Positions 1 through 64,000 of a stretch of DNA of 64,000 nucleotides are shown here, in pieces. Positions within the stretch are counted from its first letter, which is position 1, and each line of letters opens with the position of its first letter. Location of the stretch: IMG/VR virus record IMGVR_UViG_3300037454_000603, positions 79,646 through 143,645 of that record. One strand, written 5' to 3'. The position numbers were made by a program, and so were the translations under genes. A model generated the notes under the pieces. It saw only the letters and a list, made by a program, of their open reading frames with translations. It was not told the DNA's origin and searched no databases. Origin of the DNA: a virus. Its lineage: Duplodnaviria; Heunggongvirae; Uroviricota; Caudoviricetes.

Positions 1-838
1 TCTTAATTTTAACCCAAACAAGATTGTTGTTATTAACTTCAGAACCATCTATAACTTCAACTTTAGTCTTATAAGGGAGTGTTCCTTTTAACTCTCCATT
101 TGGAGTTGAACGATAGTTAAGTCCATCTTCATAATTTACATAGAAAGTTGAATAAGTAACTTTCTTTTCTTCTTCTTTGGGCTTAACTTCTTCTTTAGGC
201 TGTGCCGCAGCCTCAAAGTCTTTATAGAAATATGACATATCAATTCCATTTGTAAATCCGTTTACCTTATAAACAGAAGTAAATTGCCAAGCATCGTATG
301 TGTTAATAGAAGGTTTACTCTAAGCAGTACCATCATTTGTTCCATACTTTGCACACCAAATAGAATATTTTTTGATTTTATCAAAATCAATTTTATTATT
401 AAACCAATATTCGCTCATGTAAACACCTGGAACATAGCCAAGTTCTTTAATTCTTTCACAGAAAGCAACTGCAACTTCTGTCCAAGTAGCAGTAGTATTG
501 GCATCTGCACGTCCAGTCTTATTTGGGGCAGTACTTTCTTCTATATCAATATAAATTGGATAAGTAGGTTTAAAATTCTTAATTAAGCCATATGCGTAAT
601 CTGCCTCAGCTATAGCTTCTTCTTTATTCTTGGCCTAAGTAAAGAAATAAAAACCATATGGCTTCTTATTATCTTCCATTCCCTTAACGTGCTTATCAAG
701 CTAAGAGTCTTTACATAACGTGCCCGCGGAGCCATATCCACGATAACCAATTCTTATAATTGCTCCATCAATTTCTTGTGCCGCGGCAGCATAGTTAACA
801 TTGGTTTGAAATTGAGATATATCAATAATCTTCTTCAT
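1..838 (-). CDS. GH25 muramidase endolysin with C-terminal SH3-like region (runs off window edge; TAG=Gln)
   Basis: ATG at 838: MKKIIDISQFQ...IRIGYRGYG...YFFT(TAG)AKN...YIDIE. GH25 catalytic D and DxE are present; in-frame TAGs at 701-703 and 635-637, the latter at the conserved Q of YFFxQA; no TAA/TGA down to position 1. Confidence 0.88.
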
Positions 839-1064
839 TTATTTTTCCTCCTTTCAAATATTTTAAAATTTCGTCAATTTTCTAATCCTATTTAAGAAGA
901 TGCTATTCAATTCGATTTATAACTTCATCCTAAACACGATTAGAATTGTCCATTACTTTTTGTAGGTCACCCTAAGTTACATTCTCTTCATAGTTCATTA
1001 AACCAAAAATAAAAGAAGCAACTGCCAATGAGTTCCAGTAATTTTCATTCTTATTCATACTCAT
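822..1064 (-). CDS. small protein with N-terminal hydrophobic segment and coiled coil, upstream of lysin (possible holin-like; 5 TAG)
   Basis: GGAGG RBS; MSMNKNENYWNSLAVASFIFGLMNY...RIEQHLLKQDQKIDEILKYL when TAG=Q; ends at TGA overlapping the lysin start. Confidence 0.6.
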
Positions 1065-1119
1065 AAAGATACCTCCTATTTTAAAAGTAAGGAATTATAT
1101 CTTTATTTCTAATAATTTA

Positions 1120-1148
1120 ATTATACTACAAATATTCGAAGAAGTCAA
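1120..1148 (-). promoter_or_regulatory. sigma70/SigA-type promoter
   Basis: TTGACT-N17-TATAAT on the minus strand, upstream of the 1064 gene and lysin. Confidence 0.7.
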
Positions 1149-1309
1149 ATATAAAAATAAGAAGCCACCTTCCGATGACTTCTCCTTCTATTGTTTATTG
1201 ATTATACAACAACTGAATAATGCTAGAGGGAATTGCATTATGAGCCAGACAGTTGTTTATAATTTTTCTATAATTAAAGTAAAAAATAAAATAAAAAGTT
1301 CTAAATTTT

Positions 1310-1531
1310 TTAGTCTGAAATATCTTCGTAAATTTCGTTTTTGTATTTATCTTCTTTTATATCGGTTTCAAAATTATTTAAATTATTTTTTAAATAAACT
1401 GCACAACTTATATTTGCTTTTAATTCAGCAGAATGTCCATTAATTTCCATTATGTAACCATTCGGATAATCGTCATGCATTAACTCAATAACTTTTTGAA
1501 CTGCTTCATTGTATTCTTCCCAACTATGCAT
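1310..1531 (-). CDS. hypothetical protein
   Basis: 73 aa ORF, GGAGG RBS, TAA stop. Confidence 0.65.
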   Translation of the reverse strand: MHSWEEYNEAVQKVIELMHDDYPNGYIMEINGHSAELKANISCAVYLKNNLNNFETDIKEDKYKNEIYEDISD

Positions 1532-1532
1532 A

Positions 1533-1829
1533 TTATTCCTCCCACAAATTTTTTATTAATTCAGTTCCGTTAATTTTAAATTCTTTTGGAAAAGAAACTT
1601 TAGTTTGAGTTTCAAAAACAACTTGGTCTGGCGGCACAGTGTAAACCATCAGTCTACATTTTTCAATTAACTCACGCCGCCCTCTGAAATATTCTTTTAA
1701 ATCTGACAAATTTGTAAAAGCCCAAAAGTAGTTTGTTTCTTTAAAATCAGTACTTATACCTCTTGAGTTACCATTTATATCAAAGAATGGCCCTGCACCA
1801 TCTTCTCTCTCAAATCTATATAGTTTCAT
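1533..1829 (-). CDS. hypothetical protein
   Basis: 98 aa ORF, GGAGG RBS, downstream of promoter 1854-1882. Confidence 0.7.
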   Translation of the reverse strand: MKLYRFEREDGAGPFFDINGNSRGISTDFKETNYFWAFTNLSDLKEYFRGRRELIEKCRLMVYTVPPDQVVFETQTKVSFPKEFKINGTELIKNLWEE

Positions 1830-1853
1830 TGGCGCCTCCTTTCATTTATTTAT

Positions 1854-1882
1854 ATTATAATAAAATTCTTTTAAAAAGTCAA
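1854..1882 (-). promoter_or_regulatory. sigma70/SigA-type promoter
   Basis: TTGACT-N17-TATAAT on the minus strand. Confidence 0.7.
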
Positions 1883-1906
1883 ATTACTGTAACTAAACAA
1901 AAAGAA

Positions 1907-1931
1907 AAGCTATGGAATTAAACCATAGCTT
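1907..1931 (-). terminator. rho-independent terminator
   Basis: AAGCTATGG/CCATAGCTT 9-bp stem followed by a T-rich tract on the minus strand. Confidence 0.6.
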
Positions 1932-2100
1932 TATTTAGCATTAATCCGAAGTTGGATATCTATACTTTACAATTGATTCTATCAAGGAAATCGAATGAAT
2001 TAGTTGAAATTATATGAATATTTGGTAGATTAACATATTCAATAACATTTGTTAGATTGAGTTCATTATAGATTTCGTCGTCAAGAATTTGAATAATCAT
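1918..2100 (-). CDS. hypothetical protein (1 TAG)
   Basis: MIIQILDDEIYNELNL...; GGAG RBS; open to TAA with TAG=Q. Confidence 0.45.
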
Positions 2101-2240
2101 TCATGGGTCTCCTTTCTTTTTTTCTTTGAGTTAATTATAAAATAAAAAAGAAAGAAAATCAAGAATTTGGGCTTTAGAGTTAAATTATTGATTTTTAGAA
2201 TATTATAAGATATTTATAAATACATTTTAAATAAATATTT

Positions 2241-5237
2241 TTAATTTTGCTTTACCCACTGCGATATGCTTTGTATAGTCATATCACTAGGTTGAATTGT
2301 AGTGTTAACCGCTAGCGTATTACTGCCATTGACGGTAGGAATACTGACGCTTGTACCGGTCTTTGTAATCTCGTCAGCGTAACTGCCTATTTTCATCAAC
2401 GGTTCATTGATGACTGCAGTTTCAGGTTCTGCGAGAACGTACCAAACAGTTATAGGAGTACCGTTTGCATACTGCTGTGCAAGGTAGGTTTTGAAATCGG
2501 CAACTGTCGATATACCACTTACACAAAATATGATATAGCGATTAAATGTCCTATTAGATGCACCGCCGCCCTTTCTTGCGTTTGCACCTATCTCGCCTGC
2601 GTATAAATCCGTATATGGTACAATTTGCTATGTAGGTGTTGCCCTCATCTTAAAATGATCACTAATATAGTATGGGTATGGTATATCTCTCATGTCAACG
2701 TCATAGTCAATGATATCGGTCATGCCTAAATCGCTGTACAGGCATGCAAAACAGTACGCACCTGATTCAAGAGTAGATTCGGTAACACTCTACACTGTTT
2801 CCTCTCCCGTTAACACCAGCTTTTTTATACGCCTTGTTGATACCACTGACCCCAGATAGATGTTTGTGGTTGCATTGCTGTATGGCTGATATGGGAGAGG
2901 GGTGGAGCCGCGGTTGAGCATGATTTCAGATAAGGTGATTTGATTTCCGCCACCCGAACCATAACCAAGGTACAGATAGTCGTTAGTGCTTGCAACAGTG
3001 AATGTTACCTTAGTCGTTCCAGGTGATGATAGGTTGTTACCGTTGATACTTACCCCTCCGACATTCGCACTCGCCCTAACGTTACCGCTGGTTGTAGCAT
3101 TGACTTTTATTGAAAACGTAAAAGTCTTGCCAATATCCGATGCTGTGAATGGCGTTGGGTGCGTGGTATAGAAGTTATTTACAGTACCTTGAAAAGTGTC
3201 GTCTATTTGCTTATACGCGCTGTATACAGTGTCAGCATCAAACAAATTCCCAGACTGCACATTCACAGGTATCTTGTATCCATACGGCTCATATGGTAAA
3301 GCGGTGCTGCCTGCGTTGAGCATAGTTTCATAGTCTGCTGGCGTATAATCGCTACCATTAGTGCGTAGTCCTATTACCAGTATGCCATTGGCATCAGCCG
3401 TCCTCGTGATAGAGTGATTCGGATACACTCCGTTAGAAGCCGTTGAAAAAGATTCTCCGATATTACCTATGACAATTAATGCGCCGCCATTATACAACGG
3501 ACAGTTACTTGACATGGTGTATGTTGTATTCGGCTCTAATGTTATTTGTTTAGTGATAAAACTTGTTTCCCCTACGGAATAATCACTTACATTAAACGAG
3601 TTCCCTGTTTTTTCACCACATCCACTTGGATTAACGGGTGAACTCGGTGTTGGTGTCGAAGCTTGCACAGTCTGTCCGCTCATGCTCCAGTCCCTCAGAT
3701 TCTCGCCATCGGACTTGAACGTAAATGGCGGAACACCAGAAATATTAGGCGTATATTCATATAAAGAGCAATTTTCCCAAAGTCCTTTTTTAATACTCAT
3801 TGAACTTGGCTGAATTGTTGTATTCACCATTAAAGTGTTACTTCCCTCTACTGTTGAAATATTGACACTTGAATTAGTGAGATTTATTTCGTCTGCGTAT
3901 GAGCCAATTTTCATTAACGGTTCGTTGACGGCCGCGGTTTCGGGTGTTGCTAAGACATACCAAATGGTTACAGGAGTTCCTGCTGCGTATTGATCAGAGA
4001 AATATTGTTTAATTGCAGCGCCAGTCGTATATCTATTGTCAAAGACAAAAACTGATGAATTATTAGGTGATGATATATGATATATATTACCATCAGCGTT
4101 TTGATATGTGTAATTATAGTGGGTACAATATCCAATTGTATAGTCTGCGGTAGTATACAAAGAGCTAATCTGAAAACGTGATAATCCGCTAACTTTTGAA
4201 TATGTTACCGACTCATTTCCCGTCAGCACCAACTTCTTCACGCGCCTAGTCGATGATGACGTACCAAGATAGATGTTTGTGGTCGTGTTGCTGTAGGGTT
4301 GATATGGGAGAACGGTAGAACCTTCAACAAGCCATACCTGAGCCGTACCGTCAAGATACTATTGCGCATTGGTTCGCTCAGTAAAAATACCTATCTTAAC
4401 CACTCCAGTTGAGTCGGTAGTCACAGTTACGGGGTGGTTTGTAAAGACAGTCGAGGACGTTTGCGAGCTGTTGAAATACACAGAACGATATGCATCCGCT
4501 GGAGTTGCTGTTTCGTTGCCCGTACCGTTACTAATCATCGTGTATGCGGTGTTCGGTTTAAGCTGTAATTCAAGAACATGAGGAAAAGAGTAATTTGTTA
4601 TTGTGCCAGCAGGAGCATTTTTTAGGGCATTGAAGTCTAACAAATTTCCAGACTGTACATTCACAACAGGTATCTTATACCCGAATGGCTCATACTGTAA
4701 AGCGGTGTCGCCTACATTGAGCATAATAGTTGATACTATAGTTGTTTTCTTTAGAATTCGTATATATGCAGCGCCGAGAGTTGCACTATTCACAAACTAA
4801 GTATCAGATTTAAGACCATTCTTATCCCACGCACCGTCATTGTAAGTACCCAGATATGTCTTATTTACATCATATCCCACGAACCAAACAGATGTCGAAC
4901 AGGTATATGTTTGCGTTGTTTCGACTGGTATATAGTCGGATAACCGATAGTCGTCAGCAGAAAACGTTGCTCCTGTAGCCCATGTAATACGCTCATTAGT
5001 CACAGTTGCCGCATTAAACAAATTTCCCGTTCTTTCACCAACACCATTTACATCAACAGGTGAACTCGGCGTTGGTGTACTCGCTTGCACAGTCTATCCT
5101 GCTATATTCCAATCCTATAGAACTCCTCCATCTGACTCAAAGCTAAATGGAGGTGTTCCAGAAAGTTCCTTTAAATCATATTTCTTGGGCTAAACTGTCT
5201 ACCAACTAGTCCCATTAAATTTCTTAAATTCTTTCAT
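2241..5237 (-). CDS. tail fibre/receptor-binding protein, 998 aa, made of two tandem ~500-aa units (TAG=Gln)
   Basis: Track ORFs 4797-5090, 4359-4793 and 2790-4241 share one frame and are separated only by TAG. Duplicated scaffold motifs: QTVQASTPTPSSP, YEPxGYKIP, TNIYLG..STRRxKKLVLTG, WYVLAxPET...EPLMKIGSYADEI. Confidence 0.75.
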
Positions 5238-5241
5238 TCTC

Positions 5242-5934
5242 TCACCATCCCACGCCTATCGCTCCATTTGGTATTGTACCTGTGGGTTCTGTACTACTTA
5301 CATATAATCTTCCACCGCCAGTTAGTTCAATATAATTGGTAGCTGAGGAAGCAACACCAGTTAATTTTGTTTCAGAAGTACCAATTGAAGTTTTCTGCGC
5401 CGCGGTCACAAACTTATTAGTATGATCCGTATCATCTACCAAATCGGAAGAAAGCTTATGGGTAGAGTCAATTGCATCTTGCTTTCCATTCCAAGTTTGT
5501 TTTTCAGAAGTGGTAGTAAACTTATTTGTACTAGTCAAATCATTAACCAAATCTGCATCTAACTTATGGTCAGTATCTACTTTATCTTGTTTTGCCGCAT
5601 TAACAACTTTATTCTAAACAGGATTCTCTGATGTTGTAGACATAGCATCGTCTATTTCAACAGTCATTGTACCTAAATATTCCCAGCCATTTGCTGTGTA
5701 AACATATTCAACTTTTTCTTCGTTTTGCAAGCCAACAATATAAACATCGCCCTCATTGGCTGTTGCAGGAAGGTCTTGAACCGTATCAACTGTACCGGCT
5801 ATATGCATTGGGTTTGCAAGTCCTAGATCAGACCAGGACTTGTTACCGCTTAGTTCAACACCATTAATTTTGGGCTTATTTTTGAGTTCAGAATATTCTT
5901 TACTGAACTCCACATCAAAAGGATTAAACCACAT
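5242..5934 (-). CDS. tail fibre/baseplate-associated protein, 230 aa (1 TAG)
   Basis: ORFs 5614-5934 and 5242-5550 join at SENPV(TAG)NKVV, matching the common phage tail motif NPVQNKV; internal repeat HKLxxDLVxD...TNKF. Confidence 0.7.
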
Positions 5935-5945
5935 TAAACCTCACC

Positions 5946-6242
5946 TCAGTAGATAATATAGAACTTCATATCTGAAATGCTTTCGTCGAAAGTTAGAGAA
6001 TGAATTTCTAAGAAGTTTTGAGAATCGAGATAAGGGGAAAAGAATTTGCCAGTTGAAGGAACTTCAAGTGGACTTGAATTTATTTTAAAAGTTGTCCCTG
6101 CCGCCGCCTCAAAAGCAACGAAATCAAGAATAAAACGAGAAGATTGAATTCGATGTTCCTCGTTTAGGATTTTATAGATTTTTGGGACAAGGTCCTCATT
6201 AGCTTCTGCGCTAAGAGTTATTGTTCTATATACAGGAATCAT
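5946..6242 (-). CDS. hypothetical virion-module protein
   Basis: 98 aa ORF, GGAGG RBS, TGA stop. Confidence 0.65.
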   Translation of the reverse strand: MIPVYRTITLSAEANEDLVPKIYKILNEEHRIQSSRFILDFVAFEAAAGTTFKINSSPLEVPSTGKFFSPYLDSQNFLEIHSLTFDESISDMKFYIIY

Positions 6243-6259
6243 AGTATCCCTCCTTTGAG

Positions 6260-8044
6260 TTAAACTGCCGCAGAACGACAGTAGATTTCATTTCCATTAC
6301 CGACCGTTATCGGGTTGGTTTGTGCAAGCCAATCTTCAATGGTTGCATACCAAGTATATGTACGTGTTTCGTCTTGAGAAGTTGATGGAAGAGCTGTGCC
6401 GTCGGCGTAGGTTGCATATTCAACATAGTTATACGACGATGGACTAGGATAATTAGACGCTTTTGTGTATGTGATATAAGTGCCAAGCGGGATGTAAATT
6501 ATGCAGTCTGTAGGGATGCTTGTCCACGCACTGAAGCTTGACACCGTTGGCGGGGTTTCGCCTATAAATCTTATGTAGCCTAGGCCATAGCAGTTCTGGA
6601 ATGCATAATGACCTATGCTTGTAACCTTGCTCGGTATGGTTACAGAGGCTAATGCGGAGCTGTTGGAGAATGCATAATTATCTATGCTTGTGACACTGCT
6701 TGGTATAGTTATAGAGTTTAGCGCAGAGCAGTCCTGGAATGCATTGCCCTCTATCTTTGTAACGGTGCTCGGTATGATTATGGACGTTAGCGCACGGCAT
6801 CCAGAGAATGCAGTACTACCTATGCTTGTAACGTTGCTAGGTATAGTTACAGAGGACAGTGCATAACAGTTCTGGAACGCATAAGCACCAATATCTGTGA
6901 CACTGCTCGGTATGGTTATAGCGTTTAGCGAAAAGCAATTCTGGAACGTGTATGTGCCTATGCTTGTGACCTTGCTAGGTATAGTTATGGAGGTTAGTGC
7001 ATAGCAGCTAGTGAATGTACTCGCACCTATGCTTGTGACTTGGCTAGGTATGGTTACAGAGGCTAGTACATAGCAGCCGCCGAATGCACTAGCGCCTATA
7101 CTGGTGATGCTGCTTGGTATAGTTACAGAGGCTAGTGCAAAGCAATTCTGGAATGTATTAGTATTTAGGCTGGTAACATTATTCGGTATGGTTATGAATT
7201 TTAACGCAGTGCAGCCATAGAATGCATAACTACCTATGCTTGTGACGCTGCTAGGTATGATTACGGACGTTAGCGAATAACAGCTCTGGAATACCTTATT
7301 ATCTATGCTTGTGACATTGCTGCCAATACGCACCTCATGAACTGTTCTCATATAGACAGCGTTTTGGTCGGTGGTTGTTCTGTTTGCTGTTAACAATAGA
7401 GGTCCTTTAGCGCCATTGTGCAAAAAACTCATACTGCCTGTAACCTCTAGTGCAATAACATAATCGCCAGCAGTAGCATACTTGTGAGATTTGAGTACTG
7501 CTGCAGATACCTTAGACCCAGTCATAGTATCATGCTCTGAACCATCACCCCAGTCAACATCGACTGAACCGTTAATACCTAATCCAAGATACGGTTCAAG
7601 CCTACCATCACTAAGAGTGATATAAATCCTAGTCTTGCCGTCTGAGGTATTATACATCTGTCCAATATTAAGTTTACCATAATTAGCCACATAAGCCTTA
7701 GCGTCTGCTAAAGACCAGTTCCAGCCTTGAGCAGTTAAACCTTCGTGGGAAGGATTAGCAGGCATTGCAGATAAGTCGGCAAACTCTGAAGCAGAATAGT
7801 TATAAAGAATTGTGCCGTCATAGTCATAAAAAATAACGTCCATTGCTGAACCAGAAGATGAGCCTGAGACATCTACAGTAATAGTAGAATAGCCATCTGC
7901 GTTTTCTTCTTTAGCAGAATAAGTTCCATTTTCTGTAATTGTTTTATTTATCAACTCTGGGCCGCCACTTTTATCAGAGTAAGTTTTTGAAAAATAAGAC
8001 GGCTCTAGAGTACTATCGAATCCTTGATTTATTAAAGGAAACAT
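6260..8044 (-). CDS. BspA/TpLRR-type leucine-rich-repeat protein, 594 aa
   Basis: 11 tandem 23-aa repeats, consensus LxSxTIPSxVTSIGxxAFxxCxA; N-terminus shared with the two upstream genes; no TAG. Confidence 0.9.
   Translation of the reverse strand: MFPLINQGFDSTLEPSYFSKTYSDKSGGPELINKTITENGTYSAKEENADGYSTITVDVSGSSSGSAMDVIFYDYDGTILYNYSASEFADLSAMPANPSHEGLTAQGWNWSLADAKAYVANYGKLNIGQMYNTSDGKTRIYITLSDGRLEPYLGLGINGSVDVDWGDGSEHDTMTGSKVSAAVLKSHKYATAGDYVIALEVTGSMSFLHNGAKGPLLLTANRTTTDQNAVYMRTVHEVRIGSNVTSIDNKVFQSCYSLTSVIIPSSVTSIGSYAFYGCTALKFITIPNNVTSLNTNTFQNCFALASVTIPSSITSIGASAFGGCYVLASVTIPSQVTSIGASTFTSCYALTSITIPSKVTSIGTYTFQNCFSLNAITIPSSVTDIGAYAFQNCYALSSVTIPSNVTSIGSTAFSGCRALTSIIIPSTVTKIEGNAFQDCSALNSITIPSSVTSIDNYAFSNSSALASVTIPSKVTSIGHYAFQNCYGLGYIRFIGETPPTVSSFSAWTSIPTDCIIYIPLGTYITYTKASNYPSPSSYNYVEYATYADGTALPSTSQDETRTYTWYATIEDWLAQTNPITVGNGNEIYCRSAAV
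6580..7335 (-). repeat. 69-bp coding tandem repeat (LRR units, about 11 copies)
   Basis: periodic acctatgcttgt(g/a)ac...ggtat(a/g)gtta(c/t) on the + strand. Confidence 0.85.
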
Positions 8045-8112
8045 TTTAATTCCTCCTTTATGAATTGTTAAATATAAATTCTAAGGTTTACTGTTTTTGA
8101 TTAATTATGAAA

Positions 8113-8631
8113 CTAATTTATGCAGTATAAAATTATATCAACGCCTTGATCTTGAGCGATTATAAATGTTAAAAACATAGACGGCATATCGCGACCAACA
8201 ATATCAAAACAGTTTGTTTGTAAAACAATTGCATCAGTCAATACTACGTCCGTTCCTGGACCAAGATATCTTATGTCGTCTTTAAATGAATAAACTATAT
8301 TTAAAGGCTGCTCGTAACCATAAAGGTTAACTTCACCGATAATGCTTTTACCAGAATTAAAAGCAGAGGCTATTTCCGCATACGTATGATTAATAGTTGG
8401 GTCACTAGGTTCTGGAACATTAATCACAACTTCATACGTTTCAGGCACTGGTGTCGCTACATTAACTGTAACACTAGAATATCCATCAGCGTTATCGTCC
8501 ACTGCATTATATGTATCATTTTCAGTTATAGTTTTACTAATAAGAGTAGGCTCAGAAATAGTCTGCTTTGTTTCTGTTAAATAAGCAGGTTCAATTGTAC
8601 TGTCCTTGCCTTGATTTATAAAAAGTTCCAT
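8113..8631 (-). CDS. virion-accessory protein with shared N-terminal tag
   Basis: MELFINQGKDSTIEPAYL...LISKTITENDTYNAVDDNADGYSSVTVNV, similar to the N-terminus of the LRR gene. Confidence 0.75.
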   Translation of the reverse strand: MELFINQGKDSTIEPAYLTETKQTISEPTLISKTITENDTYNAVDDNADGYSSVTVNVATPVPETYEVVINVPEPSDPTINHTYAEIASAFNSGKSIIGEVNLYGYEQPLNIVYSFKDDIRYLGPGTDVVLTDAIVLQTNCFDIVGRDMPSMFLTFIIAQDQGVDIILYCIN

Positions 8632-8725
8632 TTTGACCTCCTTTAATATTTAGCCGTCCAGAATGACGGTATTTATGTTGGATGTGCTCTTTTCTTTCTG
8701 ATACTATTTTTGAAAAATACACGTT

Positions 8726-9157
8726 TTATTTTTGATTATTATAAAGTGAAACAAAAAACTCATCAGTAAATGACTCGGGATTATTCCATATCACAAGTAA
8801 ATATACATCAACTACTGTTTCCGATACTTCAGCGGTAATTTTACATTCTACAGCTATATTACCACTGTTGTTGATAAAACCATTTCCAGCAATAACAGAA
8901 GATATTACCATTCCTTCTGGATAAGTAAAATCAAATACGGGAACTAAATTTTTACCGCTATTAAGAGCCGCCATTAATTCAGCGTAGGTTTTTGTTGCAC
9001 TTGTGACCTCGGGCCTTCCCATTTCAGGGAGGTTTATTGTAAATCCAACCTCGAACGTCTCACTAGGCGCAGGGGTTGTACCATTCTTAGAGCCCATTTC
9101 TGCCAAATACCCAGGTTCAACAGTACTATCTTTACCCTAATTTATAAAAAGTTCCAT
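8726..9157 (-). CDS. virion-accessory protein with shared N-terminal tag (143 aa; TAG at codon 7)
   Basis: ATG 9157: MELFIN(TAG)GKDSTVEPGYL, aligning with MELFIN(CAA)GKDSTIEPAYL of the neighbouring gene. Confidence 0.75.
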
Positions 9158-9163
9158 CTTCTC

Positions 9164-9850
9164 TCACCCCAAATTTTTCTTTCCTTTAACTTGTGCCGCG
9201 GTAGCAGCCAAATCCGCAACATTTACCTTTCCGTCTCCATTAACATCTGCTGCTTTCTATTGTTCTTCAGACAAAGGCTTCTTGCCCTTAACGTGTGCGG
9301 CAATCATTGAAACGTCTGTTACATCAACTTTTCCGTCTCCATTAACGTCGCCCTTAACAACACTTTCAGGCTCTTTATTATCTTCTTCGCCAAGAACCTT
9401 TGTTTGGTCTTTAGCTCTTAAAACTCCGAGAACAGGATTACAACCATCGTTAGCCGCGCTACTATTAAAATAATGTTTAACAAGTTGAGTTTTTTCTCTT
9501 TTTCCAAGAGTATTCTATTCCAAAGAAACAAACCAATCAATATTACCTTCACCATTTCCGATAGCAACGTGACCCCAAGTGCCGCCGCCCCAAATTACAA
9601 CGTCTCCTTTTTGAACAACGAGTTCTCTTGTATTTGGAATTCTATCAAAATTTTCAACTAATGCGGGATAGCTATAGAAATTGTTGTAAAGGTCTCTTGC
9701 ACCAGTGCACCAAACGCCAGTAATATCAAACAAATCTTTCCAATACTGGTCAGCAACGTCAACGCACTGATATCCTGCTACACCGTCATAATCAATTCCT
9801 ACGCCCAAATAAGCCTTTTCAAATTCATCGTAGCTATGATATTTACTCAT
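9164..9850 (-). CDS. CHAP-domain peptidoglycan hydrolase with C-terminal dockerin (228 aa; 2 TAG)
   Basis: CHAP motifs YQCVD, WGHVAI and LE(TAG)N = EQN; then GDVNGDGKVDVTDVSMIAAHVKGKK...AADVNGDGKVNVADL, a duplicated Ca-binding dockerin repeat; TGA at 9164. Confidence 0.85.
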
Positions 9851-10109
9851 TCGTCATAACCTCCTTTCCTATTTCATTAAAATATCGTTTTACTTCCTTG
9901 ACATCTTCTTCTTTTTCAATTAAAATTTTAACAAAAGAATTGATTTTAAAAGCTCCAGAAAGAAGGCCTATCATTGACTTTCCATTAATCATTCTCTCGT
10001 CTTCTGTTATTAAATATAAAGAAGAAGAAACTTTATTTAAATTCCAGTTTAATAGTGCCGCGGCACGACCCCATAGATTGGTATTTAACTTGTACTTAAG
10101 AGTATACAT
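9843..10109 (-). CDS. HPr-family (PTS phosphocarrier-like) protein lacking His15
   Basis: 88 aa; NLWGRAAALL corresponds to GLHARPAxxx, and INGKSMIGLLS to the Ser46 motif. Confidence 0.7.
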   Translation of the reverse strand: MYTLKYKLNTNLWGRAAALLNWNLNKVSSSLYLITEDERMINGKSMIGLLSGAFKINSFVKILIEKEEDVKEVKRYFNEIGKEVMTNE

Positions 10110-10146
10110 AATAATTCCTCCTTTAGGTCATAAACAAAGCAAAAAT

Positions 10147-10175
10147 TTGACTTTATTATTTCTTTATGTTATACT
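10147..10175 (+). promoter_or_regulatory. sigma70/SigA-type promoter with extended -10
   Basis: TTGACT-N17-TATACT with TGn. Confidence 0.65.
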
Positions 10176-10203
10176 TAAATAAAGAAAATAAGGGGGTTTA
10201 AAA

Positions 10204-11103
10204 ATGGATAAAGTACATAATAAACTTGCACATTATAATTTAAATTTAGATTATAAGGATTCTCGTGATATTGAAACTAAAACTAATCTTTTAATCAATA
10301 CCATTATAAATAATTTTGTAGATATTCTTAAATCTAAAAATTTAAATGAAGTAAACTTTGTTTATGAATATAATGATGATTTATTAAGTTTGATTGGATA
10401 TCATATTTTATTAAATATTCAATCAATTATACCAGAGTTTAATTTTAAACTTTATGGTAAAAAGAAAAGAACTAAAAAGTTTTTAGTTAAAAAACAAAAG
10501 TTCTGTTCTAAATGGGAATTAAGAAGAAAGAAAGAAAAGACTTTTCTAATTTCTAGTTTTAATCCTATTTATAAAGTAATTAATCAAAGATATTCATCTA
10601 ACGAAATAGTATCATTAAGATATGATTTATTAGGAAGGTTTACACCACAGGAAATACAAACTGCACAGCTATTTTACCATATTGGATATATAAAAAATGA
10701 TTTACTTTGTAAAAAATTTATAAAAGAAAGAGAAGATTTTGCCGCTTGGGTTGATAAGCCTGAACTTAAATCTAATGAAAATATTATAGACTATTATGGT
10801 TATGATTATCCTTCAAGAGTTATTGTAGCTTGGCTTGATGATGATATTGAAAATGATATAAGAATAATGCAAGATTTACAGGATGAGGAAGGTTTAGTTT
10901 TTTATTTCTTTGATAAAGAGCCTGAAATCCTTTTCGATACAACTTATAGTTACCTTATTAAAAGAAAAACTAATATACCGAGCAAAGTTTTTCTTAATAT
11001 TAATGAATATGATATACCAAGAATTTTAAAATATAAATATGGAAGAGATTTTATAGCAAAAGGAAATTGGAACATAAGAGATTACATGAAGTTGGAGGAA
11101 TAA
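10204..11103 (+). CDS. hypothetical protein, 299 aa
   Basis: long ORF, GGGGG RBS, TAA stop; no confident motif. Confidence 0.75.
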   Translation: MDKVHNKLAHYNLNLDYKDSRDIETKTNLLINTIINNFVDILKSKNLNEVNFVYEYNDDLLSLIGYHILLNIQSIIPEFNFKLYGKKKRTKKFLVKKQKFCSKWELRRKKEKTFLISSFNPIYKVINQRYSSNEIVSLRYDLLGRFTPQEIQTAQLFYHIGYIKNDLLCKKFIKEREDFAAWVDKPELKSNENIIDYYGYDYPSRVIVAWLDDDIENDIRIMQDLQDEEGLVFYFFDKEPEILFDTTYSYLIKRKTNIPSKVFLNINEYDIPRILKYKYGRDFIAKGNWNIRDYMKLEE

Positions 11104-11104
11104 T

Positions 11105-12697
11105 ATGAAAGTAGTTATAGTTAATGGTCAAGGTGGCGTTGGAAAAGCTTTAACAAATGATACCATTCTACCAACCCCAACTGGCCCTTGTGCCGTAAAG
11201 GACATAAAGGTAGGAGATTTTTTATTTGACCGAGCAGGAAAACCAACTAGAGTATTAGGCGTTTTCCCTTAGGGGGAACGAGAAGTTTATGAAGTTAGCT
11301 TTAAAGATGGTAGAAAAGTAAAATGTTCAAAAGATCACCTATGGAATATTCATAAGTAGAGTTGGCATCGTAAGTCATCAAAAGATAAATTTATGCCTTA
11401 CTCTACGTAGGATATTCTAAAAGAAGGAGTAAAGATTGATGACAGAGCAGGATATCGTTTTAGTATTCAATGCTCTGAAGCAGTAAGTTATAAGGAGAAA
11501 ACTTTAGACATACCGCCATATGTATTTGGGGCTTTTTTGGGAGATGGGTGCTGTACACAAAAAATACTTACACTGTCCTCTAATGACATAGAAATAGTAA
11601 ACAGAGTAAATGAACTATTGGGTAATAACGGTTATAAAAAAACAGAAGAAAATGGATATGGTTGGCGATTTTATTGTTCTAATAAATAGTATAATAGTAA
11701 TAATGTTAAAATGAAGTATTTTTAGACAGAAACTTTTTTTGAAAAGTATAAAAATAATATATGTTAGTATAGTTATAACAAATCTATTCCAGATGATTAT
11801 AAATATAGTTCATTAGAATAGAGATATGAACTAATACGTGGATTAATGGATACTGATGGCAGTATTGATAATAAAGGACGGACACGTTTTACTTCAGCTA
11901 GTTATTAGCTAATTTTGGATGTAAAAGAAATTCTAGGATCTCTGGGATATATTTCTACAATTCATGAAGATAAACGAGAGAATAAATATACTCAAGGTTG
12001 CTATGAGCTAGATATCAATATAGATAATAAAGAAAAAGAAAAGTTATTTTTTCTACCTAGGAAAAAAGATAGAGCAAAGAATCTTCCTAAATCTACTTTT
12101 AATTATCAAAGAACACGAATTGTAAATATTAAATCATTAAATTATAAAGCTCCTATGACTTGTTTTTTAGTTGATAATGAAGAACATTTATTTTTAGCTA
12201 ATGACTTTGTTGTAACCCATAATACTACGTTTGAAAACTTTGTTTATGATTATGGTTCTTAGTAGGGTTATCAATTTTATATAACCTCAATGGTTAGTTT
12301 TGTTAAATAGGAAGCAGAAAAACTTGGCTGGCGCGGCGGTAAGTCAATGGAAGATAGGCGTTTTCTTTCAGATTTAAAGGACGCTTTAGCAAAGTGGAAT
12401 GATAGTCCATTCTAGGATATAATTAATACAATTAATAAATGTGAAAATTAGAAATTTGATTTTATCTTTATTGACGCTCGTGAAGCAGAAGATATTGAGA
12501 GAATAAAAGAAAGCTATCCCAATGTAACAACTCTCCTTGTTAAGCAGCCGTCCTGTGATTTATAGACTTATGGTAATCACGCTGATGATGGAGTATTTGA
12601 TATTTAGTATGATTGGATAATTGAAAACAACGGGACTCTTGAAGAACTCCGCGCCGCGGCCCTAACATTCTATGAGGCTATTGCAAATGAAGAATAA
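11105..12697 (+). CDS. P-loop nucleotide (dNMP-like) kinase interrupted by an intein, 530-aa precursor (about 15 TAG)
   Basis: MKVVIVNGQGGVGK-[intein]-TTFENF...GWRGGKSMEDRRFLSDLKDAL...IDAREAEDI...IIENNGTLEEL; frame open except for TAG; TAA at 12695. Confidence 0.75.
11147..12223 (+). mobile_element. class 3 intein with LAGLIDADG homing endonuclease (359 aa)
   Basis: Starts ALTNDTILPTPTG (Ala1); block B KDHLW; endonuclease blocks FGAFLGDG and LIRGLMDTDG; block F MTCFLVDNEEHLFLA; ends VVTHN/T; inserted in Walker A between K and T. Confidence 0.88.
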
Positions 12698-13259
12698 TTT
12701 CTTAGCTACTGACCCATAGGCAGTTAATGATTTGCTTAGTAAAATGCCAGAACTAAGAGAAAGAGGATTAAAAGTTCTAGAACCCGCCGCTGGCAATGGA
12801 ATTCTTGCTGATAGGTACAAATTTCTAACTCGCAATGAAATAGATATGTTTGATATTGAGCCGCGGCGCGACGATATTGAACAATATGATTATATGAAGT
12901 TAGATTGTAGAGGAAAATATGATTTAATTTTAACTAGTTTTCCTTCTGAAATGGCGGATAAAAACAATCCAATTGGATATAGTTAGCTTTTAAGAAAAGC
13001 TTTAATAGATGTTAAATATGGTGGCTATGTTGCGAATTTTTAGAAGTTAGCACAATTGGAAAGCAAGTAGAGATATTAGGATATTTATGGAAAATATAAG
13101 CCATATAAGGTTTTGATTTATAGTAGGAGAATTAACTGCTATAAAAATGGGGATTTAAATTAGAAAGTTTAGGGCGCAGTTGCTTATTCTTGGCTTGTTT
13201 GGCACAAAGATGAGAATGGGTTTTTCTCGAACGAAACAAAATTGGATTGGATTTACTAA
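12687..13259 (+). CDS. small DNA N6-adenine-methyltransferase-like protein with degenerate catalytic motif (190 aa; several TAG)
   Basis: ATDPQAV...LEPAAGNG (SAM motif I)...DLILTSFPS (where NPPY is expected)...RRINCYKNGD...AVAYSWLVW. Confidence 0.6.
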
Positions 13260-13263
13260 AAAG

Positions 13264-13288
13264 AAAGAGTTGGCAAAACCAACTCTTT
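13264..13288. terminator. bidirectional rho-independent terminator
   Basis: AAAGAGTTGG-CAAAA-CCAACTCTTT between convergent genes, with A/T tracts on both sides. Confidence 0.75.
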
Positions 13289-13290
13289 TT

Positions 13291-14085
13291 TTATTCTTCA
13301 AAATAAACAACCTATTCAGTTAATATTCTTTCTTTCATTTCTGACGTAAGTTTACTGTCTTCTGCACTACTAAGCATATTTTCAATTTGTCCACCATCAG
13401 TATAATAGTTAACGGAAATTAAATTAAACACATATTTTTTTGTTCCTAAATTAGTAACATCTTCAAATAAACTATATTCTATTAAATTTAATTTTTCTAA
13501 CCAACAAAGACTTAATATTATTTTCTTATTATTATCAACTTTTTTACTCATTTTTAAAAGCTCTCTTAAGTCCTAAAGAGTAAAAAGTCTTTCTGGCGAT
13601 TTCATATAACAAAAATGTTCTTGCATATTAGCTAATAATAAATAAAGCTTCAGTTCAATTTCATCAACAAGAAAAACATTTTGTAGTTTGTCTACTGTTT
13701 CTCTAGGAATTATTCTATAAAGTTCTCCTTTTGGTATTTTGTAAAATCCACTTGAATACTTTTTTCTAGCCATAAATTTCTTATTCCATTCTTGCTGAGA
13801 GAGAAATTTGTCCTCAAAATCTTGCGGCCCCTAATACTAAATTAATTTATTGTCTTCAAGTAATTTCCAATATTTTTTAATTGTTTCTGAATGCATTCCT
13901 AATAATTCATGAATTTTATTGATTGAGAAGTTATTCTACATAAATTCACGAGGTTTATCTCTCCCGCAAAATTTTGAAATAGAAACTAAATAAAGATAGA
14001 GTCTCATAGAGTTCTACTAGACTTTTCTTTCTTCTGATACAATCGGTAGTCCATCTTTTTTAACCTAAGCTAAATTGTTTTTCAT
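13291..14085 (-). CDS. putative replication initiator with tandem winged-helix-like segments (264 aa; TAG=Gln)
   Basis: Joins track ORFs 13573-13773 and 13312-13551; two segments RLYLYL...FSINKIHELLGM...WKLLEDNKLI and KLYLLL...FTLQDLRELLKM...LCWLEKLNLI; next to the iteron array. Confidence 0.5.
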
Positions 14086-14151
14086 TTTATTCACCTCAAA
14101 GATAAGTAATTGAAGATTTTGATTAATCTAAAATTTTCATTCTTCATTCTC

Positions 14152-14263
14152 GTATACTAATTTTTCAAAAAAGTATACTAATTTTTCAATTTGGTTTACT
14201 CATCTTCAATTTGGTATACTAATTTTATCAATTTGGTTTACTCAATTTTCAATTTTGTTTACT
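14152..14263. repeat. iteron-like array, about 5.5 copies of a 20-22-bp unit (candidate origin)
   Basis: GTATACTAATTTTTCAAAAAA / GTATACTAATTTTTCAATTTG / GTTTACTCATCTTCAATTTG / GTATACTAATTTTATCAATTTG / GTTTACTCAATTTTCAATTTT / GTTTACT. Confidence 0.75.
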
Positions 14264-14399
14264 GGCGGAAGCATGTATATTATAAGTCTTACTTTCTTTT
14301 AAAAAGAAAGTAAGCAAAGAAATCTTCTTTGTCGGGCCAAAGAAGCAAAGCCCGCTCACCGCTTCGCGGCTCGCAGAAAATTGAGAAAAAAAGAAAATA

Positions 14400-14443
14400 G
14401 AAAATGTTAATACTTAGTATCAGAAAATGTTAATACTTAGTAT
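14400..14443. repeat. perfect 21-bp direct repeat, two copies (23-bp period)
   Basis: GAAAATGTTAATACTTAGTAT twice, separated by CA. Confidence 0.8.
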
Positions 14444-14535
14444 ACGGTTAAATTTTTCTGCTTCTTTTGCGCCGCCGCCTCAAAACTTTAGAAAAAATTT
14501 TAACTTCTCAATGGTAGGGCGGCACAGCGTAACTT

Positions 14536-14564
14536 TTGACTTATTTAAAAAATTTTATTATAAT
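14536..14564 (+). promoter_or_regulatory. sigma70/SigA-type promoter heading the replication arm
   Basis: TTGACT-N17-TATAAT. Confidence 0.75.
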
Positions 14565-14594
14565 TAAAACAAAAGAAAAAAGGAGGAAAAAAGA

Positions 14595-14825
14595 ATGAAT
14601 ATTATAGAAATATAGAAAGAACTTAGTGAACATTTAAAAAGAAATCCAACAATTGAAGAATTTTTCAAAAATTTACCAGACAAATATAAGGAAAAAGATT
14701 GGAGTTTAGTTAGTATTAAACTAACTAATAAGAATAAAATTGAAGCAATTTATTATAGTCCAGAGGATTATGAATCCTATTGCTTTGTAATAGGTGATAT
14801 AGGAAGAATGGAGGGAAAAGGTTAA
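14595..14825 (+). CDS. hypothetical protein (1 TAG)
   Basis: AGGAGG RBS, ATG 14595, open to TAA with TAG=Q. Confidence 0.6.
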
Positions 14826-14827
14826 AA

Positions 14828-15124
14828 ATGAAAATTAACCCCGTTTCGACAATGTGTGCAAATTGTGAATATGCTAGAAAAGCGGAAAACTCTGGTTATG
14901 TCGGATGTGCTGCCGCGCTTAAGAAGTTAAGAGAAGATTATTCAAGCGACACATTATTTTCTTTTTATGAAAGGAGCGTAATGTCGACTGGCTGGGTAGA
15001 TTTGAGAGCAAGACCCAATAGTAAAGATAGCAGCGGAATGATAACGAATGGAATTCCATGCTTTCATCCACAAGATAGTTGTAAGCATTTTGAAGTAAGG
15101 AGGGATTTGAGTGGCGATATATGA
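14828..15124 (+). CDS. Cys-containing hypothetical protein
   Basis: 98 aa; CANCEY...C...CFHPQDSCKHF. Confidence 0.6.
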   Translation: MKINPVSTMCANCEYARKAENSGYVGCAAALKKLREDYSSDTLFSFYERSVMSTGWVDLRARPNSKDSSGMITNGIPCFHPQDSCKHFEVRRDLSGDI

Positions 15125-15623
15125 ATACTTTACTGACGGAGCCGCGACAATGAAGAAGAAGAATGGTGAATATGTTAGAGAAGCTGGCGGTTGGGCATGG
15201 ATACTTGCTGATACTAAAGATAATAAAATATTGGAATATAAAAAAGGCAATTTTTTACAAACAACCAATAATTATTGTGAACTATATGCAATACATGACG
15301 TTTTAAAAACTCTTTTAAAAAATAATACTTCTAATTCAGAAATTTATATATATTCTGATAGTGCATATTGCGTAAATATGCTAAAAAGTGATGGTTGGAT
15401 TTATTCTTGGGCTAAAGCAAATTGGAAAAGAAAAGGCGGAAAAGATATAGAAAATTTATCTCTTATCCAGCACTTGTACATGGAAAAGAAAAATCTTGAA
15501 CAACTTTTAAATACTATAAATTTTATTAAAGTTCAAGGTCATAGTAATAATATTTTTAATAATATGGCAGATAAATTGGCAGTGGAGGCGAAAAAAGATG
15601 CGGCTATGGGAAAAATTTAGTAA
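15111..15623 (+). CDS. rnhA: ribonuclease HI
   Basis: FTDGA, TTNNYCELYAI, YSDSAYCVN and KVQGHSNNIFNNMADKLA motifs; final TAG directly followed by TAA. Confidence 0.88.
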
Positions 15624-16545
15624 AGAAGAATTAGAAGAAATATTTAAAAATTCTTTTACCAAAGCAGAAATTTTAAAAAAGTTAGGATATAAAAAACTTG
15701 ATAATACAAAACCAATATAGGACATATTAAATAAATATTAGTTTAATATATCACATTTATTGGGACCAGGCAATAGAACATCTATTCCAATGATTGGCAA
15801 AACTTTTGGCAGATTAACAGTCTTAGAAGAAGATGTCGAATATCCTGTGATACATAACTTAACTAAAGGAAAATATTATAAATGTCAATGCTCTTGTGAT
15901 AATAAAACAATCATAACCGCATTAGGAAACAATCTTAGAAATGGGTCTACTAAATCATGTGGATGTTTAATCAAGGATTTAAATAAATAGAATGTAATAC
16001 CAATGATTGGTAAACAGATTGGACATTTAACTGTTTTAGAAATAGATAATAACTATAAAATAAAAAATAATATCAAATCATCTTCATACTTTTATAAATG
16101 TAAATGTGATTGTGGTAAAATTATTACAATTAATGGTAGCGAATTAAGACGTAAAGAACACAACCAAATATCTTGTGGATGTATTTTATCTAAAGGAGAA
16201 TAGAAAATTAAAGAAATTTTATCATTTTTACAAATTAACTTTAAATAGCAATACACTTTTGAAAATTTAAAAAGTAATAAGGGTTACAATTTAAAATTTG
16301 ATTTTGGTATTTTAGACGCAAATCAAAAATTATTATGTTTAATTGAGTTTTAGGGAAAATAGCATTATGAAATAATACCACAATGGAAAGATGAAAATAA
16401 ATTTTTAATTTAGCAAGAAAATGATAATCTCAAAAGAAAATATTGTTAGAAATGCAATATTCCTTTGATAGAAATTCCCTATTGGGATTTTAACAAAATT
16501 GATGAAAAATATTTAAAGGAGAAGATAAATGAATATAGTAATTGA
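15598..16545 (+). CDS. putative homing endonuclease: two Cys-rich (RLTVL...CxC...SCGC) repeats plus a PD-(D/E)XK/Vsr-like domain (315 aa)
   Basis: Joins track ORFs via TAG; C-terminal KFDFGI...LIEF(TAG)GK(TAG)HY...LIEIPYWD matches the EFQGxQHY pattern. Confidence 0.7.
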
Positions 16546-17671
16546 TAATTTTGACTTTTTAAATATGCCCGCTATGAAGTATTGGTCGTATGCGTCTTCA
16601 ACCCCCATAAGTAAACGTAAAATAGAAGCAAAAGTGCTAGTTGAATCTGGCGAGTATTATGGAAGTATAAAGCGAGACGGCGTTTGGGAAATGATTATTA
16701 AAGATATGGAAGGCAATTTTTATGCTCGTAGTAGAACAGAATCTGTCAATGGAGGATTTGCAAATAAAGCAGATTTTATTCCCCAGATAATTGAAGAATT
16801 AAATTGTATTCCAAATGGGACAGTATTGATAGGAGAAATTTATTTTCCTAATAATGAAGGAAGTCGAAAAGTAACCTCTGTATTTAATTGTTTAAAAGAT
16901 AAATGCCTTGAAAGACAAAAAACAAAGGGATTTTTACATTATTATATATTTGACATATTAGCTTATAAAGGCAAGTCTTTAATCAATGAACCTTTTGAAA
17001 AAAGGATAAACCATTATCTTAATTATGAATTATTCGATGTATTGCAAAATAATAATTATATTGAGGTAGCAGAATATAAAGAAGGAGAAGAGCTTTGGGA
17101 ATTGTATGGAAGCACGATTGCTTTTGGCGGCGAAGGTATTGTAATTACAAAGAAAAATGCAGTTTATTCTCCAGGAAAGAGGCCATCTAAGGTTACATTA
17201 AAACTTAAAAAAGAGCTAGCTAATACAATAGATGCTTTTATTGATGGAAATTACAAGCTCCCAACAAAAGAATACTCAGGAAAAACTCCTCTTGACCAGT
17301 GGCCATATTGGTTTAATGAAAAAACAGGTCAGCGTTATACAAGTTGTCAGTATAATGATTACTTTCTTGGAAAACCATTAACTCCTGTTACAAAGCCTTT
17401 CGCGCTTGGATATGCTGGCTCAATATCCTTTTCTGTAATGAAAGATGGAAAACCTATCCATATTGGTTATATCAGTGGTGTACCAGATTCTATGAAATGC
17501 GGCATCGCTAAGGAACCTGAAAAATGGATTGGTAAAGTCTTTGAAATTTCTGCAATGATGGTTGAAAAAATTGATAATAACTATTCTCTTCGTCATGCAA
17601 TTGTAGTTCAAGAAAGAAAAGACAAAAGACCTGAGGATTGTGAATTTTCTCAAATAGAAAACAATGTATAA
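16529..17671 (+). CDS. lig: ATP-dependent DNA ligase
   Basis: KRDG motif I, LIGEIY, YYIFDIL, EGIVI and LKLK motifs. Confidence 0.85.
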   Translation: MNIVIDNFDFLNMPAMKYWSYASSTPISKRKIEAKVLVESGEYYGSIKRDGVWEMIIKDMEGNFYARSRTESVNGGFANKADFIPQIIEELNCIPNGTVLIGEIYFPNNEGSRKVTSVFNCLKDKCLERQKTKGFLHYYIFDILAYKGKSLINEPFEKRINHYLNYELFDVLQNNNYIEVAEYKEGEELWELYGSTIAFGGEGIVITKKNAVYSPGKRPSKVTLKLKKELANTIDAFIDGNYKLPTKEYSGKTPLDQWPYWFNEKTGQRYTSCQYNDYFLGKPLTPVTKPFALGYAGSISFSVMKDGKPIHIGYISGVPDSMKCGIAKEPEKWIGKVFEISAMMVEKIDNNYSLRHAIVVQERKDKRPEDCEFSQIENNV

Positions 17672-17712
17672 TTGAATTTTTTAGAGGAACTCAAATTAAA
17701 TATTACTTTATT

Positions 17713-17745
17713 ATAGAGGAAGAATTGTGGACTTCCTCTATTTTA
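17713..17745 (+). terminator. rho-independent terminator
   Basis: ATAGAGGAAG/CTTCCTCTAT stem followed by TTT. Confidence 0.65.
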
Positions 17746-17759
17746 CTATAATAAGAGAG

Positions 17760-18539
17760 GTGAATGAATTGTTTACTTTTAACCCCGCCAATATAGAAGA
17801 GCCGCCAGCCCATACAAAAATTTAGGTTCGTTGTTGTACTTGTGCCAAGAAAAATGTATGTGGACTTCGAACCGATTATTTAAAAACAGCAACCTTAATT
17901 GAGAATATTCTTGGTAATCCACAAAAAGATAGAGAATTAGTTTGCGATTATGGTTTCACTGGATTGGATTTTGAAGAACAAATTTTCCCAAGTCAAATTC
18001 AAGTTGAACCGCAAAAAGAAGGAGACGAACCCTTAACAGGAAACTACATTAATGCAAAATATAAAAATAAAGATAAAGTTAAGCTTCTTTATGAAGTGGA
18101 AAAATATTTTGTAATGTTTGTCTTCACTTGGAGTTATGAATTTGAACGCTATGAATTAACTTATAGCAAAGAAATTTATTTTGGAATTCCATTTACACTA
18201 TCTTAGGAGACGATCAATAGTTTAATAACTCCTCTTATACCCTGGAGAGAAGAACAGATTAGAAAAGAAGAAGAAGAAAAAGATAAGGATATTATTAATA
18301 CAACTTTATTTTCTTGTGATTTGCGTTGTAGTGAATATGAATTTGACAAGAAACAAAAGAACTGTGAGATAACTGAAGATTATCATCATATTGCAACATA
18401 TCATAAAGAAGATTCTCCCGTGCCATTGTATAAAGATTATTACTGGCCTCATCCAATTGCATATCCAGTCTTTATTCCAAGTGATGTCAAGCCTAACCCC
18501 GCGCCGCCCCACAGAAGAGGCGATGATTGTGACTGTTAA
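17760..18539 (+). CDS. Cys/Pro-rich hypothetical protein (259 aa; 2 TAG)
   Basis: GTG 17760 after GAGG; joins track ORFs 17964-18206 and 18321-18539 in one frame. Confidence 0.6.
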
Positions 18540-18954
18540 TGAACCTTCAAGGGGAGAAAGAAAAATAATGGAACTCCTACATTATGGAGGTCTGAAATTT
18601 CAAAGAGAAGTTAGCTTTGAAGGTTTAGTAGGTAAAAAGAAAGTTCCTCTTCGTTTTGATTTTGCAGTTTATAATTCACAAGGTTAGCTTTTAGTTTTAA
18701 TTGACTTCGATGGTGAATAGCATTTTAAATATGTTAAATATTTTCACAAAACAATAAGTGGATTTAAACGCGCGCAAGAGAGAGATAGAATTAAGAACAA
18801 GTACTGCTTAAAACATAATATACCTTTAATTAGAATTCCTTTTTGGGATTTAGAAGACTTAACCTTAAATAAAATTTTTGGTACCGCGGCGTATCGAGTT
18901 GAAAATATATATCATAATGACTATCTTGCTCGATAGTTGGAGGTGAGGAAATAA
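18523..18954 (+). CDS. stand-alone PD-(D/E)XK/Vsr-like endonuclease (143 aa; 3 TAG)
   Basis: SRGERKI...LRFDFAVY...IDFDGE(TAG)HF...ERDRIKNKYC...LIRIPFWD. Confidence 0.7.
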
Positions 18955-18955
18955 T

Positions 18956-19375
18956 ATGGCGGCATTTTTAGCAATTTTTGAAACTATTGGTTCTGTTGTT
19001 GGAATTATTATTACTTTAATTACTTTTTTTGGTTTGATTTCTAAAAAACCCAAGGAAGCTTTTAAGAGAATTATTAGAGAAGAAGTTAATAATGCTAATG
19101 AAGAGCTAAAACTAAAAATTTTAGAATTAGAATCATAGGCAAAAGAAAGATTTGATAAGATTGATATTAGAATCAATCAAGCAGATGAAACAGATATTGT
19201 TCTTTTAAGAAATACTATTACGCACATTTATATTAAGTATAAAGATACTAAACGAATTCCTCACTATGAGAAAGAAAATGTTATGTACCTTTTTACCCAG
19301 TATAAAATTTTAAACGGCAATTCGTATGTTGCGCAAATTGTAAAGATGATGGAAGACTGGGAGGAAATAGTATAA
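18956..19375 (+). CDS. membrane-anchored protein, holin-like (139 aa; 1 TAG)
   Basis: N-terminal TM (IGSVVGIIITLITFFGLI), coiled coil, C-terminal LRNTITHIY...YKILNGNSYV. Confidence 0.55.
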
Positions 19376-19422
19376 ATGATAAAGGTAGGAAATAAATATT
19401 GGGATGAAGAAGAAGTAAAAAG

Positions 19423-19457
19423 AAAGAAGTCAAGATAAAAATCTTGACTTCTTTTTT
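19423..19457 (+). terminator. 14-bp perfect hairpin/terminator overlapping the next -35 box
   Basis: AAAGAAGTCAAGAT-AAAA-ATCTTGACTTCTTT plus T tract. Confidence 0.65.
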
Positions 19458-19472
19458 TGATTTTGCTATAAT
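19444..19472 (+). promoter_or_regulatory. promoter of the nrdH-nrdD operon
   Basis: TTGACT-N17-TATAAT with TGn. Confidence 0.75.
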
Positions 19473-19600
19473 ATTAATAGAATGAAATGATTCAGATAAA
19501 ATCAGACTAAAAGCTTAGAGCAAAAAGCTTAATTCACTACTTATTAAATGATTCGAATAAAATCAAATTATTCTATCGAAATAAATTAAGGAGGAATTAT

Positions 19601-19810
19601 ATGACAATAACTTTGTATTCAACTCATTGTCCCAAGTGTACCGTTCTTGAAAAGAAGCTTACTAATAAAGGCATTGACTTTGAAGTGTGTGATGATGAGA
19701 AAATTATGGAGTCCTATGGTTTTACAACTTTACCTATGTTACAAGTTGATACGAACTTGATGGATTTTAGTACAGCTATAAAATGGGTAGGTGAATATAG
19801 TGCAAATTAA
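19601..19810 (+). CDS. nrdH: glutaredoxin/NrdH-like redoxin
   Basis: 69 aa; ITLYSTHCPKC, TTLPML; directly upstream of the RNR. Confidence 0.75.
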   Translation: MTITLYSTHCPKCTVLEKKLTNKGIDFEVCDDEKIMESYGFTTLPMLQVDTNLMDFSTAIKWVGEYSAN

Positions 19811-21743
19811 TATTAAAACTTCTAAAAATTTTGTTACTCAGTGGAATAAAATGTAGAGTGAATTTGGTACTGAGCTAGCCTCATTAAATGGTTTCGGTGA
19901 CGAACAACTCTCTTATGGAGATTTTATTGATAATTTTATTGATGAGAAAGTTGTTGCTGACAGCAGTATTGATGCTAACAGTAATGTCCGTAGAAAAGAT
20001 ATCGTGACTTTGCTTTCTGAAATGCCAAAACCTCATAGAAAACTTATGGCTTTTCATAAGATTTACTACGAAATGTAGAAAGAATATGGCTTTAAGATAG
20101 CTAATGATTGGTTCCGCAGAGAATGGATTGGAGAAATTTATCTTCACGATGCAGACACCTCTACCTTTAAACATTACTGTTTCGCTTATGATTTGAAGGA
20201 ACTTGCAGAAAAAGGACTTTTCTTCCTTGAAGATACCTTTAATCCTCAGCCGCCAAAGCACTTAACTACCTTTATTGACTTTGTTAAGGAATATATAAAT
20301 TTTGCTAGTAATAGAAGCTCAGGCGCGGTTGGACTGCCAAACCTTATTCCTTATATGTATTACTTTTGGTATATAGATAAAAAGCAGGGCTATCTTGGAA
20401 TTGTTGATTGGGATAAGTACGCTAGACAGAATATTCAGAGATTTATTTATGCAGTGAATCAACCTTGCGTAAGGGATGGTCAACAATCTGCATTTACAAA
20501 TACTTCCGTCTTTGATAGAGAATACCTTGTAGCTCTCTTTGGCGGCGCAGAGTTCCCTAATGGAGAATTTATGATTGACCATATAGAAGGAATTATGGAG
20601 TTCCAGAAAACTTACATGGAAGTAATGGGTAACATTAGAAATGAAAATATGTTTACATTCCCTGTAAGTTCAATTTCTTTGGTAAGAAAGAATGGAGAAT
20701 TTGCTGACGAAGAATTTACAGAGTGGGCAATTAAGCATAATATGCTATGGCTTGACAGTAATTTGTTTATAGACAGTGATGTTACAAGCTTGTCTAATTG
20801 TTGCCGTCTTAAGAGTAACATTAAAGACCTTGGGTATTTTAATTCAATAGGCGGAACAGCGCTTAAGGTAGGTTCTGTAAAGGTTAACACAATTAATTTG
20901 GCAAGACTTGCTCTTGATACAAATTCCAAAGAAGAATACTTGAAAGAGCTTAAAAATAGAGTTCTTTGTAGTATTAGAGTTCTTCACGTTGTTCGTCACA
21001 TTATTCAGAGAGATGTGGAAAAAGGGCTTCTTCCTAACTTCACTCATGGACTAGTAGACTTTGAACATTTGTATAATACCATTGGCTTTATTGGTATCTA
21101 TGAAACCATGAAGAAATTTGGCTTTACTTATCAGGACAAGCTTGGTAATACTTATTATACAAAAGAAGCTGAAGACCTTGGAAAGAAAATTTTTGAAACT
21201 ATTAGAGAAGTAGCCGACGAATTCATTAAGGAAAATAACTGCAATTATATGATTAATACAGAGCAGATTCCTGGTGAACAAAGCGCCGCCAAGCTAATGA
21301 GAAAGGATAAGTTTTTCTATCCAAAGGCAGATATTTACGACTTGCCTCTCTATGGTAATCAGTTTATGCCTCTTGGTATTAAAGCAACTTTGAATGAAAG
21401 AATAAGAGTGCAGGCGTTGTTTGATAGTTTCTGCAATGGTGGTAGTATCCTTCATGCCAATATTGATACTCCTTTTAAGAGCTATGAGACTGCTAGAAAA
21501 ATGGTCGAGTATATTGCAGACCAGGGTGTTACCTATTTTGCTTTCAACACCAAAATTCAAGCCTGCGAAGATAATCATGCTTTTTACGGAACAACCTGCC
21601 CAACCTGCGGCAAGCCTATGGCAACTGAATATACTCGAGTAGTTGGTTTCTTAACTCCTATTAAGACATGGACTAAGGATAGAAGAAAGGAATATACAAT
21701 GAGAAGATGGGAGCCTATTAATAATGACACTTCTAACACCTAA
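19800..21743 (+). CDS. nrdD: anaerobic (class III) ribonucleotide reductase, 647 aa (2 TAG in the N-terminal 90 codons)
   Basis: GTG 19800 in frame with track ORF 20193; YLHD, YCFAY, SNCCRL, CxxC...CPTC and glycyl-radical TRVVGFL motifs. Confidence 0.88.
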
Positions 21744-22062
21744 TGACCTCGAAAGAATAAAGGAAATTGGGCGTAAACTTCAAGGATTAAGACTCGTTGG
21801 TGGACCAGTAGATGATGTTGGTCCACTTCGAATTACTATGGAAGATATTACGCCGCCGACCAGAGAGGAAGAGGAAAAGATTTTGAAAGAATTTGCAGAG
21901 ACTTTAAAAGAGCTGGCGAAGGAGAGAGAAGAAATTACCTATCCTCCAAAGCTTTTTCTACCAGAGGAAGAAATTGAACGGTTTATAGAAGCTGGATATC
22001 CTGCTGATTCACTTTTTCCTTTGCCAGAACAAGCTGGTACAGAGGAGGATTATTTTAAATGA
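21724..22062 (+). CDS. acidic hypothetical protein
   Basis: 112 aa ORF overlapping the nrdD end. Confidence 0.6.
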   Translation: MTLLTPNDLERIKEIGRKLQGLRLVGGPVDDVGPLRITMEDITPPTREEEEKILKEFAETLKELAKEREEITYPPKLFLPEEEIERFIEAGYPADSLFPLPEQAGTEEDYFK

Positions 22063-22508
22063 TAATTGAAAATATAAATTATGATATAATTAAAGACTGT
22101 GCTTTACGATTAAAATACCTCAAAGATTTTTTCTTCTCTACAAATATTTATATTATTAACAAAGAAGATGCCGATAAAATCTCTTTATTAATAAGAGCCA
22201 TAAGCGGTATTTGTCCATCAATAAGAAATGGACATATTTGCTTTATTAATAAAAAAAGTAGAATTGAAATTTGGTATGGAGACGGTCTTAAAACTATAGG
22301 TCGTTGGTCGCGAAGCAATTTAGCAATAGTTGATACTGAAACGACTTTAAATGAAATTTTAAATTTGTACTTACCAACCAATAATTTAAAACCAAATTAT
22401 GGCACTTATTATTATGATGTAGAAAATTTTGACTATTTTAAAGAATGTTTTGAGAGAGATTTAGATAAACAACAATTTTATATTCCAACAATAGAAAATG
22501 AGATTTGA
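22059..22508 (+). CDS. hypothetical protein
   Basis: 149 aa; ATGA overlap with previous gene. Confidence 0.6.
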   Translation: MIIENINYDIIKDCALRLKYLKDFFFSTNIYIINKEDADKISLLIRAISGICPSIRNGHICFINKKSRIEIWYGDGLKTIGRWSRSNLAIVDTETTLNEILNLYLPTNNLKPNYGTYYYDVENFDYFKECFERDLDKQQFYIPTIENEI

Positions 22509-22514
22509 AGGAGA

Positions 22515-22796
22515 ATGAAAATGGAAGACAGACTGATTGAACTTGTTAGTTTGGCGGAACAGCGAGGGTATTTTAAACCCTCGCCAAAAGAAATTATATA
22601 TTTAGGTTCTTTACCCTATACAGTTAATGAGGCTGGAATATATGTTGAATATCATGAAGACGCTCACGCTGCTACAGAAATTATTAAATTATTAATTCCT
22701 TCAATGAGTAAAGAAGAAATAAAATCGTTTATAGAAGAAATGGAAGTTTTTATAAAAGAGAAGGAGAAAGAAAATGATAATAAAGAATCTGATTGA
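22515..22796 (+). CDS. hypothetical protein
   Basis: 93 aa; AAGGAG RBS. Confidence 0.6.
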   Translation: MKMEDRLIELVSLAEQRGYFKPSPKEIIYLGSLPYTVNEAGIYVEYHEDAHAATEIIKLLIPSMSKEEIKSFIEEMEVFIKEKEKENDNKESD

Positions 22797-23400
22797 CGAA
22801 GACTTTGTTAATTATAAAAAGCCATCAATGTTTATTGGAGCAGTTTCTTGTTCCTTTAAATGTGATAAAGAGTGCGGCAAGCCAGTATGTCAGAATTCTG
22901 AGCTTGCCAAAGCTCCTATAATTGACGTAGAAATTAATGAAGTTATAGAGAGATATTTAAATAATCCTATTACAGAAGCTGTTGTTTGGGGCGGGCTTGA
23001 GCCCTTTGATGATTTTTTAGACCTGAAAGATTTTGTAGGATATTTTAGAAAAGTAAGTCAAGATGATATAGTTATTTATACTGGTTATTATCCAAAGGAA
23101 ATATTAACTAAGCTTTATTATCTTTGGCTTTTAAGAGGTGAAGGAAATATAGTAATAAAGTTTGGAAGATTTATTCCTGATAGACCTCACAAATATGATG
23201 AATTACTGGAAATCGAATTGGCTTCTGACAATCAGTTCGCCTTAAAAATAACTGATATATTCGATGATGAAGGTATTGTAATTTCCGAAGAGTATATGAC
23301 CGACAAAATGAGGGAGATACTTAAAGCTTTAGGTGAAAATTATGGTTATCCTATAACAAAGGAAGAATTGCTTAAAAATAAAAATTTTAAGGAGAACTAA
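22774..23400 (+). CDS. nrdG: anaerobic RNR activating radical-SAM protein
   Basis: EDFVNYKKPSMFIGAVSCSFKCDKECGKPVCQN, WGGLEPF, IYTGY, KFGRF. Confidence 0.8.
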   Translation: MIIKNLIDEDFVNYKKPSMFIGAVSCSFKCDKECGKPVCQNSELAKAPIIDVEINEVIERYLNNPITEAVVWGGLEPFDDFLDLKDFVGYFRKVSQDDIVIYTGYYPKEILTKLYYLWLLRGEGNIVIKFGRFIPDRPHKYDELLEIELASDNQFALKITDIFDDEGIVISEEYMTDKMREILKALGENYGYPITKEELLKNKNFKEN

Positions 23401-23401
23401 A

Positions 23402-23620
23402 ATGATAATTGAAAATTTAAGTAGAGAAGAAATGATTAATTTTATTAAAAGATATTGTGTCAAAGTCATTAAAGATATCCCTGGTACTAATTTTAAAGCA
23501 GGAGAATATTATAGAGTTTATCAGGATGAGGGCGGCGGTGCACTAATAGATGATAAAGGAAACTGGTTTGATTTCTTCGATTTGCATAATCCTAGTGAAT
23601 ATTTGGAGGGAAAGAAATGA
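23402..23620 (+). CDS. hypothetical protein
   Basis: 72 aa; AGGAG RBS. Confidence 0.6.
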   Translation: MIIENLSREEMINFIKRYCVKVIKDIPGTNFKAGEYYRVYQDEGGGALIDDKGNWFDFFDLHNPSEYLEGKK

Positions 23621-24525
23621 AAGACCTAATAATTCTCGGTAATGGCATGGCAGGAATGACTGCTGCCCTCTATGCCAAAAGAGCTAACCTTGACTTTAGA
23701 TTGGTAGGAAAAGACGAATATGACTTTGGACAAATTGGTAATGCCATACTCGTTGAAAACTTTCCTTGCGCGGCCAGCCAGTCTGGCTTTGAACTTGCTA
23801 GCAGTCTACATGATCAGCTTGAGGCTAATGGTGTAAAAGTTGAGGAACATACAATTAGTAAAATAATGCAAATGTCAGATGGTATTTTTTCAATATACTA
23901 TGAAGATGGAACTGTTGACTTAACTAAAAGTATAATCTATGCTCTCGGCGCAAGACATAGACAACTAAATTGTGAAATTGATAATGGTGTTAAACTTCAT
24001 TACTGTGCTTTATGTGATGGAGCATTATATAAAGATAAAGTTGTAGCAGTTATAGGTGGCGGCGATGTCGCTTTCACACAAGCAGAATATCTTTCAAAGA
24101 TTTGCAAAGATGTTTACATTGTAATGTGCGACCAAAATGTTACTGCCGCACCGACAACTTTTGACAGAGTTTCAAAACTCCACAATGTTCATATTTGGTA
24201 TGATGCACCAGTTACTTCAATTTCCAAGGATAATGAGGGGACTTGTTGGATATGGTGTAAAGGAGTAAGAGGTCCTCTGTTTGCAGAAGGTATATTCGTA
24301 GCAATAGGAATGATACCTAATACTCAATCAATAGCACCATCCAGCCCAATAATAACCGATACATTCGGATATATTCAAGCAGATGAAAATGGCAAGACTA
24401 AAATAGATGGTTTCTTCGCCGCGGGAGACGTAAGAGCTAAATCAGTCCGTCAAGCACTTACTGCCGCGGCAGATGGAGCTAATGCAGTTAATTCTGTTAT
24501 TAGATATTTAAAAAATCGAGAGTGA
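23617..24525 (+). CDS. trxB: thioredoxin-disulfide reductase
   Basis: GNGMAGMTAA FAD motif, YCALCDG redox CxxC, IGGGDVA, FAAGDV. Confidence 0.88.
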   Translation: MKDLIILGNGMAGMTAALYAKRANLDFRLVGKDEYDFGQIGNAILVENFPCAASQSGFELASSLHDQLEANGVKVEEHTISKIMQMSDGIFSIYYEDGTVDLTKSIIYALGARHRQLNCEIDNGVKLHYCALCDGALYKDKVVAVIGGGDVAFTQAEYLSKICKDVYIVMCDQNVTAAPTTFDRVSKLHNVHIWYDAPVTSISKDNEGTCWIWCKGVRGPLFAEGIFVAIGMIPNTQSIAPSSPIITDTFGYIQADENGKTKIDGFFAAGDVRAKSVRQALTAAADGANAVNSVIRYLKNRE

Positions 24526-24531
24526 TGATAG

Positions 24532-24726
24532 ATGAGAAATAGAGATTGGTTTTTAAAACATTGCTTATATGATATGTTTATTTTAATGTAGGAACAAAGA
24601 GGAAATTGTATTATTGAAGATTTAACTAATACAATTCCAAAAACTTGTATTAGATTATTAAATTCTCCATTCGAATCTTGTAAAGAATGTATTTAGGATT
24701 GGCTTAATTAGGAACACGATAAATAA
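24532..24726 (+). CDS. small Cys-containing protein (3 TAG)
   Basis: 64 aa with TAG=Q; C..C...CKECIQDWLNQE. Confidence 0.45.
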
Positions 24727-24803
24727 TCTAATTACCTCGTGCCGCCCTACCATAGAATTGAATTGATCTGGCGGCGCAGGGTTGGAAGGAGAGGTTAAAT
24801 TAA

Positions 24804-25085
24804 ATGTCATTAAAATTTACTAAAGCAGAAGATTTTGATTATTATATCGAAGATTATATGTTGCAAAGAAGTACAGATGAACTTTATGTATATCTTAGAT
24901 GTGGTTATACAGAAGAAGAAATGTTAAATTCAGCTTTTAGAAATGAAGTCTGTTGTGCAGACTTTCCAACTGGTGTCCTTTGGTTTGTGGATTGGTGGGA
25001 AGGGCAGCAATTTACAGAGATAGCCTCAATTATGACAAGAGAAGAACTTGAAACGATTTTAAAAGAAAAAGGAGAAGAGTTTTAA
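24804..25085 (+). CDS. hypothetical protein
   Basis: 93 aa; GAGG RBS. Confidence 0.6.
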   Translation: MSLKFTKAEDFDYYIEDYMLQRSTDELYVYLRCGYTEEEMLNSAFRNEVCCADFPTGVLWFVDWWEGQQFTEIASIMTREELETILKEKGEEF

Positions 25086-25339
25086 TGAAGACGATTATTG
25101 AAGGTAATTTGGATGTTCTAAAAGAATATAAATATTTTGGTTGTACTCGTTGTGGTTGGGCAGGTAAAGCTGAACTCGGTGAGTATGAGTACTTTGGAAA
25201 TCAAATAGAAGGAGACGATTGGAGAGTTCCTTGCCCTTGTTGTAGAACTTTTGCTTATACAATCAAAGATAAAAATATACTCGCAAGGATTATTAAGGAA
25301 GAAAATAAAAATGATAGTGATTATTGGGAAAATAGGTAA
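25085..25339 (+). CDS. small Zn-ribbon protein
   Basis: CTRCGW...CPCC. Confidence 0.6.
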   Translation: MKTIIEGNLDVLKEYKYFGCTRCGWAGKAELGEYEYFGNQIEGDDWRVPCPCCRTFAYTIKDKNILARIIKEENKNDSDYWENR

Positions 25340-25369
25340 GAGGATAGAGTTTAAAACTCTATTCTCTTT

Positions 25370-25398
25370 TTGACTTTTTAGAATTTTTATGATATAAT
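25370..25398 (+). promoter_or_regulatory. extended -10 sigma70-type promoter
   Basis: TTGACT-N17-TATAAT with TGn; preceded by a terminator hairpin. Confidence 0.75.
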
Positions 25399-25427
25399 TA
25401 TAAAAGAATAAAAAAGGAGGTTTATAA

Positions 25428-26156
25428 ATGGAATATAGTGCTAAAGATATAGTCTCTTTGAGCGCAGGAAGAGCCTTTGGATATATTTATATAATAACAA
25501 ATGATATAAATGATAAAGTTTATATTGGAAAAACTACAACCACTATAAAAAATAGATTTTTGCGTCATTGTAAAGACGGGAGAATTGATAAAAATATTCA
25601 TTCTTTAGATTATAATATTCAAAGGATCGGGAAAGAACATTTTAAAGTTGCTGAAATAGAACGTTGCCCAATTGAATAGTTATCAGAAAAAGAAAAATAT
25701 TGGATAAAATATTATGATAGTTATAATAAAGGATACAATTTAACGCTTGGCGGAGAAGGTAATCAACTTTTTTCAGAAAAGGAAATACTTTTAGGACTAA
25801 AAATGTATCAAGATGGTGAACCATTAAATGTTATAACTCAAAAAACAGGTATGTCATTCAACACTCTTTATAAATATTTACATGCTTATAATATACCATT
25901 AAGAGAAGAAACTAATCATCAATATAAAGCTCGTGTAGAAAACTTTAAGAAAGCTACTCGAGTAAGACAAGTAAAAGTTCATAACATAAGTTTAAATCTA
26001 TATTATGATTCTAAAAAAGAAGCACTTCTTGATATGATTGAAAAAGGTTATAGCAAAGCAAAAGATTGGCATAATATTCGTGCTCCACTAGATAAAGCGT
26101 TAAAAGATAGTAGTAAAACTTTTTTAAATTTTTATTGGAGGATTATAAATGAATAA
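25428..26156 (+). CDS. GIY-YIG homing endonuclease (242 aa; 1 TAG) with a GyrB-like 17-aa leader
   Basis: GYIYIITN...KVYIGKT...RFLRH...E(TAG)LSEKEKYWI...GYNLTLGGEG; C-terminal HTH-like segment; overlaps the gyrB start. Confidence 0.82.
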
Positions 26157-28008
26157 TTATGATATAAACGCAATAGAAAGTCTTTCATTTAAGGAAGGTG
26201 TACAACGCCGTATTCAAATGTATCTTGGGTCCTCTACAACAGAGGGTCTTTGGCAGGGATTAAAGGAAATTATCAATAATTCAACAGATGAAGCATTAGC
26301 TGGTTATGGTAATAAAATTATTATAACTGTAAAAGAAAAAGACCAAGAATTCTCCGTTCGAGATTTTGGGCGTTCAGTCCCTTTTGGTTTTCGTGAAAAT
26401 GGAGAAAATGTTCTTGTTTCAATCTTTTCAAAAGCTCACACTGGAGGAAAATTTGACCACAAGGCGTACGCTCAATCAGTAGGCACAAATGGAATTGGGT
26501 CAAGTGCTACATGTCTTTCAGCTACCTATTTCCAGGTAGAAAGTTATCGTGATGGCACCGCGGCAATAGCAAGATTTGAAAATGGAGATAATGTTTCTTA
26601 TAAAGAAATAAAAACGCAAGAACCTACAGGAACTTATATCTTTTATAGCCCTTCTAAAGAAGTATTTAAAGATGCAGAAGAACCTTTAACTTATCAAAGA
26701 ATTTGTGATGAAGTGAAGAATATTTCTTATTTGAATAGTGGAGTTAAATTTATTGTTATTAATAAGGATACAAATGAAGAAAAAGAATATTATTCTAAAA
26801 ATGGTATTTCAGATTTTATTTTAGATAAGGTCAATTCTCCTTTAATGAAAAAACCTATTCTTTGTTCAAAAACAGATGAAACTGATGAGGTTGAAGTTGC
26901 TTTAATTTGGACAAAAGATAAAGAACAGTTTTATTGTTTTGTAAATGGTGGTTATTGTAATGATGGAGGAACACCTATCACTGGTGCGAAGACCAGTATT
27001 ACTAATACTCTTAAACGTCTTATTGGAAAAGAGATAGAACCAGAATTATTCCGAAAAGGACTTTGTTATGTAATTAACTGTAAGGTAGCCAATCCTAGCT
27101 TCGAAGGACAAACCAAAAATCGTATCAATAATAGCAACTTACGTTCGCTCGCAAGTCAGGCTGTGAAAGAAGGATTGGAACAGTTTGGGAATAGTAATGA
27201 ATTTAAAACTATTTCTGATATGATTATTGTAGCTCAAAAAGCTGAAAGAGCAGCAGAGCGTGAAAGGCAAAAAGTTCTCAATGCAGATAAAGACGTTGAA
27301 AAAGAAATTAAGAAAAAAGCTGTTATGGGCAGCAAGCTGAAGGATTGCCGAATTCATGATGAAAATTCAGTTTTGTATATTACAGAAGGTGACTCGGCCC
27401 TTGGCTCATTTACAGCCTCAAGAGACAGCACTTATGTTGCCGCGATGCCTATTAGAGGTAAAATAATCAATGCCCTTAAAAATCCTCTGGAAGATGTTCT
27501 TGATAATGAAGAAGTCAAAGATATAGCCAAAGCTTGTGGGTGTGGTATCCTAGAAAAAACAAATGTTAAAAAACTTCGTTATGGAAAAATTTGCTTTGCA
27601 GCAGATGCAGATCCAGATGGTTATGCGATTGTATGTTTGCTACTTGTTTTATTTTATCAACTTATGCCTGAATTAATTAAAGCAGGAAAAATTTATTGGG
27701 CACAATTCCCCCTTTATGAAGTTTATAATGGTAAACAGCGTATGTTCGCTTATGATGATGATGAGCTAGCTAAAATTATTCATGGTCACCCTAATGTTCG
27801 TTATGATAGGAACAAAGGCTTGGGAGAAATGGACTCTGATGCCTTTGCAGAGGCTGCCTTTGGTCCGAACGCCAGAATGATACAGTTTACTATGAATGAC
27901 GTAGCAGCGGCACAGCATATTTTAGAGGTTCTTTTAGGAAAGAAAAATGCTGAAAGAACAGATTATATTTTTAAAAACGTTGATTTTAGTGTTATAGAGG
28001 GAGAATAA
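26149..28008 (+). CDS. gyrB: type IIA topoisomerase subunit B (GyrB/ParE)
   Basis: EIINNSTDE, DFGRSVP, HTGGKF, GIGSS GHKL motifs; TOPRIM EGDSA, PIRGK, DADPDG. Confidence 0.92.
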   Translation: MNNYDINAIESLSFKEGVQRRIQMYLGSSTTEGLWQGLKEIINNSTDEALAGYGNKIIITVKEKDQEFSVRDFGRSVPFGFRENGENVLVSIFSKAHTGGKFDHKAYAQSVGTNGIGSSATCLSATYFQVESYRDGTAAIARFENGDNVSYKEIKTQEPTGTYIFYSPSKEVFKDAEEPLTYQRICDEVKNISYLNSGVKFIVINKDTNEEKEYYSKNGISDFILDKVNSPLMKKPILCSKTDETDEVEVALIWTKDKEQFYCFVNGGYCNDGGTPITGAKTSITNTLKRLIGKEIEPELFRKGLCYVINCKVANPSFEGQTKNRINNSNLRSLASQAVKEGLEQFGNSNEFKTISDMIIVAQKAERAAERERQKVLNADKDVEKEIKKKAVMGSKLKDCRIHDENSVLYITEGDSALGSFTASRDSTYVAAMPIRGKIINALKNPLEDVLDNEEVKDIAKACGCGILEKTNVKKLRYGKICFAADADPDGYAIVCLLLVLFYQLMPELIKAGKIYWAQFPLYEVYNGKQRMFAYDDDELAKIIHGHPNVRYDRNKGLGEMDSDAFAEAAFGPNARMIQFTMNDVAAAQHILEVLLGKKNAERTDYIFKNVDFSVIEGE

Positions 28009-28025
28009 GATGTCTTATTCTCCTT

Positions 28026-28054
28026 TTGACTTTTTTAAAAAATTATGATATAAT
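28026..28054 (+). promoter_or_regulatory. internal promoter before gyrA
   Basis: TTGACT-N17-TATAAT with TGn. Confidence 0.7.
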
Positions 28055-28083
28055 ATAAAAAATAAAAGAAATGGAGGAAACAA

Positions 28084-30468
28084 ATGGGTATTATTATTTC
28101 AAAAGAAATAAATGAGGCTGTTCCTGAGGCATATCTTCCTTTTAGTGCCTATGTTATTCAAACTCGTGCACTTCCAGACGCAAGGGATTGCCTTAAAACT
28201 GGCGGTAGATATATACTTTGGTCACAGTATTTTAACAAAAATACTTATGACAAAAATAGAAAAAAGGGCGCAGATATTGTTGGACCAGTAATGCACTGGA
28301 ATCCACACGGTGACGCAGGTATCTGGGGAAATATTGTTCGCTTTGCCAAGCCTTTTGCAATGAGATATCCTCTTGAAGACCCGAAAGGTAATGTCGGAAC
28401 TATGACGGCAGGAGATGACCATGCCGCCCCTCGTTATTTGGAGTTAAGAAGTTCAGAATTGGCTTCGGAATTTACAAAATTAATTAAGAAAGATACAATT
28501 GATGAATGGAAATTAAATTTTACAGGTGAAGATAAATATCCATCTGTATTTCCTACTTTATTCCCAAATTTTGTAAATGGTAATACGGGAATCGGTGTTG
28601 GATGCGTAAGTAGTATACCAACTTTTAATTTGAGAGAAGCTATTAATTCTTTGAAAATACTTGTTAAGGATCCCGATGCCGATTATGAAAAGATTTATAT
28701 AGCACCAGATTTTCCTACTGGAGCAACAATTATAAATGCGGATGCTGTAAAAGAGTCTCTTAAAACTGGACGAGGAAATGCAATTAAGCTTAGAGCTACA
28801 TTGGAATATAATTCTGATGAAAATTGTATCGAGGTTCAAGAAATACCATATCAAGTTTTTACAAACAGAATAATGGGAGAACTTGAAAAAGGAATTGAAG
28901 AAGGACGAATCCTTGGAATTAAAAGCTATTTTGATGGCACAGATAAATCTTGTGGAAAATATGGAACAAAAATAGTTATTTATTTAAATAAAGGAGCTAA
29001 TGTTTCTAAAGTTTGTAAAATGCTTTACAAAGAAACTTCATTGCAGTCTTCTTTCACGATTTGTCAACTGATGCTTGAAAACGGTATAAAGCCTAGAGAA
29101 TATGGTTTGAAAGACATGATGCTAGCATATCTTAATCATGCCACAGAATGTCTAAAAAAGTCTTATATTTATGACTATAAGAAACTTCAAAAGGCAATTC
29201 TAATAAATGAAGGGTTGCTAATAGCGATGGCAAATATAGATGAAGTAGTAGAGATTATAAAAAAGTCTGATAATGAAAAACAAGTAATTTCAATTTTTAA
29301 AGAAAAATATGGTTTAATCGAAGAGCAAACTAAAGCCATTTTAAATCTTAAACTTCAAAAACTAATGAAGCTTGAGGCTATAAAAATTGAAAAAGAATTG
29401 AATGAGCAGAGGGCAGAAGCTGAAAACTTAGATCAATTGATTAACAACAAAGATAAGTTTGATGAAGCTTTTATAGGCGAATTAGACAGAATTGCTAAGA
29501 AATATGGAGACGAAAGACGAACTAAAGTTTTGAATCTTCAAATAAGTAATGAAGAAGAAGCCGAACCTATTGAAAAGAAAGAACTTCTCATTTATTACAC
29601 CAACCTTGGTAACATTTATACTGTTGAATCTACGACACTCATGAAGACTCGCCGCGGCGGCAAGGGCTCTAAAGTTAAACTTAGTGATAATGAAGCTATA
29701 ACTAAAGTAATTAGAGACGATAATTTTGGCTCTTTACTTGTTTTTTCAAATCTTGGTAAAATGTATCATTTAAATGTTGATGATTTACCTGTAAATGGTA
29801 AAATTAATGTAGCTCAGCTTTTCGAGTTTGAGCGAGGTGAAAAGCCAACTACAATGACTACAATCAAGAAGAAAGATGAAATTAAGTATTTTACTTTTAT
29901 CACAAAGAATGGTATAATAAAGAAAACGTTAGCAACAGAATATAGTCAAAAGAGAGGAAAATCTCTTAAAGCAATTAATCTTAAAGATGGTGACGAAGTT
30001 GTCGATGTAATGTTTATGAATGAAGAGAAAGTTGGAATTTTGACTTCTAGTGGAAACTTTGTTATAATAAATACAGAAGATGTGAGAGAGACTGGAAGAG
30101 CCACAGCGGGCGTGAAAGCAATTAAGCTTTCTGACGGAGACTTTGTAATTGACTCTCATATTATACCAGATAATCATCAGTATATGATTACTCTTTCGGA
30201 AAAAGGCCTAACAAAGAAAACTTCAATAGAAGAATTTCCTCTTTGTACAAGAGCAACGAAAGGTAAAAAGATTTCTGGAACTAGAGATAATGATTCAATA
30301 ATCAAATTTTTGACTATCAAAGAAGATTGTGATATAATAATTATAGAAAAGAAGAGAAGTATTAAAATTTCTTCTTCTGAACTTAGACTTCTCTCGCGTG
30401 AAGCTACAGGAGTTAAGTCTATAAAAATAGAAGATAATGAACAAGCAATTGATTTGGTGGTGGAGTAG
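28084..30468 (+). CDS. gyrA: type IIA topoisomerase subunit A (GyrA-like, with beta-pinwheel CTD)
   Basis: RALPDARDCLK, HGD, AAPRY catalytic Tyr, PDFPTG, TRRGGKG GyrA-box-like motif, repeated GVKAIKL blades. Confidence 0.92.
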   Translation: MGIIISKEINEAVPEAYLPFSAYVIQTRALPDARDCLKTGGRYILWSQYFNKNTYDKNRKKGADIVGPVMHWNPHGDAGIWGNIVRFAKPFAMRYPLEDPKGNVGTMTAGDDHAAPRYLELRSSELASEFTKLIKKDTIDEWKLNFTGEDKYPSVFPTLFPNFVNGNTGIGVGCVSSIPTFNLREAINSLKILVKDPDADYEKIYIAPDFPTGATIINADAVKESLKTGRGNAIKLRATLEYNSDENCIEVQEIPYQVFTNRIMGELEKGIEEGRILGIKSYFDGTDKSCGKYGTKIVIYLNKGANVSKVCKMLYKETSLQSSFTICQLMLENGIKPREYGLKDMMLAYLNHATECLKKSYIYDYKKLQKAILINEGLLIAMANIDEVVEIIKKSDNEKQVISIFKEKYGLIEEQTKAILNLKLQKLMKLEAIKIEKELNEQRAEAENLDQLINNKDKFDEAFIGELDRIAKKYGDERRTKVLNLQISNEEEAEPIEKKELLIYYTNLGNIYTVESTTLMKTRRGGKGSKVKLSDNEAITKVIRDDNFGSLLVFSNLGKMYHLNVDDLPVNGKINVAQLFEFERGEKPTTMTTIKKKDEIKYFTFITKNGIIKKTLATEYSQKRGKSLKAINLKDGDEVVDVMFMNEEKVGILTSSGNFVIINTEDVRETGRATAGVKAIKLSDGDFVIDSHIIPDNHQYMITLSEKGLTKKTSIEEFPLCTRATKGKKISGTRDNDSIIKFLTIKEDCDIIIIEKKRSIKISSSELRLLSREATGVKSIKIEDNEQAIDLVVE

Positions 30469-30473
30469 AAAGA

Positions 30474-30860
30474 ATGACACTTCAAGAAAAACAATCTTTA
30501 ATAAAAGAAAGCAAAGAGGCGGCTATTGCCGCTCTCAATGCTTATTTAGATGCAGTTTATAATTTAACTGATGATTATTTTGACGAAGAAGGAAATCTTT
30601 TGGATTATCTTTCAGAAGACGAAAAGCTTGAAAATTTTGTTAAGAGTTTAAGAAGTAATACTAAAGATTACGAAAATGTTAGAGCAAAGCTTATCAATAA
30701 TGACTTTAATTTATCACTCTTTGAAATTAATATAGTGATGTTAAGTTTTTATTATATTGATAACAGATGGAAAAGTCAAATTGAGCAATTGAAAATAGCA
30801 AGAAATGAGGCTCAAAAACTTATTCATTTATTAATAGATAATGAAGAATTAAAAATTTGA
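30474..30860 (+). CDS. hypothetical protein
   Basis: 128 aa helical ORF. Confidence 0.65.
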   Translation: MTLQEKQSLIKESKEAAIAALNAYLDAVYNLTDDYFDEEGNLLDYLSEDEKLENFVKSLRSNTKDYENVRAKLINNDFNLSLFEINIVMLSFYYIDNRWKSQIEQLKIARNEAQKLIHLLIDNEELKI

Positions 30861-30885
30861 CTTTTACAACCGAATGTATTATAAT
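30857..30885 (+). promoter_or_regulatory. sigma70-type promoter
   Basis: TTGACT-N17-TATAAT. Confidence 0.7.
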
Positions 30886-31000
30886 TAATGTAGAAAATAA
30901 AACAGTAATCTACTTCTAAGGAAAATAAAGAAAAAGAAAAGATGATGTTTTATTTGTAATAAAAATTTTAAAATTAATTATTTAAAGGAGGGCTATTATT

Positions 31001-31282
31001 ATGGCTAAGACAAAGATGACAGAAGGAAGTAGAAAGGTATTTGAGTATCTCAAGGCTGCTGGTGCAGGTGTGAAGTTCACAACTAAGCAGGTATAGGAGG
31101 CTCTCGGTTTTGAGAAGGCTGGTTCTGTAACAGGTTCTGTAACAGGTCTCGTTAGAAAGGGCTTCGCTGAAAGATTTACTGAGTCTGTTACCGATGAAAG
31201 CGGCAAGACTACAGAGGTTAAGTATTTTGCTCTTACTGAGGCAGGCGCTAACTTCGATCCAGATGCTGACGTTGAGGACTAA
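31001..31282 (+). CDS. small winged-helix-like DNA-binding protein (93 aa; 1 TAG)
   Basis: AAGGAGG RBS; RKVFEYLK...FTTKQV(TAG)EALG...VTGSVTGLVRKG...YFALTEAG. Confidence 0.6.
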
Positions 31283-31396
31283 TTTTTAACGAGGGCGAAC
31301 CAAAGTATTAATAAGCGGAGTTTAATCTCCGCTTAACTTTTATTTTAATTATTTAAAAAAATTAATTTTTTAATTTATATGTGGAGGAATTTTTAA

Positions 31397-32296
31397 ATGT
31401 TGAATATTAAGCAGGTAGAAAGTAAGAATGAATGTTATATAAGCGGAGTATTGAATGAACTTGAAATTATTGAAGGCACCACTTCTGATGGTAGAGGTTA
31501 TGTACGTGGAACAGCTAAGGTAAGAGTAGATTAGGAGCTTGGCGGCAAGGTATATGAAAACATAATCCCCGTAACAATGTTTTCTATGAAGCTTAAGAAA
31601 GATGGTAATCCTAATTAGGTTGCTGCAAGAATTCTTAGTTATAAGGATTCTCTTGTATCTCTCGCTGCTGCAGAAAATCCTTCTCAGGCTTCTAGAGTAA
31701 CATTGAGTGGTAAGTCTTGTAATATAGTAGAAAATATGTGGTATGACCAGAAGACTGGTCAGGTTAGATCTGGATTCCAGATTGCTTGCAACTTCCTTAA
31801 CCAGAAGAGAGATTCAGACAAGGAAAAGGCTTCTTTTGAACTTTCAGGTATAATTCTTGGAACTAAGCCTGAACTCGATAAGAACGAAGAAGAAACAGGT
31901 AGACTTATTATTAATTTTGGCTTGGTTGGTTACGACGGTAGGATTGATGTTATTGATCTAATTGCCAACGATACTGCAAGAGCTCACATAGAATCTAACT
32001 GGGAAAAGGGAGACACTGTTAATGTTGTGGGCGTTATTAATGTAACTCAGAAGACTGTAACATGGACAGAGGAACAGGGCTTCGGAGAGCCAATAGAAAG
32101 AACAAGAACCGAATCTAGGAGAGAACTTATTATAACAGGTGGTTCAGCGGGCGGATTGGAAGAGTCTTTGTCTTATGACGCTGATGATGTTAAGGCTTCT
32201 CTTGCAGAAAGAAAGAATAGAATGGAAAAGACAAAGGAAAAGGCGGTTGCAACTAAATCAAGTGCCGCTCCTAAAGCTGATAACTTTGGATTTTAA
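31397..32296 (+). CDS. ssb: single-stranded DNA-binding protein, probably double OB fold (299 aa; 2 TAG)
   Basis: GGAGG RBS; extends track ORF 31703 upstream through TAGs; C-terminal tail DNFGF; adjacent to the AAA ATPase. Confidence 0.6.
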
Positions 32297-32329
32297 TTAA
32301 ATCCAAAGTTAGATTAAGGAGGGATTAAA

Positions 32330-33304
32330 ATGGCTATTGATTTAATGGCACTAGAACCTCAGCATATTAGTAAGAACCTTAAAGGTAAATTTTTAATGGT
32401 TTATTCACAACCTGGGGCAGGAAAGACTTCTCTTGCGGCACAATTTGATAATGTATTGATTGCTGCTTTTGAAATTGGTACTAACGCTCTTAATAATGTT
32501 TATGTTCAGCCTGTTAAAACTTGGCAGGACTGGAAGTCTATGGTCGGACAGCTTTGCCGCAAGCAAGAACTCCAAGCTAGGTTCGAGACGATCGCTATTG
32601 ACACTGCGGATGAAGCTTGGGAACTTTGTACAAAGTGGGTTTGTAATCAAAATGGCGTTGAACGTCTTGGCGATCTCCCATGGGGATCAGGATATGACAT
32701 CGCCAAAAAAGAGTTCGCTCAGACCTTTAGAGATTTAGCTTATAGCGGCTATGGTTTAATTTTTATTTCTCATTCTACAGAGAAAACTTTTAAAAATGAT
32801 AAGGGCGAAGAATATACTCAAATTGTTCCTGCTCTTCCTAATCGTCCATTCGAAATCATTAATAAAATGGTTGATATTATCGCTTATATTCGAGAGATAA
32901 CAGTAGGAGAAGGAGAACAGTCTCAGAGAAAACGTTATATGTTCTTGCGAGATACCATTGGAGATAGATTTCTTGCTAAATCTCGTTATAAGTATATTGT
33001 TCCAAAAATAGAACTTACCTACAAAGGACTTGTAGATGCGATTTATGATGCGATAGACAAAGAAGTAAGTCATTCGGGTGGAGAAGCCACGGAAGCAGAA
33101 AATGACTACTATCATAAAAATTTTGACGAATTAATGGAGGAGGCAAGAGAATTATGGACTAAAGTTGTTAATGCCGATAAGGTAGAAACAGCTACTAAAA
33201 TTCTCGCAGAAGAATTTGGAAAACCCACAAAGTTTTCTGAAATTATACCTTCTTAGGTAGACCAATTAAGTAAAGTCCTCTTCGATATTCGTGCAATACT
33301 TTAA
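32330..33304 (+). CDS. AAA_24/Sak4-like ATPase (ssDNA annealing/recombination)
   Basis: YSQPGAGKTS Walker A, IAIDTAD, FISHS, AKSR; read through TAG 33254 to TAA 33302. Confidence 0.75.
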
Positions 33305-33360
33305 CTATTAAAGAGAGGATTTTATCCTCTCTTTTTTAATTAGGAGTTGAATTTATAATA

Positions 33361-34572
33361 ATGAAAATACTTGATACAAATATATTGATGTCTTATCCAA
33401 ATATTATAACAAAAGAAAAAGATATAATCATTCCAACAGATGTTTTAAAAGAACTTGATGGTCTTAAATCAAATGTAAATTCTGAAGTGGCTTTTCAAGC
33501 TCGCCGCGCCGCCATAGTAATATCAAAGCATTTTAAGACCTTGAAATTTAATGATGATTTAGAAGAAACAAATCTTAAAGTTGATGATAAATTAATTGAG
33601 TTAACAAGAAAACTTGGCGGCACATTAGTAACTAATGATGTTTATCTAAAGATTAAAGCTAAAATTAAAGGTGTCGATACAATAGGGTACGGTGGCACAG
33701 AAGATTATAGTGGTGTTTACTATTGGACAATAAATCTTGATGATAAAGGTTATAATAGAGATTTGGATATAATGCTTTCAACTGGAAAGCCTATCATGGA
33801 TTTAAGACAAAATCAATATTTAGTAGTTAATAATTCAAATGGTGAAAATATTGCCATTTATAGATATACAGGAAATGAATTTCTTCAGGTTACAAAACGC
33901 AATGTTATTAACAATAAATGGTATGGAAAGATTGTCGCAAGAAATATTGAGCAAATGTGCTTAATGGATGCTTTAGCAAATAAAGATTTTACTGTTGTTT
34001 ATGCGGGCGGCGCATATGGTACTGGAAAATCACTTCTTACTAACAATTTTGCTTTACAAGAACTTGAAAGAAATAATATAAGAAAAATTATTTTTATTCC
34101 AAATAATGCTTATGTTGCTAATTCTATGGAGATAGGAATGTTACCAGGAGATAGTCTTGATAAAACTTTGCCTCTGGTTGGCCCTCTTCTTGATTTTTTG
34201 GGTATTGATGAAATCAATAGAATGATTTCTAGTGAGCAATTAGAGATTATTCCTATGGCTTACCTTAGAGGTCGTAATTTTGAAGATTCAATTGTTATAG
34301 TAAACGAAGCTCAAAACTTAGATAGTGACCATGTTAAACTTCTTTTAGGCAGAATAGGCAACAACTCTAGAATATTCTTTGATGGTTCTACACATCAAAT
34401 CGATTCTGATATTTTTAAAAATAAGAATGGATTAAAAACATTGTTAAATGTTTCTGAATCTCCTTATAGAGATTTGTTTGCAACTGTTGAATTAAAAGAA
34501 ATTGAACGTTCTAGAACAGCAAGAATTGCAGACTATCTTGATTCTATAGATGGAACGTCTATAAATAGTTGA
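33361..34572 (+). CDS. phoH: PIN-domain/PhoH-family ATPase
   Basis: ILDTNIL and LVTND (PIN); GGAYGTGKS, YLRGRNF, NEAQN, DGSTHQID, RSRTA (PhoH). Confidence 0.85.
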   Translation: MKILDTNILMSYPNIITKEKDIIIPTDVLKELDGLKSNVNSEVAFQARRAAIVISKHFKTLKFNDDLEETNLKVDDKLIELTRKLGGTLVTNDVYLKIKAKIKGVDTIGYGGTEDYSGVYYWTINLDDKGYNRDLDIMLSTGKPIMDLRQNQYLVVNNSNGENIAIYRYTGNEFLQVTKRNVINNKWYGKIVARNIEQMCLMDALANKDFTVVYAGGAYGTGKSLLTNNFALQELERNNIRKIIFIPNNAYVANSMEIGMLPGDSLDKTLPLVGPLLDFLGIDEINRMISSEQLEIIPMAYLRGRNFEDSIVIVNEAQNLDSDHVKLLLGRIGNNSRIFFDGSTHQIDSDIFKNKNGLKTLLNVSESPYRDLFATVELKEIERSRTARIADYLDSIDGTSINS

Positions 34573-34625
34573 TTTTATATGAAAAATATGATATAATTTA
34601 TATATAATAAGAAAGGTGGGAGATA

Positions 34626-35336
34626 ATGGCAAGAAAGATTGATGATGAAATTATTAATCAAATCCCAATTCTTTTTGCGCAATATTAGAATAAATCGTAG
34701 GTAGCTAGAGAATTGGGAATTACTCCCTCTACGGTTAGCAAATATTTAATGCTTTACGAAGCTGCCGCACCGCAAGAGAGAAAACAAAGAGTTAAAATTA
34801 CAGAAGAACTTATTGAACAAATTAACATAAAATATTGTGAATGTAGAAATATGAGCCAAGTAGCAAGAGAACTTGGAATTTCACCATCTACAGTTAAAAA
34901 TCATTTAACAGAAGCAAGTTTAAAATTAAAAGACCAAGAAGTTGAAGACAGAGATGCTTTATTCTTTTATATTATAAGACTTTTTGGAATTTAGAGTGAA
35001 GAATAGCCTGTAAGTAAGTGGAATATAACTCAAATGCAAAAATTTAAAGCAAATGGTATGCCTTATAGAGGACAACTCTTGGCTTTAAAGTATTTTTATG
35101 AGGTTGAAAAAAATACAATTGAAAAATCTAACGGGAGTATCGGTATTATTCCTTTTATATGGCAAAGAAGTAAAGACTACTATGAAAAGCAGGCTAAAAA
35201 AGCTGACGATATAACGGCATCAATTCAAAAACAACTTGAAAAAGATAGGGCTGAAATTAAAATAACTCCAGGTGAGTATTTTAAAACCAAAAAGAAGAAA
35301 AAAACTATTGATTTAAATTCCATAGAGGAGGGATAA
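34626..35336 (+). CDS. two-HTH protein upstream of the helicase, possible loader/initiator (236 aa; 4 TAG)
   Basis: KS(TAG)VARELGITPSTV and MSQVARELGISPSTV repeats; joins two track ORFs. Confidence 0.6.
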
Positions 35337-35339
35337 TAT

Positions 35340-37040
35340 TTGATTAGTGTTGACCGCCGCACAGTAATTCAAATTTTAGGCACTTTAATGTGTAAACCAC
35401 AATTATTAAATGACATTGATAAATATCAAATAGACCCTAATGAATTTCCTTTACCTATGGATAAATATATATATTCAAGTATATATAATCTTTATGCTGG
35501 CGGCGCAGAAGTGATTCATGCAGTAGATATAGATACATATTTACAAACAAATGAACTTGCAAAAAAAATATTGGAAGACAACAATGGGTTGGCTTTTATT
35601 CAAGACTGTGAGACATATGCAGAGCCAGAGAATTTTGCTTATTATTATAACAGATTTAAAAAGTTTAGCTTATTAAGAGACCTTCAAAAATCTGGCAAAG
35701 ATATTAGTAATTTTTATTGTGATGACCCACTAAATTTAGATGCAGATAAAATTAATTCTAAATTTGAACAACTCAAACCAAATGACATAATTAATTCTTT
35801 AAAGGGTGAAATTGCCACATTAGAAAATAAATATTCAACAAATAGTATTGTTGAAGAAATGAAAGCTAGTGATGGCATTCGGGATTTAATTAAAGAACTA
35901 AAAATTAAACCTGAAGTTGGAGTTCCATTGCAAGGAGATATTTTTAACACAATTTCTCGCGGAGGTCGGCGTGGAAAACTATATTTACGTTCCGCCGCGA
36001 GTGGTGTGGGTAAGTCAAGAACAATGGTTGGCGATGCTTGTAGCATTGCTTATCCAATTCGTTACGAGCCAAAATATGGTAAATGGATAGCTACGGGAAC
36101 TCCAGAAAAAGTTTTATATATAATGACAGAGCAAGAGATGACTGAAATTCAGACAATGATTTTGGCATATTTAACAGGTATTAATGAAGAAGCTTTTCTT
36201 TATGGAACTTTCTCAGAAGAACATTTAGATAGAATTGAGAAAGCTATCAAAATAATGGAAGATTATCAAGATTATATGTTATGTGCACAAGTTCCCGACC
36301 CTTGTTCTTCTATTATTAAAAACTTATTTAGAAAATATAATTTTCAAAATAATGTTGAGTATTTCTTCTATGATTATATATTTTCAAGTCCTGCTATGCT
36401 AAATGAATATAGAGATTTAGCCATTAGAGAAGATGTATGTCTTAGAATGTTTACAACAACTCTAAAAAATTTAGCAGTTGAATTAAATGCTTTCATCTTA
36501 ACTTCAACTCAGCTTAGTAATATGGATGACGATCACGGTGGTTTTAAGGATCAACGCCATATACAAGGCTCACGTGCCATCTATAACTTAGTGGATTTAG
36601 CTTGTATTATGTCACGACCAGCTCCAGAAGAACTTAAATTGGTTGAAGGAGTTCAGAGTCGATTTAATTTTACTCCCAATTTAATTATTGATATATTTAA
36701 AAATCGTCGTGGGCGTTGGACTAATTTAAGAGTTTGGTCATCTAATGATTTGGGAACACTAAGGCGACAAGATTTATTTGTAACAACCCCAGATAATAAA
36801 CCCATTGATGATTTTCAAATTATAGATTTTACTTTTGATAAAACTCAAGAAATGAAAGAATTGGAAGAACTTTATAACGATGGAGTTATTCCAGATGAAA
36901 TGGTTGAGCAGATTCTCTTAAACTTCGAAGAAGAAACTCAAAATACCAAACTTATAGATGCTGTTCAAGTTGCTTTTGGCAATGAACAAGAAAGGAGAAA
37001 GCAAGTCCATGATGCAGACTTTGCTGATTTCTTAATATGA
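35340..37040 (+). CDS. dnaB: DnaB-like replicative helicase
   Basis: AASGVGKS Walker A, MTEQE, FYDYI, TSTQL, IQGSRAI, KNRRG. Confidence 0.8.
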   Translation: MISVDRRTVIQILGTLMCKPQLLNDIDKYQIDPNEFPLPMDKYIYSSIYNLYAGGAEVIHAVDIDTYLQTNELAKKILEDNNGLAFIQDCETYAEPENFAYYYNRFKKFSLLRDLQKSGKDISNFYCDDPLNLDADKINSKFEQLKPNDIINSLKGEIATLENKYSTNSIVEEMKASDGIRDLIKELKIKPEVGVPLQGDIFNTISRGGRRGKLYLRSAASGVGKSRTMVGDACSIAYPIRYEPKYGKWIATGTPEKVLYIMTEQEMTEIQTMILAYLTGINEEAFLYGTFSEEHLDRIEKAIKIMEDYQDYMLCAQVPDPCSSIIKNLFRKYNFQNNVEYFFYDYIFSSPAMLNEYRDLAIREDVCLRMFTTTLKNLAVELNAFILTSTQLSNMDDDHGGFKDQRHIQGSRAIYNLVDLACIMSRPAPEELKLVEGVQSRFNFTPNLIIDIFKNRRGRWTNLRVWSSNDLGTLRRQDLFVTTPDNKPIDDFQIIDFTFDKTQEMKELEELYNDGVIPDEMVEQILLNFEEETQNTKLIDAVQVAFGNEQERRKQVHDADFADFLI

Positions 37041-38098
37041 TTGATTTAAAAGACCTAGCTAATAAATTGACAGATGAAAGAATTATAGAACTTGTAACAC
37101 AACTAGGTTCTGATGAATATTAGGATACTGAAAAAGCAATTATCTTTAAAACTATTTGCCACAACATAGACGCGTCAGAAGCTTCAATGAAGCTTTATTA
37201 TTATAAAGATAATAAGAAGTTTCATTGCTATACTGATTGCGGAGACACTTTTAACATATATACATTATTTGAACGAAGATATCAGCTTCTTGGTAAGCAA
37301 TATAATTTTTATAGAGATATTGTTCAAGTAATTGCTGAAGGAACGGAAGTTGAAGATTTTTCAAAATCTTTCTTTTATAAATATAACTCTGATTTTGATA
37401 AATTTGAAAAACAATAGGTTGAAATTGATTTAAATTATATCAATCCTTCTATTTTAAATATATATTCTTTTTACCCAACAGCAGAATGGCTTAAAGATGG
37501 AATTAGTGAGCAATCAATGAAAGACTTTAATATAAGATATTCAATTGATGAGAATAAGATTATAATTCCTCATTATGATATTAATAACAATTTAATCGGA
37601 ATTCGTTGCCGCCCGCTCAATGAAAAAGATTTGATAATTGGTAAATACATGCCTGTTCAAATTGAGGGAAAAATTTATTCACACCCTTTAGGTTATAATC
37701 TTTATGGGCTTAATATAGTTAAAGATAATATTAAACGTGTCAAAATGGCAATAATAGGAGAAGGTGAAAAAGCTGTTTTGCAGTATAATACAATGTTTGG
37801 TTTGAATAATAATATATGCGTAGCAGCTTGCGGCAGTTCAATAAGTAATTATCAAATAGAATTATTAATTAAAACAGGCGCAGAAAAAATTCTAATTGCT
37901 TTTGATAAAGAAGGAGAAAATTGGCAAGAAAGACAAAGCCATTACAATAAATTATTAAATTATTGCAAAAGATTTCAAAATAAAGTTCAAATGGGTTTTA
38001 TTTGGGATACAAAAGAACTATTAAAATTAAAAGAGAGCCCCTTTGATAGGGGAAAAGAAATATTTTTAACATTATATAAAGGGGCGAAATGGATATGA
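37037..38098 (+). CDS. dnaG: DNA primase (353 aa; 2 TAG)
   Basis: Zn domain TICHN...FHCYTDCG; IIIPHYD, GIRCR, LYGLN, GEGEKAV and AFDKE TOPRIM; ATGA overlap with helicase. Confidence 0.8.
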
Positions 38099-39879
38099 AG
38101 TATGTAAGACGAACAAATAAAGATATTTAGGAAAATTTTTTAGAAGAGCTTCTTAGAGATAGAAAAATAATTAATGATGAAAATAAAACAGAATTTTTCT
38201 ATCCTACAATTGCAAACGAAGAGGATCCTCTTCTGTTGGATAATATTAAAGAAGGATGTAAGTTACTAAAGGAACATTTAGACAATTTTAATGAAATTTA
38301 TCTTCCTGTCGATCCTGACTGCGACGGATATACATCAGCAGCATTGTTTTATAATTATTTAGTTGATGTTCTTCATTATCCTATTGAAAAAATTATTTAT
38401 CATATACCAGAAGGAAAAGAACATGGATTATCAACTATAATGAATTGGTTTCCAGAGGACGGAACAAATAGACTAATTGTAGCAATAGATTCCTCAAGTA
38501 ACGACTATGAAGAGCATAGAAGTCTTTCTAATCGAGGCTATGATATATTAGTAGTAGATCACCATGAAGCTAGTAAATATAGTGAAAATGCAACAGTAAT
38601 TAATAATCAATTATCCGAAAAATACATGAATAAAATGGCTAGCGGCGTAGGTGTTATTTATAAATTTTTTGAATGTTGGGAATCAATGTACAACGGCCAG
38701 TCTGCACAAAACTACTTAGACTTAGTTGCTTTAGGAGAAATTTCAGATGTAATGCAAATGACTACTTCTGAAAATCGCTATATATGTGATTATGGTCTTA
38801 ATCATATTAACAATAAATTTCTTAGAAACTTGATTAAAAAACAATGTTATTCCTTGTTTGGAATTACAGAGGATAAGTTTAATAATAACTATTATACTAA
38901 TGGTTCTATAACTCAAATTGGAATAGCTTTTTATATAACTCCTCTTATTAACGCTTTAATAAGAGTTGGTAATCCATTAGAAAAAGAACGTTTGTTCCAG
39001 GCATTTATAACACCCGATATCCTCGTTCCTTCGACCAAGCGCGGTGAAAAAGGAATGGAAGAAACTATTTGCACTTAGACAATTAGAAACTGTGTTAATG
39101 CTAAAGCAAGACAAACTAGAGAAAGAGATAGGGCGGCAGAGCTTCTTGATATTCAAATTCTTGAAAACAACTTGGATGAAAACAAGATTCTAATTCTTAA
39201 TGCTGATGAATTAGACACTCCAAATACTTTAACTGGACTCTGTGCTATGGAAGTTGCAGCAAAGTACAAAAAGCCTGTTCTATTAGGAAGAATAACTCCT
39301 GATGGAAAGGAAATGAAAGGTTCTATTCGTAATTTTGATGGATCCCCTCTTCTAGATTTAAAAGAGTTTTTAACACAATCTAGTCTTATGACATATGTTG
39401 AAGGTCATGCTAATGCTGCTGGTTGGGCTAGTCCATGTACAAATATCGATAAGTTAATTGAATATGCTAACCGAGAGCTTGCAGATATAAACTTTAATGA
39501 GGGCTATCATGAAGTTGATTTTATCACTAAAGCAAATTGTTCATATCTTTCAAATCTAATTTTTGATTTGGATAAGGGCGCTCCGTTTTGGGGACAAGGT
39601 TGCGCTGAAGCAAAAATTGCAATCGAAAATATCTGTATAGATACTATGTATATTTAGACAATAGGATAGAATAAAGATACCATTCGCTTTAGTTTTAATG
39701 GGGTTACTTATATTAAATTTAAAGCTAAAAAATTAATTGAAGAATTAGATAAATATAGAGGAAAAATTTCTTTAACAATTGTCGGTAAACCAGCAATCAA
39801 TAGATGGAATGGTATGGAAACTCCTCAAATTCAAATCGAGGAAATTGAAATAAAAGAAAATTCAGTTTATGATTTTTAA
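38095..39879 (+). CDS. recJ: RecJ-like DHH ssDNA exonuclease (594 aa; 4 TAG)
   Basis: DPDCDG, EHG, IDSSS, VDHH, SDVM, GSIR and GHANAAG motifs across three track ORFs joined by TAG. Confidence 0.85.
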
Positions 39880-39952
39880 AACAATGCGCCGCCAGACCGT
39901 TAAAGAGTGAACAGCACTCGTGGTCTCGCGGCACAGAGAGAAGGAGATACTC

Positions 39953-40117
39953 ATGAAAGAATATAAACTCGGTGATTTAATTCCTAATGATTGGGTAATT
40001 AAAAAAATAAAAAATCTAAGATTTTATGACAAAGAAGGACATTTACTCTTAGAACTTTGCGATGACGAAGAGGAAGGTGAAAATGGGGATAAAATTACTT
40101 GTAGCGGGAAGCCGTAA
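39953..40117 (+). CDS. hypothetical protein
   Basis: ATG after AAGGAG; 54 aa. Confidence 0.45.
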   Translation: MKEYKLGDLIPNDWVIKKIKNLRFYDKEGHLLLELCDDEEEGENGDKITCSGKP

Positions 40118-40478
40118 TTATTATGACTACAATGAATTTAAATCTGTTATGGATTATACAAATAATAAATATCATATAATAGAAATTGTAAGTGGTGGTG
40201 CTCGTGGCGCTGACTCACTCGCAGAAAGATATGCTAAAGAAAATAATATTCCTATTAAAGTTTTTAAAGCAGATTGGGATACTCATGGAAAAGCCGCAGG
40301 ATATATTCGTAATGCAGAAATGCATAATTATTTAAAAGATTTTGAAGATAGAATGTGTATCTGTTTTTGGGACGGACAGAGCCGCGGCACAGCACATAAT
40401 TTTAAATTAAGTAAAAATAATAATACTAAATTGGTTTGTTATAATTTTAAATTACATAAAGTAGTGGAGGTTTTATGA
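40083..40478 (+). CDS. SLOG/YspA-like (DUF2493-type) protein
   Basis: LLVAGSR, IVSGGARGADSLAERYA, KAAGYIRN, FWDGQSRGT. Confidence 0.75.
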   Translation: MGIKLLVAGSRNYYDYNEFKSVMDYTNNKYHIIEIVSGGARGADSLAERYAKENNIPIKVFKADWDTHGKAAGYIRNAEMHNYLKDFEDRMCICFWDGQSRGTAHNFKLSKNNNTKLVCYNFKLHKVVEVL

Positions 40479-40678
40479 TGGAAATAATGAAGCAGACAGA
40501 TGAAATCCGAGTAGATACCGAAGAAGAAGCTAAGGCTCTCATTGAAGATTTTAAAAACAAAGCTGTACAAGGTGGATATGAAATCGCAAGTTATTCTGCC
40601 ACAAAGAAAGAAAAGAAGTCTAAGGGCGAAGTAATAGATGAATTTTATATTTGTAAGATTGTCAAGAAATGGTCTTAA
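40475..40678 (+). CDS. hypothetical protein
   Basis: 67 aa; GGAGG RBS. Confidence 0.6.
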   Translation: MMEIMKQTDEIRVDTEEEAKALIEDFKNKAVQGGYEIASYSATKKEKKSKGEVIDEFYICKIVKKWS

Positions 40679-40695
40679 GAAAGGAAGGATTCCAT

Positions 40696-40920
40696 TTGAA
40701 TTATATAATCAGCAAAGAAATGGATGAAAGCTTTAATGCAATGGATAAAACCATAAGAGAAACAGATATAATGGACGCTTCATACTTTTGGAGAGTTACG
40801 GGTGCCTTTATTGGTGGAGATATTTCAATGAGCGAATGGAATAAAAAGCTTGAAGATAATATCTGTGAGCATTTAACCAAGCATATAATGGAAAAGCTAG
40901 AAAAAGAAGGAAAGATATAA
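40696..40920 (+). CDS. hypothetical protein
   Basis: TTG after AGGAAGG. Confidence 0.5.
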   Translation: MNYIISKEMDESFNAMDKTIRETDIMDASYFWRVTGAFIGGDISMSEWNKKLEDNICEHLTKHIMEKLEKEGKI

Positions 40921-40934
40921 GGTGGTGAATCAAA

Positions 40935-41237
40935 ATGGATTTTATAATTAAACCACGCGCTTTCGGAAAAACCTATGAGCTTATTCAAATAGCTAATTCT
41001 AGTTAGCGACCAATTTTAGTTGCAACCGAAGGAAATAAGCACTATATAAAGCAACTATGTCATAAGTACGGATATAATATATCTATTTACTCTGTAAAAG
41101 ATATAGAAGAAGGTAAAACTCGCAGCACAAAATATGAAGACTTTTTAGTTGATGAGGTTGATTAGGTTTTAGAAACTTTTATGAAAAAATATTATATAAT
41201 ACCTACTATAGGGACATTAACAATTGGAGGAAGATAA
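40935..41237 (+). CDS. minimal P-loop-like protein (100 aa; 2 TAG)
   Basis: PRAFGKT and FLVDEVD Walker A/B-like motifs. Confidence 0.5.
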
Positions 41238-41407
41238 TAGTGAAGTACCATATGGATGAAAAGGAAAACTTTAAGAAAAAAATTGACCGTTTTAAGGATG
41301 AGATTAATAGGCAAAACAAAGAAATTCAGAAGGAAAGAGAAAGAAAAAATAAAACAAATAAGAAGTAATCTTGCGCCGCGGCACCAACCGCGGCTTATTT
41401 GTTTAAT

Positions 41408-41436
41408 TTGACTTTTTTCATTTTTTATGATATAAT
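41408..41436 (+). promoter_or_regulatory. extended -10 sigma70-type promoter for HNH-dnaE
   Basis: TTGACT-N17-TATAAT with TGn. Confidence 0.75.
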
Positions 41437-41558
41437 TATTATAGAAAGAAATAAGGAAGAGTTCACAATTATAGTTCATAAAAAATCTGAAAATTGTTGA
41501 TGTGAACTGTTATTATGATACTTGTTGTTAGAAAAAAAATAAAATGGAGGTAATAATA

Positions 41559-42407
41559 ATGGTCCGCAAAGAACTAGATAATTATTATGAACAAAAATTT
41601 GGAAAGAAACTTCCTTCCTCAACTTTATCCAAGTGGGTAGCCCAAGGAAAAGTAAAAGCAATCAAGAAGCCAAATGGAACATATGATTATGACTTTGAAA
41701 GTTTCAAAGCCATAGTTGATAGCCCTGAATATAGTAAAAAAATCAAAGCTTCTAAATCTAAACCACAAGATTTTATAGGAAAAACTTTTGGGCAATTATT
41801 AATTAAGGGTATTGTTCCGCCAGAAGAAAAAATAGATAAATCTTATAATGGAACCTTTATGTATTGTGATTGTTTATCATGCGGCAATCAAAACGTTCAA
41901 GTAAAATTTACGTATTTAACTGGCAATGGTAATTACCAAAGAACTTCATGTGGGTGTGATAGAAAATAGAGAGCCTTTGTGGCTTCAGCAAAATAGAAAT
42001 TAACAATTTCAGATTTAGATTTTTGTAAATAGGACTTTGAAAAATTTTTAATTGCTCATGGTATATTAATGAATTCAACTGATAATTACTATACAACGTG
42101 CTCAAAAGAAGAATATTTGTAGACAGTTAAATATTTATTTTTTGATAAACAATTTAATGCTATATATAATTTTTGGCAGAATAAAAAAGGAATTGATAAG
42201 ACTTATTATGACTGGGCTAAGCCTAGTTTAGACCATAAAATTCCCAAGTCACGTGGCGGCACTAATAAATTAGATAATTTGTAGGTATTAACAGTATTTG
42301 AAAATTTAGCAAAAAGAGATATGACTTGGGAAGAATGGAATAACTTTAAAAAAGAAACTAAAACTCATTCTGATTATTTTATTGAGAATTTTATAAAGGA
42401 GGAATGA
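41559..42407 (+). CDS. HNH homing endonuclease with N-terminal HTH and Cys-rich module (282 aa; 5 TAG)
   Basis: SLDHKIPKSRGGTNKLDNL(TAG)VLTVFENLAKRD; GGAGG RBS; immediately upstream of dnaE. Confidence 0.8.
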
Positions 42408-42414
42408 AATAACA

Positions 42415-45400
42415 ATGGAGTTTTACGGTAGCGCACATTCGCATACCGACCGCAGCAATTTTAGATTGCGAGACAGTACTAATAAACTAGAAGAAATGTG
42501 TTGGTATGCGGCTGACGTATTAAAACATAATTTTATAGCGATTACAGACCACGAAACAATTGCAACGGCGATTGACTGCCAGAAAGTTGAAAAGAAAATC
42601 AGGGAAACTTATCCTGAATTTAAGATAATCAGAGGTAATGAAATTTATCTTTGTCGAAATGGATTATCTAAAGCCAACTATAAAAAAGGAGAAGACTATT
42701 TCTATCATTGGATACTCATTGCGAAGGACGCCGAGGGTCACCGACAGATTAGAGAAATATCTACTCGGGCTTGGTCACGTTGTTTTCTCACTGGACATAT
42801 GATGAGAGTTCCGACCTATTACCAAGATTTGATTGATATAATCGGAGCCAATCCTGGTCATGTAATTATGAGTACAGCCTGCTTGGGGTCAAAGCCTTCT
42901 AAGCTTATTTTGAAATATACAAAAACTCAGATTTCTGAGGAATATGAATATATTAAACAGTGGTTGCTGCATATAAGCGAAATATGTGGAAAAGAAAACT
43001 TCTTTCTTGAAGTTCAGCCTTCTTTTAATAAGGAACAGATTGCTGTTAATAAAATATACAAACAATTATCCGAGGAACTTAATTTTCCTATAATAATTAC
43101 TCTTGACGCGCATTATCTAAAGAAGGAAGACGAAGCTATTCACCATGCGTTCTTGACTTCTCAAGATGGAGAAAGAGAGACTTCGGAGTTCTATGCTTCG
43201 ACTTATATGATGAGCCGTGAAGAAATTCATTCTTATATGGACGATTCAATTGGGAAGGAAACTGTTAGCAAATGGATGAATAATACTAAAGCAATTTATG
43301 ACGCTTGCGAGGATTATGATTTAACTAAGCCAACTCGTATTGTTTATCTTCCTTTGACAATTGATAAAATAACTTTCGAAGAGTTTATGATGTATAGGGA
43401 TAGAATTAAAGAACTTGAATATTTCTACAAATCTCCACATCAAGAGAACAGAGACCTCGCCGCGGCAATAGTAAGAAAAATTCTTGTTGACCCAGAGCAA
43501 TATGATAATGGACCTACATACGAGGCAATAGATGATAACCTTAAAGCAATTCGTCTGGCTTCTGAAAAGATGAACACTCAATGGAGTGCATACTTGCTTA
43601 ACCTGCGAGATTACGTCAATGTAATTTGGGAAAAAGGAGACTCCTTAATGGGACCCGCCCGTGGTTCTGGTACAGGATTCTTGCTTCTTAACATGCTAGG
43701 CGTAACACAGATTAATCCTTTAAGAGAAACAACTAAAACTTACAGTTTCCGTTTTCTTAATCCTGAGCGTGTTAGCCCCTTGGACGTTGACTTGGATATA
43801 GAAGGAGGTAAGCGACCTCAAGTATACAAAGCTCTTCAAGACACTTATGGCGTAGATAGAGTTTCTAAAGTTCTTACTATACGTACAGAAGCTACAAAAT
43901 CAGCTATACTTACAGCTGCAAGAGGACTTGGACTTGATCCTGACGAAGGAGCTTATTTAGCTTCATTTATTAAAAGCGATAGAGGACAGCAAAGAACTCT
44001 TGACCAGACTTATTATGGCGATGAAGAAAATGATATTAAGCCCGACTTAAAGTTCAGAGAATTAATGGACGGAAAATATCATAATGTTTGGGAAGTTGCT
44101 AAATTTATAGCAGGTCTTTGTTCTGGTTGTGGAAGTCACGCAGGAGGAGTTATCTTCTATGATGAACCTATTACTAATAGTACGGCTTTAATGCAAACAA
44201 CCAATGGAGACGTCATTACTCAGTATGACCTGCATACAGTAGAAGACGTTGGCTCTCTTAAAATTGACCTTTTGTCAATTCAAGGACTGGATAGAATGAG
44301 AGCTTGTCTTGATTTGTTAACAGAATATGGTTATGTTGATAGTACTCTACCTTTGAGACAGAGATATGAACAGACCATTGGAGTATATAAACTTGAAAGA
44401 AAAGAACCTAAGATGTGGGATATGATTGCCGCACATAAAATACAGAGTCTGTTCCAGATGGAACAGCAAAGCGGTATAAAAGGTATCGCCGCGGTTAAAC
44501 CCACTTCCATTGATGACCTTGCCGCCCTTAATGCGGTTATCCGTTTGATGGCACCAGAGAAAGGCGCCGAGCAGCCTATTGAAAAGTTTGCTAGATTCAA
44601 GGCTAATCCTTCTTTATGGTATGATGAAATGGATAATTATGGAGTTAGTAAAGCGGGTCAAAAAGTTCTTGAAAAGATTGTAGGAATTTCCTATGGACTT
44701 TGTATTCAGCAAGAACAATTTATGATGTTGGTTCAGCAGCCTGAAATCGGAGGTTTTACACTTCTTTGGGCAGATAGACTTAGAAAAGCAATTTCTAAGA
44801 AAAAGCCTCAAGAATATGAAGCTCTAACAAAAGAGTTCTATGAACAGACGGCTGAAAAAGGTTGCGAAGCCAACTTGTGTAGATATGTTTGGGAAGTTCT
44901 AATTGCGATGAACCGTGGATATGGTTTTAATGCCGCTCATACCTTGGCTTATTCTATAGTGGCATTGCAAGAAATGAACTTAGCTTTTAGATATCCGATT
45001 TTATTCTGGGATACTGCAAATCTAATAGTAGACTCTGGTTCTATGAATCTATCAGAAGAAATCCTTAATGAGGAAGAAGATTTTGAAGAAGAAGAAGAAA
45101 CAGAAGAAGAATCATATGAAGACAGTTTCTTCGATGAAGATATCGGAGAAGATGAAGAAGAGGATATTAGTACAGAAAACAAAGCTAAGAAAAAGCTTAA
45201 GAACTCTTCAACAGATTATGGTAAGATTAGTTCAGCTATTGGTAAAATGAAAGCAAGAGGTGTCGCTTTCGCGTTGCCTAATATAAATAAGTCTACCATA
45301 ACTTTTTCTCCTGACCTTGAAAATAATCGTATTCTTTATGGTCTTAGAGGACTTCAAAGAATAGGCAATCAGCTTATTAAGGATATATTCCAAAACAGAC

Positions 45401-46437
45401 CTTATAGAGATATTTTTGATTTTATGGATAAAGTTAAGGTTAATAAGACTCAAATGATTTCTTTAATAAAGGCGGGAGTTTTTGATGAACTTTATACTAG
45501 CCTTGGAAAAACTCGCTATGACATTATGCATGATTATTTAATTAGTATAGCTGACCAAAAGAAACGCATTACTTTACAGAATATGCAAATGCTGGCTACT
45601 AAAGGTATGATTCCAGAAGAATTGCAGTTTGAACAGAAACTCTTCTTCTTTAATAAATATCTAAAAAAGAACAAAGACGGAGATAACTATTACTTAGATA
45701 ATATAGCCTTTAACTTTTACAATAATAACTATGGAGAGAAAAACTTAAAAAATATAAAAATAACAGGAGACGGCGGAACAGCATATATTTCTCAGAGCAC
45801 CTGGGATAGTATTTATAAAAATGGTATGGAGCCTGTTAGAGCTTGGATGAAAGCAAATCAAGAAGAAATTCTTTATAGCCTCAACCAGAGACTTTTTGAT
45901 GAGACAGCAGAAAAATATGCTCAGGGCAATATATCAAAGTGGGAAATGGATAGTTTAAGCTTTTACTATCACGACCACGAATTAGCAAAACTCAAAACTT
46001 TGGTATATGATGTAGATGATTATGAAAGCCTCGAAGAAGAGGAAATAGATAAGCAATTCACTACAAAAGATGGCGACGAAATTACAATGTTTAAAATTCA
46101 TAGAATTGCGGGCACAGTAATTGATAAAAACAAAACTAAGAGTTCAGTAACATTATTAACTACTTCAGGAGTTGTTACTGTAAAAGTTTGGAAAAATCAA
46201 TTTTCAGCTTGGGATAAACAGATTTCTGAGAAAGGCTCTGATGGTAAAAAACACGTCATTGAAAAATCTTGGTTTACAAGAGGAACTAAATTAATTATCA
46301 CTGGTATTAAAAGAGAAAATACTTTTATACCGAAAAAATATAAGAGTACTTCTTATCCTCTTTTTGAGAAAATTGAAGAATTGAGTGACGATGGCTTTAT
46401 ACTTAAATCCGCAACAGAAAGAGTAGAGGTGGCTTAA
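42415..46437 (+). CDS. dnaE: DNA polymerase III alpha subunit, 1340 aa
   Basis: PHP motifs HSHTD, TDH, GNE, DAH; GPARGS, DVDLD, SHAGG, KIDLL, GYGFNAAH; C-terminal OB fold; no TAG. Confidence 0.95.
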   Translation: MEFYGSAHSHTDRSNFRLRDSTNKLEEMCWYAADVLKHNFIAITDHETIATAIDCQKVEKKIRETYPEFKIIRGNEIYLCRNGLSKANYKKGEDYFYHWILIAKDAEGHRQIREISTRAWSRCFLTGHMMRVPTYYQDLIDIIGANPGHVIMSTACLGSKPSKLILKYTKTQISEEYEYIKQWLLHISEICGKENFFLEVQPSFNKEQIAVNKIYKQLSEELNFPIIITLDAHYLKKEDEAIHHAFLTSQDGERETSEFYASTYMMSREEIHSYMDDSIGKETVSKWMNNTKAIYDACEDYDLTKPTRIVYLPLTIDKITFEEFMMYRDRIKELEYFYKSPHQENRDLAAAIVRKILVDPEQYDNGPTYEAIDDNLKAIRLASEKMNTQWSAYLLNLRDYVNVIWEKGDSLMGPARGSGTGFLLLNMLGVTQINPLRETTKTYSFRFLNPERVSPLDVDLDIEGGKRPQVYKALQDTYGVDRVSKVLTIRTEATKSAILTAARGLGLDPDEGAYLASFIKSDRGQQRTLDQTYYGDEENDIKPDLKFRELMDGKYHNVWEVAKFIAGLCSGCGSHAGGVIFYDEPITNSTALMQTTNGDVITQYDLHTVEDVGSLKIDLLSIQGLDRMRACLDLLTEYGYVDSTLPLRQRYEQTIGVYKLERKEPKMWDMIAAHKIQSLFQMEQQSGIKGIAAVKPTSIDDLAALNAVIRLMAPEKGAEQPIEKFARFKANPSLWYDEMDNYGVSKAGQKVLEKIVGISYGLCIQQEQFMMLVQQPEIGGFTLLWADRLRKAISKKKPQEYEALTKEFYEQTAEKGCEANLCRYVWEVLIAMNRGYGFNAAHTLAYSIVALQEMNLAFRYPILFWDTANLIVDSGSMNLSEEILNEEEDFEEEEETEEESYEDSFFDEDIGEDEEEDISTENKAKKKLKNSSTDYGKISSAIGKMKARGVAFALPNINKSTITFSPDLENNRILYGLRGLQRIGNQLIKDIFQNRPYRDIFDFMDKVKVNKTQMISLIKAGVFDELYTSLGKTRYDIMHDYLISIADQKKRITLQNMQMLATKGMIPEELQFEQKLFFFNKYLKKNKDGDNYYLDNIAFNFYNNNYGEKNLKNIKITGDGGTAYISQSTWDSIYKNGMEPVRAWMKANQEEILYSLNQRLFDETAEKYAQGNISKWEMDSLSFYYHDHELAKLKTLVYDVDDYESLEEEEIDKQFTTKDGDEITMFKIHRIAGTVIDKNKTKSSVTLLTTSGVVTVKVWKNQFSAWDKQISEKGSDGKKHVIEKSWFTRGTKLIITGIKRENTFIPKKYKSTSYPLFEKIEELSDDGFILKSATERVEVA

Positions 46438-47393
46438 TGGCATGCATAGGTTTATATGATATAGAGCTTTGGCATCGTGGAAAGGCGATGCCAAACCTCG
46501 AACTTATGAAAATTTATAATTATCATTATAATAAAGGTGATAAGATTATAATGATGAGACCAAATGAAAATGAAGGACGTTTTAATTAGATAATTTATTT
46601 TAAAGACAATCCTAATACTCAATTATCTAAAACACTTTAGTTAAGTGGACCAAATAAAAAAATTTATGGGTATGGTTTTTATAACGGTTTTTATCCTCTT
46701 GATGAAAAATATTAGAATGAACCACCTTGCTATCTTCCTTATGAACCTTTTACAGAACGTTTCGCCGCGGCCTCATATCGTTTAATTAAAAATTCTTCTT
46801 TAATTAGGTTAGAAAATCAAGATTTTTCTGATTTCAAAAAAGAAAAAACATGGATAAGTTTTGCTGACCATAATTTACTTTATATTGATGGAACGAAAGA
46901 TTTCTTTGAAGAAAATAAAAATCATAGATTTAATCCTCTTCATAGTTTAAACGTAATAGATGAACAAACTTTCTTGAACTTCGTTTAGTATGTTCCACTT
47001 ATGAATAGACGTTTATTGGTTTAGTTCAAATTCTCTGAGGAATTATTTAAAAATTATTTTAATGACAATATTACTTTTGATTGGCTCAATCCTTGGGAAA
47101 AAGAAAATCAAGAACATTTCTTACAAAGAATTATTACCATGTTCCTATATTATAAAACTAATAATGCTAATATAATAATAGAAATTCACCCTGAAGCAAA
47201 AAATTTACTAGACTATATTCTTATTTGGGGAATGAAAGGGCGGCAGCAATCCTATCAAGAATATTATACAAATGAAAATAATCAAAAAGCTCTTTCTTTT
47301 ATTGAGAATTCTTCTAGTGAAATTAGAACTCTATTAAAAAGTAAACCTTCTAAAATGCAAAGTTCAGATATTGACTTCAAAGGCATTCTATGA
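46437..47393 (+). CDS. hypothetical protein whose N-terminus resembles phage radical-SAM-like proteins (318 aa; 5 TAG)
   Basis: IGLYDIE...PNLELMKIYNYH..KGD; open to TGA with TAG=Q; no CxxxCxxC. Confidence 0.55.
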
Positions 47394-47399
47394 TATAAT
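47371..47399 (+). promoter_or_regulatory. extended -10 sigma70-type promoter
   Basis: TTGACT-N17-TATAAT with TGn. Confidence 0.75.
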
Positions 47400-47429
47400 T
47401 ATAATATAAAGAAAAGGAGGAATTTTAAA

Positions 47430-47633
47430 ATGAGTATAGATGAGATTAAGTTAAGATATGACTTTATTAATAAAGAATTAAACACCTTAGAATCAGAACT
47501 CAAATCAATTTCAATAACAACTTTTGAACTTAATCCTCATATCACAGAGCTTACTGAGAAGATAAAAGGATTAAAGGATGAACGTCAAAGTTTGTTTGAA
47601 AAGATTAAAGAAAATGGTGTGGAGGATAATTAA
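47430..47633 (+). CDS. coiled-coil protein
   Basis: 67 aa; AGGAGG RBS. Confidence 0.65.
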   Translation: MSIDEIKLRYDFINKELNTLESELKSISITTFELNPHITELTEKIKGLKDERQSLFEKIKENGVEDN

Positions 47634-48374
47634 ATGGAAAATAGAATTGCTTTAACAAACGAAGACGGCACAATGAAGTCAAGAGAGGAATTTCTCGAAG
47701 AAATGACTGAGCTTTACGAGTCACTTAGTGAAGTTGAAAAGTGTCATGAAATATCTCCCATATATACAGCTTGTACACAGGCTGAATGTCAAATTGACCC
47801 TATTGCGGCGATGAATACTTATAATTTCATTGATAAAGCTATTACAATCAGAGATGTAATTACAGATGATACGGCAAAAACAGTAATAGACCAGATTCGT
47901 TTTTGGAATGCTGTCGACTTAGATGATGACAATCCAGACCCAATAGTTCTTTATATAGACTCTGACGGTGGAAGTCTTACAGCTACTTTATCAATTATAG
48001 GTGCTATCAAAACTTCTCGGACTCCAGTTTATACTGTTAATTTAGGTAAGGCTTATAGCGGAGGATTTTTCATTTTAGTCGCAGGACATAAGAGATATGC
48101 GCTACCTTATAGTTCATATATGTTTCACGAGGGCGGTACAATGGTTGGTGGAGATGCGCACAAAGTAATTCAAAGCGTTAGTTTCTATCGTCGTCAATTA
48201 GAAACGTTGAGAAAATTTGTATTGAAAAATACAAATATTAATGAAGAGACCTACGAGCTTTACAAGAAAGATGATTGGTGGCTCGATAATGCAGAAGCTC
48301 TTAAATATAAAGTAATAGATGAAGAAATAGATGATATTACTATCTTTGAGAAAAACGAGGAGGACAATAATTAA
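47634..48374 (+). CDS. clpP: ClpP-like serine protease
   Basis: LYIDSDGGS, GKAYSGGF (catalytic Ser), YMFHE (His), DWWLDNAEALKYKVIDE. Confidence 0.82.
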   Translation: MENRIALTNEDGTMKSREEFLEEMTELYESLSEVEKCHEISPIYTACTQAECQIDPIAAMNTYNFIDKAITIRDVITDDTAKTVIDQIRFWNAVDLDDDNPDPIVLYIDSDGGSLTATLSIIGAIKTSRTPVYTVNLGKAYSGGFFILVAGHKRYALPYSSYMFHEGGTMVGGDAHKVIQSVSFYRRQLETLRKFVLKNTNINEETYELYKKDDWWLDNAEALKYKVIDEEIDDITIFEKNEEDNN

Positions 48375-49153
48375 TGGCGAATATTTTTGATAAAATTAAA
48401 GATAATATCCCAATGGGAGAAGAATGGGAAAGTTTTGAAAAAATTCTCACACTTCCTGACGAACAATTTGAAATGGTGTATCCAAGTTTTAAGGAACAAC
48501 TTGATAAAATCTTTAGTAGCGAAAGTTTTCAAGATGAATTACTTACTGAAGTTAACTCTATAGATATATCTAATTTAAAAGAAGAAAGAAAAGACTTTGA
48601 AATTTTTCTTAAAGAAATAAGCGATGATGATTCTATTTCTGGCCATAAAAAGGAAGTTCTTTTATATTTCTTTAACAATGTGGTTAATAGACTTTATGAT
48701 ATGGCTGAGAACCCTAGAAAGAAAATTCGAGTTGGAATTGAGAAAATAAATGAAAACGCAAAAATTCCTGAATATGCTCACCCCAGTGATGCAGGTTGTG
48801 ACGTTTTTTCTGCCGAGACAGTGACTATTGCTTCGGGAGAGACTAAAATAGTAAAGACTGGAATTAGAGTTGCTATTCCTGCGGGATATGAAATTCAAAT
48901 CAGACCTCGTTCTGGACTTTCAGCTAAAACTGGCATTCGAGTAGCCAATGCACCAGGAACTATCGATTCAATGTATCGAGGAGAGATAGGTATTATTCTT
49001 CATAATACTAGCTCAGACACTTATACAATTGAAACAGGAGATAAAATTGCTCAAATGATTATAGCTCAATCTCCTATGATAAAATGGGTAGAAGAAATAA
49101 TTAATATGGATACTGACCGCGGCACAGGTGGCTTTGGCAGTACTGGAAATTAA
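48374..49153 (+). CDS. dut: trimeric dUTPase with about 115-aa acidic N-terminal extension
   Basis: SDAGCD, RPRSG, GTIDSMYRGEIGI, IAQMI, RGTGGFGSTG motifs I-V. Confidence 0.9.
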   Translation: MANIFDKIKDNIPMGEEWESFEKILTLPDEQFEMVYPSFKEQLDKIFSSESFQDELLTEVNSIDISNLKEERKDFEIFLKEISDDDSISGHKKEVLLYFFNNVVNRLYDMAENPRKKIRVGIEKINENAKIPEYAHPSDAGCDVFSAETVTIASGETKIVKTGIRVAIPAGYEIQIRPRSGLSAKTGIRVANAPGTIDSMYRGEIGIILHNTSSDTYTIETGDKIAQMIIAQSPMIKWVEEIINMDTDRGTGGFGSTGN

Positions 49154-49166
49154 TTCCGTGATTTAA

Positions 49167-49904
49167 TTGGGAAAGATAAAATATGAAGAAGTAAAATCAG
49201 ATATTAATGATAGCGGTTGGCAATTAGCTTCAACCAAATATGTAAATCTTAAAACTGATTTAGAGTTAATTTGTCCTAATGGACACACCATTTATAAAAC
49301 ATATGGTGATTGGCGGGATGAAGAGCAACATCAGTGTCCAATTTGTATTAAACAGCCCTTCAAAAAAATTAGTGAAAGGGCCACAAAGAAAAAAGGATAT
49401 CGAATATTAGCCTTTGATTAGGCAAGTATTACAAGTGGTTGGAGTTTATTTGAAGATGGTAAATTAATAAATTATGGTAAATGGACTTCAAATGGAGAAA
49501 AAAATACTCAAAGAATTTCTTAGACTAAAGCTTGGGTGGCTTCTTTAATAGAAAGTCACCAACCTAATGAAGTTATTTTAGAAGATATACAATTATAGAA
49601 ATTTTCTTCTGAACAAGGTGGAGAAAGTGCCGCCGTAACAACTTATAAAAAGTTGGCTCATTTACAAGGCGTTTTAAAAAATTATTGCTACGAAAATGGT
49701 ATTCCTTATAAAATTGCTCCGCCTGCAACTTGGCGCTCATATTCTAATGTAAAAGGTAAAAGTAGAACAGATAGAAAACGAAGTGCTCAGCTTATAGTAA
49801 AAAATATTTACGATGTTGATGTAAGTGAAGATGAGGCAGATGCAATATTAATCGGCCGCTGGGCCGCGGCATAGTAGAAGAAAACAGAAATAATTATGTT
49901 TTAA
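49167..49904 (+). CDS. ruvC: RuvC-like Holliday-junction resolvase with N-terminal Zn ribbon (245 aa; TAG=Gln)
   Basis: CPNGH...CPIC; ILAFD(TAG)ASITSGW, ILEDI, LAHLQGV, DEADAILIG. Confidence 0.75.
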
Positions 49905-49955
49905 TAAGATAAAAAGAGCCTGACAATAGCCAAGCTCTTTATGATACCTCTATAA

Positions 49956-49992
49956 AAGAGCGAGTAGTATGTCCAGCTACTCGCTCTTTCTT
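49956..49992. terminator. bidirectional terminator between the replication arm and the minus-strand cassette
   Basis: AAAGAGCGAGTAG-TATGTCCAG-CTACTCGCTCTTT; a second weaker stem at about 49912-49940. Confidence 0.75.
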
Positions 49993-49993
49993 T

Positions 49994-50368
49994 TTATTTT
50001 ACTTTATAAATACACCAAATAAAACGGTCTGACGGATTAAATGTATCATAACAAATGCCATCTACTACTGCTGTAATATGCCCTGCCATAGTAACAAGCC
50101 ACCTTCCTTTTAAGTTCAAATCTAAAAAATCTTGAAGTGTTATTATTCTATTAAAGGTTTTCTAGCAATATCTTGAATAGCGATTTGCTAAATATTCATC
50201 AATAAATTCAATCTCAGAAAAAGTTATGCCTTCTTCTCGGCTAAAATTGGCAAGTTCCTTATAAGTCTCATCCCAACTTTTTTCAGTTGCGAGAGCAATT
50301 GCTCTAACACTGCAATCGTTGACATGTCGGCCAAAAGGATTGTTATTATAATATTTATAATGAATCAA
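49994..50368 (-). CDS. cassette gene 6: putative papain/C39-like Cys peptidase (124 aa; 1 TAG)
   Basis: NDCSVRAIA...W...GHITAVVDG..YDTF gives a Cys-His-Asp candidate triad. Confidence 0.55.
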
Positions 50369-50844
50369 ATCTTTTTTAATTTTTCAATATGTTTTCTTAT
50401 AACATCTTTTTCCTGAGAAGTTTCTGTATTATCCATCATATATTCAACAAAATTAACTAAGGCTCCCATAGCCATATCTACTCCATCAAGCATTTTTTCT
50501 TTGGACTAACCATCTCTATAACGATTTCTTCCTTCATTATAATTTAAAAGGCCTTCTTTAATTCGATTAAAATAACGTTCATCTCTCTCATTTAAAGGAT
50601 AGCTTTTATAATCATTATAATCTCTATAATCATGATTATCCCAATCTCTATAACGGCCTCTACTATCTCTTTCTCTTGCGCCGTAAGAATCTTCGCTATT
50701 AATTTGATCTTCATAATAACAAGCTTCCTTAATATCTTTATAAATATCAATTAATTTATAAGCAGTATCAAGATTGGAAGAAGTTATTCCTTTTTCTCCT
50801 ATGCTTTCAAGTTCTTTCTCGACTTTTCTTAAAAGTTCCTTCAT
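50365..50844 (-). CDS. cassette gene 5: helical protein with Y/R/D-rich low-complexity middle (159 aa)
   Basis: MKELLRKVEKELE...YKLIDIYKDI...RERDSRGRY...; TGATG overlap with gene 4. Confidence 0.7.
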
Positions 50845-51263
50845 CAACCTTCACCTCCTGAAGTATTTTGTGCGGCAGCCTCTATTGGTAAAGAGGGCGC
50901 CGCATTCTAATTACAACGGCAATTATAACAATTTAAGTTAGCTAAAAGTTTAAAAACTCCACTCTAAATATTAGTAAAAACTCTTGTAGCATAACGTGTT
51001 CTAGTAGTAATTTGGCTAGCATTAACATTTGTACAATTAGAATTTACTAATGGATACTAAACATCAGAAGCTCCTATTGTAATAGCGACCGTTGAAGCGA
51101 TAGTTGTTTCTGTTGGAATGTCTTGAGCAACAACTATACAATACTTTTCTTTATTTTCATAAGCTTGTTGAGGAAGATTAATTATTAAAACTCCATCAGT
51201 AAAAGTTACGGCTTGAGAAAAAACTAAATGACTACACAAACATCCTATATCTTTACAAGCCAT
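50844..51263 (-). CDS. cassette gene 4: Cys-flanked beta-rich protein (139 aa; 3 TAG)
   Basis: MACKDIGCLCSHLVFSQAV...CIVVAQDIP...YPLVNSNC...TRTRYATRV. Confidence 0.7.
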
Positions 51264-51275
51264 TTAAATCACCTA

Positions 51276-52115
51276 TCAAAAATTACCGCAGCCGCAACCA
51301 TTTACGCCATTATAGCCTAAAGATTGATAAGGTGAATTAGTAATATATGCAGGACGGCTAATAGGCTGAAGTGCGCCAAGAAGCTGCTCAGTTTGAGCTG
51401 CCTAAGAAATTTGGAACTTAGCATTTTGAAGCTCTGTTCTGAGGTTATCCATCTCTTTTTGGTTCATATAATCAATAAGTCTATCACCAAGTTTATCAAT
51501 ACCAACCATAGTTTGTGCTTGATTCTGAGCCATTAAATATTTAATGTCATCTTGTCCACGTTCAATGTCACAAGCATTAGTTGCAATAGCAGTAGAAACA
51601 TTATTAAATCCTGCCTGATTGTTAAAATTAGATTGCATTATAGCTTCTCTATTTTCACAGCAGCATTGAGCTCTCTAATAGTCACTATTAGCAATTGCAG
51701 ACTGAATAGAATTGAAACCATTGCACAGAGTACTCTAAACAGTATTAAAACCTTGCATTGTATTCATATTTGAATTAGCAAAGCTTGTCTAAATAGCTGT
51801 TCCCAAATTTGTTGTAGCTAAATTATTCTGATAGAAACCATCTACAACAGAATCATGAGTTGAAGTTATTCCCTAATTGAGAGAGCTGAAATTAAAAGCG
51901 TCAGAAACGCCCTAAGCGGTAGCAGGAGTGCAACAAGGACTGAAATTATTATTGCCAAAGTTTCCTCCCCACATACCATTGCCGCCCCAACCAAAGAAGA
52001 GAACAAGAAGAATAATCCACCACAATCCTCCTCCATTGCCGAAGCCATCGTTATCACCAGTTCCTCTAGCGAGAGCTAAAGCATCTGCGATACTTAAACC
52101 TTTGTTTTCGTCCAT
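51276..52115 (-). CDS. cassette gene 3: Gly/Asn-rich TM leader plus N/Q/S-rich helical repeats, CCC motif and C-terminal CGCG (279 aa; 6 TAG)
   Basis: GGAGG RBS; GGLWWIILLVLFFGWGGNG...AQCCCEI...NGCGCGNF; joins two track ORFs. Confidence 0.75.
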
Positions 52116-52155
52116 TTTTATGATACCTCCAATAATTTATTTCACGCTTTGCAAA

Positions 52156-52386
52156 TTATTTTAAAAGCTACATAAAATTATTGAACTCATTGTCCAGATT
52201 GAGTCCACGAGCCTAAAACATCTGCTAAGCGAGATTAACTAATTGCTAAGAGTCTCCATTCTAAGCATACTCAATTAAAGCCATAATATTTGGATTATTA
52301 ATATTATTATTTTTAATTGCTGATAAAACGACCTCCTTTGGATCTCGGCCTCGCATAAGCTATGCTATTACCATTAAATTATTCAT
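52156..52386 (-). CDS. cassette gene 2: small N/Q/M-rich helical protein (76 aa; 6 TAG)
   Basis: GGAGG RBS, ATGA overlap; MNNLMVIAQLMRGRDP...QQLVNLAQQMF; absent from the code-11 track. Confidence 0.7.
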
Positions 52387-52826
52387 ATATCAAAGCCTCC
52401 CCTATCTTTATTTAAAGCTTTAAACTATTCTTCTAAAGTATTAATTTTAGTATTACAGGTCTCAACCTGCGCCGCGAGAGCTTTAAAAGGCTCATCCTCC
52501 ACCGATGGTGCCGCGGCACAAGACTCTTGAGCTTTCTACTCGCTATTTGTAAAAGGAAGAATTTTATATGGATAAAATAAGGGATTTCCATTCTACATTG
52601 TTTTAATATACATCACATTTTCTGGTAGACATAGCGCCACCGAAATTCCTGCTCCAACAGGTACATTCGCAACTTCAAGAGTTGAGTTAATATTATAAAC
52701 GTTTCCTGAAGGTTGAGGAAATAGTGGCTAAACATTTTGATTTAAAATTTGTGGGTTAAATTGCTAAACCTATGAGGGCTAAGGTTGCGGCATATTAACC
52801 TAATTAGCATTATATCCAATTGGCAT
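52383..52826 (-). CDS. cassette gene 1: Q/P/N-rich N-terminus plus globular and coiled-coil parts (147 aa; 8 TAG)
   Basis: GAGGTG RBS; MPIGYNANQVNMPQPQPSQVQQFNPQ...MYIKTMQNGNP; absent from the code-11 track. Confidence 0.7.
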
Positions 52827-52924
52827 TTATTTCACCTCTTTATTTGTTCTACTTTAAAGTAGCAAAGTATTAATATAATAAAAATAATGAAAAAAGAAAA
52901 GAAAAATTTTCTCTTTTTAAAACA

Positions 52925-52956
52925 AAAAGAAGGACGTCACAAGACGTCCTTCTTTC
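52925..52956 (-). terminator. rho-independent terminator ending the tail operon
   Basis: AAAGAAGGACGTC-ACAA-GACGTCCTTCTTT stem, T tract on the minus strand. Confidence 0.75.
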
Positions 52957-53331
52957 TTATTTTATACAAAAATAAAATTCTTCAAGTTCACTTAATGTTA
53001 AATCCAAAGACGTTAATTCGTCTAAAGAAAAATAAATGTCGGGCAAAGTAATCTCTAAATCGTTAATAGATTTCAAATATTGATTACATTCTTCAAGGGA
53101 TTCTGCTTTAATTTTTACTCCACCATCTTCTGAATAAATAAAGTTACCATTGCTATCTGTTTCAAAAAACTAAGATAAAGATTCTAGCTGCTCATTTAAT
53201 ATTTCTATTTCTGGCTATAAAGCTTTTTTTAATTTAATTAGTTTATACTAGGTCTAAATGTCAAAATTTTTATTTGAATTTCGTTCAATTACCGCTAATA
53301 AATCTTTTATTTTACCTCTCTGTATTAGCAT
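52957..53331 (-). CDS. hypothetical tail-associated protein (124 aa; 4 TAG)
   Basis: ATG 53331 just after the stop of the large tail gene; open to TAA 52957. Confidence 0.6.
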
Positions 53332-53332
53332 A

Positions 53333-56300
53333 TTATACCCCCGATTCATCCGTCATATTATCTTCCAAAATATACCATTCTGAACCAAAACGACCTAAAA
53401 AGTCATTTAATCTTAAAAGCAAGGTCTTTAAATTATCATTGCCGCTAGGCCATAATGTATTTAATTCATTGGATAAACTGTTCTAATTTACGTGCCAATT
53501 ATCTAACTAAGTACAGTTTAAGTTATGTTTGTGATTTAAATTTCTAATTTCAGATTCTGTTTGTGAAGAAGCATCAGATACATAGTCTATTAAAGACCTT
53601 CCATCAGTATGACGAACATGTTCAAAATCTATTTGTAAAACCCTATTTACATAACTTAAACCAGCATTTGCAACTTTGTCTTTGTCATCTCCAGAAGGTG
53701 GTGTGTACGTACCTCCAAGATATAAATCTCCATTTTTATGGACAGTAAGAATATTATCGTAACCATTATTTGCTTTTTGAACGGAGATAGAAAAAACTCT
53801 ATTATAGCCTTCAGAGTTTGTATTATTTAAATAAATCTAACAATGACCCTCACTTTTCTATTCAGAGTCTCCTGAAGTTTGTTTTGTTCCGTAATAACTA
53901 TTATTTATTTCGTAAATATAAATTGATTTTATACGATGATTTGGCTCCTCACAATAACGTTTTTTACTTGACACACTTTCATTAGAATAATAATCGCTTC
54001 CTTGACCACTGACTGCATAAATAGTTTCAGTTTTTTGAGTTACTAAATAATAATTATTGCCTACCTTACCTTTTCTTACTCCACTTTCAGTAAAGAAATA
54101 AACAGCACCATACATCATATGGTCAAAATCTGTAGTTGTAAAATAAACATCTTGTGGGGAAGACGGTAATGATGGAGTATTGTAATATTCTATTTTCTTC
54201 AACTCATAATAAGTTAGTTGATATGGAAATAATTGATTTGAATATTTATATTCATATGTTGTGTCATCCCATTCACCACTAACTCCTGAAACGTGGATTT
54301 CTCCTGTTAAATTTAATCTCGCACTTTCTTCGTTACTTGCACTCTTAGTGGTAGAAAAAATTGCTTTACCATTATTATCATACAAATAGAAACCTACTTC
54401 CTCTCCCTAGTTATCTCCATTTAATGCATATCCTGCACGAAGTCTAACTTTTCCATCTTCAACAACGGACAAGCCCAATCTGTTATATAAGACATAATCA
54501 GAACGAGAACCACTACTTGAAGGATCTCTATATGCATAGATGCCATCTTTATCCCAAGCAAAATAAATATAACTACTATCAGCTATTCTTATTTTTCCTG
54601 CATCGAGCGTACCTACTTTAATGTAATCAGCATTAATGCCGTTTGGTCCAACACCTACATTCCAATGTGCGCCGCCATCATTAGAGAAAAATAAGCCCTA
54701 ACCATTTAATTTATATTTGTTAGCATGATTATTTATATCGCTACCAGACGTTCCAGTATTGTCAACTTTAATGTTATTTTCATCAGTATTTAATAAAGTT
54801 AAATCATTAGCGTCTAAAGTACCCTATAAGCTATCTTTTTCTACATTATGTAAGGAAGTAAAATTAGATGAGCGTTTATAAATATTTTCATTGTAGGTTA
54901 ATGACTAAACTGCCGCGGTAACTTGCTAGAACAAATCTTCAAACTGGGTCGTAAAATCTTGAACTTTAATTGCATTTTTAGAAGGCTCATCTAAGTCATA
55001 TTCTATTTCAGAAATTATAACTTTAAGCTTATTAGGAAGTCCCGTTCTTTTATTAATACCAAACATTCCTATATCTTCAATATAAGTAGTATCTGCAATA
55101 TTAAAAGTATAATCATCTTTATATTCTGATAAAGCGGCTAAATCTACTACAGAAATATTATAAGAGACTTTTGGAATTGCCCCTTCGGCGGCAACGTCTA
55201 AAGCTCCAAAATAATAAGCATTATCACTAATAAAATTACTATCAGACCAAGTTCCTTCTTTAAGATACGGCTCATATTTTTTAAAGAAAGCTGAAGAGAT
55301 ATTATTGATTTCTTTAAGGTAACTCGCTCTTTCTTTTTTCCATCTCTAGATTTGTTTAAATTCGGTATTAAACTAGCCTAAAATACCTTCCGTATAAGAA
55401 TGGCCATCTACCCATTTTTCTTTTAAATAAAGATAATTATCCTAAATTAATTCAAACCATTTCATAGGATTATTTTTAACACTATTTATTTCCTATTCAG
55501 TATAACCAGTATAATCACTATAATATAATTCAAATTGTTCTGCCGCAGTACCATTTGTAAAAAAAGTATCCTCTATCAGCTATTTTAAAATACCTCTCTA
55601 TTCACTTAATTTAATTTTCTAATTTTGATAAGCTTTGTTATTATCCAAATCTTCTGTTACTCCTCTATAATTATTCATTCTTTTAAGAATTTTTTGAATT
55701 TGCTATAAAGAAGTATCAATACCTTCTAAGTTAACAGTTAAATTTGCCTGAAGTTCATTATAAGAAGCATCTTGTAAATTAATTATTTTATTACTGATTT
55801 CATCATACTAAGTATTATAATAGCCTAACTATTTTAAGTAGCCTTGCGGAATATTGTTATTATTCTAATTAGTAATTCCCCATAAATCTTCTTCAACTTC
55901 TCTTTCATTTAAAATTCCTTTTTTAAGGTAATAAGAAAAATCTATAATAAAGCTATCTTTAGTAGGATTATCTTCCGCCGTTTTAATAGAACATAAACCA
56001 GTCTTAGATATTTCACTATCAACATCGTTCACATATAACTTAGTAACTATTTTATCACTATCTATATTTCTGCTGATATTAGATAAGTTTTTCTCATATC
56101 TAAAACCGAGTTTATTTTCCATTCCTTTTTCAGTCATGAAGAATAACTCTTTTTTTGGAATTCCGTTTTCTGTTAAAACTATTCCATTATCTAAATGAGT
56201 AATATTAAAAATAGGATAGCATTCAAATACTTTGCTAATTTCCTAAACTAAATTAAATCTATTAGATTTTTCTCCTTTTAGTGTTCTTACTTTACGACAA

Positions 56301-58933
56301 TGTTTTTCTGGCGTAAAACGATAAGGACAATAACCAAATTTTTGATAATAGCAAGTATGAGAAGAATTTCCATAAGAACAATCACAAGTTTTATAGTCCA
56401 TTTGAGGATGATAATACTCGCATTGATTTAGGTCGATATAATTAGTTTGAATCTTATAATCTTCTTCAGTGTATTTTGCAGCATCTTGAGGCAAACCATT
56501 GAGATTAATGTCTTTTGTATCTAGATATGCTTTAGCACCCATTGTATCATAATAAGTAATTTTTTCTTCGTCATCTGTAAATTCTGTAAACTAAGCTCTT
56601 TGAATGAAATATTTTTGATAAGAATAAGTCGCCCCTGGCATAACGTCGTCTTCAAAGAGAATAAGTTTTCTTACTATATCTTTAATTGAATAAGATGGAG
56701 GTGGGTCTTTTCTTTCTATAATAGTATAAGAATAATTAGTCTAATTCTACCATGTGCCGTTAGTCCATCTTTCATTTTCTTTATCCCAAACTTCTTTTCC
56801 AAATAGTGTTCTACCGCTGTAACGATAAATTTCAGCTTCTTTAAATTGATCTCTTCCTTTGGTAAAAGCTTCAAAAAGATAAGCTTCTTTAATTAAGCAA
56901 TCACAATTATTTTCTAACTCAAAAGAAATATAAGGATTTTTAATATTAATGTTAGATTTAAATAAAATATAAAAATATTTAGTTGGGAATTCAGGCACTC
57001 GAACTAATTCATACTACGGGTCTCTAAGGTGCTCCCAATCTCCTGCACTATAGAAATCTCTTGTTTCAAAAGCTATATTATTATCATCTTCAATAATATA
57101 GTTACCTTTATCATCTAAAGTGCCTTTTCCTATTTTTATATTTATACTCGTAGAAGAGGACGTAGCTGCCTTTATACCAAAACAATATATTTTTCCTTTT
57201 TCAATCTCTTTTTCTTGTCCTATTAAGCCAAAATTAATAAAGGTTCTATATTTATCTTCATAATAATATCCAGCCTGTCCGCTATTGTAGTATAAATAGC
57301 TATTATTAACGATTTTAATATTTGGGTCAGTTCCATTTAAGTAATCATATCGAATATCCAAAGAAGGTACAATATTTTCTCCCGATTCTTCAGAAGACAT
57401 CATTTCCCAACCATCTGTTGTTTTTATATCAGTTCCATTCTAAATATAATTTCTTGCCAATTGTGGAACTATCTATCTAGTATCTGTTTTAGAGCAAACG
57501 TAATAATTATTATCATAGAAAGAATAAGTCCAGTCTTCAGAATTTAAAAATAAGTCTTCGAATTCATCAGGCTCTTCTTTATAAACTGTTACATACTAAT
57601 CTATCTCTGGACTAATATTTAGTTCCGTTCTATTACTTATTGATATCTTTTTACCTTTTATAATATTATTATCTTTAATATCGTTAAGATAACCATTATA
57701 ATAGACTATTTTATTACCGAGTGCTTCTTTATAAGTTCCAATAATCTAATTACTACCTTCATCCTTAATATAACGATAAGTATGACTCATAGTAGCATTA
57801 GCTAAGTCAGAAGCTCCAAGAACTTCAGCGTCTACCAATCTGGTATCCTCAAAATAATACCAATAATTAGCTACAATTGCCTTATTCCATTCTTGAAGAG
57901 GTAAAAAATAAGTATAGTCTTTGCTTACTATAACTCCAGCTTCATCTATTTCAATTTTTTCTTTATCTGGAATTACCAAAAACTAAATTAAAGTTCGAGG
58001 ATCAACAGAAGATGGAGACAAGGCCAAAGAATTAATGCCGCTTGCGGGATATTTTTGGGCAGTTTCCGTCGCCGCCCTATCATAACTGACACGAACATCT
58101 TCATCTGGCTCCTCAGATCCATAACAGAAATTTAAGCAAGAATAAGGTACATAAATATATCCATCGTTAGGAATATTTTTTACAAAATCTCTTTGAATAT
58201 TATTTAAAGAGTTACCCTTTCTCTAGTCCCAAAAGTACTTTTCACGAGCTAAATCATCACCCATTTCAACTAAACGACTTTCATTAGTAAAAGCATTTAC
58301 AATACTTGAATTTCCTTCATCTTCTAGCAACTCTAAATCATAATGCAACTTATAAGCATTTATTGTGCCGCCGAAGCAACTTATTGGAATTCGATAAAGT
58401 TTTTCCTCTAAGACTTCTGTAAAATCGCCCCAGTTATAAACGTTATTATAATGCCATAAACTATCTTCTAAAACTTCTTCTGAAAAAGTTCCAATTTCTT
58501 CTACATTATTATATAAATCTTCGTGAAAGGTTATGCCATATCCATTTCTTGAAAGTTCATCAATGAAAGCATCTGTACAAGTATATGTTTTCATATAACT
58601 TTTGTGCTTTTTATTTTCAGAAACTTTTTTAATAAAAAATTCATACCATTGGTTATCAAACTTAAGCTTAATTTTTCTTTCTGCAAAAAGTTCATCAATA
58701 AAGGAATTTCTAACATATTCTCCTTTTTCACTATCAAAAAATCTATCAGGCATTTGGAAAGTTAATACCTAAGTTCCATTAATTTTTTTAACTAATTTTA
58801 ATGCAGTTGCGCGCCCAGGATAAGACATATCATGGGCGCCTATTATATATAATTTAGTTTCAATTTTATTACCACTATTACCTAGTTCTTCTTTCCAAAT
58901 ACTCAATTCATACTCTTTTTTCTGAATTGCCAT
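53333..58933 (-). CDS. large tail/baseplate hub (Tal/host-specificity-like) protein, 1866 aa (about 30 TAG)
   Basis: Six track ORFs share one frame with only TAG between them (5601 nt); GAGGTG RBS; central coiled coil, PKVSYNISVVD, GINADYIKVGTLDAGKI; follows Dit and TMP. Confidence 0.8.
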
Positions 58934-58945
58934 TATCTCACCTCA

Positions 58946-61309
58946 TTAATAAAACTAAGGTATGTATTCTATGGTAGCTTCATTAAATAAATCTGCATAC
59001 CCCCAATATAACGGTGGATAGTTATCCCAGATATAATTGTTCGCATTCCACCACCAAGAATCAATATCAGAATCTATTTGTCCATCTTCGGTAGAATTAT
59101 AAATTCTCCAATAATCAGCTAAAATCTTTAAAAAGCCATATTCATCTCGCTGCCATTTTGAAATGAAAGTTTCTGCTTCAAATCCTCGACTGTCTAAAGT
59201 ATATTCTACGTATCCAATATTCCATTTTCTAAATTCCAATTTTTCATCAACTTTATCAAGGTCCGTAGTACCATTTTTAATATTTTCAATGTCTGTTAAA
59301 TTGGTTACTTTTCCTCTTTCATATAAATATCGAGCGGCGGCAAGACGATATACTTTTTCAAATAATGCCCTATCTTCTTGTCCACTCTGTCCCCAAATAA
59401 AAGGCTTTCTACCATCTATCCAACGTTTACCTCCCCATATATCTTCTGTAACGACAGGGCTTATGTCTATTAAAGACCATCCAGGAGGCAACTTAAACCA
59501 GTGTCCTTTTTCTATATTTTCATTAAAAAGTAATTTTGTAGTACTGTCATCATACTCAGCATTTTCCTCATTTCTACCTACTGCTGTAATTATATTATAT
59601 AACATTCTGCGCTCAGAGTCAAGTGTTAAAGTAGGCTAATTTATTCCACTTGTAGTAATTTTATCAAAATTATTATTATTTATATCCAAATAATCATATG
59701 TCATGTATTGAGGAATGTGGACATTATTGAACTAAAACTCTCCATAATTGCCTGTAATATCTCTTAAATATTCTAATGGATTATAGATATAATCATAGAA
59801 CAAATTGGCATAGCTATCTGAATACTAAGAAAAAATACATTGCTTTAATGTTTCCCAATAAAGTTTATATCTTTCGTCATCATTAATACAAGCATTGTAT
59901 AATTCTTTATAACGCTTTGCAATCGCTAATCCTTTTTTATACATTCTACCTTTAGTAGAATTTCCCTATTCATCATATTGACCATAAGATTGCCAATAGA
60001 ATATTTTAATAAAATCAGAAAGTCTATCACTTGGAATAGGTTCTACAATATAGGCATGATTAGGGTGAGACATTTTGAGCTCTTTTGTTACTATATCTAT
60101 TGTATTGTTTTCTTCCTGTTTTTGGAGTATAGTAAAATATTTCGCTCCATATTTATAAAGAGTATCATCTGCATTATTATAAGTCTTTAATCCTGTCCAA
60201 TCCACCGCCTAATCCAAAGTAAGTCTTTGGACATTGTAACGACTAATTCTAAATTTAAGAAAATCTGGATTTTCTACATCTAAAACTCCTCTCATGTTTT
60301 TATAATCAAAATTTTTCAAATGGAGTTTAAAATCAACTGGCACATCGCCAGGGTTATAGACTAATAATCTACTTCCAATTAGACTATTTTGTTTATTAAG
60401 ACCCATTTCCATATTATAATAATTTGTTTTACTATATTGTGGTAAATAAATTAATTCTTGGTCATAGTCTAACGTAGGAGTAGTTAACAACTTTGCCGTT
60501 CCTTCCCACTCAGGTATATTATTCCAATATCCTCTTACATCAATAATTGTTTTTTCTTCTCCGTCTTTTTTAAAAAACAATTCTCCCTTCTAAACCTATT
60601 CAATGGTAGGATAACCGCCATTCCACCCAGAATTCATGTTAGGATATTTTTCTTGCGGGTCTAATAATTCACTAGAGCCACCATTACATTCATCCTCGTG
60701 AAGAAAACTCTCCCAATTGTAATGGTCTTTAATTAGCCCTGTTAACATTTTTCTTGGTGCCGCGGCATGGTAAGGTTCATAATCTATTGAATTAGTGTCC
60801 AAAGAACCATGTTCTATAATCTACTAAGGAGTCATACAGGTATAATAATCCGCAGCCCTAACTATATATTTATTAAAACAATAAGCTAAAGGATGATAGC
60901 AAATAAAACTTAAACTTCCTTCGCCTTTATAAATTCTCTAATTGGTATCTCTATCGTGAAAGCAAACAAATTTAAATTCTGGAGCAGATTTAACCTTTGC
61001 ACGATAAGTTTTATATGGATTTTCATCAAAAACTAAGTCCTGAAGTTTATCAGTTGAAAAAACCTGAGAAATTGTTCTCCAAAGTTCTTCGCTTATATTA
61101 TCAAAAGCAATATTTACTTTAAACTCTCTAGGCTTAAAAGTCGAGCCAAAGTAATATTGTCCATCTCCGCCAGGAACATCCACCGTTACATCGGCAGGAG
61201 TTGGCAGTAGGTTTTTTTGATACCTACTGCTCGAACTAACTACCTCTAGGTGGAGGTCCTAGGTATGAATATTACCAAAGCGAAAACCACGGAAATCTTT
61301 CATACCCAT
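58946..61309 (-). CDS. distal tail protein (Dit-like) with large insertions, 787 aa (TAG=Gln)
   Basis: FRGFRFGNIH...VDVPGGDGQYYFGSTFKPREFKVNIAFD...LVFDENPYKTY...F.CYHP; five track ORFs in one frame; directly after TMP. Confidence 0.78.
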
Positions 61310-61325
61310 TCTACCTCCATTTTAA

Positions 61326-64000
61326 TTAAGTATTCAAAATTACATTTGAGCCAGCATAGGAAGCCGCATCTACAATGTCTTGTTTAATTCTTTCTATTGC
61401 AGAATCAACATCATAATCATCAGCAATATTTTCTACATTAACAGTGACATTAATTGTAGTATCATTGCGATTTGTATTATTTATTGTTGGACTCTAAGAA
61501 TAAGTAGTAAAGTCTAACAAATCTCTTAAAGAAGCCAGAACGTCTGTCATCGCTGCAATATTTTCTGTGTCATTGGCTGATAAGAAAGCCTCTGGACGTG
61601 TAGGACTACCGTCTACCCAAGCAGGACCTGTATAATTAACTAAGCCGCCTGTGGCAAACTTTTTAAAAATTCCGCCTGTATGGTCTACAGTCTAATCAAT
61701 AATATTCCTATTATTATTAAGCCATAATACATCATCGTTATAATAACCATGATAACCATATTCTTTAAGTTTCTTAATAACTTCTTTATGATCTATATCA
61801 TAAATTTCTGAAGGCACTGCAGTATTAACACCATTTCCACCTGGATTTGGATGAATTTTAAACCATTCTTCAAGTTTTTTCTCAATAGTTTTTTCTAAAT
61901 TACTTTTTCCCTTTTCTTCTTCATATGAAGCTAAATCTTTAATTTTTGTATCATCAGCATTTTGAGATTTCCAATATCCATCTGTTAGACCTGGCCATGA
62001 AAAATTACTATCATTATTTCCGCCACCATTGCCTCCATTATCACCATCATCATCTTTTATTATTTCTTTGAGGTCTGAAATCTATGCTGCAAGTTTTCCA
62101 TAAGCACTTGCTAATTCGTTAACCTTTTTACCCTCTTCTTCAATAGCATCATTGTAAGCTTTTTGCTTTTCAGCTAGAGCTTCCATAGCATCAACCAAAG
62201 CATCTTTAGCTTTTGTAATTGCATCATCAACCTTAGCTGAAATTTCATCCAATGATCTCTAAGACTCACTGACTAAAGCTTCACTCGTATCAGAAATAAC
62301 TCTTTGAACTTCCTCTTCGGTAACAGCCAAACTATCAATAATCTATTGTTCTTGTTCCTCCATGTACTCCTAATGTTTCTAGAACATTTCGGTAAGTTCC
62401 ATCTCTTCAAGTTCAATTTGCTATGCTGTTTTATCTTTCCAGTCATCGCTATTTTGCTTCATCCAATTGATAAAATCTTCTGCAGAGCCAAGTCCAAGAA
62501 CAATTTTATTTGCTTCTGCAATCCAATTAGTATTATCTTTTAAGGCTTCTTGATATTCTATTTCATCTTGTCTAGTTTCATCTTGTAACTCATATAATTC
62601 TTTTAAATTATTAATAATATTATCAATAGATTCATCAAGTAATGACTACTCATCTTTTTGAATTTCTTTTTCAAGCTTCTAATTTGAAACTGCATTCGCG
62701 CCAGAAGTATCTCTCTACTACAAAGAAAGCTTTTTACGTTTCTAAGCTAAATCTTCCCACTTATTTTCTTGTTCTCTTAATTTTCTTTGTTTATCAATAC
62801 TAGCTTGTAATGCCTTTAAATAATCATCATCAGCATCCTTCATAGCATCGTATTTATCTTTTAAATCTTCAACCTATTCTTCGTATTTTTCTTTTAAGAC
62901 TTCAGCAATTTTTTCTTGAATAGAAACTTCTGCTTGGAGATTAGCTTTATGAATTTCTTGTCTTTCCTTTAATAGTTTTCTAATAGCATCATTATTCTTT
63001 GAAATATTATCTGTATTAGTATTATAACTTTCAGTTAATGTAGCTATTTCATTTTTAATTTCATCAGGTAATGCTGCACGATTAAGAGCTTCAATATCAG
63101 CAGTAAGAACACCATCAATTATTTTAAAATACTGTCTTACATTAGTATCATAGTTTGCTCCAAATTTAGAATTTAAATCCTTTAATTTCTAAGGTAATCC
63201 TTCATAAAGCGCTGATAAATCATTCTGCGCCGCGGAACCATAAACTTCATTTTGAGCTAAATAATTTAATAATTGATTTCTACTATTTTCTAAATAACTC
63301 TATAATGCGCTCTTAGTGTCTTCACCAATATTAGGATTGTCTAAAATATCCTTGGCACGGGCGGCAGCATCAGCATATCTTTGATTTAAAGTTGAATAGT
63401 TATACATTGGGTCGAGCTAATTCTTAAAATTATCAGACCCATACATAGTCTCATTTAATTCATTCTATTTATCAATAACATTCTATTGCGCTTTAGCTAT
63501 ATCCTTTAAAGCATCGGCAACTTTTTTATGAGCTTCTTCAACATCTTTCTAAGCTTTTACAATTTCATTATCTTCAAGAGCCTATTTTTCTATTTCAGCA
63601 TTAGCTTCGCTTAAACTCCAACGTAAAAGTTTTAACTATAATAAGCTCTCTTTCTAAGCTTTATCTAAGTCTTTAAGATTTTCTAATTCCTTAATCTATG
63701 AATCTAAGAAAGTCTAATAATAATCCTATTTAAAAGATGAATCCTCATTAAAGAATTCTCCCAGTTTAACTGTTGGATCTATAGCTAACATTGATTCTGC
63801 CCAAGAAGAGAATGATGATGAATCTATCACTCCATTAGAGTAGAAATTGGTCATCATAGTCTTATAAGCAGAAATAGAAGCACTTATTTTACCAGCTCGT
63901 TTAGTAAGAATAGTATCTATACTTTGCTCTAAGCCAAGAATAGAACGTATAACCCCTTCTTCTTGTCTTAATTTCTTTAATTCTTCTTCAAGGTCTTTAA
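61326..64000 (-). CDS. tape measure protein, C-terminal part (starts beyond the window; many TAG)
   Basis: long Ala/Glu/Lys/Gln helical ORF with TAG=Q; C-terminal FATGGLVNYTGPAWVDGS...PEAFL; TAA at 61326. Confidence 0.85.

Follow-up and report, generated by a model that had tools for sequence, protein, structure and literature searches.

The stretch of DNA analysed here (hereafter the window) is 64,000 nt in length and forms the middle third of a complete genome of 178,943 bp, which is contained in one contig and rated complete by CheckV. The phage is a siphophage of the bovine (cattle) gut metagenome. In gene order and in the families of its virion and replication genes it corresponds to Bacillus phage SPbeta (NC_001884), which identifies it at the sequence level as a distant SPbeta relative. 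The SPbeta gene order yorF-yorG-yorH-yorI-yorJ-yorK-yorL is mirrored at positions 31397-46437 of the window and from position 53333 onward the window has counterparts of the SPbeta tail genes yomG, yomH and yomI; moreover, the SPbeta-type Pfam families YonB, YonD_N, YonG_N, YomU_Tube and YomW are present in relatives of the phage. Since protein identity to SPbeta is 24-37%, the kinship is distant and lies well outside the genus. SPbeta is a temperate Bacillus phage with the standard code, whereas in the present phage TAG is recoded and no integrase was noted. The phage carries 26 tRNAs and many homing endonucleases. The genes of the window that are referred to below are as follows, with TAG in a motif written as q:

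2241-5267, minus strand: 1008-aa protein with a DUF3592 segment, putative fibre; 9 TAGs
8101-8631 and 8726-9157, minus strand: two paralogous genes; codon 7 is CAA in the former and TAG in the latter
9164-9850, minus strand: CHAP-dockerin lysin, 228 aa; 2 TAGs, one in the EqN motif of the catalytic region
11105-12697, plus strand: LAGLIDADG homing endonuclease, 530 aa; 15 TAGs, 68% of Gln-type codons
15598-16545, plus strand: DUF2726 protein, 315 aa; 9 TAGs
19851-21743, plus strand: anaerobic ribonucleotide reductase NrdD, 630 aa; TAG at codons 2 and 76
26149-28008, plus strand: GyrB, 619 aa; TAG at 0 of 19 Gln-type codons
28084-30477, plus strand: GyrA, 797 aa; a single TAG (30466-30468), two codons before the TGA
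32330-33304, plus strand: AAA_24 / YorG-like protein; TAG at codon 309, in the motif IIPSqVDQL
34626-35336, plus strand: two-HTH protein; 4 TAGs, internal repeat with TAG versus CAA/CAG
35388-37040, plus strand: DnaB-like helicase (YorI-like), 550 aa; TAG at 0 of 24 Gln-type codons
37037-38098, plus strand: DNA primase (YorJ position; phrog_47, E 5e-38), 353 aa; 2 TAGs
38089-39879, plus strand: RecJ-like exonuclease (YorK-like), 596 aa; 4 TAGs
41544-42407, plus strand: HNH endonuclease; 5 TAGs, one in the motif DNLqV
42415-46437, plus strand: DNA polymerase III alpha (YorL-like), 1340 aa; TAG at 0 of 53 Gln-type codons (binomial p 5e-9)
49167-49904, plus strand: 245-aa ORF containing the motif FDqA; 5 TAGs
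50365-53349, minus strand: six small tail-module genes; 28 TAGs in total, with Gln commonest opposite
53333-58933, minus strand: minor tail protein, YomG-like (phrog_6211), 1866 aa; 32 TAGs, 46% of Gln-type codons
58946-61309, minus strand: Sipho_tail / YomH-like distal tail protein, 787 aa; 12 TAGs
61326-64000, minus strand: C-terminal part of the tape-measure gene, matching SPbeta yomI; 26 TAGs in the window

The entire tape-measure gene, which extends beyond the window end, encodes 2565 aa and contains 70 TAGs. A search with the portal protein returned 360 proteins at E <= 1e-5, and the best 120 of these 360 are 66-98% identical to the query. In the public database the proteins of these relatives are already called with TAG as a sense codon. 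No relative was found in a locus search of IMG/VR with the distal tail protein, and comparison of the DNA polymerase III alpha gene with the phage collection gave no nucleotide-level match.

A sequence-only reading had proposed that TAG is read as glutamine throughout the window (genetic code 15). That TAG is a sense codon window-wide was confirmed by our analysis. The share of the 64,000-nt window covered by stop-to-stop ORFs of at least 100 aa increased from 67.4% with table 11 to 93.4% with TAG as sense, and was only 71.0% in a control with TGA as sense, while the longest ORF of the window grew from 1347 to 1870 codons. Re-calling with table 15 instead of table 11 raised the crude coding density of the whole genome from 62.9% to 87.3%. 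It had also been claimed that ORFs ending at TAG continue in the same frame; of the 30 ORFs (100 aa or longer) that end at TAG under table 11, 23 stay open for at least 50 codons more. The median extension past the stop was 133.5 codons for TAG, 18 for TAA and 7 for TGA, and the TAA and TGA controls do not behave like TAG. With a crude gene caller, at least one in-frame TAG occurs in 39 of the 68 genes lying wholly inside the window (173 TAGs), and adding the two edge-crossing genes gives 246 in-frame TAGs across the 70 genes overlapping the window. Table 11 breaks up 57% of the window genes, and gene callers need code 15 here. The codon acts like an ordinary one, being evenly spread along genes and followed by bases distributed as after CAG; nothing special was found in the nucleotide context around it.

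The long genes said to be intact under code 15 were all recovered, namely those for the 1866-aa tail protein, RecJ, primase and NrdD, at the positions listed above. The putative fibre, given as 998 aa, was found as well, but its length is 1008 aa; its homology to 241 proteins crosses six TAG sites, the columns of which are variable and uninformative. As NrdD aligns to Thermotoga NrdD over residues 3-619, both of its TAGs must be read through. More generally, for 139 of the 246 TAGs in the window the alignments to related phages from other samples extend past the codon in both directions.

The assignment of TAG to glutamine was supported as well, because TAG swaps with CAA and CAG in related phages far above any other codon. 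In codon-level alignments of 205 TAG sites to relatives, the codons opposite were CAA 118 times and CAG 57 times (175 together), TAG 138 times, Lys codons 62 times (AAA 48) and Glu codons 44 times (GAA 40); at the 81 sites in window genes they were CAA 43, CAG 25 and TAG 30. Since CAA, which is two changes away from TAG, outnumbers CAG, the pattern is not mere mutational proximity. Glutamine gave the best likelihood, exceeding lysine, the next best, by about 179 nats in window genes and 452 nats in all genes, and exceeding glutamate by 194 nats in window genes. The enrichment of Gln at TAG columns expected from the proposal is thus seen both in the counts and in the likelihoods. The sites are also conserved to an equal degree, with Gln or TAG opposite 47% of TAG sites and 49% of Gln sites, and the partners of TAG sites (Gln, then Lys, Glu and Asn) form the same profile as at true Gln sites. 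In the reverse test, TAGs of relatives were found opposite 7.9% of the Gln residues of the phage and opposite at most 0.9% of each other residue, so that TAGs of relatives are nine to ten times as frequent opposite Gln as opposite any other residue; for the whole of a 166.8-kb relative the values were 5.6% for Gln and at most 1.1% for other residues.

Individual genes gave a similar picture. Alignments of relatives span 28 of the 32 TAGs of the YomG-like gene, with Gln 20, TAG 15 and Glu 5 opposite; the corresponding counts for the RecJ-like gene were Gln 19, Lys 8, Ser 7 and TAG 4. Codon 309 of the AAA_24 gene is a Gln codon in three relatives, and Gln stands opposite its TAG in 8 of 8 cases. 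The TAG in the EqN motif of the lysin aligns with Gln in each of the four CHAP domain structures listed, which are from LytN and phage endolysins. The internal comparisons from which glutamine had originally been read proved exact, both for the paralog pair (MELFIN-TAG-GKDST from 9157 and MELFIN-CAA-GKDST from 8631, both on the minus strand) and for the repeat in the two-HTH gene (KS-TAG-VARELG at 34701 and MSQVARELG at 34860), and the conserved motifs said to carry TAG are all in place: EqN at 9520(-), YFFTqA at 649(-), DNLqV at 42273(+) and FDqA at 49413(+).

Three further comparisons were of less use. At the protein level, 120 portal homologs have Gln at 58% of TAG columns, three of which are invariant Gln columns; this alignment was set aside as circular, because the database proteins had themselves been translated with TAG as Q, and was replaced by the codon-level counts. 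A genome-internal paralog test was noisy, with Lys (56) the commonest partner of TAG and Gln found 14 times; the low identity of the paralogs (25-50%) and the abundance of Lys explain why Lys comes first here. SPbeta, which uses the standard code, has Lys 4 times and Gln 3 times opposite 17 TAG sites and is too distant to help. As judged from the codon-level sequence comparisons, the glutamine reading rests on evidence that is independent of the translation table chosen.

Recoding is strongly gene-dependent and not uniform across the window. As a share of Gln-type codons, TAG reaches 0.44 in the tail module and 0.41 in the head module, against 0.11 in the replication module, and the heterogeneity is highly significant (chi-square 277, 70 df, p 2e-26). 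The DNA polymerase III alpha gene has no TAG, and those of two relatives have TAG at 0 of 50 and 0 of 49 Gln-type codons. Genes for GyrB, the DnaB-like helicase, ligase, PhoH, ClpP and dUTPase are TAG-free too, and so are the major capsid and tail-tube genes, which lie outside the window; relatives likewise have a TAG-free polymerase gene and TAG-poor capsid and tube genes. TAG-rich are the genes for tail, tape measure, portal, terminase, lysin, homing endonucleases and a sigma-like factor.

The gyrA gene bears on the claim that TAA and TGA are the true stops. This claim holds by construction under code 15, with TAA ending 44 and TGA ending 24 of the 68 genes wholly inside the window, but the single TAG of gyrA sits at a conserved position just before the TGA. 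Three relatives have a TAG at the same place, with a stop after one or two further codons that are not conserved, and the TAG has the appearance of a functional stop under the code of the host. As the TAG is conserved in four phages and the codons after it are not, TAG probably still terminates at least gyrA early in infection, before the suppressor acts.

A search of the rest of the genome for a tRNA able to read TAG had been proposed. No tRNA was found within the 64,000-nt window, and two tRNAs with a CUA anticodon were found outside it, at c[52884,52960] and c[57784,57861] of the genome. Both have an encoded CCA and a short variable loop, so that neither contains a second hairpin with a Gln anticodon. 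They share the acceptor end U1-A72, U2-A71, C3-G70 and A73, which otherwise occurs only in the phage's own tRNA-Gln(CUG); the CUA tRNA of a distant relative has an acceptor stem one base pair off that of the first suppressor, and its remaining stems differ. Comparison of the CUA tRNAs as a whole with the 24 other phage tRNAs did not assign an isotype. A search of the 178,943-bp genome revealed no release factor (RF1/RF2), no GlnRS/GluRS-type synthetase and no GatB (profiles PF00472, PF03462, PF00749 and PF02934 without match).

We consider it very probable from these comparisons that the phage reads TAG as glutamine, that is, uses code 15, by means of its own CUA tRNAs charged by the host; the timing part of the model is what we infer. 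The two tRNAs, encoded 21-27 kb upstream of the window, would decode TAG as Gln, and their charging must be left to host enzymes, as the phage has neither a synthetase nor an amidotransferase subunit. The host would use the standard code, as hinted by the TAG-free core replication genes, the terminal TAG of gyrA and the presence of RF1 and RF2 in the bin of a relative (see below), and TAG would be a stop until the suppressor tRNAs accumulate. The TAG-free genes for DNA polymerase III alpha, DnaB, GyrB, ligase, PhoH, ClpP and dUTPase could then be expressed at once and the GyrA product would end at its conserved TAG before the switch, whereas the products of the TAG-rich genes, from tail, tape measure, portal and terminase to lysin, homing endonucleases and the sigma-like factor, would be completed only after it. 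The avoidance of TAG in the major capsid and tail-tube genes suggests that it remains less efficiently decoded than ordinary codons and that selection acts against it in the proteins made in the largest amounts. The timing is not clean, for NrdD, RecJ and primase, which are expected early or in the middle of infection, need readthrough, while none is required for the late capsid and tube genes. Published precedent for this kind of model is given by Borges et al. (bioRxiv 10.1101/2021.08.26.457843).

Other explanations were weighed against this model. Were the in-frame TAGs real stops, resulting from broken genes, assembly errors or deliberate fragments, the table-11 reading itself would be accounted for and nothing further; the frames are interrupted by TAG only and not by TAA or TGA, the same sites are occupied by TAG or Gln codons in relatives too, the alignments run on past more than half of the window TAGs (139 of 246), the cognate tRNA is encoded twice and the genome is rated complete, and we regard this explanation as refuted. 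That TAG is sense and encodes another residue (Lys, Glu, Leu, Ala, Ser or pyrrolysine) is very improbable. ARAGORN names the CUA tRNAs 'Pyl', which it does by the anticodon alone, Lys ranks second among the residues opposite TAG, and codon 76 of NrdD is Lys in Thermotoga; these points are outweighed by the likelihood margins over Lys and Glu, the reverse test, the match of the partner profile to that of true Gln sites, and the anchor sites in the CHAP and AAA_24 genes, which are invariant Gln.

Ambiguous decoding, in which Glu is loaded and then amidated without GlnRS so that some Glu is inserted, or in which termination competes throughout infection, also has little chance of being correct. 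It would fit with the absence of GlnRS, GluRS and GatB from the phage, with Glu as the third commonest partner of TAG and with the avoidance of TAG in the most abundant virion proteins. It would further fit with the Clostridia bin that holds the 166.8-kb relative, which contains GluRS, GatB, RF1 and RF2, and in which no GlnRS was found above the cut-off, as was the case in 20 related genomes; but the link between phage and bin is by binning alone and concerns the relative, not this phage. Against it, Gln fits far better than Glu, and the 2565-aa tape measure could not bear much termination at its 70 TAGs.

With regard to charging, it is conceivable, though rather unlikely, that the hosts are Clostridia without GlnRS in which the suppressor is mis-loaded with Glu and the product then amidated by GatCAB. 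In hosts without GlnRS, a supE-like route, in which GlnRS charges tRNA-Gln(CUA), cannot work. If the idea were true, a non-discriminating host GluRS would load Glu, GatCAB would convert it, and the conserved U1-A72 would be the amidotransferase handle; this would amount to an amber suppressor that occurs in nature and depends on transamidation, and TAG could be partly ambiguous between Glu and Gln, which would help to explain why abundant virion proteins avoid it. A literature search on GatCAB in combination with phage suppressors yielded nothing of relevance. To give a full-length yield of 1-10%, the tape-measure gene needs more than about 94-97% readthrough per codon, and so high a demand implies some way of defeating RF1. 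For recoded phages as a class, this sharpens the question of how suppressors are charged and how RF1 is overcome.

Recoding of TAG to glutamine is an already published phage habit, and the present result corrects annotation without adding new biology. Peptide evidence for code 15 in crAss-like phages has been reported (PMC9523058). Like the recoded phages of Borges et al., this phage has TAG aligned with Gln, CUA tRNAs of its own, a low GC content and an animal gut source and is predicted to infect Firmicutes; TAG clusters in the genes for structural proteins, lysis and homing endonucleases and is seldom used in those for replication. Its size of 179 kb is within the range of their larger clades, and size, habitat and host phylum are compatible with the Agate clade. 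RF2 and/or a synthetase (the 'code change module') are optional in code-15 phages (bioRxiv 10.1101/2021.08.26.457843); unlike the phages that have this module, the present one carries neither. The closest GenBank phage by portal is Phass-1 (OQ749652; Babkin et al. 2023, PMC10607447), yet the identity is only 31%, and Phass-1 was absent among the matches listed for DNA polymerase III alpha. Both phages are TAG-recoded, have CUA tRNAs (three in Phass-1, two here), a predicted Clostridia host and a genome larger than 130 kb, and lack a dedicated synthetase, but Phass-1 is from the human gut and is 136 kb in size. The proposed genus Phassvirus comprises phages with more than 80% nucleotide identity and synteny with Phass-1, and a portal identity of 31%, together with the lack of a nucleotide-level match for the polymerase gene in the phage collection, places this phage outside it.

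A literature search for SPbeta together with code 15 gave nothing relevant, and the analysis adds a large, well-sampled SPbeta-like group from ruminant and other animal guts to the TAG-to-Gln phages. Useful details are the TAG-free core replisome, the probable TAG stop of gyrA with its short unconserved tail, and the two most abundant virion proteins, encoded without TAG; in crAss-like phages the tail-tube family is preferentially recoded, whereas here both the capsid and the tail-tube genes are TAG-free.

When TAG was read as a sense codon, the share of the window lying in ORFs of 100 aa or more rose from 67.4% (translation table 11, the standard reading) to 93.4%; a control with TGA as sense gave 71.0%. 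Of the table-11 ORFs in this size class, thirty stop at TAG, and the frame stays open for a further 133.5 codons (median), compared with 18 past TAA and 7 past TGA. For the whole genome, a crude caller gave a coding density of 62.9% under table 11 versus 87.3% with TAG as sense. In-frame TAGs occur in 39 of the 68 genes lying fully within the window, 173 in total, or 246 if the two edge genes are included. These results confirm the TAGs as sense codons, as claimed by the sequence-only reading, which had proposed TAG-to-Gln recoding (genetic code 15) throughout the window; the genes, paralog pairs and motifs it named were all found where it had placed them.

The contig, of which the window spans bases 79,646-143,645, is 178,943 bp in length with 32.5% GC, and its CheckV completeness is 100% (IMG/VR virus record). 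Its final 50 bases are repeated at genome positions 123-172 and not at position 1; the ends thus have a short repeat near them and not a simple circular overlap. Only one public run, a bovine gut metagenome, contained every word sampled from a 6-kb stretch, and it may be the source of the IMG/VR record; small shares of these words occurred in further gut runs from cattle, sheep and goats. The gene content and order mirror those of Bacillus phage SPbeta, as listed below ("genome" coordinates refer to the whole contig, all others to the window).

Replication block: YorF-like protein, AAA_24 protein (YorG), two-HTH protein, DnaB (YorI), primase (YorJ), RecJ (YorK), DNA polymerase III alpha (36% identity to YorL)
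Further enzymes: GyrB, GyrA, NrdD, thioredoxin reductase, ATP-dependent ligase, PhoH, ClpP, dUTPase
Tail block, opposite strand: YomG-like 1866-aa protein, Sipho_tail/YomH-like protein, 2565-aa tape measure
Head genes, outside the window: SPbeta families YonB, YonD and YonG
Tail-tube genes, outside the window: SPbeta family YomU

The portal protein aligned to database homologs has three columns with invariant Gln at TAG. This alignment was dropped as proof of Gln, because the database relatives were translated with TAG as Q and protein alignments are therefore circular. Codons were compared instead: the phage proteins, with X at each TAG, were searched by tblastn against 16 related-phage loci, and the codons opposite X were read. 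The partners at 205 TAG sites favoured Gln codons (CAA 118, CAG 57, TAG 138, AAA 48, GAA 40), and those at the 81 sites of window genes were CAA 43, CAG 25, TAG 30, AAA 16 and GAA 12. By a likelihood fit using substitution frequencies from the same alignments, Gln was the best-fitting residue; Lys came second, worse by 179 nats in window genes and 452 nats in all genes. In the reverse test, a TAG of the relatives was opposite 7.9% of the phage Gln residues and at most 0.9% of every other residue. Since CAA, two changes away from TAG, is a commoner partner than CAG, the interchange of TAG and Gln is at the amino-acid level. Conservation is alike, Gln or TAG being opposite 47% of TAG sites and 49% of Gln sites. 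The rabbit relative, a 166,779-bp phage contig (G001:C1) filed in an uncultured Clostridia MAG, gave over its whole length the same residue ranking with more noise. With it and the 16 loci, the alignments extend past the TAG on both sides for 139 of the 246 window TAGs.

The TAG of the CHAP motif EqN (q denoting TAG) is opposite Gln in four solved CHAP structures, and in the AAA_24 gene the TAG at codon 309 faces a Gln codon in three relatives; these two are anchors independent of recoded relatives. Codon 76 of NrdD, opposite Lys in Thermotoga, is a weak or contrary item. The internal paralogs are too divergent, and SPbeta too distant, to inform the residue, and the alignment columns at TAG in the 1008-aa protein are variable. 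We concluded from these codon comparisons that TAG is a Gln-equivalent sense codon, which supports the proposed code 15.

No tRNA gene lies within the window. The genome carries 26, all at 22-58 kb, and two of them, each with its CCA end encoded, have the anticodon CUA. These suppressors, which the earlier reading had suggested seeking in the rest of the genome, are mutual nearest relatives (68% identity). Overall similarity assigned them no isotype, and their acceptor ends (U1-A72, U2-A71, C3-G70, A73) occur otherwise only in the phage's own tRNA-Gln(CUG). The tRNA-Gln(UUG) (genome c[58419,58502]) is 84 nt in length and carries a long extra arm, which is uncommon among Gln tRNAs. Only three tRNAs are encoded by the rabbit relative, Glu(UUC) at c[39813,39887], CUA at c[41065,41142] and Gln(UUG) at c[41175,41248], the last two 33 nt apart; its CUA tRNA has the acceptor stem of suppressor 1 bar one base pair, with the other stems changed. 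TAGs have no special neighbouring base and are evenly spread along genes.

The GlnRS also suggested was not found in the 178,943-bp genome, nor was any release factor, other Glu/Gln-type synthetase or GatB; charging and competition with RF1 therefore rest on the host or on unrecognised phage factors. The Clostridia bin holding the rabbit relative contains RF1, RF2, GluRS and GatB, and no GlnRS passed the cut-off in it or in any of 20 related genomes. Charging might therefore run via GluRS and GatCAB, to which we give a low probability, the host link being the binning of a relative. For the tape measure, with its 70 TAGs, simple arithmetic gives a required per-codon readthrough of about 94% if the yield is to be 1%, and of about 97% if it is to be 10%, so that RF1 must be nearly out-competed. 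The 1008-aa protein (2241-5267) is homologous, with 35% identity across a third of its length, to a protein labelled as Ruminococcus flavefaciens and located on a contig of 742 kb. The lysin (9164-9850) bears a type I dockerin. A Ruminococcus-like, cellulosome-bearing host is hinted at by both features.

TAG makes up 31% of the Gln-type codons (CAA, CAG and TAG) genome-wide, and its use is very uneven between genes (chi-square 277, 70 df, p 2e-26). The fraction is 0.11 in replication, 0.44 in tail, 0.41 in head and packaging genes, and 0.40 in the block of methyltransferase and homing endonucleases. DNA polymerase III alpha has none in 53 Gln-type codons (p 5e-9; 0/50 and 0/49 in two relatives), and DnaB, GyrB, ligase, PhoH, ClpP, dUTPase and thioredoxin reductase are also TAG-free; NrdD, RecJ and primase require readthrough. 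Two late genes outside the window have no TAG either: the major capsid protein (YonB-like, 366 aa, genome 163460-164560; 0/15) and the tail-tube protein (YomU-like, 941 aa, genome 157268-160093; 0/24). Their counterparts in relatives are also low (1/17, 2/14, 4/27, 6/22). That the virion proteins of highest abundance avoid TAG suggests a lasting cost of its decoding. Three shorter YomU-like paralogs adjoining these genes are TAG-rich (14/18, 8/17, 5/16).

A published timing model has the host stopping at TAG and suppression coming later (Borges et al., bioRxiv 10.1101/2021.08.26.457843). Under this model, the host would decode TAG as stop, TAG-free genes would be made first, and TAG-bearing genes would be completed only after suppressors accumulate. 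In a sigma-factor-like gene (phrog_5767, genome 172696-173895, outside the window), 12 of the 26 Gln-type codons are TAG, so that the code switch may be needed for late transcription itself.

The single TAG of gyrA (28084-30477) lies at 30466-30468, two codons ahead of TGA, in the end DLVVE-TAG-AAA-GAA-TGA. In three relatives, too, TAG follows a conserved DLVxE at this position, and the frame then runs on for one or two unconserved codons before it stops. Judged by this pattern, the gyrA TAG looks like a functional stop, conserved for the early phase, with a brief readthrough extension behind it.

Phages that recode TAG to Gln, encode suppressor tRNAs and favour late genes for the recoding are known among crAss-like phages, Lak phages and six other clades, and many of them infect Firmicutes in animal guts (bioRxiv 10.1101/2021.08.26.457843); for crAss-like phages there is peptide evidence (PMC9523058). 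By portal protein, the closest phage in GenBank is Phass-1 (31% identity; PMC10607447), which is TAG-recoded. The SPbeta phages, nearest by polymerase (36%), use the standard code. The present phage is thus another case, of value for the right annotation of the window genes; the core genes without TAG, the conserved gyrA TAG and the lack of a release factor or synthetase are useful details.

A DNA methyltransferase seems to be split at 10204-13259, possibly by an intron or a free-standing homing insertion:

10204-11103: 299-aa ORF, TAG-free, no family match, assumed to be the N-terminal part of the methyltransferase
11105-12697: LAGLIDADG endonuclease gene, in a different frame, 15 TAGs
12672-13259: 195-aa ORF, matching the C-terminal half of a methyltransferase family

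The large terminase (YonF-like, genome 168307-171304, corresponding to 88662-91659 and so outside the window) is in pieces of 380 and 216 aa with a GIY-YIG endonuclease gene between them; relatives have a single 601-aa gene, and the split is probably an intron or homing insertion. The DNA polymerase III alpha of the rabbit relative has an interruption of about 1.27 kb (G001:C1:105496-106767), absent from the present phage; the extra stretch could represent an intron, an intein or an inserted endonuclease.

Follow-up and report, generated by a model that had tools for sequence, protein, structure and literature searches.

Over-representation of the palindrome GCCGCGGC in an AT-rich rumen phage: a probable by-product, for the most part, of a genome-wide bias towards short words of G and C

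Very-short-patch repair by Dcm and Vsr shapes the frequencies of CCWGG and CTWGG in E. coli. Phages and their hosts share oligonucleotide signatures, and codon-pair (dicodon) bias is an established phenomenon. The closest described palindromes are cyanobacterial HIP1 (GCGATCGC) and the alternate HIPs, which occur at a density of about 1 per kb, with a methyltransferase recognising the inner sequence encoded in the same genome (Elhai 2015, PMC4390886). HIP1 sites also show conservation exceeding the background when related genomes are compared (Xu, Lawrence and Durand 2018, PMC5861425).

The window analysed here is a whole stretch of 64,000 nt taken from a phage genome of 178,943 bp. Its octamer GCCGCGGC resembles HIP1 in being a GC-rich 8-bp palindrome present at tens to hundreds of times expectation, both between genes and, in several frames, within them. 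Like HIP1, it arises through substitution and not insertion. The differences are nevertheless numerous. The carrier is a phage, in which no cognate methyltransferase was found, the sites are not conserved between relatives, their spacing is exponential whereas that of HIP1 is periodic, and their density is 1 per 5.6 kb. Most of the excess, moreover, can be accounted for by a pentamer or dicodon bias. A full-text literature search for the octamer returned only primers and unrelated uses. The analysis points to a real, strong and lineage-specific oligonucleotide bias, with no support for a HIP1-type mechanism.

Placement of the palindrome

In the window, exact counting gives 13 copies of GCCGCGGC and 26 of CCGCGG; the corresponding counts for the whole genome are 32 and 59. 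All 13 coordinates given in the initial annotation, as well as its approximate hexamer count, proved exact. Its estimates of about 29% GC, and of 0.01 octamers and 0.6 hexamers expected, were too low: the window has 32.6% GC, for which base composition predicts about 0.03 and 1.2, respectively. The sites are the following.

780..787, in a minus-strand gene running over the window start: GCCGCGGC, Ala-Ala-Ala (YAAAAQE)
10057..10064, in gene 9843-10109 (minus strand): GCCGCGGC, Ala-Ala-Ala (GRAAALL)
12653..12660, in gene 11105-12697 (plus strand, LAGLIDADG domain): GCCGCGGC, Ala-Ala-Ala (LRAAALT)
12860..12867, in gene 12672-13259 (plus strand): GCCGCGGC, GAG CCG CGG CGC (EPRR)
24463..24470, in gene 23617-24525 (plus strand, pyridine-nucleotide disulfide oxidoreductase-like): GCCGCGGC, Ala-Ala-Ala (LTAAADG)
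29651..29658, in topoisomerase II subunit gene 28084-30477 (plus strand): GCCGCGGC, CGC CGC GGC (RRG)
40381..40388, in gene 40026-40478 (plus strand, SLOG/YspA-like): GCCGCGGC, AGC CGC GGC (SRG)
41375..41394, plus strand: intergenic hairpin, GCCGCGG, loop CACCAA, CCGCGGC, then TTATTTGTTT; holds octamer 41375 and hexamer 41388
41408-41436: promoter-like site TTGACT-17-TATAAT, after the hairpin
43459..43466, in DNA polymerase gene 42415-46437 (plus strand): GCCGCGGC, Ala-Ala-Ala (DLAAAIV)
46764..46771, in gene 46437-47393 (plus strand): GCCGCGGC, Ala-Ala-Ala (RFAAASY)
49863..49870, in gene 49167-49904 (plus strand): GCCGCGGC, Ala-Ala-Ala then two in-frame TAG codons (RWAAAQQ)
52510..52517, in gene 52383-52826 (minus strand): GCCGCGGC, Ala-Ala-Ala (SCAAAPS)
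60759..60766, in Dit-like tail gene 58946-61309 (minus strand): GCCGCGGC, Ala-Ala-Ala (YHAAAPR)
724..729, and starts at 2908, 3932, 5400, 9196, 18884, 24419, 26558, 41388, 44489, 49117, 54913 and 63230: CCGCGG without the outer G/C pair

Twelve of the 13 octamers lie in genes, on both strands, and one (41375) is intergenic, in agreement with the original description. The claim that the sites occupy different reading frames holds, as PRR, RRG and SRG do occur, but one frame dominates, nine of the twelve coding copies reading GCC GCG GCN, i.e., Ala-Ala-Ala. Over the whole genome, about 9 of the 32 copies fall outside called genes. In the DNA polymerase, relatives read LIKAII or LVKAII at the position of octamer 43459. 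The hexamers without the outer pair mostly read NCC GCG GNN; the one at 18884 lies outside called genes, the one at 41388 is the hairpin arm, and the one at 24419 is located 45 nt upstream of octamer 24463.

The intergenic hairpin has a 7-bp all-GC stem and a 6-nt loop (dG -18 kcal/mol, z -3.3). With its GC stem-loop followed by a T-run, downstream of called gene 40935-41237, it qualifies as an intrinsic terminator. An Rfam search of the window gave no match. Several of the genomic copies outside called genes form the stem of a terminator or regulatory hairpin or sit within a promoter-upstream palindrome, and hence have a structural reason of their own to exist. Extending this reason to the whole genome, with G/C runs serving everywhere as stems of RNA or DNA secondary structure, looks extremely improbable. 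Copies outside called genes do often pair with a nearby complementary run, as in the terminator, and four pairs of CCGCGG lie less than 100 nt apart where 1.9 would be expected. However, only 24 of the 351 G/C runs of at least 6 nt have an inverted partner within 80 nt, and inside genes 12 inverted pairs compare with 7 direct ones, which leaves hairpin pairing of the coding copies unsupported.

The gaps between octamers follow an exponential distribution (coefficient of variation 0.86; KS p 0.44), and site density is uniform along the genome and equal in TAG-containing and TAG-free genes. No CCGCGG position is shared with the relative G001:C38 (0 of 27 and 0 of 12). At 80% nucleotide identity, the shared sites are 0/1 and 0/1 for octamers and 1/3 and 1/2 for hexamers, against 38% for all 6-mers, these numbers being small. 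Sites that are not conserved in position and are exponentially spaced argue against fixed operator, partition or packaging sites.

Null models and the underlying word preference

GCCGCGGC is hugely over-represented in this AT-rich phage, and the greater part of the excess can be traced to a bias, found across the genome, towards short words made only of G and C. One hundred dinucleotide-preserving shuffles of the window give an expectation of 0.06 octamers, with a maximum of 1, against 13 observed. Over the genome, Markov models of orders 1-2 predict 0.1-0.3 copies, whereas order 4 already predicts 14.4 and order 5 predicts 28.6 of the 32 observed, the octamers themselves inflating the order-5 null. 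The opinion that codon use alone is insufficient is borne out by synonymous shuffling: when amino acids and per-gene codon use are kept, 0.9 coding copies are expected in the genome against 23 observed, and 0.5 +/- 0.6 (maximum 3) against 11 in the 65 genes wholly inside the window.

A further null is a dicodon model with fixed amino acids (forward-backward sampling, 300 simulations), which is conservative because its training data contain the octamers. It yields 11.6 coding copies in the genome, none of the 300 simulations reaching 23, and 4.8 +/- 1.9 in the same 65 window genes, where 2 of 300 reach 11. The coding excess falls accordingly from about 25-fold under the synonymous shuffle to about 2-fold. 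The initial annotation had reasoned that enrichment disappearing under a null preserving amino acids and dicodons would speak against its reading; the excess is indeed mostly gone, but the 2-fold part is left. When the octamers are masked, the pentamer-level expectation is about 6 for the 32 genomic copies (about 5-fold, by arithmetic from the counts with a Poisson tail). The octamer appears largely not to be an independent unit, with a palindrome excess of about 2-fold remaining beyond the dicodon model. More generally, a spectacular k-mer excess can dissolve into lower-order context bias under the right null, one that keeps amino acids and dicodons and uses the correct genetic code.

The favoured words have GCSGC as their core, together with GGCGG/CCGCC and CGSCG. 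They consist of G and C only, contain CpG, are strand-symmetric, occur in all three frames, and rank at the top among coding 4-, 5- and 6-mers. GCCGC and GCGGC, rightly reported as frequent, total 139 in the window against 14.7 expected, and GCCGC is found at 374 genomic loci against 41 from composition. In coding sequence, synonymous shuffling gives 35 for the 111 GCCGC and 55 for the 167 GCGGC, an excess of about 3-fold that is the same for the two strands and for each of the frames; the dicodon model reproduces both pentamers (112 and 165), as well as the G/C runs (152 observed, 146 modelled). Runs of at least 7 nt number 217 against 46 expected; the excess begins at about 5 nt and is large in runs of 7 nt and more, whereas runs of 3-4 nt are fewer than expected. 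At 80% identity, GCSGC is kept in 10/16 and 10/14 cases against 43% for average 5-mers (p 0.09 and 0.03); given this somewhat better conservation, weak selection may be acting.

The same preference is visible in Ala codons that precede another Ala codon: 65% of their wobble bases are G or C, against about 17% elsewhere. G/C at the wobble base becomes more frequent only if the two neighbouring bases on either side are themselves G/C. General G/C clustering through nearest-neighbour effects is ruled out, since the wobble effect needs two flanking positions on each side and the run excess starts at about 5 nt. This requirement for two G/C on each side suggests a protein recognising a word of at least 5 bp over simple neighbour chemistry. 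Within Ala-Ala-Ala, the wobble pair is C,G in 18 of 39 tripeptides (GC 0, CC 1, GG 4). The peptides themselves are over-represented, Ala-Ala 1.62-fold and Ala-Ala-Ala 4.4-fold; the latter value is 1.9-fold in a relative and in the bacterial assembly G002, and 0.6-fold in T4, which places this phage at about twice the level of its relatives. GCWGC is at 0.59 of expectation, and only in the Ala-Ala frame (frame 0; 34 vs 85 and 56 vs 104), the other frames having 39 vs 30. Restriction avoidance of GCWGC as a cause is ruled out, the depletion being limited to this frame whereas GATC is depleted in all of them.

Most coding copies being Ala-Ala-Ala in one frame, a translational origin has to be weighed, in which a codon-pair preference would follow from the tRNA pool. 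The phage encodes its own tRNA-Ala with anticodon CGC, GCC GCG GCA would call on three Ala isoacceptors in succession, of the 327 GCG codons 89 are followed by a further codon for Ala, and the dicodon model suffices for the pentamers. However, the two other frames show a GCSGC enrichment of 4- to 10-fold, with sense equal to antisense, and the enrichment is about 15-fold in the 30 kb outside called genes, which include tRNAs, hairpins and some missed genes. We regard such an origin as very unlikely.

A by-product of the word bias is the account we prefer. GCCGCGGC would be the palindromic overlap of two favoured pentamers, GCCGC and GCGGC, both raised by a genome-wide, strand-symmetric preference for CpG-containing G/C-only words that would most simply act on DNA. 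This GCSGC preference forces Ala-Ala(-Ala) into GCC GCG GCN, and goes with the Ala-Ala-Ala excess. The drive may be a context-dependent mutation or repair bias, or an oligonucleotide signature shared by phage and host; selection on individual sites appears less likely. Of the four GCSGCSGC forms the palindrome dominates, probably for two reasons: the counter-selected GGCC is part of GCGGCCGC, and the phage does not counter-select CGCG, unlike its relatives and the host-like genome (observed/expected 1.43 here, 0.52 in a relative and 0.52 in G002). Taken as a whole, with the octamer as a by-product of a GCSGC-type word bias and a structural reason added for the hairpin copies, we give this explanation an even chance.

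Methyltransferases, Vsr-clan nucleases and possible selection on site number

Two Vsr-like nucleases had been reported in the window. Neither matches the Vsr family (PF03852), but two sub-threshold matches to DUF2726 (PD-(D/E)XK) are present (16285-16500 and 18652-18840), and the one that was modelled has a predicted Vsr-type fold.

15598..16545, plus strand: gene of a 315-aa protein whose N-terminal part is helical, with two Cys-rich repeats, and whose C-terminal nuclease domain has a predicted Vsr-type PD-(D/E)XK fold
18652..18840, plus strand: second sub-threshold DUF2726-like nuclease match; its frame of 187 aa contains 2 TAG codons and is open only when these are translated

The modelled C-terminal domain of the first protein superposes on a phage homing endonuclease whose catalytic domain is Vsr-like, I-Bth0305I (PDB 3r3p; target-normalised TM-score 0.66-0.72, 17-20% identity, Foldseek probability 1.0). 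Its likeness to Vsr itself (1cw0/1vsr) is at fold level only. The modelled nuclease thus looks most like I-Bth0305I, from which it differs by an N-terminal part with two Cys-rich repeats, an architecture seen across its family. NCBIfam has no name for the DUF2726-like protein. The phage genome is full of free-standing homing endonuclease genes, and a link between this nuclease and the motif is speculative.

These genes matter for a HIP1-type mechanism, in which CCGCGG or GCSGC would be marked by a methyltransferase, while mismatch repair directed by this methylation, of the Vsr kind, would keep turning near-matches into the motif. Such a process could account for a GC-rich 8-bp palindrome far above expectation, and a turnover of sites without positional conservation would fit replenishment by repair. 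As in the Dcm/Vsr system, there is a strand-symmetric shift of the central base at Ala-Ala junctions, GCWGC going down and GCSGC up, the outcome expected if T:G were corrected to C:G at the central position of GCNGC. The Vsr-clan genes, one of them with a Vsr-type fold in its model, are a further likeness. Nevertheless, searches of the phage found no C5, N4/N6 or Dam-type (D12-class) methyltransferase (PF00145, PF01555, PF02086) and no DUF559 match, PF03852 matched nothing in the phage or in three assemblies, and G002 has a single partial C5 methyltransferase match. No depletion is seen among the transition variants of CCGCGG (TCGCGG 1.96, CTGCGG 1.27, CCGTGG 0.84), and the GCWGC deficit is confined to one frame. 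The lower density and lack of conservation relative to HIPs, together with the resemblance of the modelled nuclease to a homing endonuclease, add to the case against methylation-directed repair, which had been put forward at first and which we now rate as highly improbable.

The residual palindrome excess invites another reading, in which a phage protein acting on duplex DNA (in compaction, packaging, nicking or recombination) would select for the number of sites and not for their location. The Vsr-fold nuclease is a candidate reader, as its two predicted Cys-rich repeats could read two GCSGC half-sites, and the two-repeat architecture is kept in its family. The 2-fold excess over the dicodon model and the 5-fold excess over the masked pentamer model fit this reading, as do an octamer density about 25 times that of the G002 host-like assembly, an even distribution along the genome, and flanking information (T-K-G-Y-G) on each side of the sites; the Ala-Ala-Ala excess would be the cost of placing them in genes. 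However, codon usage predicts the flanks seen around coding copies, with a codon ending in T in front and GCA behind, and of the 11 extended 12-mers 7 are located outside called genes. Nothing ties any protein to the motif, relatives with the same nuclease family have fewer octamers or another favoured word, and the target of a nuclease is more usually avoided in the phage's own genome. We consider selection on site number unlikely. A stronger version would make GCCGCGGC a methyltransferase-free phage counterpart of the cyanobacterial HIPs, at about one copy per 5 kb, kept either by density selection (compaction, packaging, programmed nicking) or by a repair bias of the phage's own two-repeat nucleases of predicted Vsr fold. 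This version is distinctly unlikely; if true, it would imply a pressure under which the phage's proteins have gained about 20 additional Ala-Ala-Ala tripeptides.

Relatives and candidate hosts

The by-product account leads to the question of where else the word bias is found. It is present in the related phage contig G001:C38 (GCCGC at 4.5 times composition, 12 octamers), in L004, L006 and L026, and in the bacterial contigs of G002; it is absent from T4 and from the bacterial contigs of G001. G002 is a cellulolytic Ruminococcus-like assembly whose bacterial contigs carry dockerins, and it is a candidate host by binning and dockerin content. In these contigs, the Ala|Ala wobble base is G or C in 57% of cases against 21%, GCSGC reaches 1.8-2.0 times the shuffle, and GCCGC has a density of 2331/Mb, compared with 2090/Mb in the phage. 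The initial annotation held that equal enrichment in the host would count against it: the GCSGC bias is indeed found in the candidate host, but the octamer is far denser in the phage. G001, the other candidate-host assembly, also holds a related phage contig yet lacks the bias, which counts against the by-product account. Another related phage lineage prefers GCGCG/CGCGC in place of GCSGC. The bias thus characterises this clade of rumen phages with a recoded TAG, and is weaker in the Ruminococcus-like candidate host.

A pentamer bias common to the phage clade and the candidate host, reproduced by dicodons and independent of position, resembles an ordinary phage-host signature. It departs from one in being unusually strong and cooperative, in exceeding the host-like genome, in shifting peptide composition, and in the phage-specific palindrome excess. 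Its strength is such that synonymous choice is reshaped in all frames, in coincidence with the Ala-Ala-Ala excess.

Known Firmicute Chi sequences contain GCGG (AGCGG in B. subtilis, GAAGCGG in S. aureus), which raises the idea that GCGGC-type words are recognised by a host AddAB/RecBCD enzyme and protect the linear genome, the palindrome offering both orientations. The word is enriched in both phage and candidate host, at about 2 per kb, and the GCGCG favoured by the related lineage recalls the lactococcal Chi. Nonetheless, a Chi sequence is asymmetric and its copies have a skew in the genomes of bacteria, unlike the word found here, which has no strand asymmetry once codon usage is controlled for (3.0x vs 3.2x in the phage, 2.0x vs 1.8x in the host-like contigs). 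A literature search on Chi found nothing on Clostridia. The chance that the words act in this way seems very small indeed.

Sister phage lineages differ in the bias (GCSGC vs CGCGC), and one candidate host shares it whereas another does not; it could therefore be of use in assigning hosts to uncultured phages of the rumen. Should a repair or binding activity lie behind it, this would indicate a DNA transaction, not yet described, in cells of the Ruminococcus type or in the phages that infect them. A megablast of the polymerase gene against GenBank phages gave no match. One nearly identical contig was found. Strains about 90% identical to this phage occur in bovine-gut samples, as contigs of four runs over 40001-50000.

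Abundance of the octamer and of shorter G/C words

The initial annotation had placed at least 13 copies of the palindromic octamer GCCGCGGC and about 26 copies of its CCGCGG core (the hexamer) in the window. Exactly 13, each at its assigned position, and 26 were counted; the base composition of about 29% G+C assumed at that time has to be corrected to 32.6%. Dinucleotide-preserving shuffles of the window give 0.06 octamers (maximum 1). The whole source record, of 178,943 bp, rated complete by CheckV and including the window as bases 79646-143645, contains 32 octamers and 59 hexamers. The same stretch of about 40 nt, with a G8-9 run, is found at both record ends (genome 99 and 178869), an overlap that would fit either a circular assembly or terminal redundancy, though the record is classed as linear. 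The sequencing runs containing this phage DNA are bovine-gut metagenomes, and strains about 90% identical to it occur in such samples.

The octamer excess is the tip of a hierarchy already visible in tetramers (CCGC/GCGG, 704 versus 386; GCCG/CGGC, 584 versus 320) and pentamers. GCCGC/GCGGC (GCSGC), rightly described as frequent, is the top-enriched pentamer of the genome, with 374 loci versus 41 from composition. Markov models of order 3, 4 and 5 predict 3.9, 14.4 and 28.6 genomic octamers, respectively. A GCC/GGC triplet tract read in steps of one base yields the enriched pentamers GCCGC, CCGCC and CGCCG and their complements, and G/C-only runs of at least 7 nt number 217 versus 46 expected, their recurrent forms including GCGCCGCC, GCCGCCC and GCCGCGGCGC. 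As a whole, CpG is under-represented (odds 0.77), in A/T contexts as well (about 0.5), while it is 2.8-fold enriched as CCGC/GCGG.

Genetic code, wobble context and codon-based null models

TAG is read as sense in this genome. Open frames of at least 300 nt cover 57% of it under the standard code and 85% with TAG as sense; two of the 26 tRNAs, both encoded outside the window (genome 52884-52960 and 57784-57861), have the anticodon CUA, and 516 in-frame TAG codons are spread across 90 genes. Such codons are abundant in window genes 53333-58933 (32 codons) and 11105-12697 (15 codons), and under the standard code long stretches of the window appear gene-free. The codon-based nulls all use our gene calls (208 genes, 83% of the genome), made by a home-made caller that misses small genes; "intergenic" thus means outside these calls. 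The phage encodes a DnaE-like polymerase, topoisomerase II, NrdD, a RecJ-like exonuclease, a DnaB-like helicase, a DnaG-like primase, a ligase, RNase H and Dit-type tail proteins. A 236-residue protein of several helix-turn-helix (HTH) units (window 34626-35336) adjoins the helicase gene; it matches many HTH families (E 1e-7 to 1e-10) and is a candidate sequence-specific DNA binder. Another putative DNA-binding protein is encoded at window 31001-31282.

Most coding octamers (18 of 23) read GCC GCG GCN, i.e., Ala-Ala-Ala, and most hexamers in genes (33 of 41) read NCC GCG GNN. The wobble base of an Ala codon preceding another Ala codon is G or C in 65% of cases, compared to about 17% elsewhere. 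Values are likewise higher than elsewhere for C in Gly-Gly (47%), G in Pro-Pro (42%) and G or C in Arg-Arg encoded as CGN CGN (65%). This rise occurs only when both flanks are G/C at both positions (38.7%), one flank alone giving 18-22%. The phage also encodes a tRNA-Ala with anticodon CGC (genome 35521-35599), which decodes GCG only; this codon accounts for a minority of Ala codons here, and in 27% of cases another Ala codon follows it directly.

Two null models were compared (see table). The synonymous shuffle (200 shuffles) keeps the proteins and the per-gene codon usage. The dicodon model samples synonymous codons given the whole protein sequence and the genome's own codon-pair frequencies, by a forward-backward procedure (300 runs).

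Table. Coding words under two null models
Word; observed; synonymous shuffle, mean; dicodon model, mean
GCCGCGGC; 23; 0.9 (maximum 4); 11.6 +/- 3.0 (0/300 runs reach 23)
CCGCGG; 41; 4.4; 30.8 (9/300 runs reach 41)
GCCGC; 111; 35; 112
GCGGC; 167; 55; 165
G/C runs of at least 7 nt; 152; –; 146
GCCGCCGC (direct form); 1; –; 7.0
GCGGCGGC (direct form); 6; –; 10.9

The octamer excess is beyond plain codon usage, as had been proposed: 23 copies are observed versus 0.9 with proteins and per-gene codon usage fixed. The G/C words of the table come at the top when all coding 4-, 5- and 6-mers are ranked by z-score. The occurrence of sites on both strands, in several frames and between genes was also confirmed: the pentamers show the same 3-fold enrichment on both strands and are enriched in every frame, and 9 octamers and 18 hexamers lie outside our gene calls.

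The amino-acid and dicodon null, a check already suggested in the initial annotation, accounts for most of this excess, which shrinks from about 25-fold to about 2-fold; the remaining 2-fold, a preference for the palindromic arrangement, persists. Genes lying entirely within the window contain 11 octamers, versus 0.5 (synonymous shuffle) and 4.8 (dicodon model; 2/300 runs reach 11). The dicodon null is conservative because its training data contain the octamers; once these are masked, the pentamer-level expectation is about 6 per genome (our arithmetic from Markov counts, with a computed Poisson tail). The octamer appears to arise chiefly through palindromic overlap under a pentamer/dicodon bias that runs through the lineage and is common to one candidate host. 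Context-dependent mutation or repair, or a host oligonucleotide signature, would drive this bias; we rank such a drive first and give it about an even chance. Protein-binding sites selected for their density come second, as a rather improbable explanation.

Relatives, candidate hosts and the comparison with HIP1

The relatives found in IMG/VR through the polymerase are 37-54% identical, and most are TAG-recoded too. A search with NrdD retrieved 182-184 kb contigs (NrdD 80% identical) binned in assemblies labelled Ca. Fimenecus (G001), Ruminococcus sp. (G002) and Oscillospiraceae (G003). GCCGC is enriched 4.5-fold in the G001 phage contig G001:C38 (38.9% G+C, 12 octamers), and 6-fold in relatives L004 and L006. 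The same word bias, with 3 octamers, is seen in a 15.7-kb contig binned as bacterial (L026, identical to G001:C11), which is a TAG-recoded phage fragment, its frame coverage rising from 64% to 90% with TAG as sense. Since phage contigs lie within these assemblies, host assignment by binning is unsafe. A sister lineage (L001 and L002) favours another word: CGCGC exceeds its compositional expectation 10-fold, there is no enrichment of GCCGC, and GCWGC is nearly missing, with 1-4 sites per 24 kb.

All 15 octamers of G001 lie on the phage contig (12) or the phage-like fragment (3); on its bacterial contigs the octamer is absent, and so is the bias (Ala|Ala wobble G/C 6% versus 12% elsewhere). The contigs of G002, a candidate host, are of bacterial, cellulosomal origin; they encode UvrC, Pol III alpha and a dockerin-bearing GH5 cellulase. 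The bias is present in them, with an Ala|Ala wobble G/C of 57% versus 21%, GCSGC 1.8-2.0-fold over shuffle, symmetric on both strands, and a GCCGC density of 2331 per Mb versus 2090 in the phage. The octamer is scarce there (about 2.3 Mb, phage contig excluded, contain 16, versus 179 per Mb in the phage). In T4, an unrelated phage, no enrichment of the words is seen; Ala|Ala wobble is independent of context, and the comparison with the synonymous shuffle is flat. G002 and the relative phage counter-select CGCG (0.52) and the phage under study does not (1.43), which would explain why a CGCG-containing palindrome flourishes in the latter.

In blocks aligned with G001:C38 (median 46% protein identity), none of 27 CCGCGG sites recurs, nor does any of 12 when the comparison is reversed. 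Over 6 kb aligned with L034 at 80% nucleotide identity, octamers are shared in 0/1 and 0/1 cases, hexamers in 1/3 and 1/2 (all 6-mers, 38%), and GCSGC in 10/16 and 10/14 (all 5-mers, 43%; p 0.09 and 0.03). L006 and G001:C38 are closer to each other; 3 of 4 L006 sites are common, in flanks about 90% identical, a sharing that is unremarkable. The distances between sites follow an exponential distribution (coefficient of variation 0.86, KS p 0.44), GCSGC density varies little (33-46 per 20 kb), and TAG-containing and TAG-free genes have the same octamer density.

Beyond over-representation, the cyanobacterial palindrome HIP1 is defined by a cognate methyltransferase, conserved sites and periodic spacing, together with a higher density (PMC4390886, PMC5861425). 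The phage octamer has none of these, and the HIP1-like, methylation-repair reading put forward initially is not supported. The phage genome gave no match to C5 (PF00145), N4/N6 (PF01555) or D12/Dam-class (PF02086) methyltransferases, nor to the Vsr (PF03852) or DUF559 (PF04480) families; Vsr matches are also absent from the three assemblies, G002 having one partial C5 match. The CCGCGG transition variants are not depleted. HIP-type, translational, Chi-like and structural explanations all rank below density-selected protein sites.

The two "Vsr-like nucleases" of the initial annotation correspond to two sub-threshold DUF2726 matches, the first with a Vsr-type fold, without any PF03852 match. 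Its family, common on large phage contigs, numbers at least 687 proteins of about 300 residues, which combine two tandem Cys-rich repeats (W.C.C.CGN...SCGC) with a Vsr-fold nuclease domain and a C-terminal IEYQGxQH-type motif. In its structure model (mean pLDDT 89.8), the C-terminal domain fits the catalytic domain of I-Bth0305I, a phage homing endonuclease (TM-score 0.66-0.72), better than E. coli Vsr (0.51-0.52, normalised to target); the Foldseek E-values are weak, with probabilities of 1.0. A homing-type role would be the simpler reading, because the genome is crowded with GIY-YIG, HNH and LAGLIDADG genes.

Nuclease genes in the window
11105-12697, LAGLIDADG endonuclease domain, within the replication module
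15598-16545, DUF2726-like protein, first family member
about 18300-18900, second family member, sub-threshold DUF2726 match
25428-26156, GIY-YIG plus HTH, within the replication module
41502-42407, HNH endonuclease domain, within the replication module

True avoidance is clear in the phage for GATC (99 versus 391), CCGG (14 versus 158), GGCC, CATG and CTAG, and the 184-kb G001:C38 has one GATC, two CTAG and five GGCC. These differing patterns among sister phages suggest different restriction pressures. Under the synonymous shuffle, GCWGC is depleted in the Ala-Ala frame only, and restriction avoidance of GCWGC as a cause is thus ruled out.

Copies outside gene calls and effect on proteins

Several copies outside the gene calls have in common a consensus of about 17 nt, TTGCGCCGCGGCACCAA, asymmetric beyond the palindromic core. 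At genome 26395, 36293 and 40849 and at window 41376 it precedes, by 20-30 nt, a conserved promoter, TTGAAA-N17-TGATATAAT (also written TTGAAA-N17-TGATATAATTATTATAGA); some copies adjoin instead iteron-like repeats within the genome's first 13 kb. The element could serve as the stem of a terminator or as a site for a regulator. Further octamer and hexamer copies form the arms of GC-rich hairpins. The window's only octamer outside gene calls, followed downstream by a near-consensus promoter, is part of the following one.

Hairpin in the window
octamer 41375 and hexamer 41388, 7-bp all-GC stem, 6-nt loop, then TTATTTGTTT; dG -18 kcal/mol, z -3.3

Relative to amino-acid composition, Ala-Ala is over-represented 1.62-fold and Ala-Ala-Ala 4.4-fold (39 versus 8.8), the latter value being 1.9-fold in a related phage and in the Ruminococcus-like contigs, 1.4-fold in the other bacterial contigs and 0.6-fold in T4. 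The wobble pair of these 39 tripeptides is C,G in 18 and G,C, a pair that would create GGCC, in none. Relatives often carry other residues at the aligned positions, for example ELIKAII or ELVKAII in three relatives for DLAAAIV here, and GIALSKP or GIALAKP for GIAAVKP, among further cases. We read these alignments as a DNA-level preference that has altered protein sequence.

Follow-up and report, generated by a model that had tools for sequence, protein, structure and literature searches.

A Ruminococcus albus-type dockerin at the wall-binding position of a predicted CHAP lysin from a TAG-recoded gut phage

Introduction

The locus described here raises the question of what a dockerin would be doing at the end of a phage lysin, and what it would bind there. 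To our knowledge, the endolysin targeting modules known to date recognize polymers of the cell wall. Peptidoglycan hydrolases with a dockerin have been described in bacteria: a GH25 lysozyme of this kind occurs in the cellulosome of Ruminococcus champanellensis (Morais et al. 2016, Environ Microbiol 18:5112, as summarized in PMC6403190 and PMC13463774), and putative lysozymes linked to a dockerin were reported from a bovine rumen metagenome (Bensoussan et al., PMC6487960). The gene considered here lies in a 64,000-nucleotide window of a phage genome, to which all positions below refer. An initial annotation, made by a model from the sequence, read it as a CHAP peptidoglycan hydrolase fused to a cellulosomal dockerin and visible only when TAG is decoded as glutamine.

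Gene structure and TAG decoding

The lysin gene (9164..9850, minus strand) has 228 codons and a TGA stop (9164-9166) when TAG is read as Gln, and encodes a CHAP domain, a linker and a dockerin, in that order. Two codons of this frame are TAG. Codon 112 (9515..9517, minus strand) lies between the codons for the catalytic residues E111 and N113 and encodes the middle residue of the conserved E-Q-N motif, at which homologues and solved CHAP structures have Q (or E); codon 198 (9257..9259, minus strand) falls in the helix joining the two dockerin repeats and is aligned with Q or R in relatives. The ATG start codon is preceded at a distance of 9 nt by the strong Shine-Dalgarno sequence AAGGAGG (9860..9866, minus strand, as read from the sequence), which is located within the 3' end of the upstream gene. 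The 228-aa product has no signal peptide. Contigs identical to the gene are present in an RNA library from cattle gut; they are weak evidence of expression because DNA carry-over is possible and because they show neither strand nor true transcription, and the parts of the gene left uncovered by them carry no meaning.

Under translation table 11 the frame ends at TAG 9515-9517, leaving a 111-aa ORF (9515..9850). The gene appears in the database in two versions, of 111 aa in the 178,943-bp IMG record and of 228 aa where other pipelines made the call, which directly confirms the loss of the dockerin that the initial annotation had expected of a code-11 gene call. What standard-code annotation loses is made concrete by the public IMG call, a stump that lacks both the catalytic Asn and the dockerin. 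The claim that the fusion is visible only with TAG as Gln holds for this gene, which needs that decoding, but not for the fusion as such, which is also seen in a 65% identical CHAP-dockerin lysin of a related phage (L010) whose gene contains no in-frame TAG. L010 was considered as a case of the fusion in a standard-code phage and rejected, since in-frame TAGs are present in its neighboring genes; the L010 phage is recoded too.

Decoding of TAG as Gln, as first annotated, is borne out at the level of the genome. Two of the 26 tRNA genes of the phage are tRNA-CUA, and its 204 ORFs contain 553 in-frame TAGs (31% of Gln codons) and terminate at TAA (145) or TGA (59), never at TAG. Comparison of the suppressor tRNAs with the phage tRNA-Gln genes revealed no clear derivation, a result that says nothing on the amino acid carried. 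In near-identical strains from two other runs, codon 112 is CAG (9517 A>G), so TAG112 is not a conserved regulatory site. Among the 27 strain differences listed, 26 are synonymous and 24 fall at third positions (P = 3e-9), sites after each TAG included, with three synonymous differences located 3' of TAG198. In a second related phage (L008), TAG149 and TAG212 align with sense Gln codons of this lysin. Judged from these sequence comparisons, translation of the frame through both TAGs is well supported. We give next to no credence to the opposite reading, in which TAG is a true stop that leaves a CHAP fragment of 111 aa, with the dockerin frame as a decaying remnant. It agrees with the standard-code gene call by IMG, but termination at codon 112 would drop the catalytic N113 and two core strands, and all of the code 15 evidence of the genome, the synonymous substitutions after both TAGs and the alternation of TAG112 with CAG among strains stand against it, so that the sequence data already contradict it.

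The phage shares code 15 and phage-encoded suppressor tRNAs with the TAG-recoded gut phages described previously (Borges et al., 10.1101/2021.08.26.457843; Peters et al., PMC9523058). Structural and lysis genes are recoded in those phages, and in-frame TAGs in the lysis genes block translation before the code switch (10.1101/2021.08.26.457843; PMC9523058), as they would here. The lysin gene differs in that its TAG density, at 2 in 228 codons, is close to that of the genome as a whole and one of its TAGs is CAG in close strains, so that nothing points to a special recoding of the gene.

CHAP domain and homologous lysins

We assign the N-terminal 147 residues (9410..9850, minus strand) to a CHAP peptidoglycan hydrolase domain of the LysK/PlyGRCS type with an intact Cys-His-Glu-Asn site and predicted activity. 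The catalytic residues C29, H94, E111 and N113 do not vary among 44 homologues, and the domain has a calcium loop (D20-x-D22...D31) resembling that of LysGH15 and PlyGRCS. The Pfam CHAP score (25.4 bits) is just under the gathering score of 26, and the assignment is based on PHROG, PDB and fold matches. A Pfam CHAP search of the whole phage genome gave no match, not even to this gene, as its initial filter passes over so weak a match, and is therefore uninformative. PHROG endolysin families match the lysin at 1.8e-21 and 1.9e-19, with matches that extend past codon 112, and a further match (7.6e-12) is to a PHROG family that bears the annotation tail-associated cell-wall hydrolase. PDB sequence matches at 5e-11 are to LytN and lysin CHAP domains, and Foldseek matches the papain-like alpha+beta fold of the model to PlyGRCS, LysIME-EF1, the CHAPk domain of LysK and LysGH15. 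With LysK/CHAPk (4CSH), LysGH15 (4OLK) and PlyGRCS (8H1I), the protein has in common the CHAP fold, the Cys-His-Glu-Asn site and the calcium loop before the catalytic Cys, as well as a two-module plan of ~230-250 aa with no signal peptide. The domain is followed by an acidic linker (residues 148-165; 9356..9409, minus strand), which varies in length among relatives and has pLDDT <50 at residues 158-163.

The CHAP domain recurs in about 600 homologous lysins. The closest relatives are twelve CHAP-dockerin proteins (65-86% identity), and the remaining ~580 have PG_binding_1, SH3_3 or CW_7 tails, which are of similar length in homologues whose CHAP domains are 50-75% identical. The dockerin therefore stands at the usual position of a wall-binding module, and the initial annotation was right to describe it as a replacement. 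CHAP endolysins of Gram-positive phages, in contrast, carry SH3b, LysM, PG_binding or choline-binding modules directed at wall polymers; a further difference is that the gene studied here is readable only with TAG as Gln. Among 50,697 deposited phage genomes, none was found to carry a dockerin of the lysin type, and dockerin lysins appear to be confined to uncultured, recoded phages of the gut and rumen. We found no paper on a dockerin-tagged phage endolysin in the openly accessible literature searched. Like the known bacterial dockerin lysozymes, the protein joins a peptidoglycan hydrolase to a ruminococcal dockerin, for which a tether to a cell-surface cohesin is inferred. The bacterial enzymes are secreted and belong to GH25, whereas this one is encoded by a recoded phage, has a CHAP domain and no signal peptide, and has endolysins as relatives. 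As dockerin-bearing bacterial lysozymes are already known, what appears to be new here is a phage endolysin with a dockerin.

Dockerin and likely host

The C-terminal 63 residues (166-228; 9167..9355, minus strand) are read as a complete two-repeat type I dockerin of the R. albus type. An HMM search for Dockerin_1 (PF00404), proposed with the initial annotation, matches residues 166-215 at 57.9 bits (E 1.2e-15; gathering score 22.9), and a six-frame search of the genome gives 59.8 bits. Dockerin repeats were defined as two repeats of ~22 residues, ~34 residues apart, with D or N at positions 1, 3, 5, 9 and 12. This arrangement is found in repeat 1 (D168-G189), with the calcium-binding residues D168, N170, D172, D176 and D179, and in repeat 2 (D202-G223), with D202, N204, D206, N210 and D213. 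The AF2 model (pLDDT 87.7) has three dockerin helices (177-187, 195-201 and 211-221), and its dockerin matches solved dockerins in Foldseek with an rmsd of 0.6-1.5 A (1OHZ_B at 0.6 A and TM 0.95; also 2CCL, 4FL4 and 5LXV). The CHAP domain and the complete dockerin do occur in one frame, and the dockerin string quoted in the initial annotation is its exact translation.

Recognition positions 10, 11, 17 and 18 are occupied by V177, T178, A184 and A185 in repeat 1 and by V211, A212, A218 and A219 in repeat 2. The predominant R. albus residues at these positions are V(I), T, A and A (Dassa et al. 2014, PMC4081043). Named R. albus dockerin proteins are 60-68% identical to the lysin dockerin, and other, R. 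albus-like relatives reach 75%. With V, T, A and A in repeat 1 and R. albus proteins as the closest named relatives, the resemblance to R. albus-type dockerins suggested in the initial annotation is supported. The best genome in a scan of 401 family genomes was R. albus, with at least 14 dockerins at 54-63% identity; dockerins of other Ruminococcus genomes are 35-55% identical, and in a genus-level scan centered on one Ruminococcus MAG all dockerins were distant (<=47%). The R. albus dockerin proteins (PMC4081043) resemble the lysin in their V/I-T-A-A residues, their AAH(V/I)KGKK helix ends and an identity of 54-75%, but their dockerins are attached to secreted glycoside hydrolases, LRR proteins or proteins with no assigned function rather than to a phage lysin.

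The ~179-kb phage, from the cattle gut or rumen, most likely has an R. albus-like Ruminococcus as its host, an assignment made from dockerin and lysin similarity only. CHAP relatives were found in rumen Ruminococcus MAGs. A homologue of the CHAP domain is absent from the R. albus genome searched and from one flavefaciens-like genome, so there is no prophage link to those two genomes.

Cohesins of Ruminococcus albus

In the R. albus genome, four cohesin-bearing proteins score above the Pfam threshold, one of them with a C-terminal membrane anchor, and a fifth, just below the threshold, also has a C-terminal membrane anchor. Besides the two anchored proteins, the set comprises a ScaF-like adaptor (WP_074831280.1) and two proteins with a C-terminal repeat module. 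These are single-cohesin proteins only, and no multi-cohesin scaffoldin was found in this genome. R. albus has been described as cohesin-deficient, without a genuine cellulosome and with one adaptor-like cohesin protein (PMC4081043). The dockerin is therefore better called R. albus-type, as it is not demonstrably cellulosomal; the term 'cellulosomal' and the suggestion that the phage hijacks a cellulosome assembly code fit this host poorly and were overstated. For the same reason, the receptor that we propose for the dockerin is hypothetical. A complex prediction for the lysin dockerin with the cohesin region of a membrane-anchored R. albus protein (L054, residues 110-275) gave a score of 0.00, which weighs neither way.

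Dockerin folding requires calcium, and this need would suit a dockerin that has no cohesin partner at all. Such a dockerin could be a calcium-dependent switch of folding or solubility, which stays unfolded at the low calcium of the cytoplasm and folds outside, or a low-affinity module for wall binding or self-association. The LysGH15/PlyGRCS-type calcium loop of the CHAP domain (PMC4022735) and the small number of recognizable cohesins in R. albus (PMC4081043) point the same way. We nevertheless regard this as distinctly improbable, as the host-type V/T/A/A pattern is kept at the recognition positions across the twelve phage lysins, which would be unexpected if calcium binding alone mattered, and the strain differences within the dockerin are synonymous.

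Genome neighborhood

The lysin gene is the second gene of a long minus-strand operon, in which an HPr-like gene comes first and fiber-like genes follow. The HPr-like gene (9843..10109, minus strand; 88 aa; Pfam PTS-HPr 1.4e-4) is located upstream and shares 8 nt with the start of the lysin gene; the pair is conserved in the same order in the related phages L008 and L009 and in the P0010 contig. A promoter and terminator scan around the lysin gene returned consensus-level matches only, with no clear operon boundary. The dockerin lysin is not the sole lysin of the phage, which also encodes a conventional lysin of 453 aa with GH25 plus SH3_3 repeats. The 5' part of that gene occupies 1..838 (minus strand) and the gene extends past the left end of the window; a holin-like gene of 108 aa follows ~1.4 kb beyond it, downstream in the genome. 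Both are found ~8-10 kb downstream of the dockerin lysin, and this distance, together with the place of the dockerin lysin in a fiber-gene operon, makes a role other than lysis from within possible.

Such a role could be played from outside the cell, with the enzyme carried on the virion or released at lysis and docking on surface cohesins of neighboring Ruminococcus. It would then make the wall thinner for phage about to enter, or kill bystander cells, as the phage form of a proposed 'lyticome'. The location of the gene near the head of the fiber-gene operon, well away from the GH25-SH3 lysin and the holin-like gene, would fit this, as would the accessibility of surface-exposed cohesins from outside, the match to the tail-associated PHROG family and the interpretation of dockerin-bearing bacterial lysozymes as weapons against competitors (PMC6487960, PMC6403190). 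We consider action from outside unlikely, however. The protein has just 228 aa and no domain that would anchor it to the virion, endolysins head its PHROG, PDB and fold matches, and its homologues show the classic endolysin form of a catalytic and a binding domain. In the relatives L010 and L060, moreover, a lysin with the same dockerin type comes after a tail fiber and a small protein, the presumed endolysin slot that is filled by the GH25 lysin in this window. Nor did a Pfam cohesin search of the 179-kb phage genome find, even at E <= 1, a cohesin that might retain the lysin on the virion.

The same search bears on whether the partner of the dockerin could be encoded by the phage itself. The three genes directly downstream of the lysin share a conserved N-terminal peptide and differ in their C-terminal domains, and these small tagged proteins could be imagined to build a plug-in assembly, either on the virion or inside infected cells; sequence models can miss divergent cohesins (PMC13463774). 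Even so, a phage-encoded partner seems very improbable to us, given the negative cohesin search, the size of the C-terminal domains (~105-120 residues, against the 139 positions of the Pfam cohesin model) and the fact that the lysin dockerin is closest to host dockerins.

Discussion

We lean towards a reading in which the gene product is a small CHAP endolysin located in the cytoplasm, the phage reads TAG as Gln and infects an R. albus-like host, and the dockerin docks the enzyme on a putative envelope receptor. Production of the lysin would begin only once the two tRNA-CUA suppressors of the phage are active; because N113 and the final two strands of the core are lost when translation stops at codon 112, what is translated early would be inactive. 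Once the membrane has been breached, the dockerin would fold on extracellular calcium and bind a hypothetical cohesin-type receptor, the one that would hold the 60-90 dockerin proteins of R. albus itself at the envelope. The R. albus genome offers as candidates for this receptor a ScaF-like cohesin-dockerin adaptor and the two cohesin proteins with C-terminal membrane anchors. Docking would keep the CHAP domain on the host wall and later on its debris, so that the work of a wall-binding module would be done through protein-protein contact, alongside the conventional GH25-SH3 lysin. The lysin would thus probably be aimed by a putative protein-to-protein docking. Counting against this mechanism, known surface cohesins are outside the wall, whereas an endolysin comes from inside.

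A more specific claim is that the lysin uses the dockerin code of its host to clamp onto a membrane- or wall-anchored cohesin-type receptor, which would make it the first endolysin whose targeting depends on contact with a protein instead of wall carbohydrates. We hold this to be doubtful; if true, the receptor of the 60-90 'orphan' dockerins of R. albus would be an envelope protein, which bears on the puzzle of a species poor in cohesins and rich in dockerins, and either the whole lysin of 228 aa or the 63-aa dockerin alone would serve as a ready probe for that receptor. Released lysin could possibly also compete with dockerin enzymes of the host for the receptor on neighboring cells.

A dockerin at the wall-binding position implies targeting through a host surface protein, a different principle from the recognition of wall polymers. 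Targeting of this kind would affect host range, resistance (a single protein being lost or changed) and the engineering of lysins. R. albus is a principal fiber degrader of the rumen, and the receptor of its many dockerins has been a puzzle since 2014. That a phage would rely on the R. albus dockerin type argues for an envelope location of this receptor, and may offer a small probe with which to find it.

Reading frame and recoding of the lysin gene

Under translation table 11, the CHAP-dockerin lysin gene is a 111-codon ORF on the minus strand (9515-9850) terminated by TAG. With TAG read as glutamine, the frame extends to 228 residues and ends at the TGA at 9164-9166 (minus strand), with in-frame TAGs at codons 112 and 198 (TAG112 and TAG198). 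The start codon, ATG at 9848-9850, overlaps the end of the upstream 88-codon gene by 8 nt and, by direct sequence reading, lies 3′ of an AAGGAGG at 9860-9866 on the same strand. The initial annotation had described a CHAP domain and a dockerin joined when TAG is read as glutamine; this observation is confirmed, with the quoted dockerin string matched exactly by our translation, while its interpretation is supported in part. Its remark that a code-11 annotation shortens the gene is literally true of the protein database, in which the product on the 178,943-bp IMG record has 111 aa and those from two other pipelines have 228.

The 178,943-bp phage record is complete by CheckV, has 32.5% GC and carries 26 tRNA genes, two of them with anticodon CUA (ARAGORN). 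Among 204 non-overlapping ORFs, each at least 80 codons long, 553 in-frame TAGs account for 31% of all glutamine codons, and the stop codons are 145 TAA, 59 TGA and no TAG. TAG112 sits in an E-Q-N motif that aligns with (E/D)-Q-N in solved CHAP lysins, and the aligned residue is Q (sometimes E) in all homologues. In the 86%-identical lysin of the related contigs L008 and L009, TAG occurs at codon 112 and also at codons 149 and 212, where the window lysin has ordinary glutamine codons. All four readable contigs with a CHAP-dockerin lysin of this family (the window, L008, L009 and L010) use TAG as a sense codon; the L010 lysin itself has none.

Contigs approximately 95-96% identical to the lysin gene, from two other cattle-gut runs, were used for strain comparison. 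The comparison lists 27 differences, of which 24 fall at third codon positions (P = 3e-9) and 26 leave the protein unchanged when TAG encodes glutamine; among those listed, 13 synonymous changes lie 3′ of TAG112 and three lie 3′ of TAG198. This pattern continues beyond both TAGs and shows the whole 228-codon frame to be under purifying selection. The gene encodes CHAP and dockerin as one full-length protein, which selection maintains and for which TAG suppression is required. Metatranscriptome contigs from cattle gut are identical to window positions 9365-9560, 8939-9260 and 9781-10015, with both TAG codons unchanged; they hint at transcription without editing, with DNA carry-over as another possible origin.

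For recoded phages generally, TAG codons have been proposed to tie late-gene synthesis to the code switch (bioRxiv 10.1101/2021.08.26.457843), and lysin synthesis would be tied to a late switch in the same way. Nothing points to special gating of the lysin gene: TAG occurs in it at average density, and in close strains the change at position 9517 makes codon 112 a CAG.

Domain architecture and catalytic residues

The Dockerin_1 profile search suggested by the initial annotation was positive, with a Pfam match at residues 166-215 (1.2e-15) far above threshold. The Pfam CHAP match is marginal (25.4 bits against a cut-off of 26), and PHROG endolysin families match across codon 112 at 1.8e-21 and 1.9e-19. 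In sequence comparisons with solved structures, the lysin matches CHAP domains of staphylococcal LytN and lysins (5e-11), PlyGRCS (3e-10) and dockerins (1e-9 to 1e-5). An AlphaFold2 model built with 44 homologues (mean pLDDT 87.7) folds residues 1-146 into an alpha+beta CHAP domain, which an acidic, poorly ordered linker joins to a dockerin of three helices. In Foldseek searches with this model, the CHAP part matches the endolysins PlyGRCS, LysIME-EF1, LysK CHAPk and LysGH15, and the tail matches solved dockerins with rmsd of 0.6-1.5 Å.

Residues C29, H94, E111 and N113 are invariant across the 44 sequences, as are D20, D22 and D31, the counterpart of the LysGH15-type CHAP calcium loop (PMC4022735). 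A protein terminated at codon 112 would lack N113 as well as the two final core strands, at residues 122-127 and 140-146. From what is known of these families, the enzyme probably cuts stem peptides or cross-bridges of peptidoglycan, calcium dependence is expected of both domains, and the dockerin is predicted to bind a cohesin.

A dockerin in place of a wall-binding module

Of 5.8 billion proteins searched, 596 were relatives of similar length. The twelve closest among them (65-86% identity) all combine CHAP and dockerin; the remainder have a CHAP domain 50-75% identical and the same ...VLGVLRAKDQ.KVLG junction, followed by PG_binding_1, SH3_3 or CW_7 tails. The earlier proposal that the dockerin replaces a usual wall-binding domain is thus borne out by the tails of these homologous CHAP proteins. 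One relative from a phage context (P0186, L060:2076-3548; 490 aa) has four domains: GH25, a CHAP of this family, a dockerin of this type and LysM. Its gene sits 3′ of one for a tail-collar fibre and a second that encodes 57 aa. In the CHAP-dockerin fusion, endolysin modules have been shuffled in the ordinary way, and what is unusual is the module. GC content is 44% in the dockerin segment versus 38% in the CHAP part and 32.5% in the genome, consistent with capture from a host-like genome. A CCGCGG palindrome core is found at 9196-9201, within the second dockerin repeat (codons T217-A219).

Genomic setting

The lysin gene follows the overlapping 88-aa HPr-like gene (9843-10109; Pfam PTS-HPr, 1.4e-4) as the second gene of a long minus-strand operon, and this pair is conserved in L008, L009 and the contig of another relative, P0010. 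On the 3′ side, three minus-strand genes (8726-9157, 8101-8631 and 6260-8044) have a common N-terminal peptide with the pattern M.L.INQG.DST.EP.Y. The first two, which are small, additionally have a common internal helix motif, and the third, without TAG, encodes a BspA-type LRR protein of 594 aa that, among five Ruminococcus genomes, is matched best in R. albus (48% identity). Next in operon order on the same strand are a 1008-aa fibre-like protein, an 80-aa protein (822-1064) without a family match, in which a short hydrophobic N-terminus leads into a long tail that is polar and charged, and a 453-aa GH25 lysin with SH3_3 repeats and three TAGs (1-838, running off the left end of the window; C1:79122-80483 in the whole record). 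A 108-aa holin-like membrane protein (C1:77426-77752; phrog_1299, 4e-5) is encoded 1.4 kb further downstream.

In the related contig L010, the order is a Peptidase_G2 tail fibre, a homologue of the 80-aa protein (L010:1856-2074) and, immediately after the latter, the CHAP-dockerin lysin. Since this small gene precedes the GH25 lysin in the window phage, the two lysin types take the same slot in different phages, one swapped for the other, and the 80-aa product may be a lysis accessory protein. The common slot supports an endolysin role for the CHAP-dockerin protein; its gene position in the window phage leaves room for another role.

Dockerin type and probable host

Strains of R. albus have 58-90 dockerin proteins of one conserved type (Dassa et al., PMC4081043), with predicted recognition residues V(I), T, A and A at positions 10, 11, 17 and 18 (PMC4081043). 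The lysin dockerin has V177, T178, A184 and A185 in repeat 1 and V211, A212, A218 and A219 in repeat 2, and its helices end in AAHVKGKK and AAQVKGKK. When the tail alone was compared with longer proteins, high-identity matches (60-75%) included several named R. albus dockerin proteins. Among 401 sampled family genomes, one is exceptional in having 14 or more dockerins at 54-63% identity, and the cohesin-dockerin protein of that genome is recorded as R. albus WP_074831280.1; dockerins of other Ruminococcus genomes are 35-55% identical. By these residues and identities (54-75% overall), the dockerin is of R. albus type, as the initial annotation had suggested from its signature. The label "cellulosomal" in that annotation fits poorly and is better replaced by "R. 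albus-type dockerin", as the species has been characterized as cohesin-deficient, a single ScaF-like cohesin-dockerin adaptor being reported (PMC4081043).

Among genomes, the CHAP domain has its nearest relatives in sheep-rumen Ruminococcus MAGs, and a search of the R. albus genome found no copy of this domain. The similarities of the dockerin and of the CHAP relatives suggest an R. albus-like Ruminococcus host. The likely source run is labeled bovine gut metagenome, and the phage itself was confirmed in none of the runs independent of it.

Candidate cohesin partners and relation to known systems

No Pfam cohesin is detectable in the phage genome, even at E <= 1. The R. albus genome examined encodes four cohesin proteins above the Pfam threshold and a fifth just below it, exceeding the one cohesin given for the species in 2014. 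The four are the ScaF-like adaptor (408 aa, itself bearing a dockerin with AAHIKGKK) and proteins of 385 aa, 753 aa (with LRRs) and 472 aa. The last has a signal peptide, and both it and the fifth protein are anchored to the membrane at the C-terminus. A membrane-anchored host cohesin is our preferred but unproven candidate receptor because a lysin emerging through the membrane would meet it. With such a host envelope protein as partner, dockerin binding would concentrate the enzyme on the host wall and keep it on debris, and the enzyme may complement the GH25-SH3 lysin. Cohesin hijack by a phage lysin is a testable hypothesis.

Dockerin-bearing peptidoglycan hydrolases have been described in bacteria, among them a cellulosomal GH25 lysozyme of R. 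champanellensis (cited in PMC6403190) and, from the rumen metagenome, dockerin-linked lysozymes (PMC6487960) and D-Ala-D-Ala peptidases. The idea of a "lyticome" has also been floated in a review (PMC6403190), and dockerins have been mentioned in putative viruses of archaea (PMC13452462). Full-text literature searches found no description of a phage endolysin with a dockerin, and no dockerin of this type was found in 50,697 deposited phage genomes. The lysin has the same modular plan as modular endolysins, from which it differs in that a protein-docking module is substituted for the wall-binding module.

Follow-up and report, generated by a model that had tools for sequence, protein, structure and literature searches.

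What could a large phage gain from a protein folded like HPr when this protein lacks the very histidine that accepts the phosphate? This question is raised by a short gene on the minus strand of the window, i.e., the whole stretch of 64,000 nucleotides that was analysed (positions 79,646 to 143,645 of the IMG/VR virus record IMGVR_UViG_3300037454_000603). The initial annotation saw in its product, here named P0001, an HPr mimic with a tryptophan in place of the phospho-histidine and an intact Ser46 motif. The features of the locus are collected in Table 1.

Table 1. Features of the HPr-like locus, with positions counted from the first nucleotide of the window.
Feature	Position	Strand	Description
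P0059-family orphan	5946..6242	-	98 aa
CHAP + dockerin endolysin	9164..9850	-	228 aa with TAG read as Gln
Histidine-less HPr-like protein P0001	9843..10109	-	88 aa, ATG start, TAA stop
Ser45 codon of P0001	9975..9977	-	
Arg15 codon of P0001	10065..10067	-	
Trp13 codon of P0001	10071..10073	-	
Shine-Dalgarno AGGAGG of the HPr-like gene	10117..10122	-	7 nt upstream of the ATG
Sigma-70-type promoter, TTGACT-17-TATACT with extended -10 TG	10147..10175	+	predicted to drive the divergent early gene
P0061-family orphan	10204..11103	+	299 aa, divergent; faces the HPr-like gene in 45/50 related loci
dNMP-kinase-like P-loop protein	11105..12697	+	third constant member of the syntenic block

The HMMER alignment paired NLWGRAAALL of P0001 with GLQARPAALF of Crh, and MINGKSMIGLLS with KVNAKSIMGLMS of the same protein, so that Trp13, Arg15 and Ser45 correspond to His15, Arg17 and Ser46, respectively. 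Against the Pfam model PTS-HPr (PF00381), P0001 reached an E-value of 1.4e-4 and 22.2 bits, i.e., 0.8 bit short of the cut-off of 23, and a precomputed match to this model is present on most of its relatives. It also stayed below the cut-off of TIGR01003 (24.3 bits vs 47.9). The best NCBIfam model was the Crh-type NF010354 (E 2.5e-7), of which the equivalog cut-off is 123 bits; with 30.6 bits P0001 fails it, and therefore is not a Crh orthologue. When P0001 was compared to the PDB by phmmer, HPr and Crh chains were matched with E-values of 1.9e-6 to 4e-5, and all significant matches were HPr or Crh. A profile built from 53 relatives gave Crh in complex with CcpA (1zvv) as its top match (3e-13), followed by HPr proteins with E-values between 1e-12 and 1e-8. 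The AlphaFold2 model, computed with the family alignment, had a pLDDT of 95 and a pTM of 0.84, and displayed the beta-alpha-beta-beta-alpha-beta-alpha topology of HPr. The top Foldseek matches of this model were 39 HPr/Crh chains (TM 0.80-0.84, rmsd 1.4-1.9 Å), among which were 1KKL (HPr + HprK/P), 1RZR (HPr + CcpA), 1ZVV (Crh + CcpA) and 7FF5. Profiles and predicted model both indicate that P0001 is a true HPr-fold protein, with a match far beyond chance; the HPr mimic of the initial annotation, for which an HMM search and a structure prediction had been proposed as checks, is thereby confirmed. As the phospho-accepting histidine is absent, P0001 cannot transfer phosphate from Enzyme I to a sugar transporter, as had also been proposed.

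This protein has many relatives. An exhaustive representative search yielded 54 of them (E < 1e-3), and a profile search extended the family to at least 501 clusters at 90% identity. Among the 120 matches listed and the cluster members that were looked up, all were located on metagenomic contigs of at most about 190 kb, and one family record bears the source name 'HPr-like phosphotransfer protein'. IMG/VR provided 42 loci, on contigs mostly of 120-186 kb. The HPr-like gene was not found by tblastn against GenBank phages, and no fused or longer form of the protein was found, which is weak evidence.

Alignment of 207 members revealed that the position of His15 is occupied by Val (94), Leu (36), Thr (28), Ile (23), Trp (10) or Glu (6), and never by histidine (0/207). 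The tryptophan emphasized in the initial annotation is thus specific to a subclade and not a feature of the family. Its two other residue assignments hold for the family as a whole: the arginine equivalent to Arg17 is kept (Arg15, 201/207), and the serine targeted by HprK/P, Ser45 in M-I-N-G-K-S-M-I-G-L-L-S, is found in 206/207 members, the remaining one having a threonine. Ala17 (206/207), Asn42 (205/207), Lys44 (202/207), Gly48 (200/207) and Leu50 (203/207) are hardly less constant, so that Arg15, Ala17 and the N-x-K-S-L-x-G-x-L motif are conserved at 97-100%. The loop that precedes helix 1 has been remodelled: Asn or Asp stands in place of Gly13, and Pro18 is variable. Position 22 is aromatic in 197/207 members, whereas the cellular proteins compared (Crh, T. 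tengcongensis HPr and 7FF5) have a glutamine there. The dN/dS ratio was 0.13 against an orthologue of 84% identity (locus L001), and 0.08-0.15 in the other informative pairs. These alignments indicate that the entire Ser46 recognition motif and Arg17 are maintained by purifying selection. In this protein, which no longer transfers phosphate, constraint is strongest in the kinase-target motif and at Arg17, and the family can be described from its sequences as a branch of the HPr superfamily that is specific to phages, is under selection and has given up phosphotransfer.

Among known proteins, Crh of Bacillus subtilis and other Bacillaceae (PDB 1K1C, 1MO1, 1ZVV) is the closest in kind. Both have the HPr fold, both lack His15 and keep Arg17, and the Crh motif V-N-A-K-S-I-M-G-L-M-S closely resembles that of P0001. 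Nevertheless, their identity is only about 25-29%, position 15 is Gln in Crh, Trp in P0001 and a variable hydrophobic residue in the phage family, the phage protein has other residues in place of Gly13 and Pro18 and an aromatic one at position 24, and Crh is encoded on the Bacillus chromosome whereas the gene described here is phage-borne. HPr of Firmicutes (PtsH; e.g., 3LE1 of Thermoanaerobacter tengcongensis, and B. subtilis HPr in 1KKL and 1RZR) is like P0001 in its fold, Arg17, Ala19 and the Ser46 region, but it has the phospho-accepting histidine that all the aligned phage members lack, and the phage locus presents neither ptsI nor an EII context; P0001 is, on these features, not a functional HPr. 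The best single-sequence match in the PDB was 7FF5, a 'phosphocarrier, HPr family' protein of Ruminiclostridium cellulolyticum (E 1.9e-6, 33% identity, TM 0.81). This protein of a cellulosome-forming Clostridium is likewise devoid of the histidine (Asp in this case) and keeps A-N-A-K-S-L-L-G-L-L-S, but it is cellular and has Lys for Arg17 and Gln at position 24. No paper on 7FF5 was found in the literature searched. In UniProt and BFVD, phage proteins automatically named 'PTS HPr' or 'HPr domain-containing' (Siphoviridae sp. ctCIv11, ct96x5) are also small HPr-fold proteins from uncultivated gut phages; they are distant from P0001 (19-20% identity, TM 0.67-0.70). No published study of phage HPr-like or Crh proteins was found in the literature searched.

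The HPr-like gene heads a leftward fibre/lysis module and is divergent from a conserved early gene. It has an equivalent of its Shine-Dalgarno sequence (GGAGG) at the same place in five aligned related loci. As initially annotated, its 3' end overlaps the start of the dockerin lysin, by 8 nt (9843-9850), and the lysin has its own AGGAGG Shine-Dalgarno at 9860-9865, inside the HPr-like gene. The same HPr-like/lysin pair occurs in L001-L003. In most related phages, the P0059 gene (~96 aa) is directly downstream of the HPr-like gene and is followed by fibre-like genes; in the window, the two are separated by the lysin and three fibre-type genes, and lysins and fibre-type genes are inserted there in the closest relatives too. 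As these insertions belong to a subclade, adjacency to the lysin is not a family trait, and the weight given initially to a coupling with the dockerin lysin has to be withdrawn. P0059 had no match in Pfam or PHROG. It carries a conserved motif F-V-G-F-E...P-S-T-G-x-F-x-T-P-Y, and a role as holin was ruled out by the lack of a transmembrane segment.

The genes of the module show other features. Three genes of the window (starts including 8631 and 8044) share an N-terminal tag M-x-x-x-N-Q-G-x-D-S-T-[IL]-E-P-[AS]-Y, which recurs as M-I-F-N-R-G-T-D-T-T-L-E-P-A-Y-F in the gene after the HPr-like one at L009:4271-4570 and L051:5271-5573. This recurrence in other phages suggests a clade-wide docking motif of fibre or decoration proteins. 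Also, a reverse-transcriptase gene (RVT_1) is located just downstream of the fibre genes at L007:7433-8035, and may be part of a diversity-generating retroelement that targets the receptor-binding module.

On the other side of the short divergent promoter region, the P0061 orphan is about 300 aa in relatives and is followed by the dNMP-kinase-like P-loop gene. P0061 had no match in Pfam and no sequence match in the PDB. Its AlphaFold2 model (pLDDT 82) has a weak resemblance to PP-loop ATPases of the NAD-synthetase/TilS type (TM 0.42-0.47), with a degenerate E-Y-x-D-D-x-x-S motif at the PP-loop position. The dNMP-kinase-like gene is split by a LAGLIDADG intein directly after its Walker A motif GGVGK, whereas intein-free orthologues have ~169 aa (e.g., L001:4497-5006) and match phrog_139 at E 9e-12. 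In run X3, one DNA contig passes directly from position 11136 to 12462 and may represent an intein-less allele. The possibility that this neighbour is a hidden protein kinase was rejected, as it matches ordinary phage dNMP kinases (phrog_139). A three-chain complex prediction of the HPr-like protein with P0061 and P0059 gave a score of 0.00, which weighs neither for nor against binding.

The promoter of the divergent gene has TTGACT/TATACT equivalents in L013 and L016, with AAGTCAA invariant in the alignment. The P0061 family is mostly TAG-free and sits behind this conserved sigma-70-type promoter. For the HPr-like gene itself, the window contains only weak promoter candidates; the gene has its own near-consensus TTGACA-18-TATAAT with TG at L013:3948-3977 and L016:3947-3975. 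In these two loci the gene has this promoter despite an in-frame TAG, so that the host polymerase would already transcribe it while its translation would have to await the code switch. The observation in the initial annotation that the gene of the window is TAG-free is correct but says little. P0001 contains no glutamine, which makes this status uninformative about timing or origin, and the orthologue has an in-frame TAG at 17 of the 42 related phage loci. These TAG codons and the position in the fibre/lysis module hint at a middle or late expression. In a bovine-gut metatranscriptome (run X2), contigs identical to parts of the phage were found, e.g., 2618-3081, 6628-7177 and 16543-17280 in window positions 1-20000; as the run consists of contigs only, neither the transcription nor the timing of the HPr-like gene can be read from them.

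The source record has 178,943 bp and is rated complete by CheckV. Long genes reappear all along the sequence when TAG is read as glutamine, and the phage is therefore TAG-recoded. We thus have here a large TAG=Q phage from the rumen which carries a small, conserved copy of HPr, and a clade of gut and rumen phages of ~120-190 kb, mostly TAG-recoded and SPbeta-like, has the HPr-like gene among its core genes. The window also contains a TAG-free gene for a DnaE-type polymerase of 1340 aa (42415-46437, plus strand). For this DnaE, the nearest counterpart is YorL from Bacillus phages of the SPbeta-like type, with 36% identity across 99% of the length, which would make the TAG-recoded phage of the rumen a distant relation of the SPbeta group. 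The lysins are modular, with CHAP + dockerin in the window and CHAP or GH25 with PG_binding_1 in L004. A Gram-positive host is plausible, given the YorL-like DnaE, these modular lysins and the Gram-positive type of the HPr motif. The DNA runs containing the phage sequence are bovine gut metagenomes, and a host among rumen Firmicutes seems likely from the sequence data.

A search for a phage-encoded HprK found none, and no full LacI-type regulator (LacI HTH, LacI sugar-binding domain) is encoded by the phage; the search for the LacI HTH gave two weak generic HTH matches, in small ORFs outside the window. Bacillus-type cre boxes WTGNAANCGNWNNCW and TGWAANCGNTNWCA were at chance level in the window, although the cre of the host may differ. 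In the reference-genome collection, with a narrower alignment, a single relative of the HPr-like gene was found, on a 172-kb contig binned as 'Melainabacteria'. This contig (CAKVIM010000004.1, our locus L051; 172,193 bp) is filed in a 'Candidatus Melainabacteria' MAG, is phage-sized and has the HPr-like/P0061/dNMP-kinase order identical to that of the phages. It is probably a mis-binned phage genome. Neither HprK nor a cellular HPr was found in the rest of its 2.1-Mb bin, and if this bin were the true host, the HPr kinase would be missing.

In structures of CcpA with HPr, the regulator is contacted chiefly through two residues of HPr, Arg17 and phospho-Ser46. Crh has no His15, but HprK/P phosphorylates its Ser46 and the phosphorylated form binds CcpA, while unphosphorylated Crh inhibits the methylglyoxal synthase MgsA (PMC9631020). 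HprK/P itself senses ATP, FBP and Pi (PMC8004850). We hypothesize that P0001 is a Crh-like protein which can be phosphorylated on its serine and which enters the HprK/P-CcpA circuit of the host as a co-repressor or a decoy. By analogy with Crh we give this reading about an even chance (0.5), and we favour it because the kinase-target motif and Arg17 are the best conserved parts of the family. The decoy or constitutive regulator of host sugar metabolism put forward in the initial annotation, which would act on CcpA by way of HprK/P, is likewise a reasonable extension of Crh biology (PMC9631020). In such a scheme, the host HprK/P, sensing ATP, fructose-1,6-bisphosphate and phosphate, would phosphorylate Ser45 as it does for Bacillus Crh. 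The regulatory face of the HPr fold (start of helix 1 and helix 2) would then engage a host partner of HPr. The likeliest candidates are a regulator of the CcpA type and HprK/P itself, for which P0001 would be a competing substrate. Either partner would lead to a bias of host carbon-status signalling during infection. The sequence would fit activation (co-repressor) as well as jamming (decoy).

Several observations weigh against this Crh-like reading: the absence of HprK and cellular HPr from the 'Melainabacteria' bin holding the related contig, the lack of HprK and of a LacI-type regulator in the phage, the absence of cre enrichment in the window, and the late-looking module, as reprogramming host transcription matters less at that stage. 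The remodelled active-site loop and the family-specific aromatic patch count against it as well, and the loop and aromatic position 22 could be the mark of a different partner. P0001 might accordingly be an adaptor for such a partner, possibly phage-encoded, with a phage-specific task connected with the fibre/lysis module or the divergent early genes; it might, for example, read the energy state of the host to time late functions, or chaperone or regulate a neighbouring product. The invariant position at the head of the module, facing P0061 and the dNMP-kinase-like gene in nearly all related loci and usually followed by P0059 and fibre genes, would suit an adaptor, as would the aromatic residue itself and the apparent translational coupling to the lysin in the window. 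Moreover, HPr is known as a hub that binds a large number of unrelated proteins by one and the same face, and complexes with Rsd, glycogen phosphorylase and FruR were among the fold matches. We consider an adaptor role unlikely all the same: the downstream neighbour is variable (lysin, P0059, fibre-tag protein, others), so that adjacency may reflect only a module boundary, nothing ties the HPr fold to virion assembly, and the conserved motif is exactly that of a kinase target. A variant joining both ideas, in which HprK/P would write the energy and carbon state on Ser45 and a phage-specific partner docking at the aromatic patch would read it, P0001 being then a phospho-sensor owned by the phage and gating the late fibre/lysis programme, appears to us a long shot.

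The serine would be dispensable if P0001 were a dominant-negative blocker of the PTS, binding Enzyme I or EIIA through Arg17/helix 1 and the helix-2 face and bringing phosphotransfer to a halt independently of serine phosphorylation. That the active-centre arginine is kept although the histidine is gone speaks for such a blocker, and so does the superposition of the predicted fold on HPr from PTS complexes. However, the most conserved segment, N-x-K-S-L-x-G-x-L, is of the Gram-positive kinase-target type and is not needed merely to bind Enzyme I, and the active-site loop has been remodelled at Gly13, His15 and Pro18. PTS transport also plays only a small part in many rumen Clostridia, and we regard the blocker as distinctly improbable. 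Lastly, the Pfam score 0.8 bit below the gathering threshold and the loss of the catalytic histidine could be taken as signs of a captured host gene which decays without function, or of a chance ORF. A family of at least 501 clusters, the conserved position, a dN/dS of ~0.1, the pLDDT of 95, near-invariant motifs and a strong Shine-Dalgarno sequence leave hardly any room for this, and conservation at the sequence level effectively refutes it.

In Firmicutes, carbon status is signalled above all by phosphorylation of HPr on Ser46. If the Crh-like reading is true, a large and strongly conserved phage family keeps the Ser46 signalling face of HPr and discards its transport function. No experimental precedent for a host takeover via catabolite control was found in the literature searched. 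Should P0001 instead be a phospho-sensor, it would constitute a new viral way of listening in on host metabolism, beyond the mimicry of Crh. P0001 is small and confidently folded in prediction, which makes the idea directly testable, and the question bears on carbohydrate fermentation in the rumen. If the Crh-like reading is true, big phages of the gut and rumen would routinely manipulate or monitor the catabolite control of their hosts.

Follow-up and report, generated by a model that had tools for sequence, protein, structure and literature searches.

Two described phage membrane proteins, the holin T of T4 and the i-spanin Rz of lambda, each combine a single N-terminal membrane helix with a large Cys-containing, partly coiled-coil domain, and this overall build is also that of the third product (g3) of the six-gene cassette described here. 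C39 peptidase domains, such as those of PCAT1 and ComA, have their fold and the order Cys...His...Asp in common with the sixth product (g6), and the beta-sandwich of Pa193 (PDB 9b45 chain 2, residues 245-340) superposes on the core of the fourth (g4). By direct sequence membership, the cassette proteins belong to phrog_21718 (g1), phrog_16490 (g3), phrog_28802 (g5) and phrog_3754 and phrog_15863 (g6), all of which are catalogue entries without function. A characterised homologue was found for none of five of the six proteins. Coordinates below refer to the window, that is, the whole 64,000-nucleotide stretch of phage DNA that was analysed (positions 79,646 to 143,645 of IMG/VR record IMGVR_UViG_3300037454_000603).

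Results

Six genes concealed by TAG codons. When TAG was translated as glutamine, six minus-strand open reading frames with a total of 25 in-frame TAG codons were found within positions 49994-52826 of the window:

52826-52383, minus strand: g1, 147 aa, 8 TAG; phrog_21718 (E 7e-5)
52386-52156, minus strand: g2, 76 aa, 6 TAG; small, helical, N/Q/M-rich, no Cys
52115-51276, minus strand: g3, 279 aa, 6 TAG, 9 Cys; phrog_16490 (E 1e-23)
51263-50844, minus strand: g4, 139 aa, 3 TAG, 8 Cys
50847-50365, minus strand: g5, 160 aa, 1 TAG; phrog_28802 (E 1.5e-13)
50368-49994, minus strand: g6, 124 aa, 1 TAG; phrog_3754 (E 6e-22), also phrog_15863

Under translation table 11 the region yielded fragments only, and g1 and g2 were essentially missing, with a 31-aa piece (52261-52356) as the sole remnant. 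In many other contigs the six frames are all retained, at 40-74% identity, and at three of these loci (L009-L011) the cassette genes contain no TAG at all. Because the frames are kept in this way, in some cases free of TAG, we regard g1 to g6 as real genes and not as an artefact of the recoding assumption. A previous sequence-only reading of this DNA had described the genes as coupled through ATGA and TGATG overlaps; this was found at g1/g2 (ATGA) and at g4/g5 (TGATG, in which the likely start of g5, the ATG at 50844, overlaps the stop of g4), whereas g5/g6 overlap as TTGA and gaps of 40 and 12 nt, each with a GGAGG-type ribosome-binding site, separate g2 from g3 and g3 from g4.

On its 5' side the cassette is preceded by a tape-measure-sized gene, Dit and a gene for an 1866-aa minor tail protein. 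Since the TAG density of the cassette, 2.7%, falls within the range of the tail genes (1.5-3.1%), whereas the polymerase and gyrase genes are TAG-free, late expression is suggested; its occurrence in late operons of other phages, after tail, lysis or capsid genes, points to the same timing. The sequence-only reading had thus correctly placed a six-gene, TAG-hidden cassette downstream of the tail operon, with its first two genes absent under code 11, and had proposed late expression on the same grounds. Its calls on composition were also right: N, Q and P make up 32% of g1, and N and Q 29% of g2, while Cys is frequent in g3 and g4.

Scans of g1 to g6 against Pfam, NCBIfam and PADLOC gave no match above threshold, and PDB profile searches returned coiled-coil noise only (HA2, GCN4, C/EBP, apolipophorin). 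The PHROGs matched by four of the six proteins are of unknown function, no signal peptide was found in any of the six, and no nucleotide similarity to the cassette was found among GenBank phages. One bovine-gut metatranscriptome run contains 0.61 of the sampled words of 49900-53400, a figure that reports word presence and not expression.

Boundaries and candidate control signals. The proposal that terminators bound the cassette was confirmed at both ends, and further elements were located between the 5' hairpin and g1:

52926..52955, minus strand: terminator hairpin at the 5' boundary, 13-bp stem (6 GC pairs) flanked on each side by T runs
52895..52925, minus strand: upstream motif TTTTTGTTTTAAAAAGAGAAAATTTTTC
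52849..52862, minus strand: 14-nt palindrome CTACTTTAAAGTAG with 7-nt arms, just 5' of the g1 ribosome-binding site
52833-52839, minus strand: g1 ribosome-binding site, AGAGGTG
49955-49989 and 49913-49940, no strand assigned: two back-to-back terminator hairpins at the 3' boundary, between g6 and the resolvase gene
49167-49904, plus strand: RuvC-like resolvase gene, convergent with g6

Co-oriented and closely spaced between these terminators, the six genes look like one self-contained transcription unit. The 5' hairpin closes the tail operon, which ends in a 130-aa gene; in all, 3.7 kb held 5 terminator-like hairpin sites where 1.6 would be expected. The upstream motif (consensus in relatives, TTTTTGTTTAAAAnrTAGAAnTTTTTC) was present 70-100 nt before g1 in 11 related loci and is a candidate promoter or operator of the cassette. 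A regex scan of the genome found it at no other late operon, and a role as general late promoter was rejected (7 hits versus 1.9 in shuffles, three of the hits being overlapping duplicates). At the spot of the palindrome, relatives have an equivalent small inverted repeat, e.g., TTCTTAC-N8-GTAAGAA in L008.

A candidate membrane-anchored stalk. The N-terminal part of g3 consists of an acidic tail with the motif GLS(I/V)ADALAL and a Gly-flanked hydrophobic helix, LWWIILLVLFF; these are followed by N/Q-rich GFNxV repeats, a CCC at residues 151-153, a stretch of coiled coil, the motif PxPxPAY..SPY and, at the end, GCGCG. Across family members the CCC and the C-terminal Cys are invariant and the repeat number varies. 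The Gly-rich transmembrane leader and Cys clusters noted previously are therefore present, as a Gly-flanked hydrophobic anchor and conserved Cys residues. We use the term stalk for the long C-terminal part on the strength of its composition, its repeats and weak coiled-coil-type profile matches. Among the 1270 homologues of g3, a Pfam domain or informative name was found in none, and a protein-atlas search with a g3 relative returned viral hypotheticals only.

In 27 family members, the hydrophobic 13-mer scored 1.8-3.4 on the Kyte-Doolittle scale, and the N-tails together held 29 K/R versus 106 D/E; the 30 residues C-terminal to the helix were near neutral, with no positive bias. Judged from these charge counts, a topology with the N-tail outside and the C-terminal domain in the cytoplasm would fit at least as well as the opposite one, with the stalk outside, which is possible; because the C-side flank has no positive bias, the charges do not decide between them. 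With the C-terminal domain in the cytoplasm, the Cys clusters would be metal-binding and not disulfide-forming. The disulfide linkage proposed by the sequence-only reading is not supported: the six proteins lack signal peptides, and the acidic N-tail suits a cytoplasmic C-terminal domain at least as well.

Low-complexity partners. The product of g1 has a Q/P/N-rich N-terminus, a nearly invariant core of about 60 aa (QPLFPQPQGNVYNINSTLEVANVPVGAGISVALCL..MYIKTMQNGNP) and a coiled-coil-like C-terminal tail. A protein of the same build is found upstream of g2 in unrelated phages; its sequence link to g1 across the wider set of positional counterparts is weak (12 bits). The g2 HMM gave 13 bits with gp037 of phage CPD1. 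In g5, an R/Y/D-rich low-complexity middle lies between helical N- and C-terminal parts, and its position is occupied elsewhere by a helix-RGRY-helix protein or by an R/D/Y-rich region fused to DUF7841 (PF25223), the domain being recognised in the gene 3' of g4 at other loci with E values of 4e-21 to 2e-33. The sequence link between g5 and its distant positional counterparts is weak or not significant. A crAss-like protein annotated as DUF7841 domain-containing (BFVD) also contains a g4-like sandwich, which links the g4 position to the g5 position. DUF7841 is mentioned by no paper of the library that was searched, and a search of the literature on CPD1-type phages found nothing about function.

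A fibre-type beta-sandwich. The product of g4 is composed of a beta-sandwich core (about residues 11-107) and Cys-rich tails, MxCxxxxCLC... and ...NCxxCxC. For both g4 and g6, structure models and remote searches used TAG-free L010 orthologues as stand-ins (55% and 60% identical, respectively). The g4 model (pLDDT 80.7) showed a confident sandwich with low-confidence Cys tails. Its best solved match was the Pa193 baseplate/tail-fibre chain 9b45_2 (Z 5.1, rmsd 3.3 A, 90 aligned residues), the next row of the PDB list having Z 3.4, and dozens of annotated "tail fiber protein" domains in AFDB and BFVD matched with TM 0.45-0.5 at a sequence identity of 7-20%. The modelled orthologue thus has a beta-sandwich of the fibre type, and a likeness of this modest size (Z 5.1, TM 0.45-0.5) is taken as a shared fold and not a shared function. 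Unlike tail-fibre proteins, g4 is a stand-alone protein of 139 aa with Cys-rich tails and no shaft, and it is not a domain of a long fibre; no longer protein with a fused g4 was found, which is weak evidence. Endospore appendage (Ena, DUF3992) and BclA C-terminal (C1q/TNF-like) proteins have a jellyroll or C1q-like fold and an N-terminal Cys connector through which subunits are cross-linked. Cys-rich tails notwithstanding, the comparison of g4 with them yielded no Ena, Cot, BclA or C1q row in the Pfam, PDB, AFDB and BFVD lists, an absence that does not exclude such a fold.

A papain-fold peptidase. Cys19, His97 and Asp108 of g6 were invariant in alignments of 11 and 24 orthologues. In the model of the orthologue (pLDDT 88.6), helix 17-26 begins at the Cys and strands 85-118 bear the His and Asp. 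Matches in AFDB clusters (E 3e-8 to 1e-5) included "Peptidase C39 domain" rows, nearly all of the top 50 rows of the VIA-wide fold search (Z 6.3-5.2) were papain-like cysteine peptidases or amidases, and the PDB matches were 3b79, 7s5j, 6mpz and 5xe8 (Z 5.2-6.1). By its modelled fold, g6 is a papain-like (clan CA, C39-like) cysteine peptidase, and the Cys-His-Asp peptidase candidate of the sequence-only reading is thereby upheld. Z scores to C39 domains were modest, and deubiquitinases, staphopain and PeiR scored just as high. Unlike C39 bacteriocin-processing domains, g6 is free-standing (124 aa), and the cassette encodes neither an ABC transporter nor a protein with a conserved double-glycine leader. 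Because there was no Pfam C39 match at E up to 1 and no such leader in g3, g6 is placed in the clan, by fold, and not in the C39 family. Ten longer proteins that matched the g6 profile had no Pfam domain. Since the residues after ALAL are variable, we rejected the idea that g3 offers g6 a double-glycine leader as its substrate site; the "ALAL...G" stretch thus gave no support to the previously suggested cleavage of g3 by g6.

At locus L068 an HExxH protein lies 3' of the g5-like gene, and in Bacteroides phage C3_41T2LP a PolyVal metallopeptidase lies four genes after g3. On this account some peptidase, not always of the same type, seems to be part of the module.

Distribution and dispensability. 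The order g1 to g6 was identical in about 16-19 large contigs from related phages. Searches with g4 yielded more than 570 IMG/VR loci; among the best 80 of these, 48 had g2-g3-g4, 16 had all six genes and 9 had g3-g4, a homologue detected with the g2 HMM adjoining g3 in 48 + 16. A further 99 loci with g4 were found in bacterial genomes, mostly of Oscillospiraceae and other Clostridia. Across very different phages g4 is 50-60% identical. Carriers range from 30-kb temperate Clostridia phages to phages of 180 kb with a recoded stop codon, and crAss-like phages have parts of the cassette; relatives of g3 occur in crAss-like cr53_1 and in C3_41T2LP. The Clostridium perfringens phages CPD1 and PMQ04 carry g1-like and g2-like genes, g3 (tblastn E 5e-13) and g4 (50 bits), in keeping with the statement of the sequence-only reading that similar blocks recur in Clostridia phages. 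That reading had staked its case on co-occurrence of the genes, which was indeed observed in other genomes for all six.

The setting of the cassette varied. In PQ006093 it is flanked by the portal gene and the major capsid gene; in a Blautia prophage it comes directly 3' of the gene for the major capsid protein, and in Dulem virus 36 it follows the receptor-binding protein. It lies after the endolysin in an Anaerotruncus prophage, after amidase and holin among non-structural genes in CPD1, and beside recombination genes in C3_41T2LP; in cr53_1 the g3 relative follows genes annotated as holin and LysB-like.

Two natural deletions were found. Locus L190 differs from L191, with flanks 94-97% identical, by the loss of precisely the 2.9-kb cassette, and L206 lacks 1.85 kb, from g2 into g5, compared with L203. 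Because of these clean deletions, the cassette is considered accessory and optional. It has the features of a moron, namely terminators and a conserved upstream motif, a variable position, and presence or absence among close relatives. Genes read from their sequences as a 3-TM holin-like and an endolysin-like gene lie at 77426-80483 of the genome, 49 kb away. Because a recognisable holin and endolysin are encoded there, the cassette is judged not to be the lysis system of this phage.

Discussion

The proposal that we favour, tentatively and short of calling it probable, is that the cassette encodes a late, membrane-anchored stalk-and-knob complex with low-complexity helpers and a dedicated protease. 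One short Gly-flanked helix close to the N-terminus would anchor g3 in the cytoplasmic membrane of the host. Beyond it the protein would extend as a long stalk, rich in N and Q and partly coiled-coil, which contains the invariant Cys-Cys-Cys and has a Cys-rich end, and g4 would be a small fibre-type beta-sandwich knob with flexible Cys-rich tails. Late in infection, g3 may insert with its acidic N-tail outside and its stalk in the cytoplasm, where g4 and the low-complexity g1, g2 and g5 could assemble on it; a role for g2 as holdase of the hydrophobic g3 head is possible. The Cys clusters might join the parts via metal, or via disulfides after lysis, and g6 would trim one cassette component. 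Such a complex would be unneeded for basic propagation and would most likely tune a late step at the cell envelope or membrane. A bolder version, which we consider unlikely to hold in full, is a new phage-made host-membrane structure common to phages of Firmicutes and Bacteroidota, in which a Cys- or metal-stapled g3 stalk and g4 knob, surrounded by a matrix of disordered proteins, some prion-like (Q/N/P) and others rich in Arg and Tyr, and matured by their own protease, would organise a late envelope step such as virion release, particle tethering or wall control.

The g4 fold, which resembles tail fibre, collagen-like fibre and tailspike domains, could instead place g3 and g4, with their helpers, on the capsid, neck or tail as a dispensable fibre or whisker comparable to the phi29 head fibres, T4 Hoc and fibritin or the lambda side tail fibres, with the Gly-rich, hydrophobic part of g3 either buried in the particle or touching the host membrane. 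The cassette stands inside structural operons in PQ006093, the Blautia prophage and Dulem virus 36, it is dispensable, as decorations are, and its TAG density suggests late expression. However, the copies of CPD1 and C3_41T2LP lie among non-structural genes after lysis genes and beside recombination genes, respectively, the cassette forms its own terminator-bounded unit here, and a membrane-type helix, prion-like and R/Y-rich partners and a dedicated peptidase would be unusual for a decoration, so that we hold this explanation to be doubtful. A module for lysis timing or the envelope, with g3 as a class III (T4 T-type) holin or i-spanin-like protein, the small partners as regulators and g6 as a second wall-cutting peptidase, appears improbable. 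The build of g3, the lysis-gene neighbours of the cassette in the Anaerotruncus prophage, CPD1 and cr53_1, and the presence of the wall amidases PeiR, Tae3, Tae4 and Tse1 among the papain-fold neighbours of g6 argue for it. Nevertheless, C39 peptidases and deubiquitinase-type enzymes, not NlpC/P60 or CHAP lysins, head the list of fold neighbours of g6, the cassette is often far from lysis genes (PQ006093, Blautia prophage), and the phage already has its holin-like and endolysin-like genes plus a CHAP lysin noted at 9164-9850. A holin is encoded with or beside an endolysin and is required for lysis, whereas the endolysin is 49 kb from g3 and relatives have lost the cassette in natural deletion variants. 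Nor does a two-component spanin of the Rz/Rz1 type fit, which calls for a diderm host and for an embedded or adjoining gene for an outer-membrane lipoprotein, as monoderm and diderm hosts both carry the cassette, the Clostridia carriers being monoderm, and no lipobox protein is encoded in it. Thus, g3 differs from T4 holin T and lambda Rz in having no sequence or profile similarity to them, in its monoderm hosts, in the separate holin and in being dispensable.

Were the g3 stalk displayed outside on the infected or lysogenic cell, it could block receptors or incoming DNA, in the manner of the lactococcal Sie proteins or T5 Llp, and guard against superinfection or against progeny sticking to debris. 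An accessory, mobile cassette in a moron-like position beside lysis genes, which encodes a membrane-anchored protein of variable repeat number, would suit such a role; on the other hand, TAG-rich genes in a recoded phage of lytic type point to late and not to early or lysogenic expression, five of the six proteins have no export signal, and g3 and g4 are a highly conserved pair, unlike receptor-directed proteins, in which rapid divergence is usual. We regard exclusion or surface masking as distinctly improbable. Least of all do we expect the disulfide-cross-linked, spore-coat-like layer or the condensate of N/Q-rich and R/Y-rich proteins raised by the sequence-only reading. The N/Q-rich g1 and g2, the R/Y/D-rich g5, the Cys-rich g3 and g4 and the many Clostridia carriers are in line with it, but the cassette also occurs in Bacteroidota phages, g4 has no Ena-, Cot- or BclA-type match, and in anaerobic hosts proteins that lack export signals are unlikely to form disulfides before lysis. 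The exclusion pore that the sequence-only reading also named gained no support.

The cassette is a module of five to six genes, the order of which is conserved across hundreds of gut phage genomes and the core proteins of which have no characterised homologue. That it is strongly conserved yet dispensable suggests an accessory role of importance in the gut and not under laboratory culture. Since cultured carriers exist (the CPD1-type C. perfringens phages, with the cassette at gp036-043 of CPD1, and Bacteroides phage C3_41T2LP, at genes 31-36), its function is directly testable. Moreover, standard gene calling misses much of the late gene set of recoded phages, as shown by the disappearance of two of the six genes under table 11.

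A comparable arrangement is found in coliphage T5. In T5.077 a hydrophobic segment rich in Gly is combined with a long Q/N/A-rich region and the motif ECCCE, like the architecture of g3, and the g3 profile scored only 10.8 bits on it with a bias of 30.7, which supports a likeness of architecture but does not establish homology. The two further members of the T5.077-T5.079 cassette are Q/M/P-rich (T5.078) and Cys-rich (T5.079), and the T5 cassette has its own promoter and terminator.

Organization of the six-gene cassette

The window comes from one phage contig of 178,943 bp, and the phage decodes TAG as glutamine (TAG=Q). Under this reading the tail genes become intact: the minor tail protein extends to 1866 aa with 32 TAG codons, and Dit and a tape-measure-sized gene are likewise whole. 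The replication genes on the opposite strand are nearly TAG-free. Translation of the stretch at 49994-52826 with table 11 gave fragments only, and translation with TAG=Q gave six minus-strand genes, here called g1 to g6.

Features of the cassette and its flanks (window coordinates; gene products g1 to g6 read with TAG=Q)
53349-52957, minus strand: 130-aa gene, 4 TAG codons, flanked by the gene of the 1866-aa tail protein on one side and the cassette on the other
52926-52955: strong hairpin with T runs, closing the 130-aa gene that precedes the cassette
52895-52925: motif TTTTTGTTTAAAAnrTAGAAnTTTTTC, 70-100 nt upstream
52849-52862: 14-nt palindrome with 7-nt arms, directly before the g1 ribosome-binding site
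52826-52383, minus strand: g1, 147 aa
52386-52156, minus strand: g2, 76 aa
52115-51276, minus strand: g3, 279 aa
51263-50844, minus strand: g4, 139 aa
50847-50365, minus strand: g5, 160 aa
50368-49994, minus strand: g6, 124 aa
49913-49989: two hairpins between g6 and a convergent RuvC-like gene

Three of the junctions are overlaps (ATGA, TGATG, and TTGA), and the two remaining gaps measure 40 nt and 12 nt. The sequence-only reading had described six coupled genes, mostly hidden by TAG codons and bounded by terminators, and this was borne out at every point that could be checked. The palindrome and the upstream motif keep their positions in related phages, with the motif lying within a longer hairpin in several of them; this could be a promoter or operator of the cassette. 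The 130-aa gene matches phrog_1401, a family of unknown function (E 3e-6). In one relative, a 429-aa Peptidase_M23 protein comes next after the tail protein in the region of this gene. When words sampled from 49900-53400 were sought in bovine-gut sequencing runs, all were present in one DNA run and a 0.61 fraction was present in one metatranscriptome run (X2), a sign that the phage may come from the rumen or bovine gut and may be transcribed.

Conservation and synteny

A scan of IMG/VR with a g3 pattern returned 20 loci, 16 to 17 of which carry all six genes in unchanged order, with the proteins 40-74% identical. Some relatives have no TAG within any of the six genes, and the reading frames are therefore independent of the recoding assumption. 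The six genes are real and belong together; the cassette is present in one copy in its own genome. In a large protein collection g3 has 1270 homologues, and neither a Pfam domain nor an informative name is attached to any of them. A scan with the g4 alignment matched more than 570 viral loci, and profile searches of the best 80 of these found g2-g3-g4 in 48, all six genes in 16, the g3-g4 pair in 9, and some other incomplete set in 7. The g4 profile also identified 99 loci in bacterial genomes, mostly of Oscillospiraceae, Ruminococcaceae, Lachnospiraceae, and Christensenellales; the complete Anaerotruncus colihominis DSM 17241 genome is among them.

The sequence-only reading was right that similar blocks recur in Clostridia phages. 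Both g3 (tblastn E 5e-13) and g4 (50 bits) are present in CPD1 and PMQ04, phages of Clostridium perfringens; ahead of them lie a g1-like gene, which scores 79 bits against a profile of g1-position proteins, and a weak g2-like gene (13 bits). Relatives of g3 were also found in Bacteroides phage C3_41T2LP and in the crAss-like phage cr53_1 (gp66; E 1e-5). In cr53_1, the gene before g3 encodes a DUF7841 protein with an R/G/Y-rich tail that scores 81 bits against the profile of g5-position proteins, and the one that follows g3 matches g4 weakly (8 bits). The pair g3-g4, in most cases joined by g2, is thus the conserved core. Conservation of g1 and g5 is that of positions and architectures: g2 is always preceded by a protein with a Q/P/Y/N-rich N terminus, a "V.S.EEA...DG....IY.K" core, and a coiled-coil tail, and g4 is followed either by a helix-RGRY-rich linker-helix protein (g5-like) or by an R/D/Y-rich region fused to DUF7841.

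The cr53_1 record (NC_055889.1, 36032-46628) has in-frame TAG codons in the annotated holin, LysB-like, g3-like, and neighbouring genes, and is therefore also TAG-recoded. The g3 relative is labelled "spike protein/glycoprotein" there and the DUF7841 protein "sigma factor/ubiquitin-like"; both labels seem to read too much into weak matches.

Between the g2-like gene and g3, CPD1 has gp038 (4092-4715 of locus L002), a Cys/His-rich protein of 207 aa that looks like a homing-type HNH endonuclease; PMQ04 has no such gene at that place. About 1.1 kb of additional DNA lies between cassette genes in some relatives (loci L009, 6843-7969, and L034, 713-1823), and one NCBI contig (GCA_024712465.1) has an IS1595-family transposase gene immediately before g1. 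Such insertions are tolerated by the cassette.

Dispensability and genomic position

Thirty relatives anchored on the neighbouring RuvC gene were compared. The cassette was present in 19, two (L206 and L201) retained remnants only, and in nine no cassette gene was seen in the flank fetched, three of these being at contig ends. Two pairs with flank identities of 92-97% differ by deletions. Compared to L191 (3300045988_144255), L190 (3300045988_159916) shows a clean 2.9-kb deletion that takes g1 to g5 and most of g6, with 12 bp common to the junction and flanks 94-97% identical; compared to L203 (3300045988_142677), L206 (3300045988_151663) lacks 1.85 kb from g2 into g5, with 7 bp shared. Judged from these genomes, the cassette is not essential.

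The position of the cassette also varies. It follows the tail genes in this phage and in Dulem virus 36, the endolysin (and precedes RuvC) in the Anaerotruncus prophage, the amidase and holin in CPD1, and the major capsid gene in a Blautia prophage; in PQ006093 it lies between the portal and capsid genes. Variable position together with presence or absence is the behaviour of a mobile accessory unit.

Proteins of the cassette

In alignments of the g3 family (17 and 26 members), the N-tail is short and acidic and, in the Clostridia clade, bears a GLSVADALAL-type motif; after it come a Gly/Asn-rich linker, a very hydrophobic stretch of 12-15 residues flanked by Gly, and a Gly-rich stretch. N/Q-rich GFNxV-type repeats of variable number follow and lead to an invariant CCC, a heptad-like segment (LRxELQxAxxQLSQ), PxPxPAY..SPY, and a terminal GCGC. 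With 27 members taken together, K/R number 29 and D/E 106 in the N-tail, and the 30-residue segment that follows the helix is nearly neutral; the positive-inside rule applied to these charges does not fix the topology. An acidic N-tail of 30 residues is of the kind that can be translocated. Because of this, and because g1, g2, g4, g5, and g6 have no export signal, we favour a predicted N-out/stalk-in topology for g3.

A model of g4, built from a TAG-free orthologue, gave a confident beta-sandwich (residues 11-107) with low-confidence Cys-rich N- and C-terminal tails. Among solved structures, it matched best a baseplate/tail-fibre chain from Pseudomonas phage Pa193, in that chain's C-terminal domain (Z 5.1 versus 3.4 for the next row). 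In AFDB and BFVD, many tail-fibre, collagen-fibre, and tailspike proteins contain a g4-type domain (TM 0.45-0.5), and a crAss-like "DUF7841 domain-containing protein" of 294 aa in BFVD contains a g4-type sandwich (TM 0.55; rmsd 1.9), a fusion-type link of the g4 position to the g5 position. No spore-appendage, BclA, or C1q row occurred among the fold matches listed; a BclA/C1q-like knob is unsupported for this g4.

In g6, Cys19, His97, and Asp108 are invariant among orthologues. The model of a TAG-free orthologue was confident (pLDDT 88.6), and all of its informative structural neighbours have the papain-like cysteine peptidase/amidase fold. Matches in AFDB clusters (E 3e-8 to 1e-5) include several named "Peptidase C39 domain"; those in the PDB include the C39-like domain 3b79 (Z 6.1), PCAT1 (Z 6.1), the pseudomurein endoisopeptidase PeiR (Z 6.0), staphopains, AvrPphB, and Josephin-type deubiquitinases. 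Since g6 has no Pfam C39 match, it was placed in the clan and not in the family. The g6 profile found 2395 representatives among 1.8 billion proteins, and the family is therefore large and unnamed. An HExxH protein follows the g5-like gene in locus L068, and C3_41T2LP has a PolyVal metallopeptidase; a peptidase seems to be part of the module even where its type changes.

Database searches with g1, g2, and g5 gave no match beyond unknown PHROGs. A core of ~60 residues in g1 is almost invariant in the large-phage clade. The N/Q/M-rich helical make-up of g2 brings to mind the Met/Gln-rich domains in which hydrophobic helices are held.

Possible function of the cassette

The cassette is real, conserved, and optional: a late-type, self-contained unit. 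At its core are a membrane-anchor-plus-stalk protein and a fibre-type beta-sandwich, each of which carries conserved Cys clusters; low-complexity partners and a peptidase accompany them. What look like the recognisable lysis genes of the phage, including a classical holin by its sequence, lie 49 kb away (genome 77426-80483):

Genome 77426-77752, outside the window: holin-like gene, 108 aa, three hydrophobic helices
End at window 1-838, minus strand: endolysin-like gene, 453 aa, N terminus resembling GH25 muramidases, preceding the holin-like gene

With this pair sited elsewhere, the cassette was rejected as a lysis cassette.

Our tentative preference, held at somewhat less than even odds, is for a membrane-anchored structural complex. 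In it, g3 would anchor the complex at the membrane, g4 and the disordered proteins would assemble on the g3 stalk, and the Cys clusters would join the parts, by way of a metal within the cell or, once released, by disulfides; g6 may process one component, and the whole might modulate some late envelope- or release-related step. An accessory virion fibre, which the fibre and tailspike matches of g4 bring to mind, is unlikely. A module that sets the timing of lysis is rather improbable, a role in exclusion or masking slightly more so, and the coat or condensate ideas of the sequence-only reading are very doubtful.

Prior knowledge of the cassette consists of catalogue entries only (PHROGs and DUF7841). 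A literature search found no paper naming DUF7841, and the phage papers found do not discuss these cassette genes; TAG-recoded gut phages of Clostridia have been described in general, without discussion of these genes (PMC10607447). The likeness of the T5.077-079 cassette of coliphage T5 to the present one is confined to architecture; against T5.077 the g3 profile scores 10.8 bits, with high bias.
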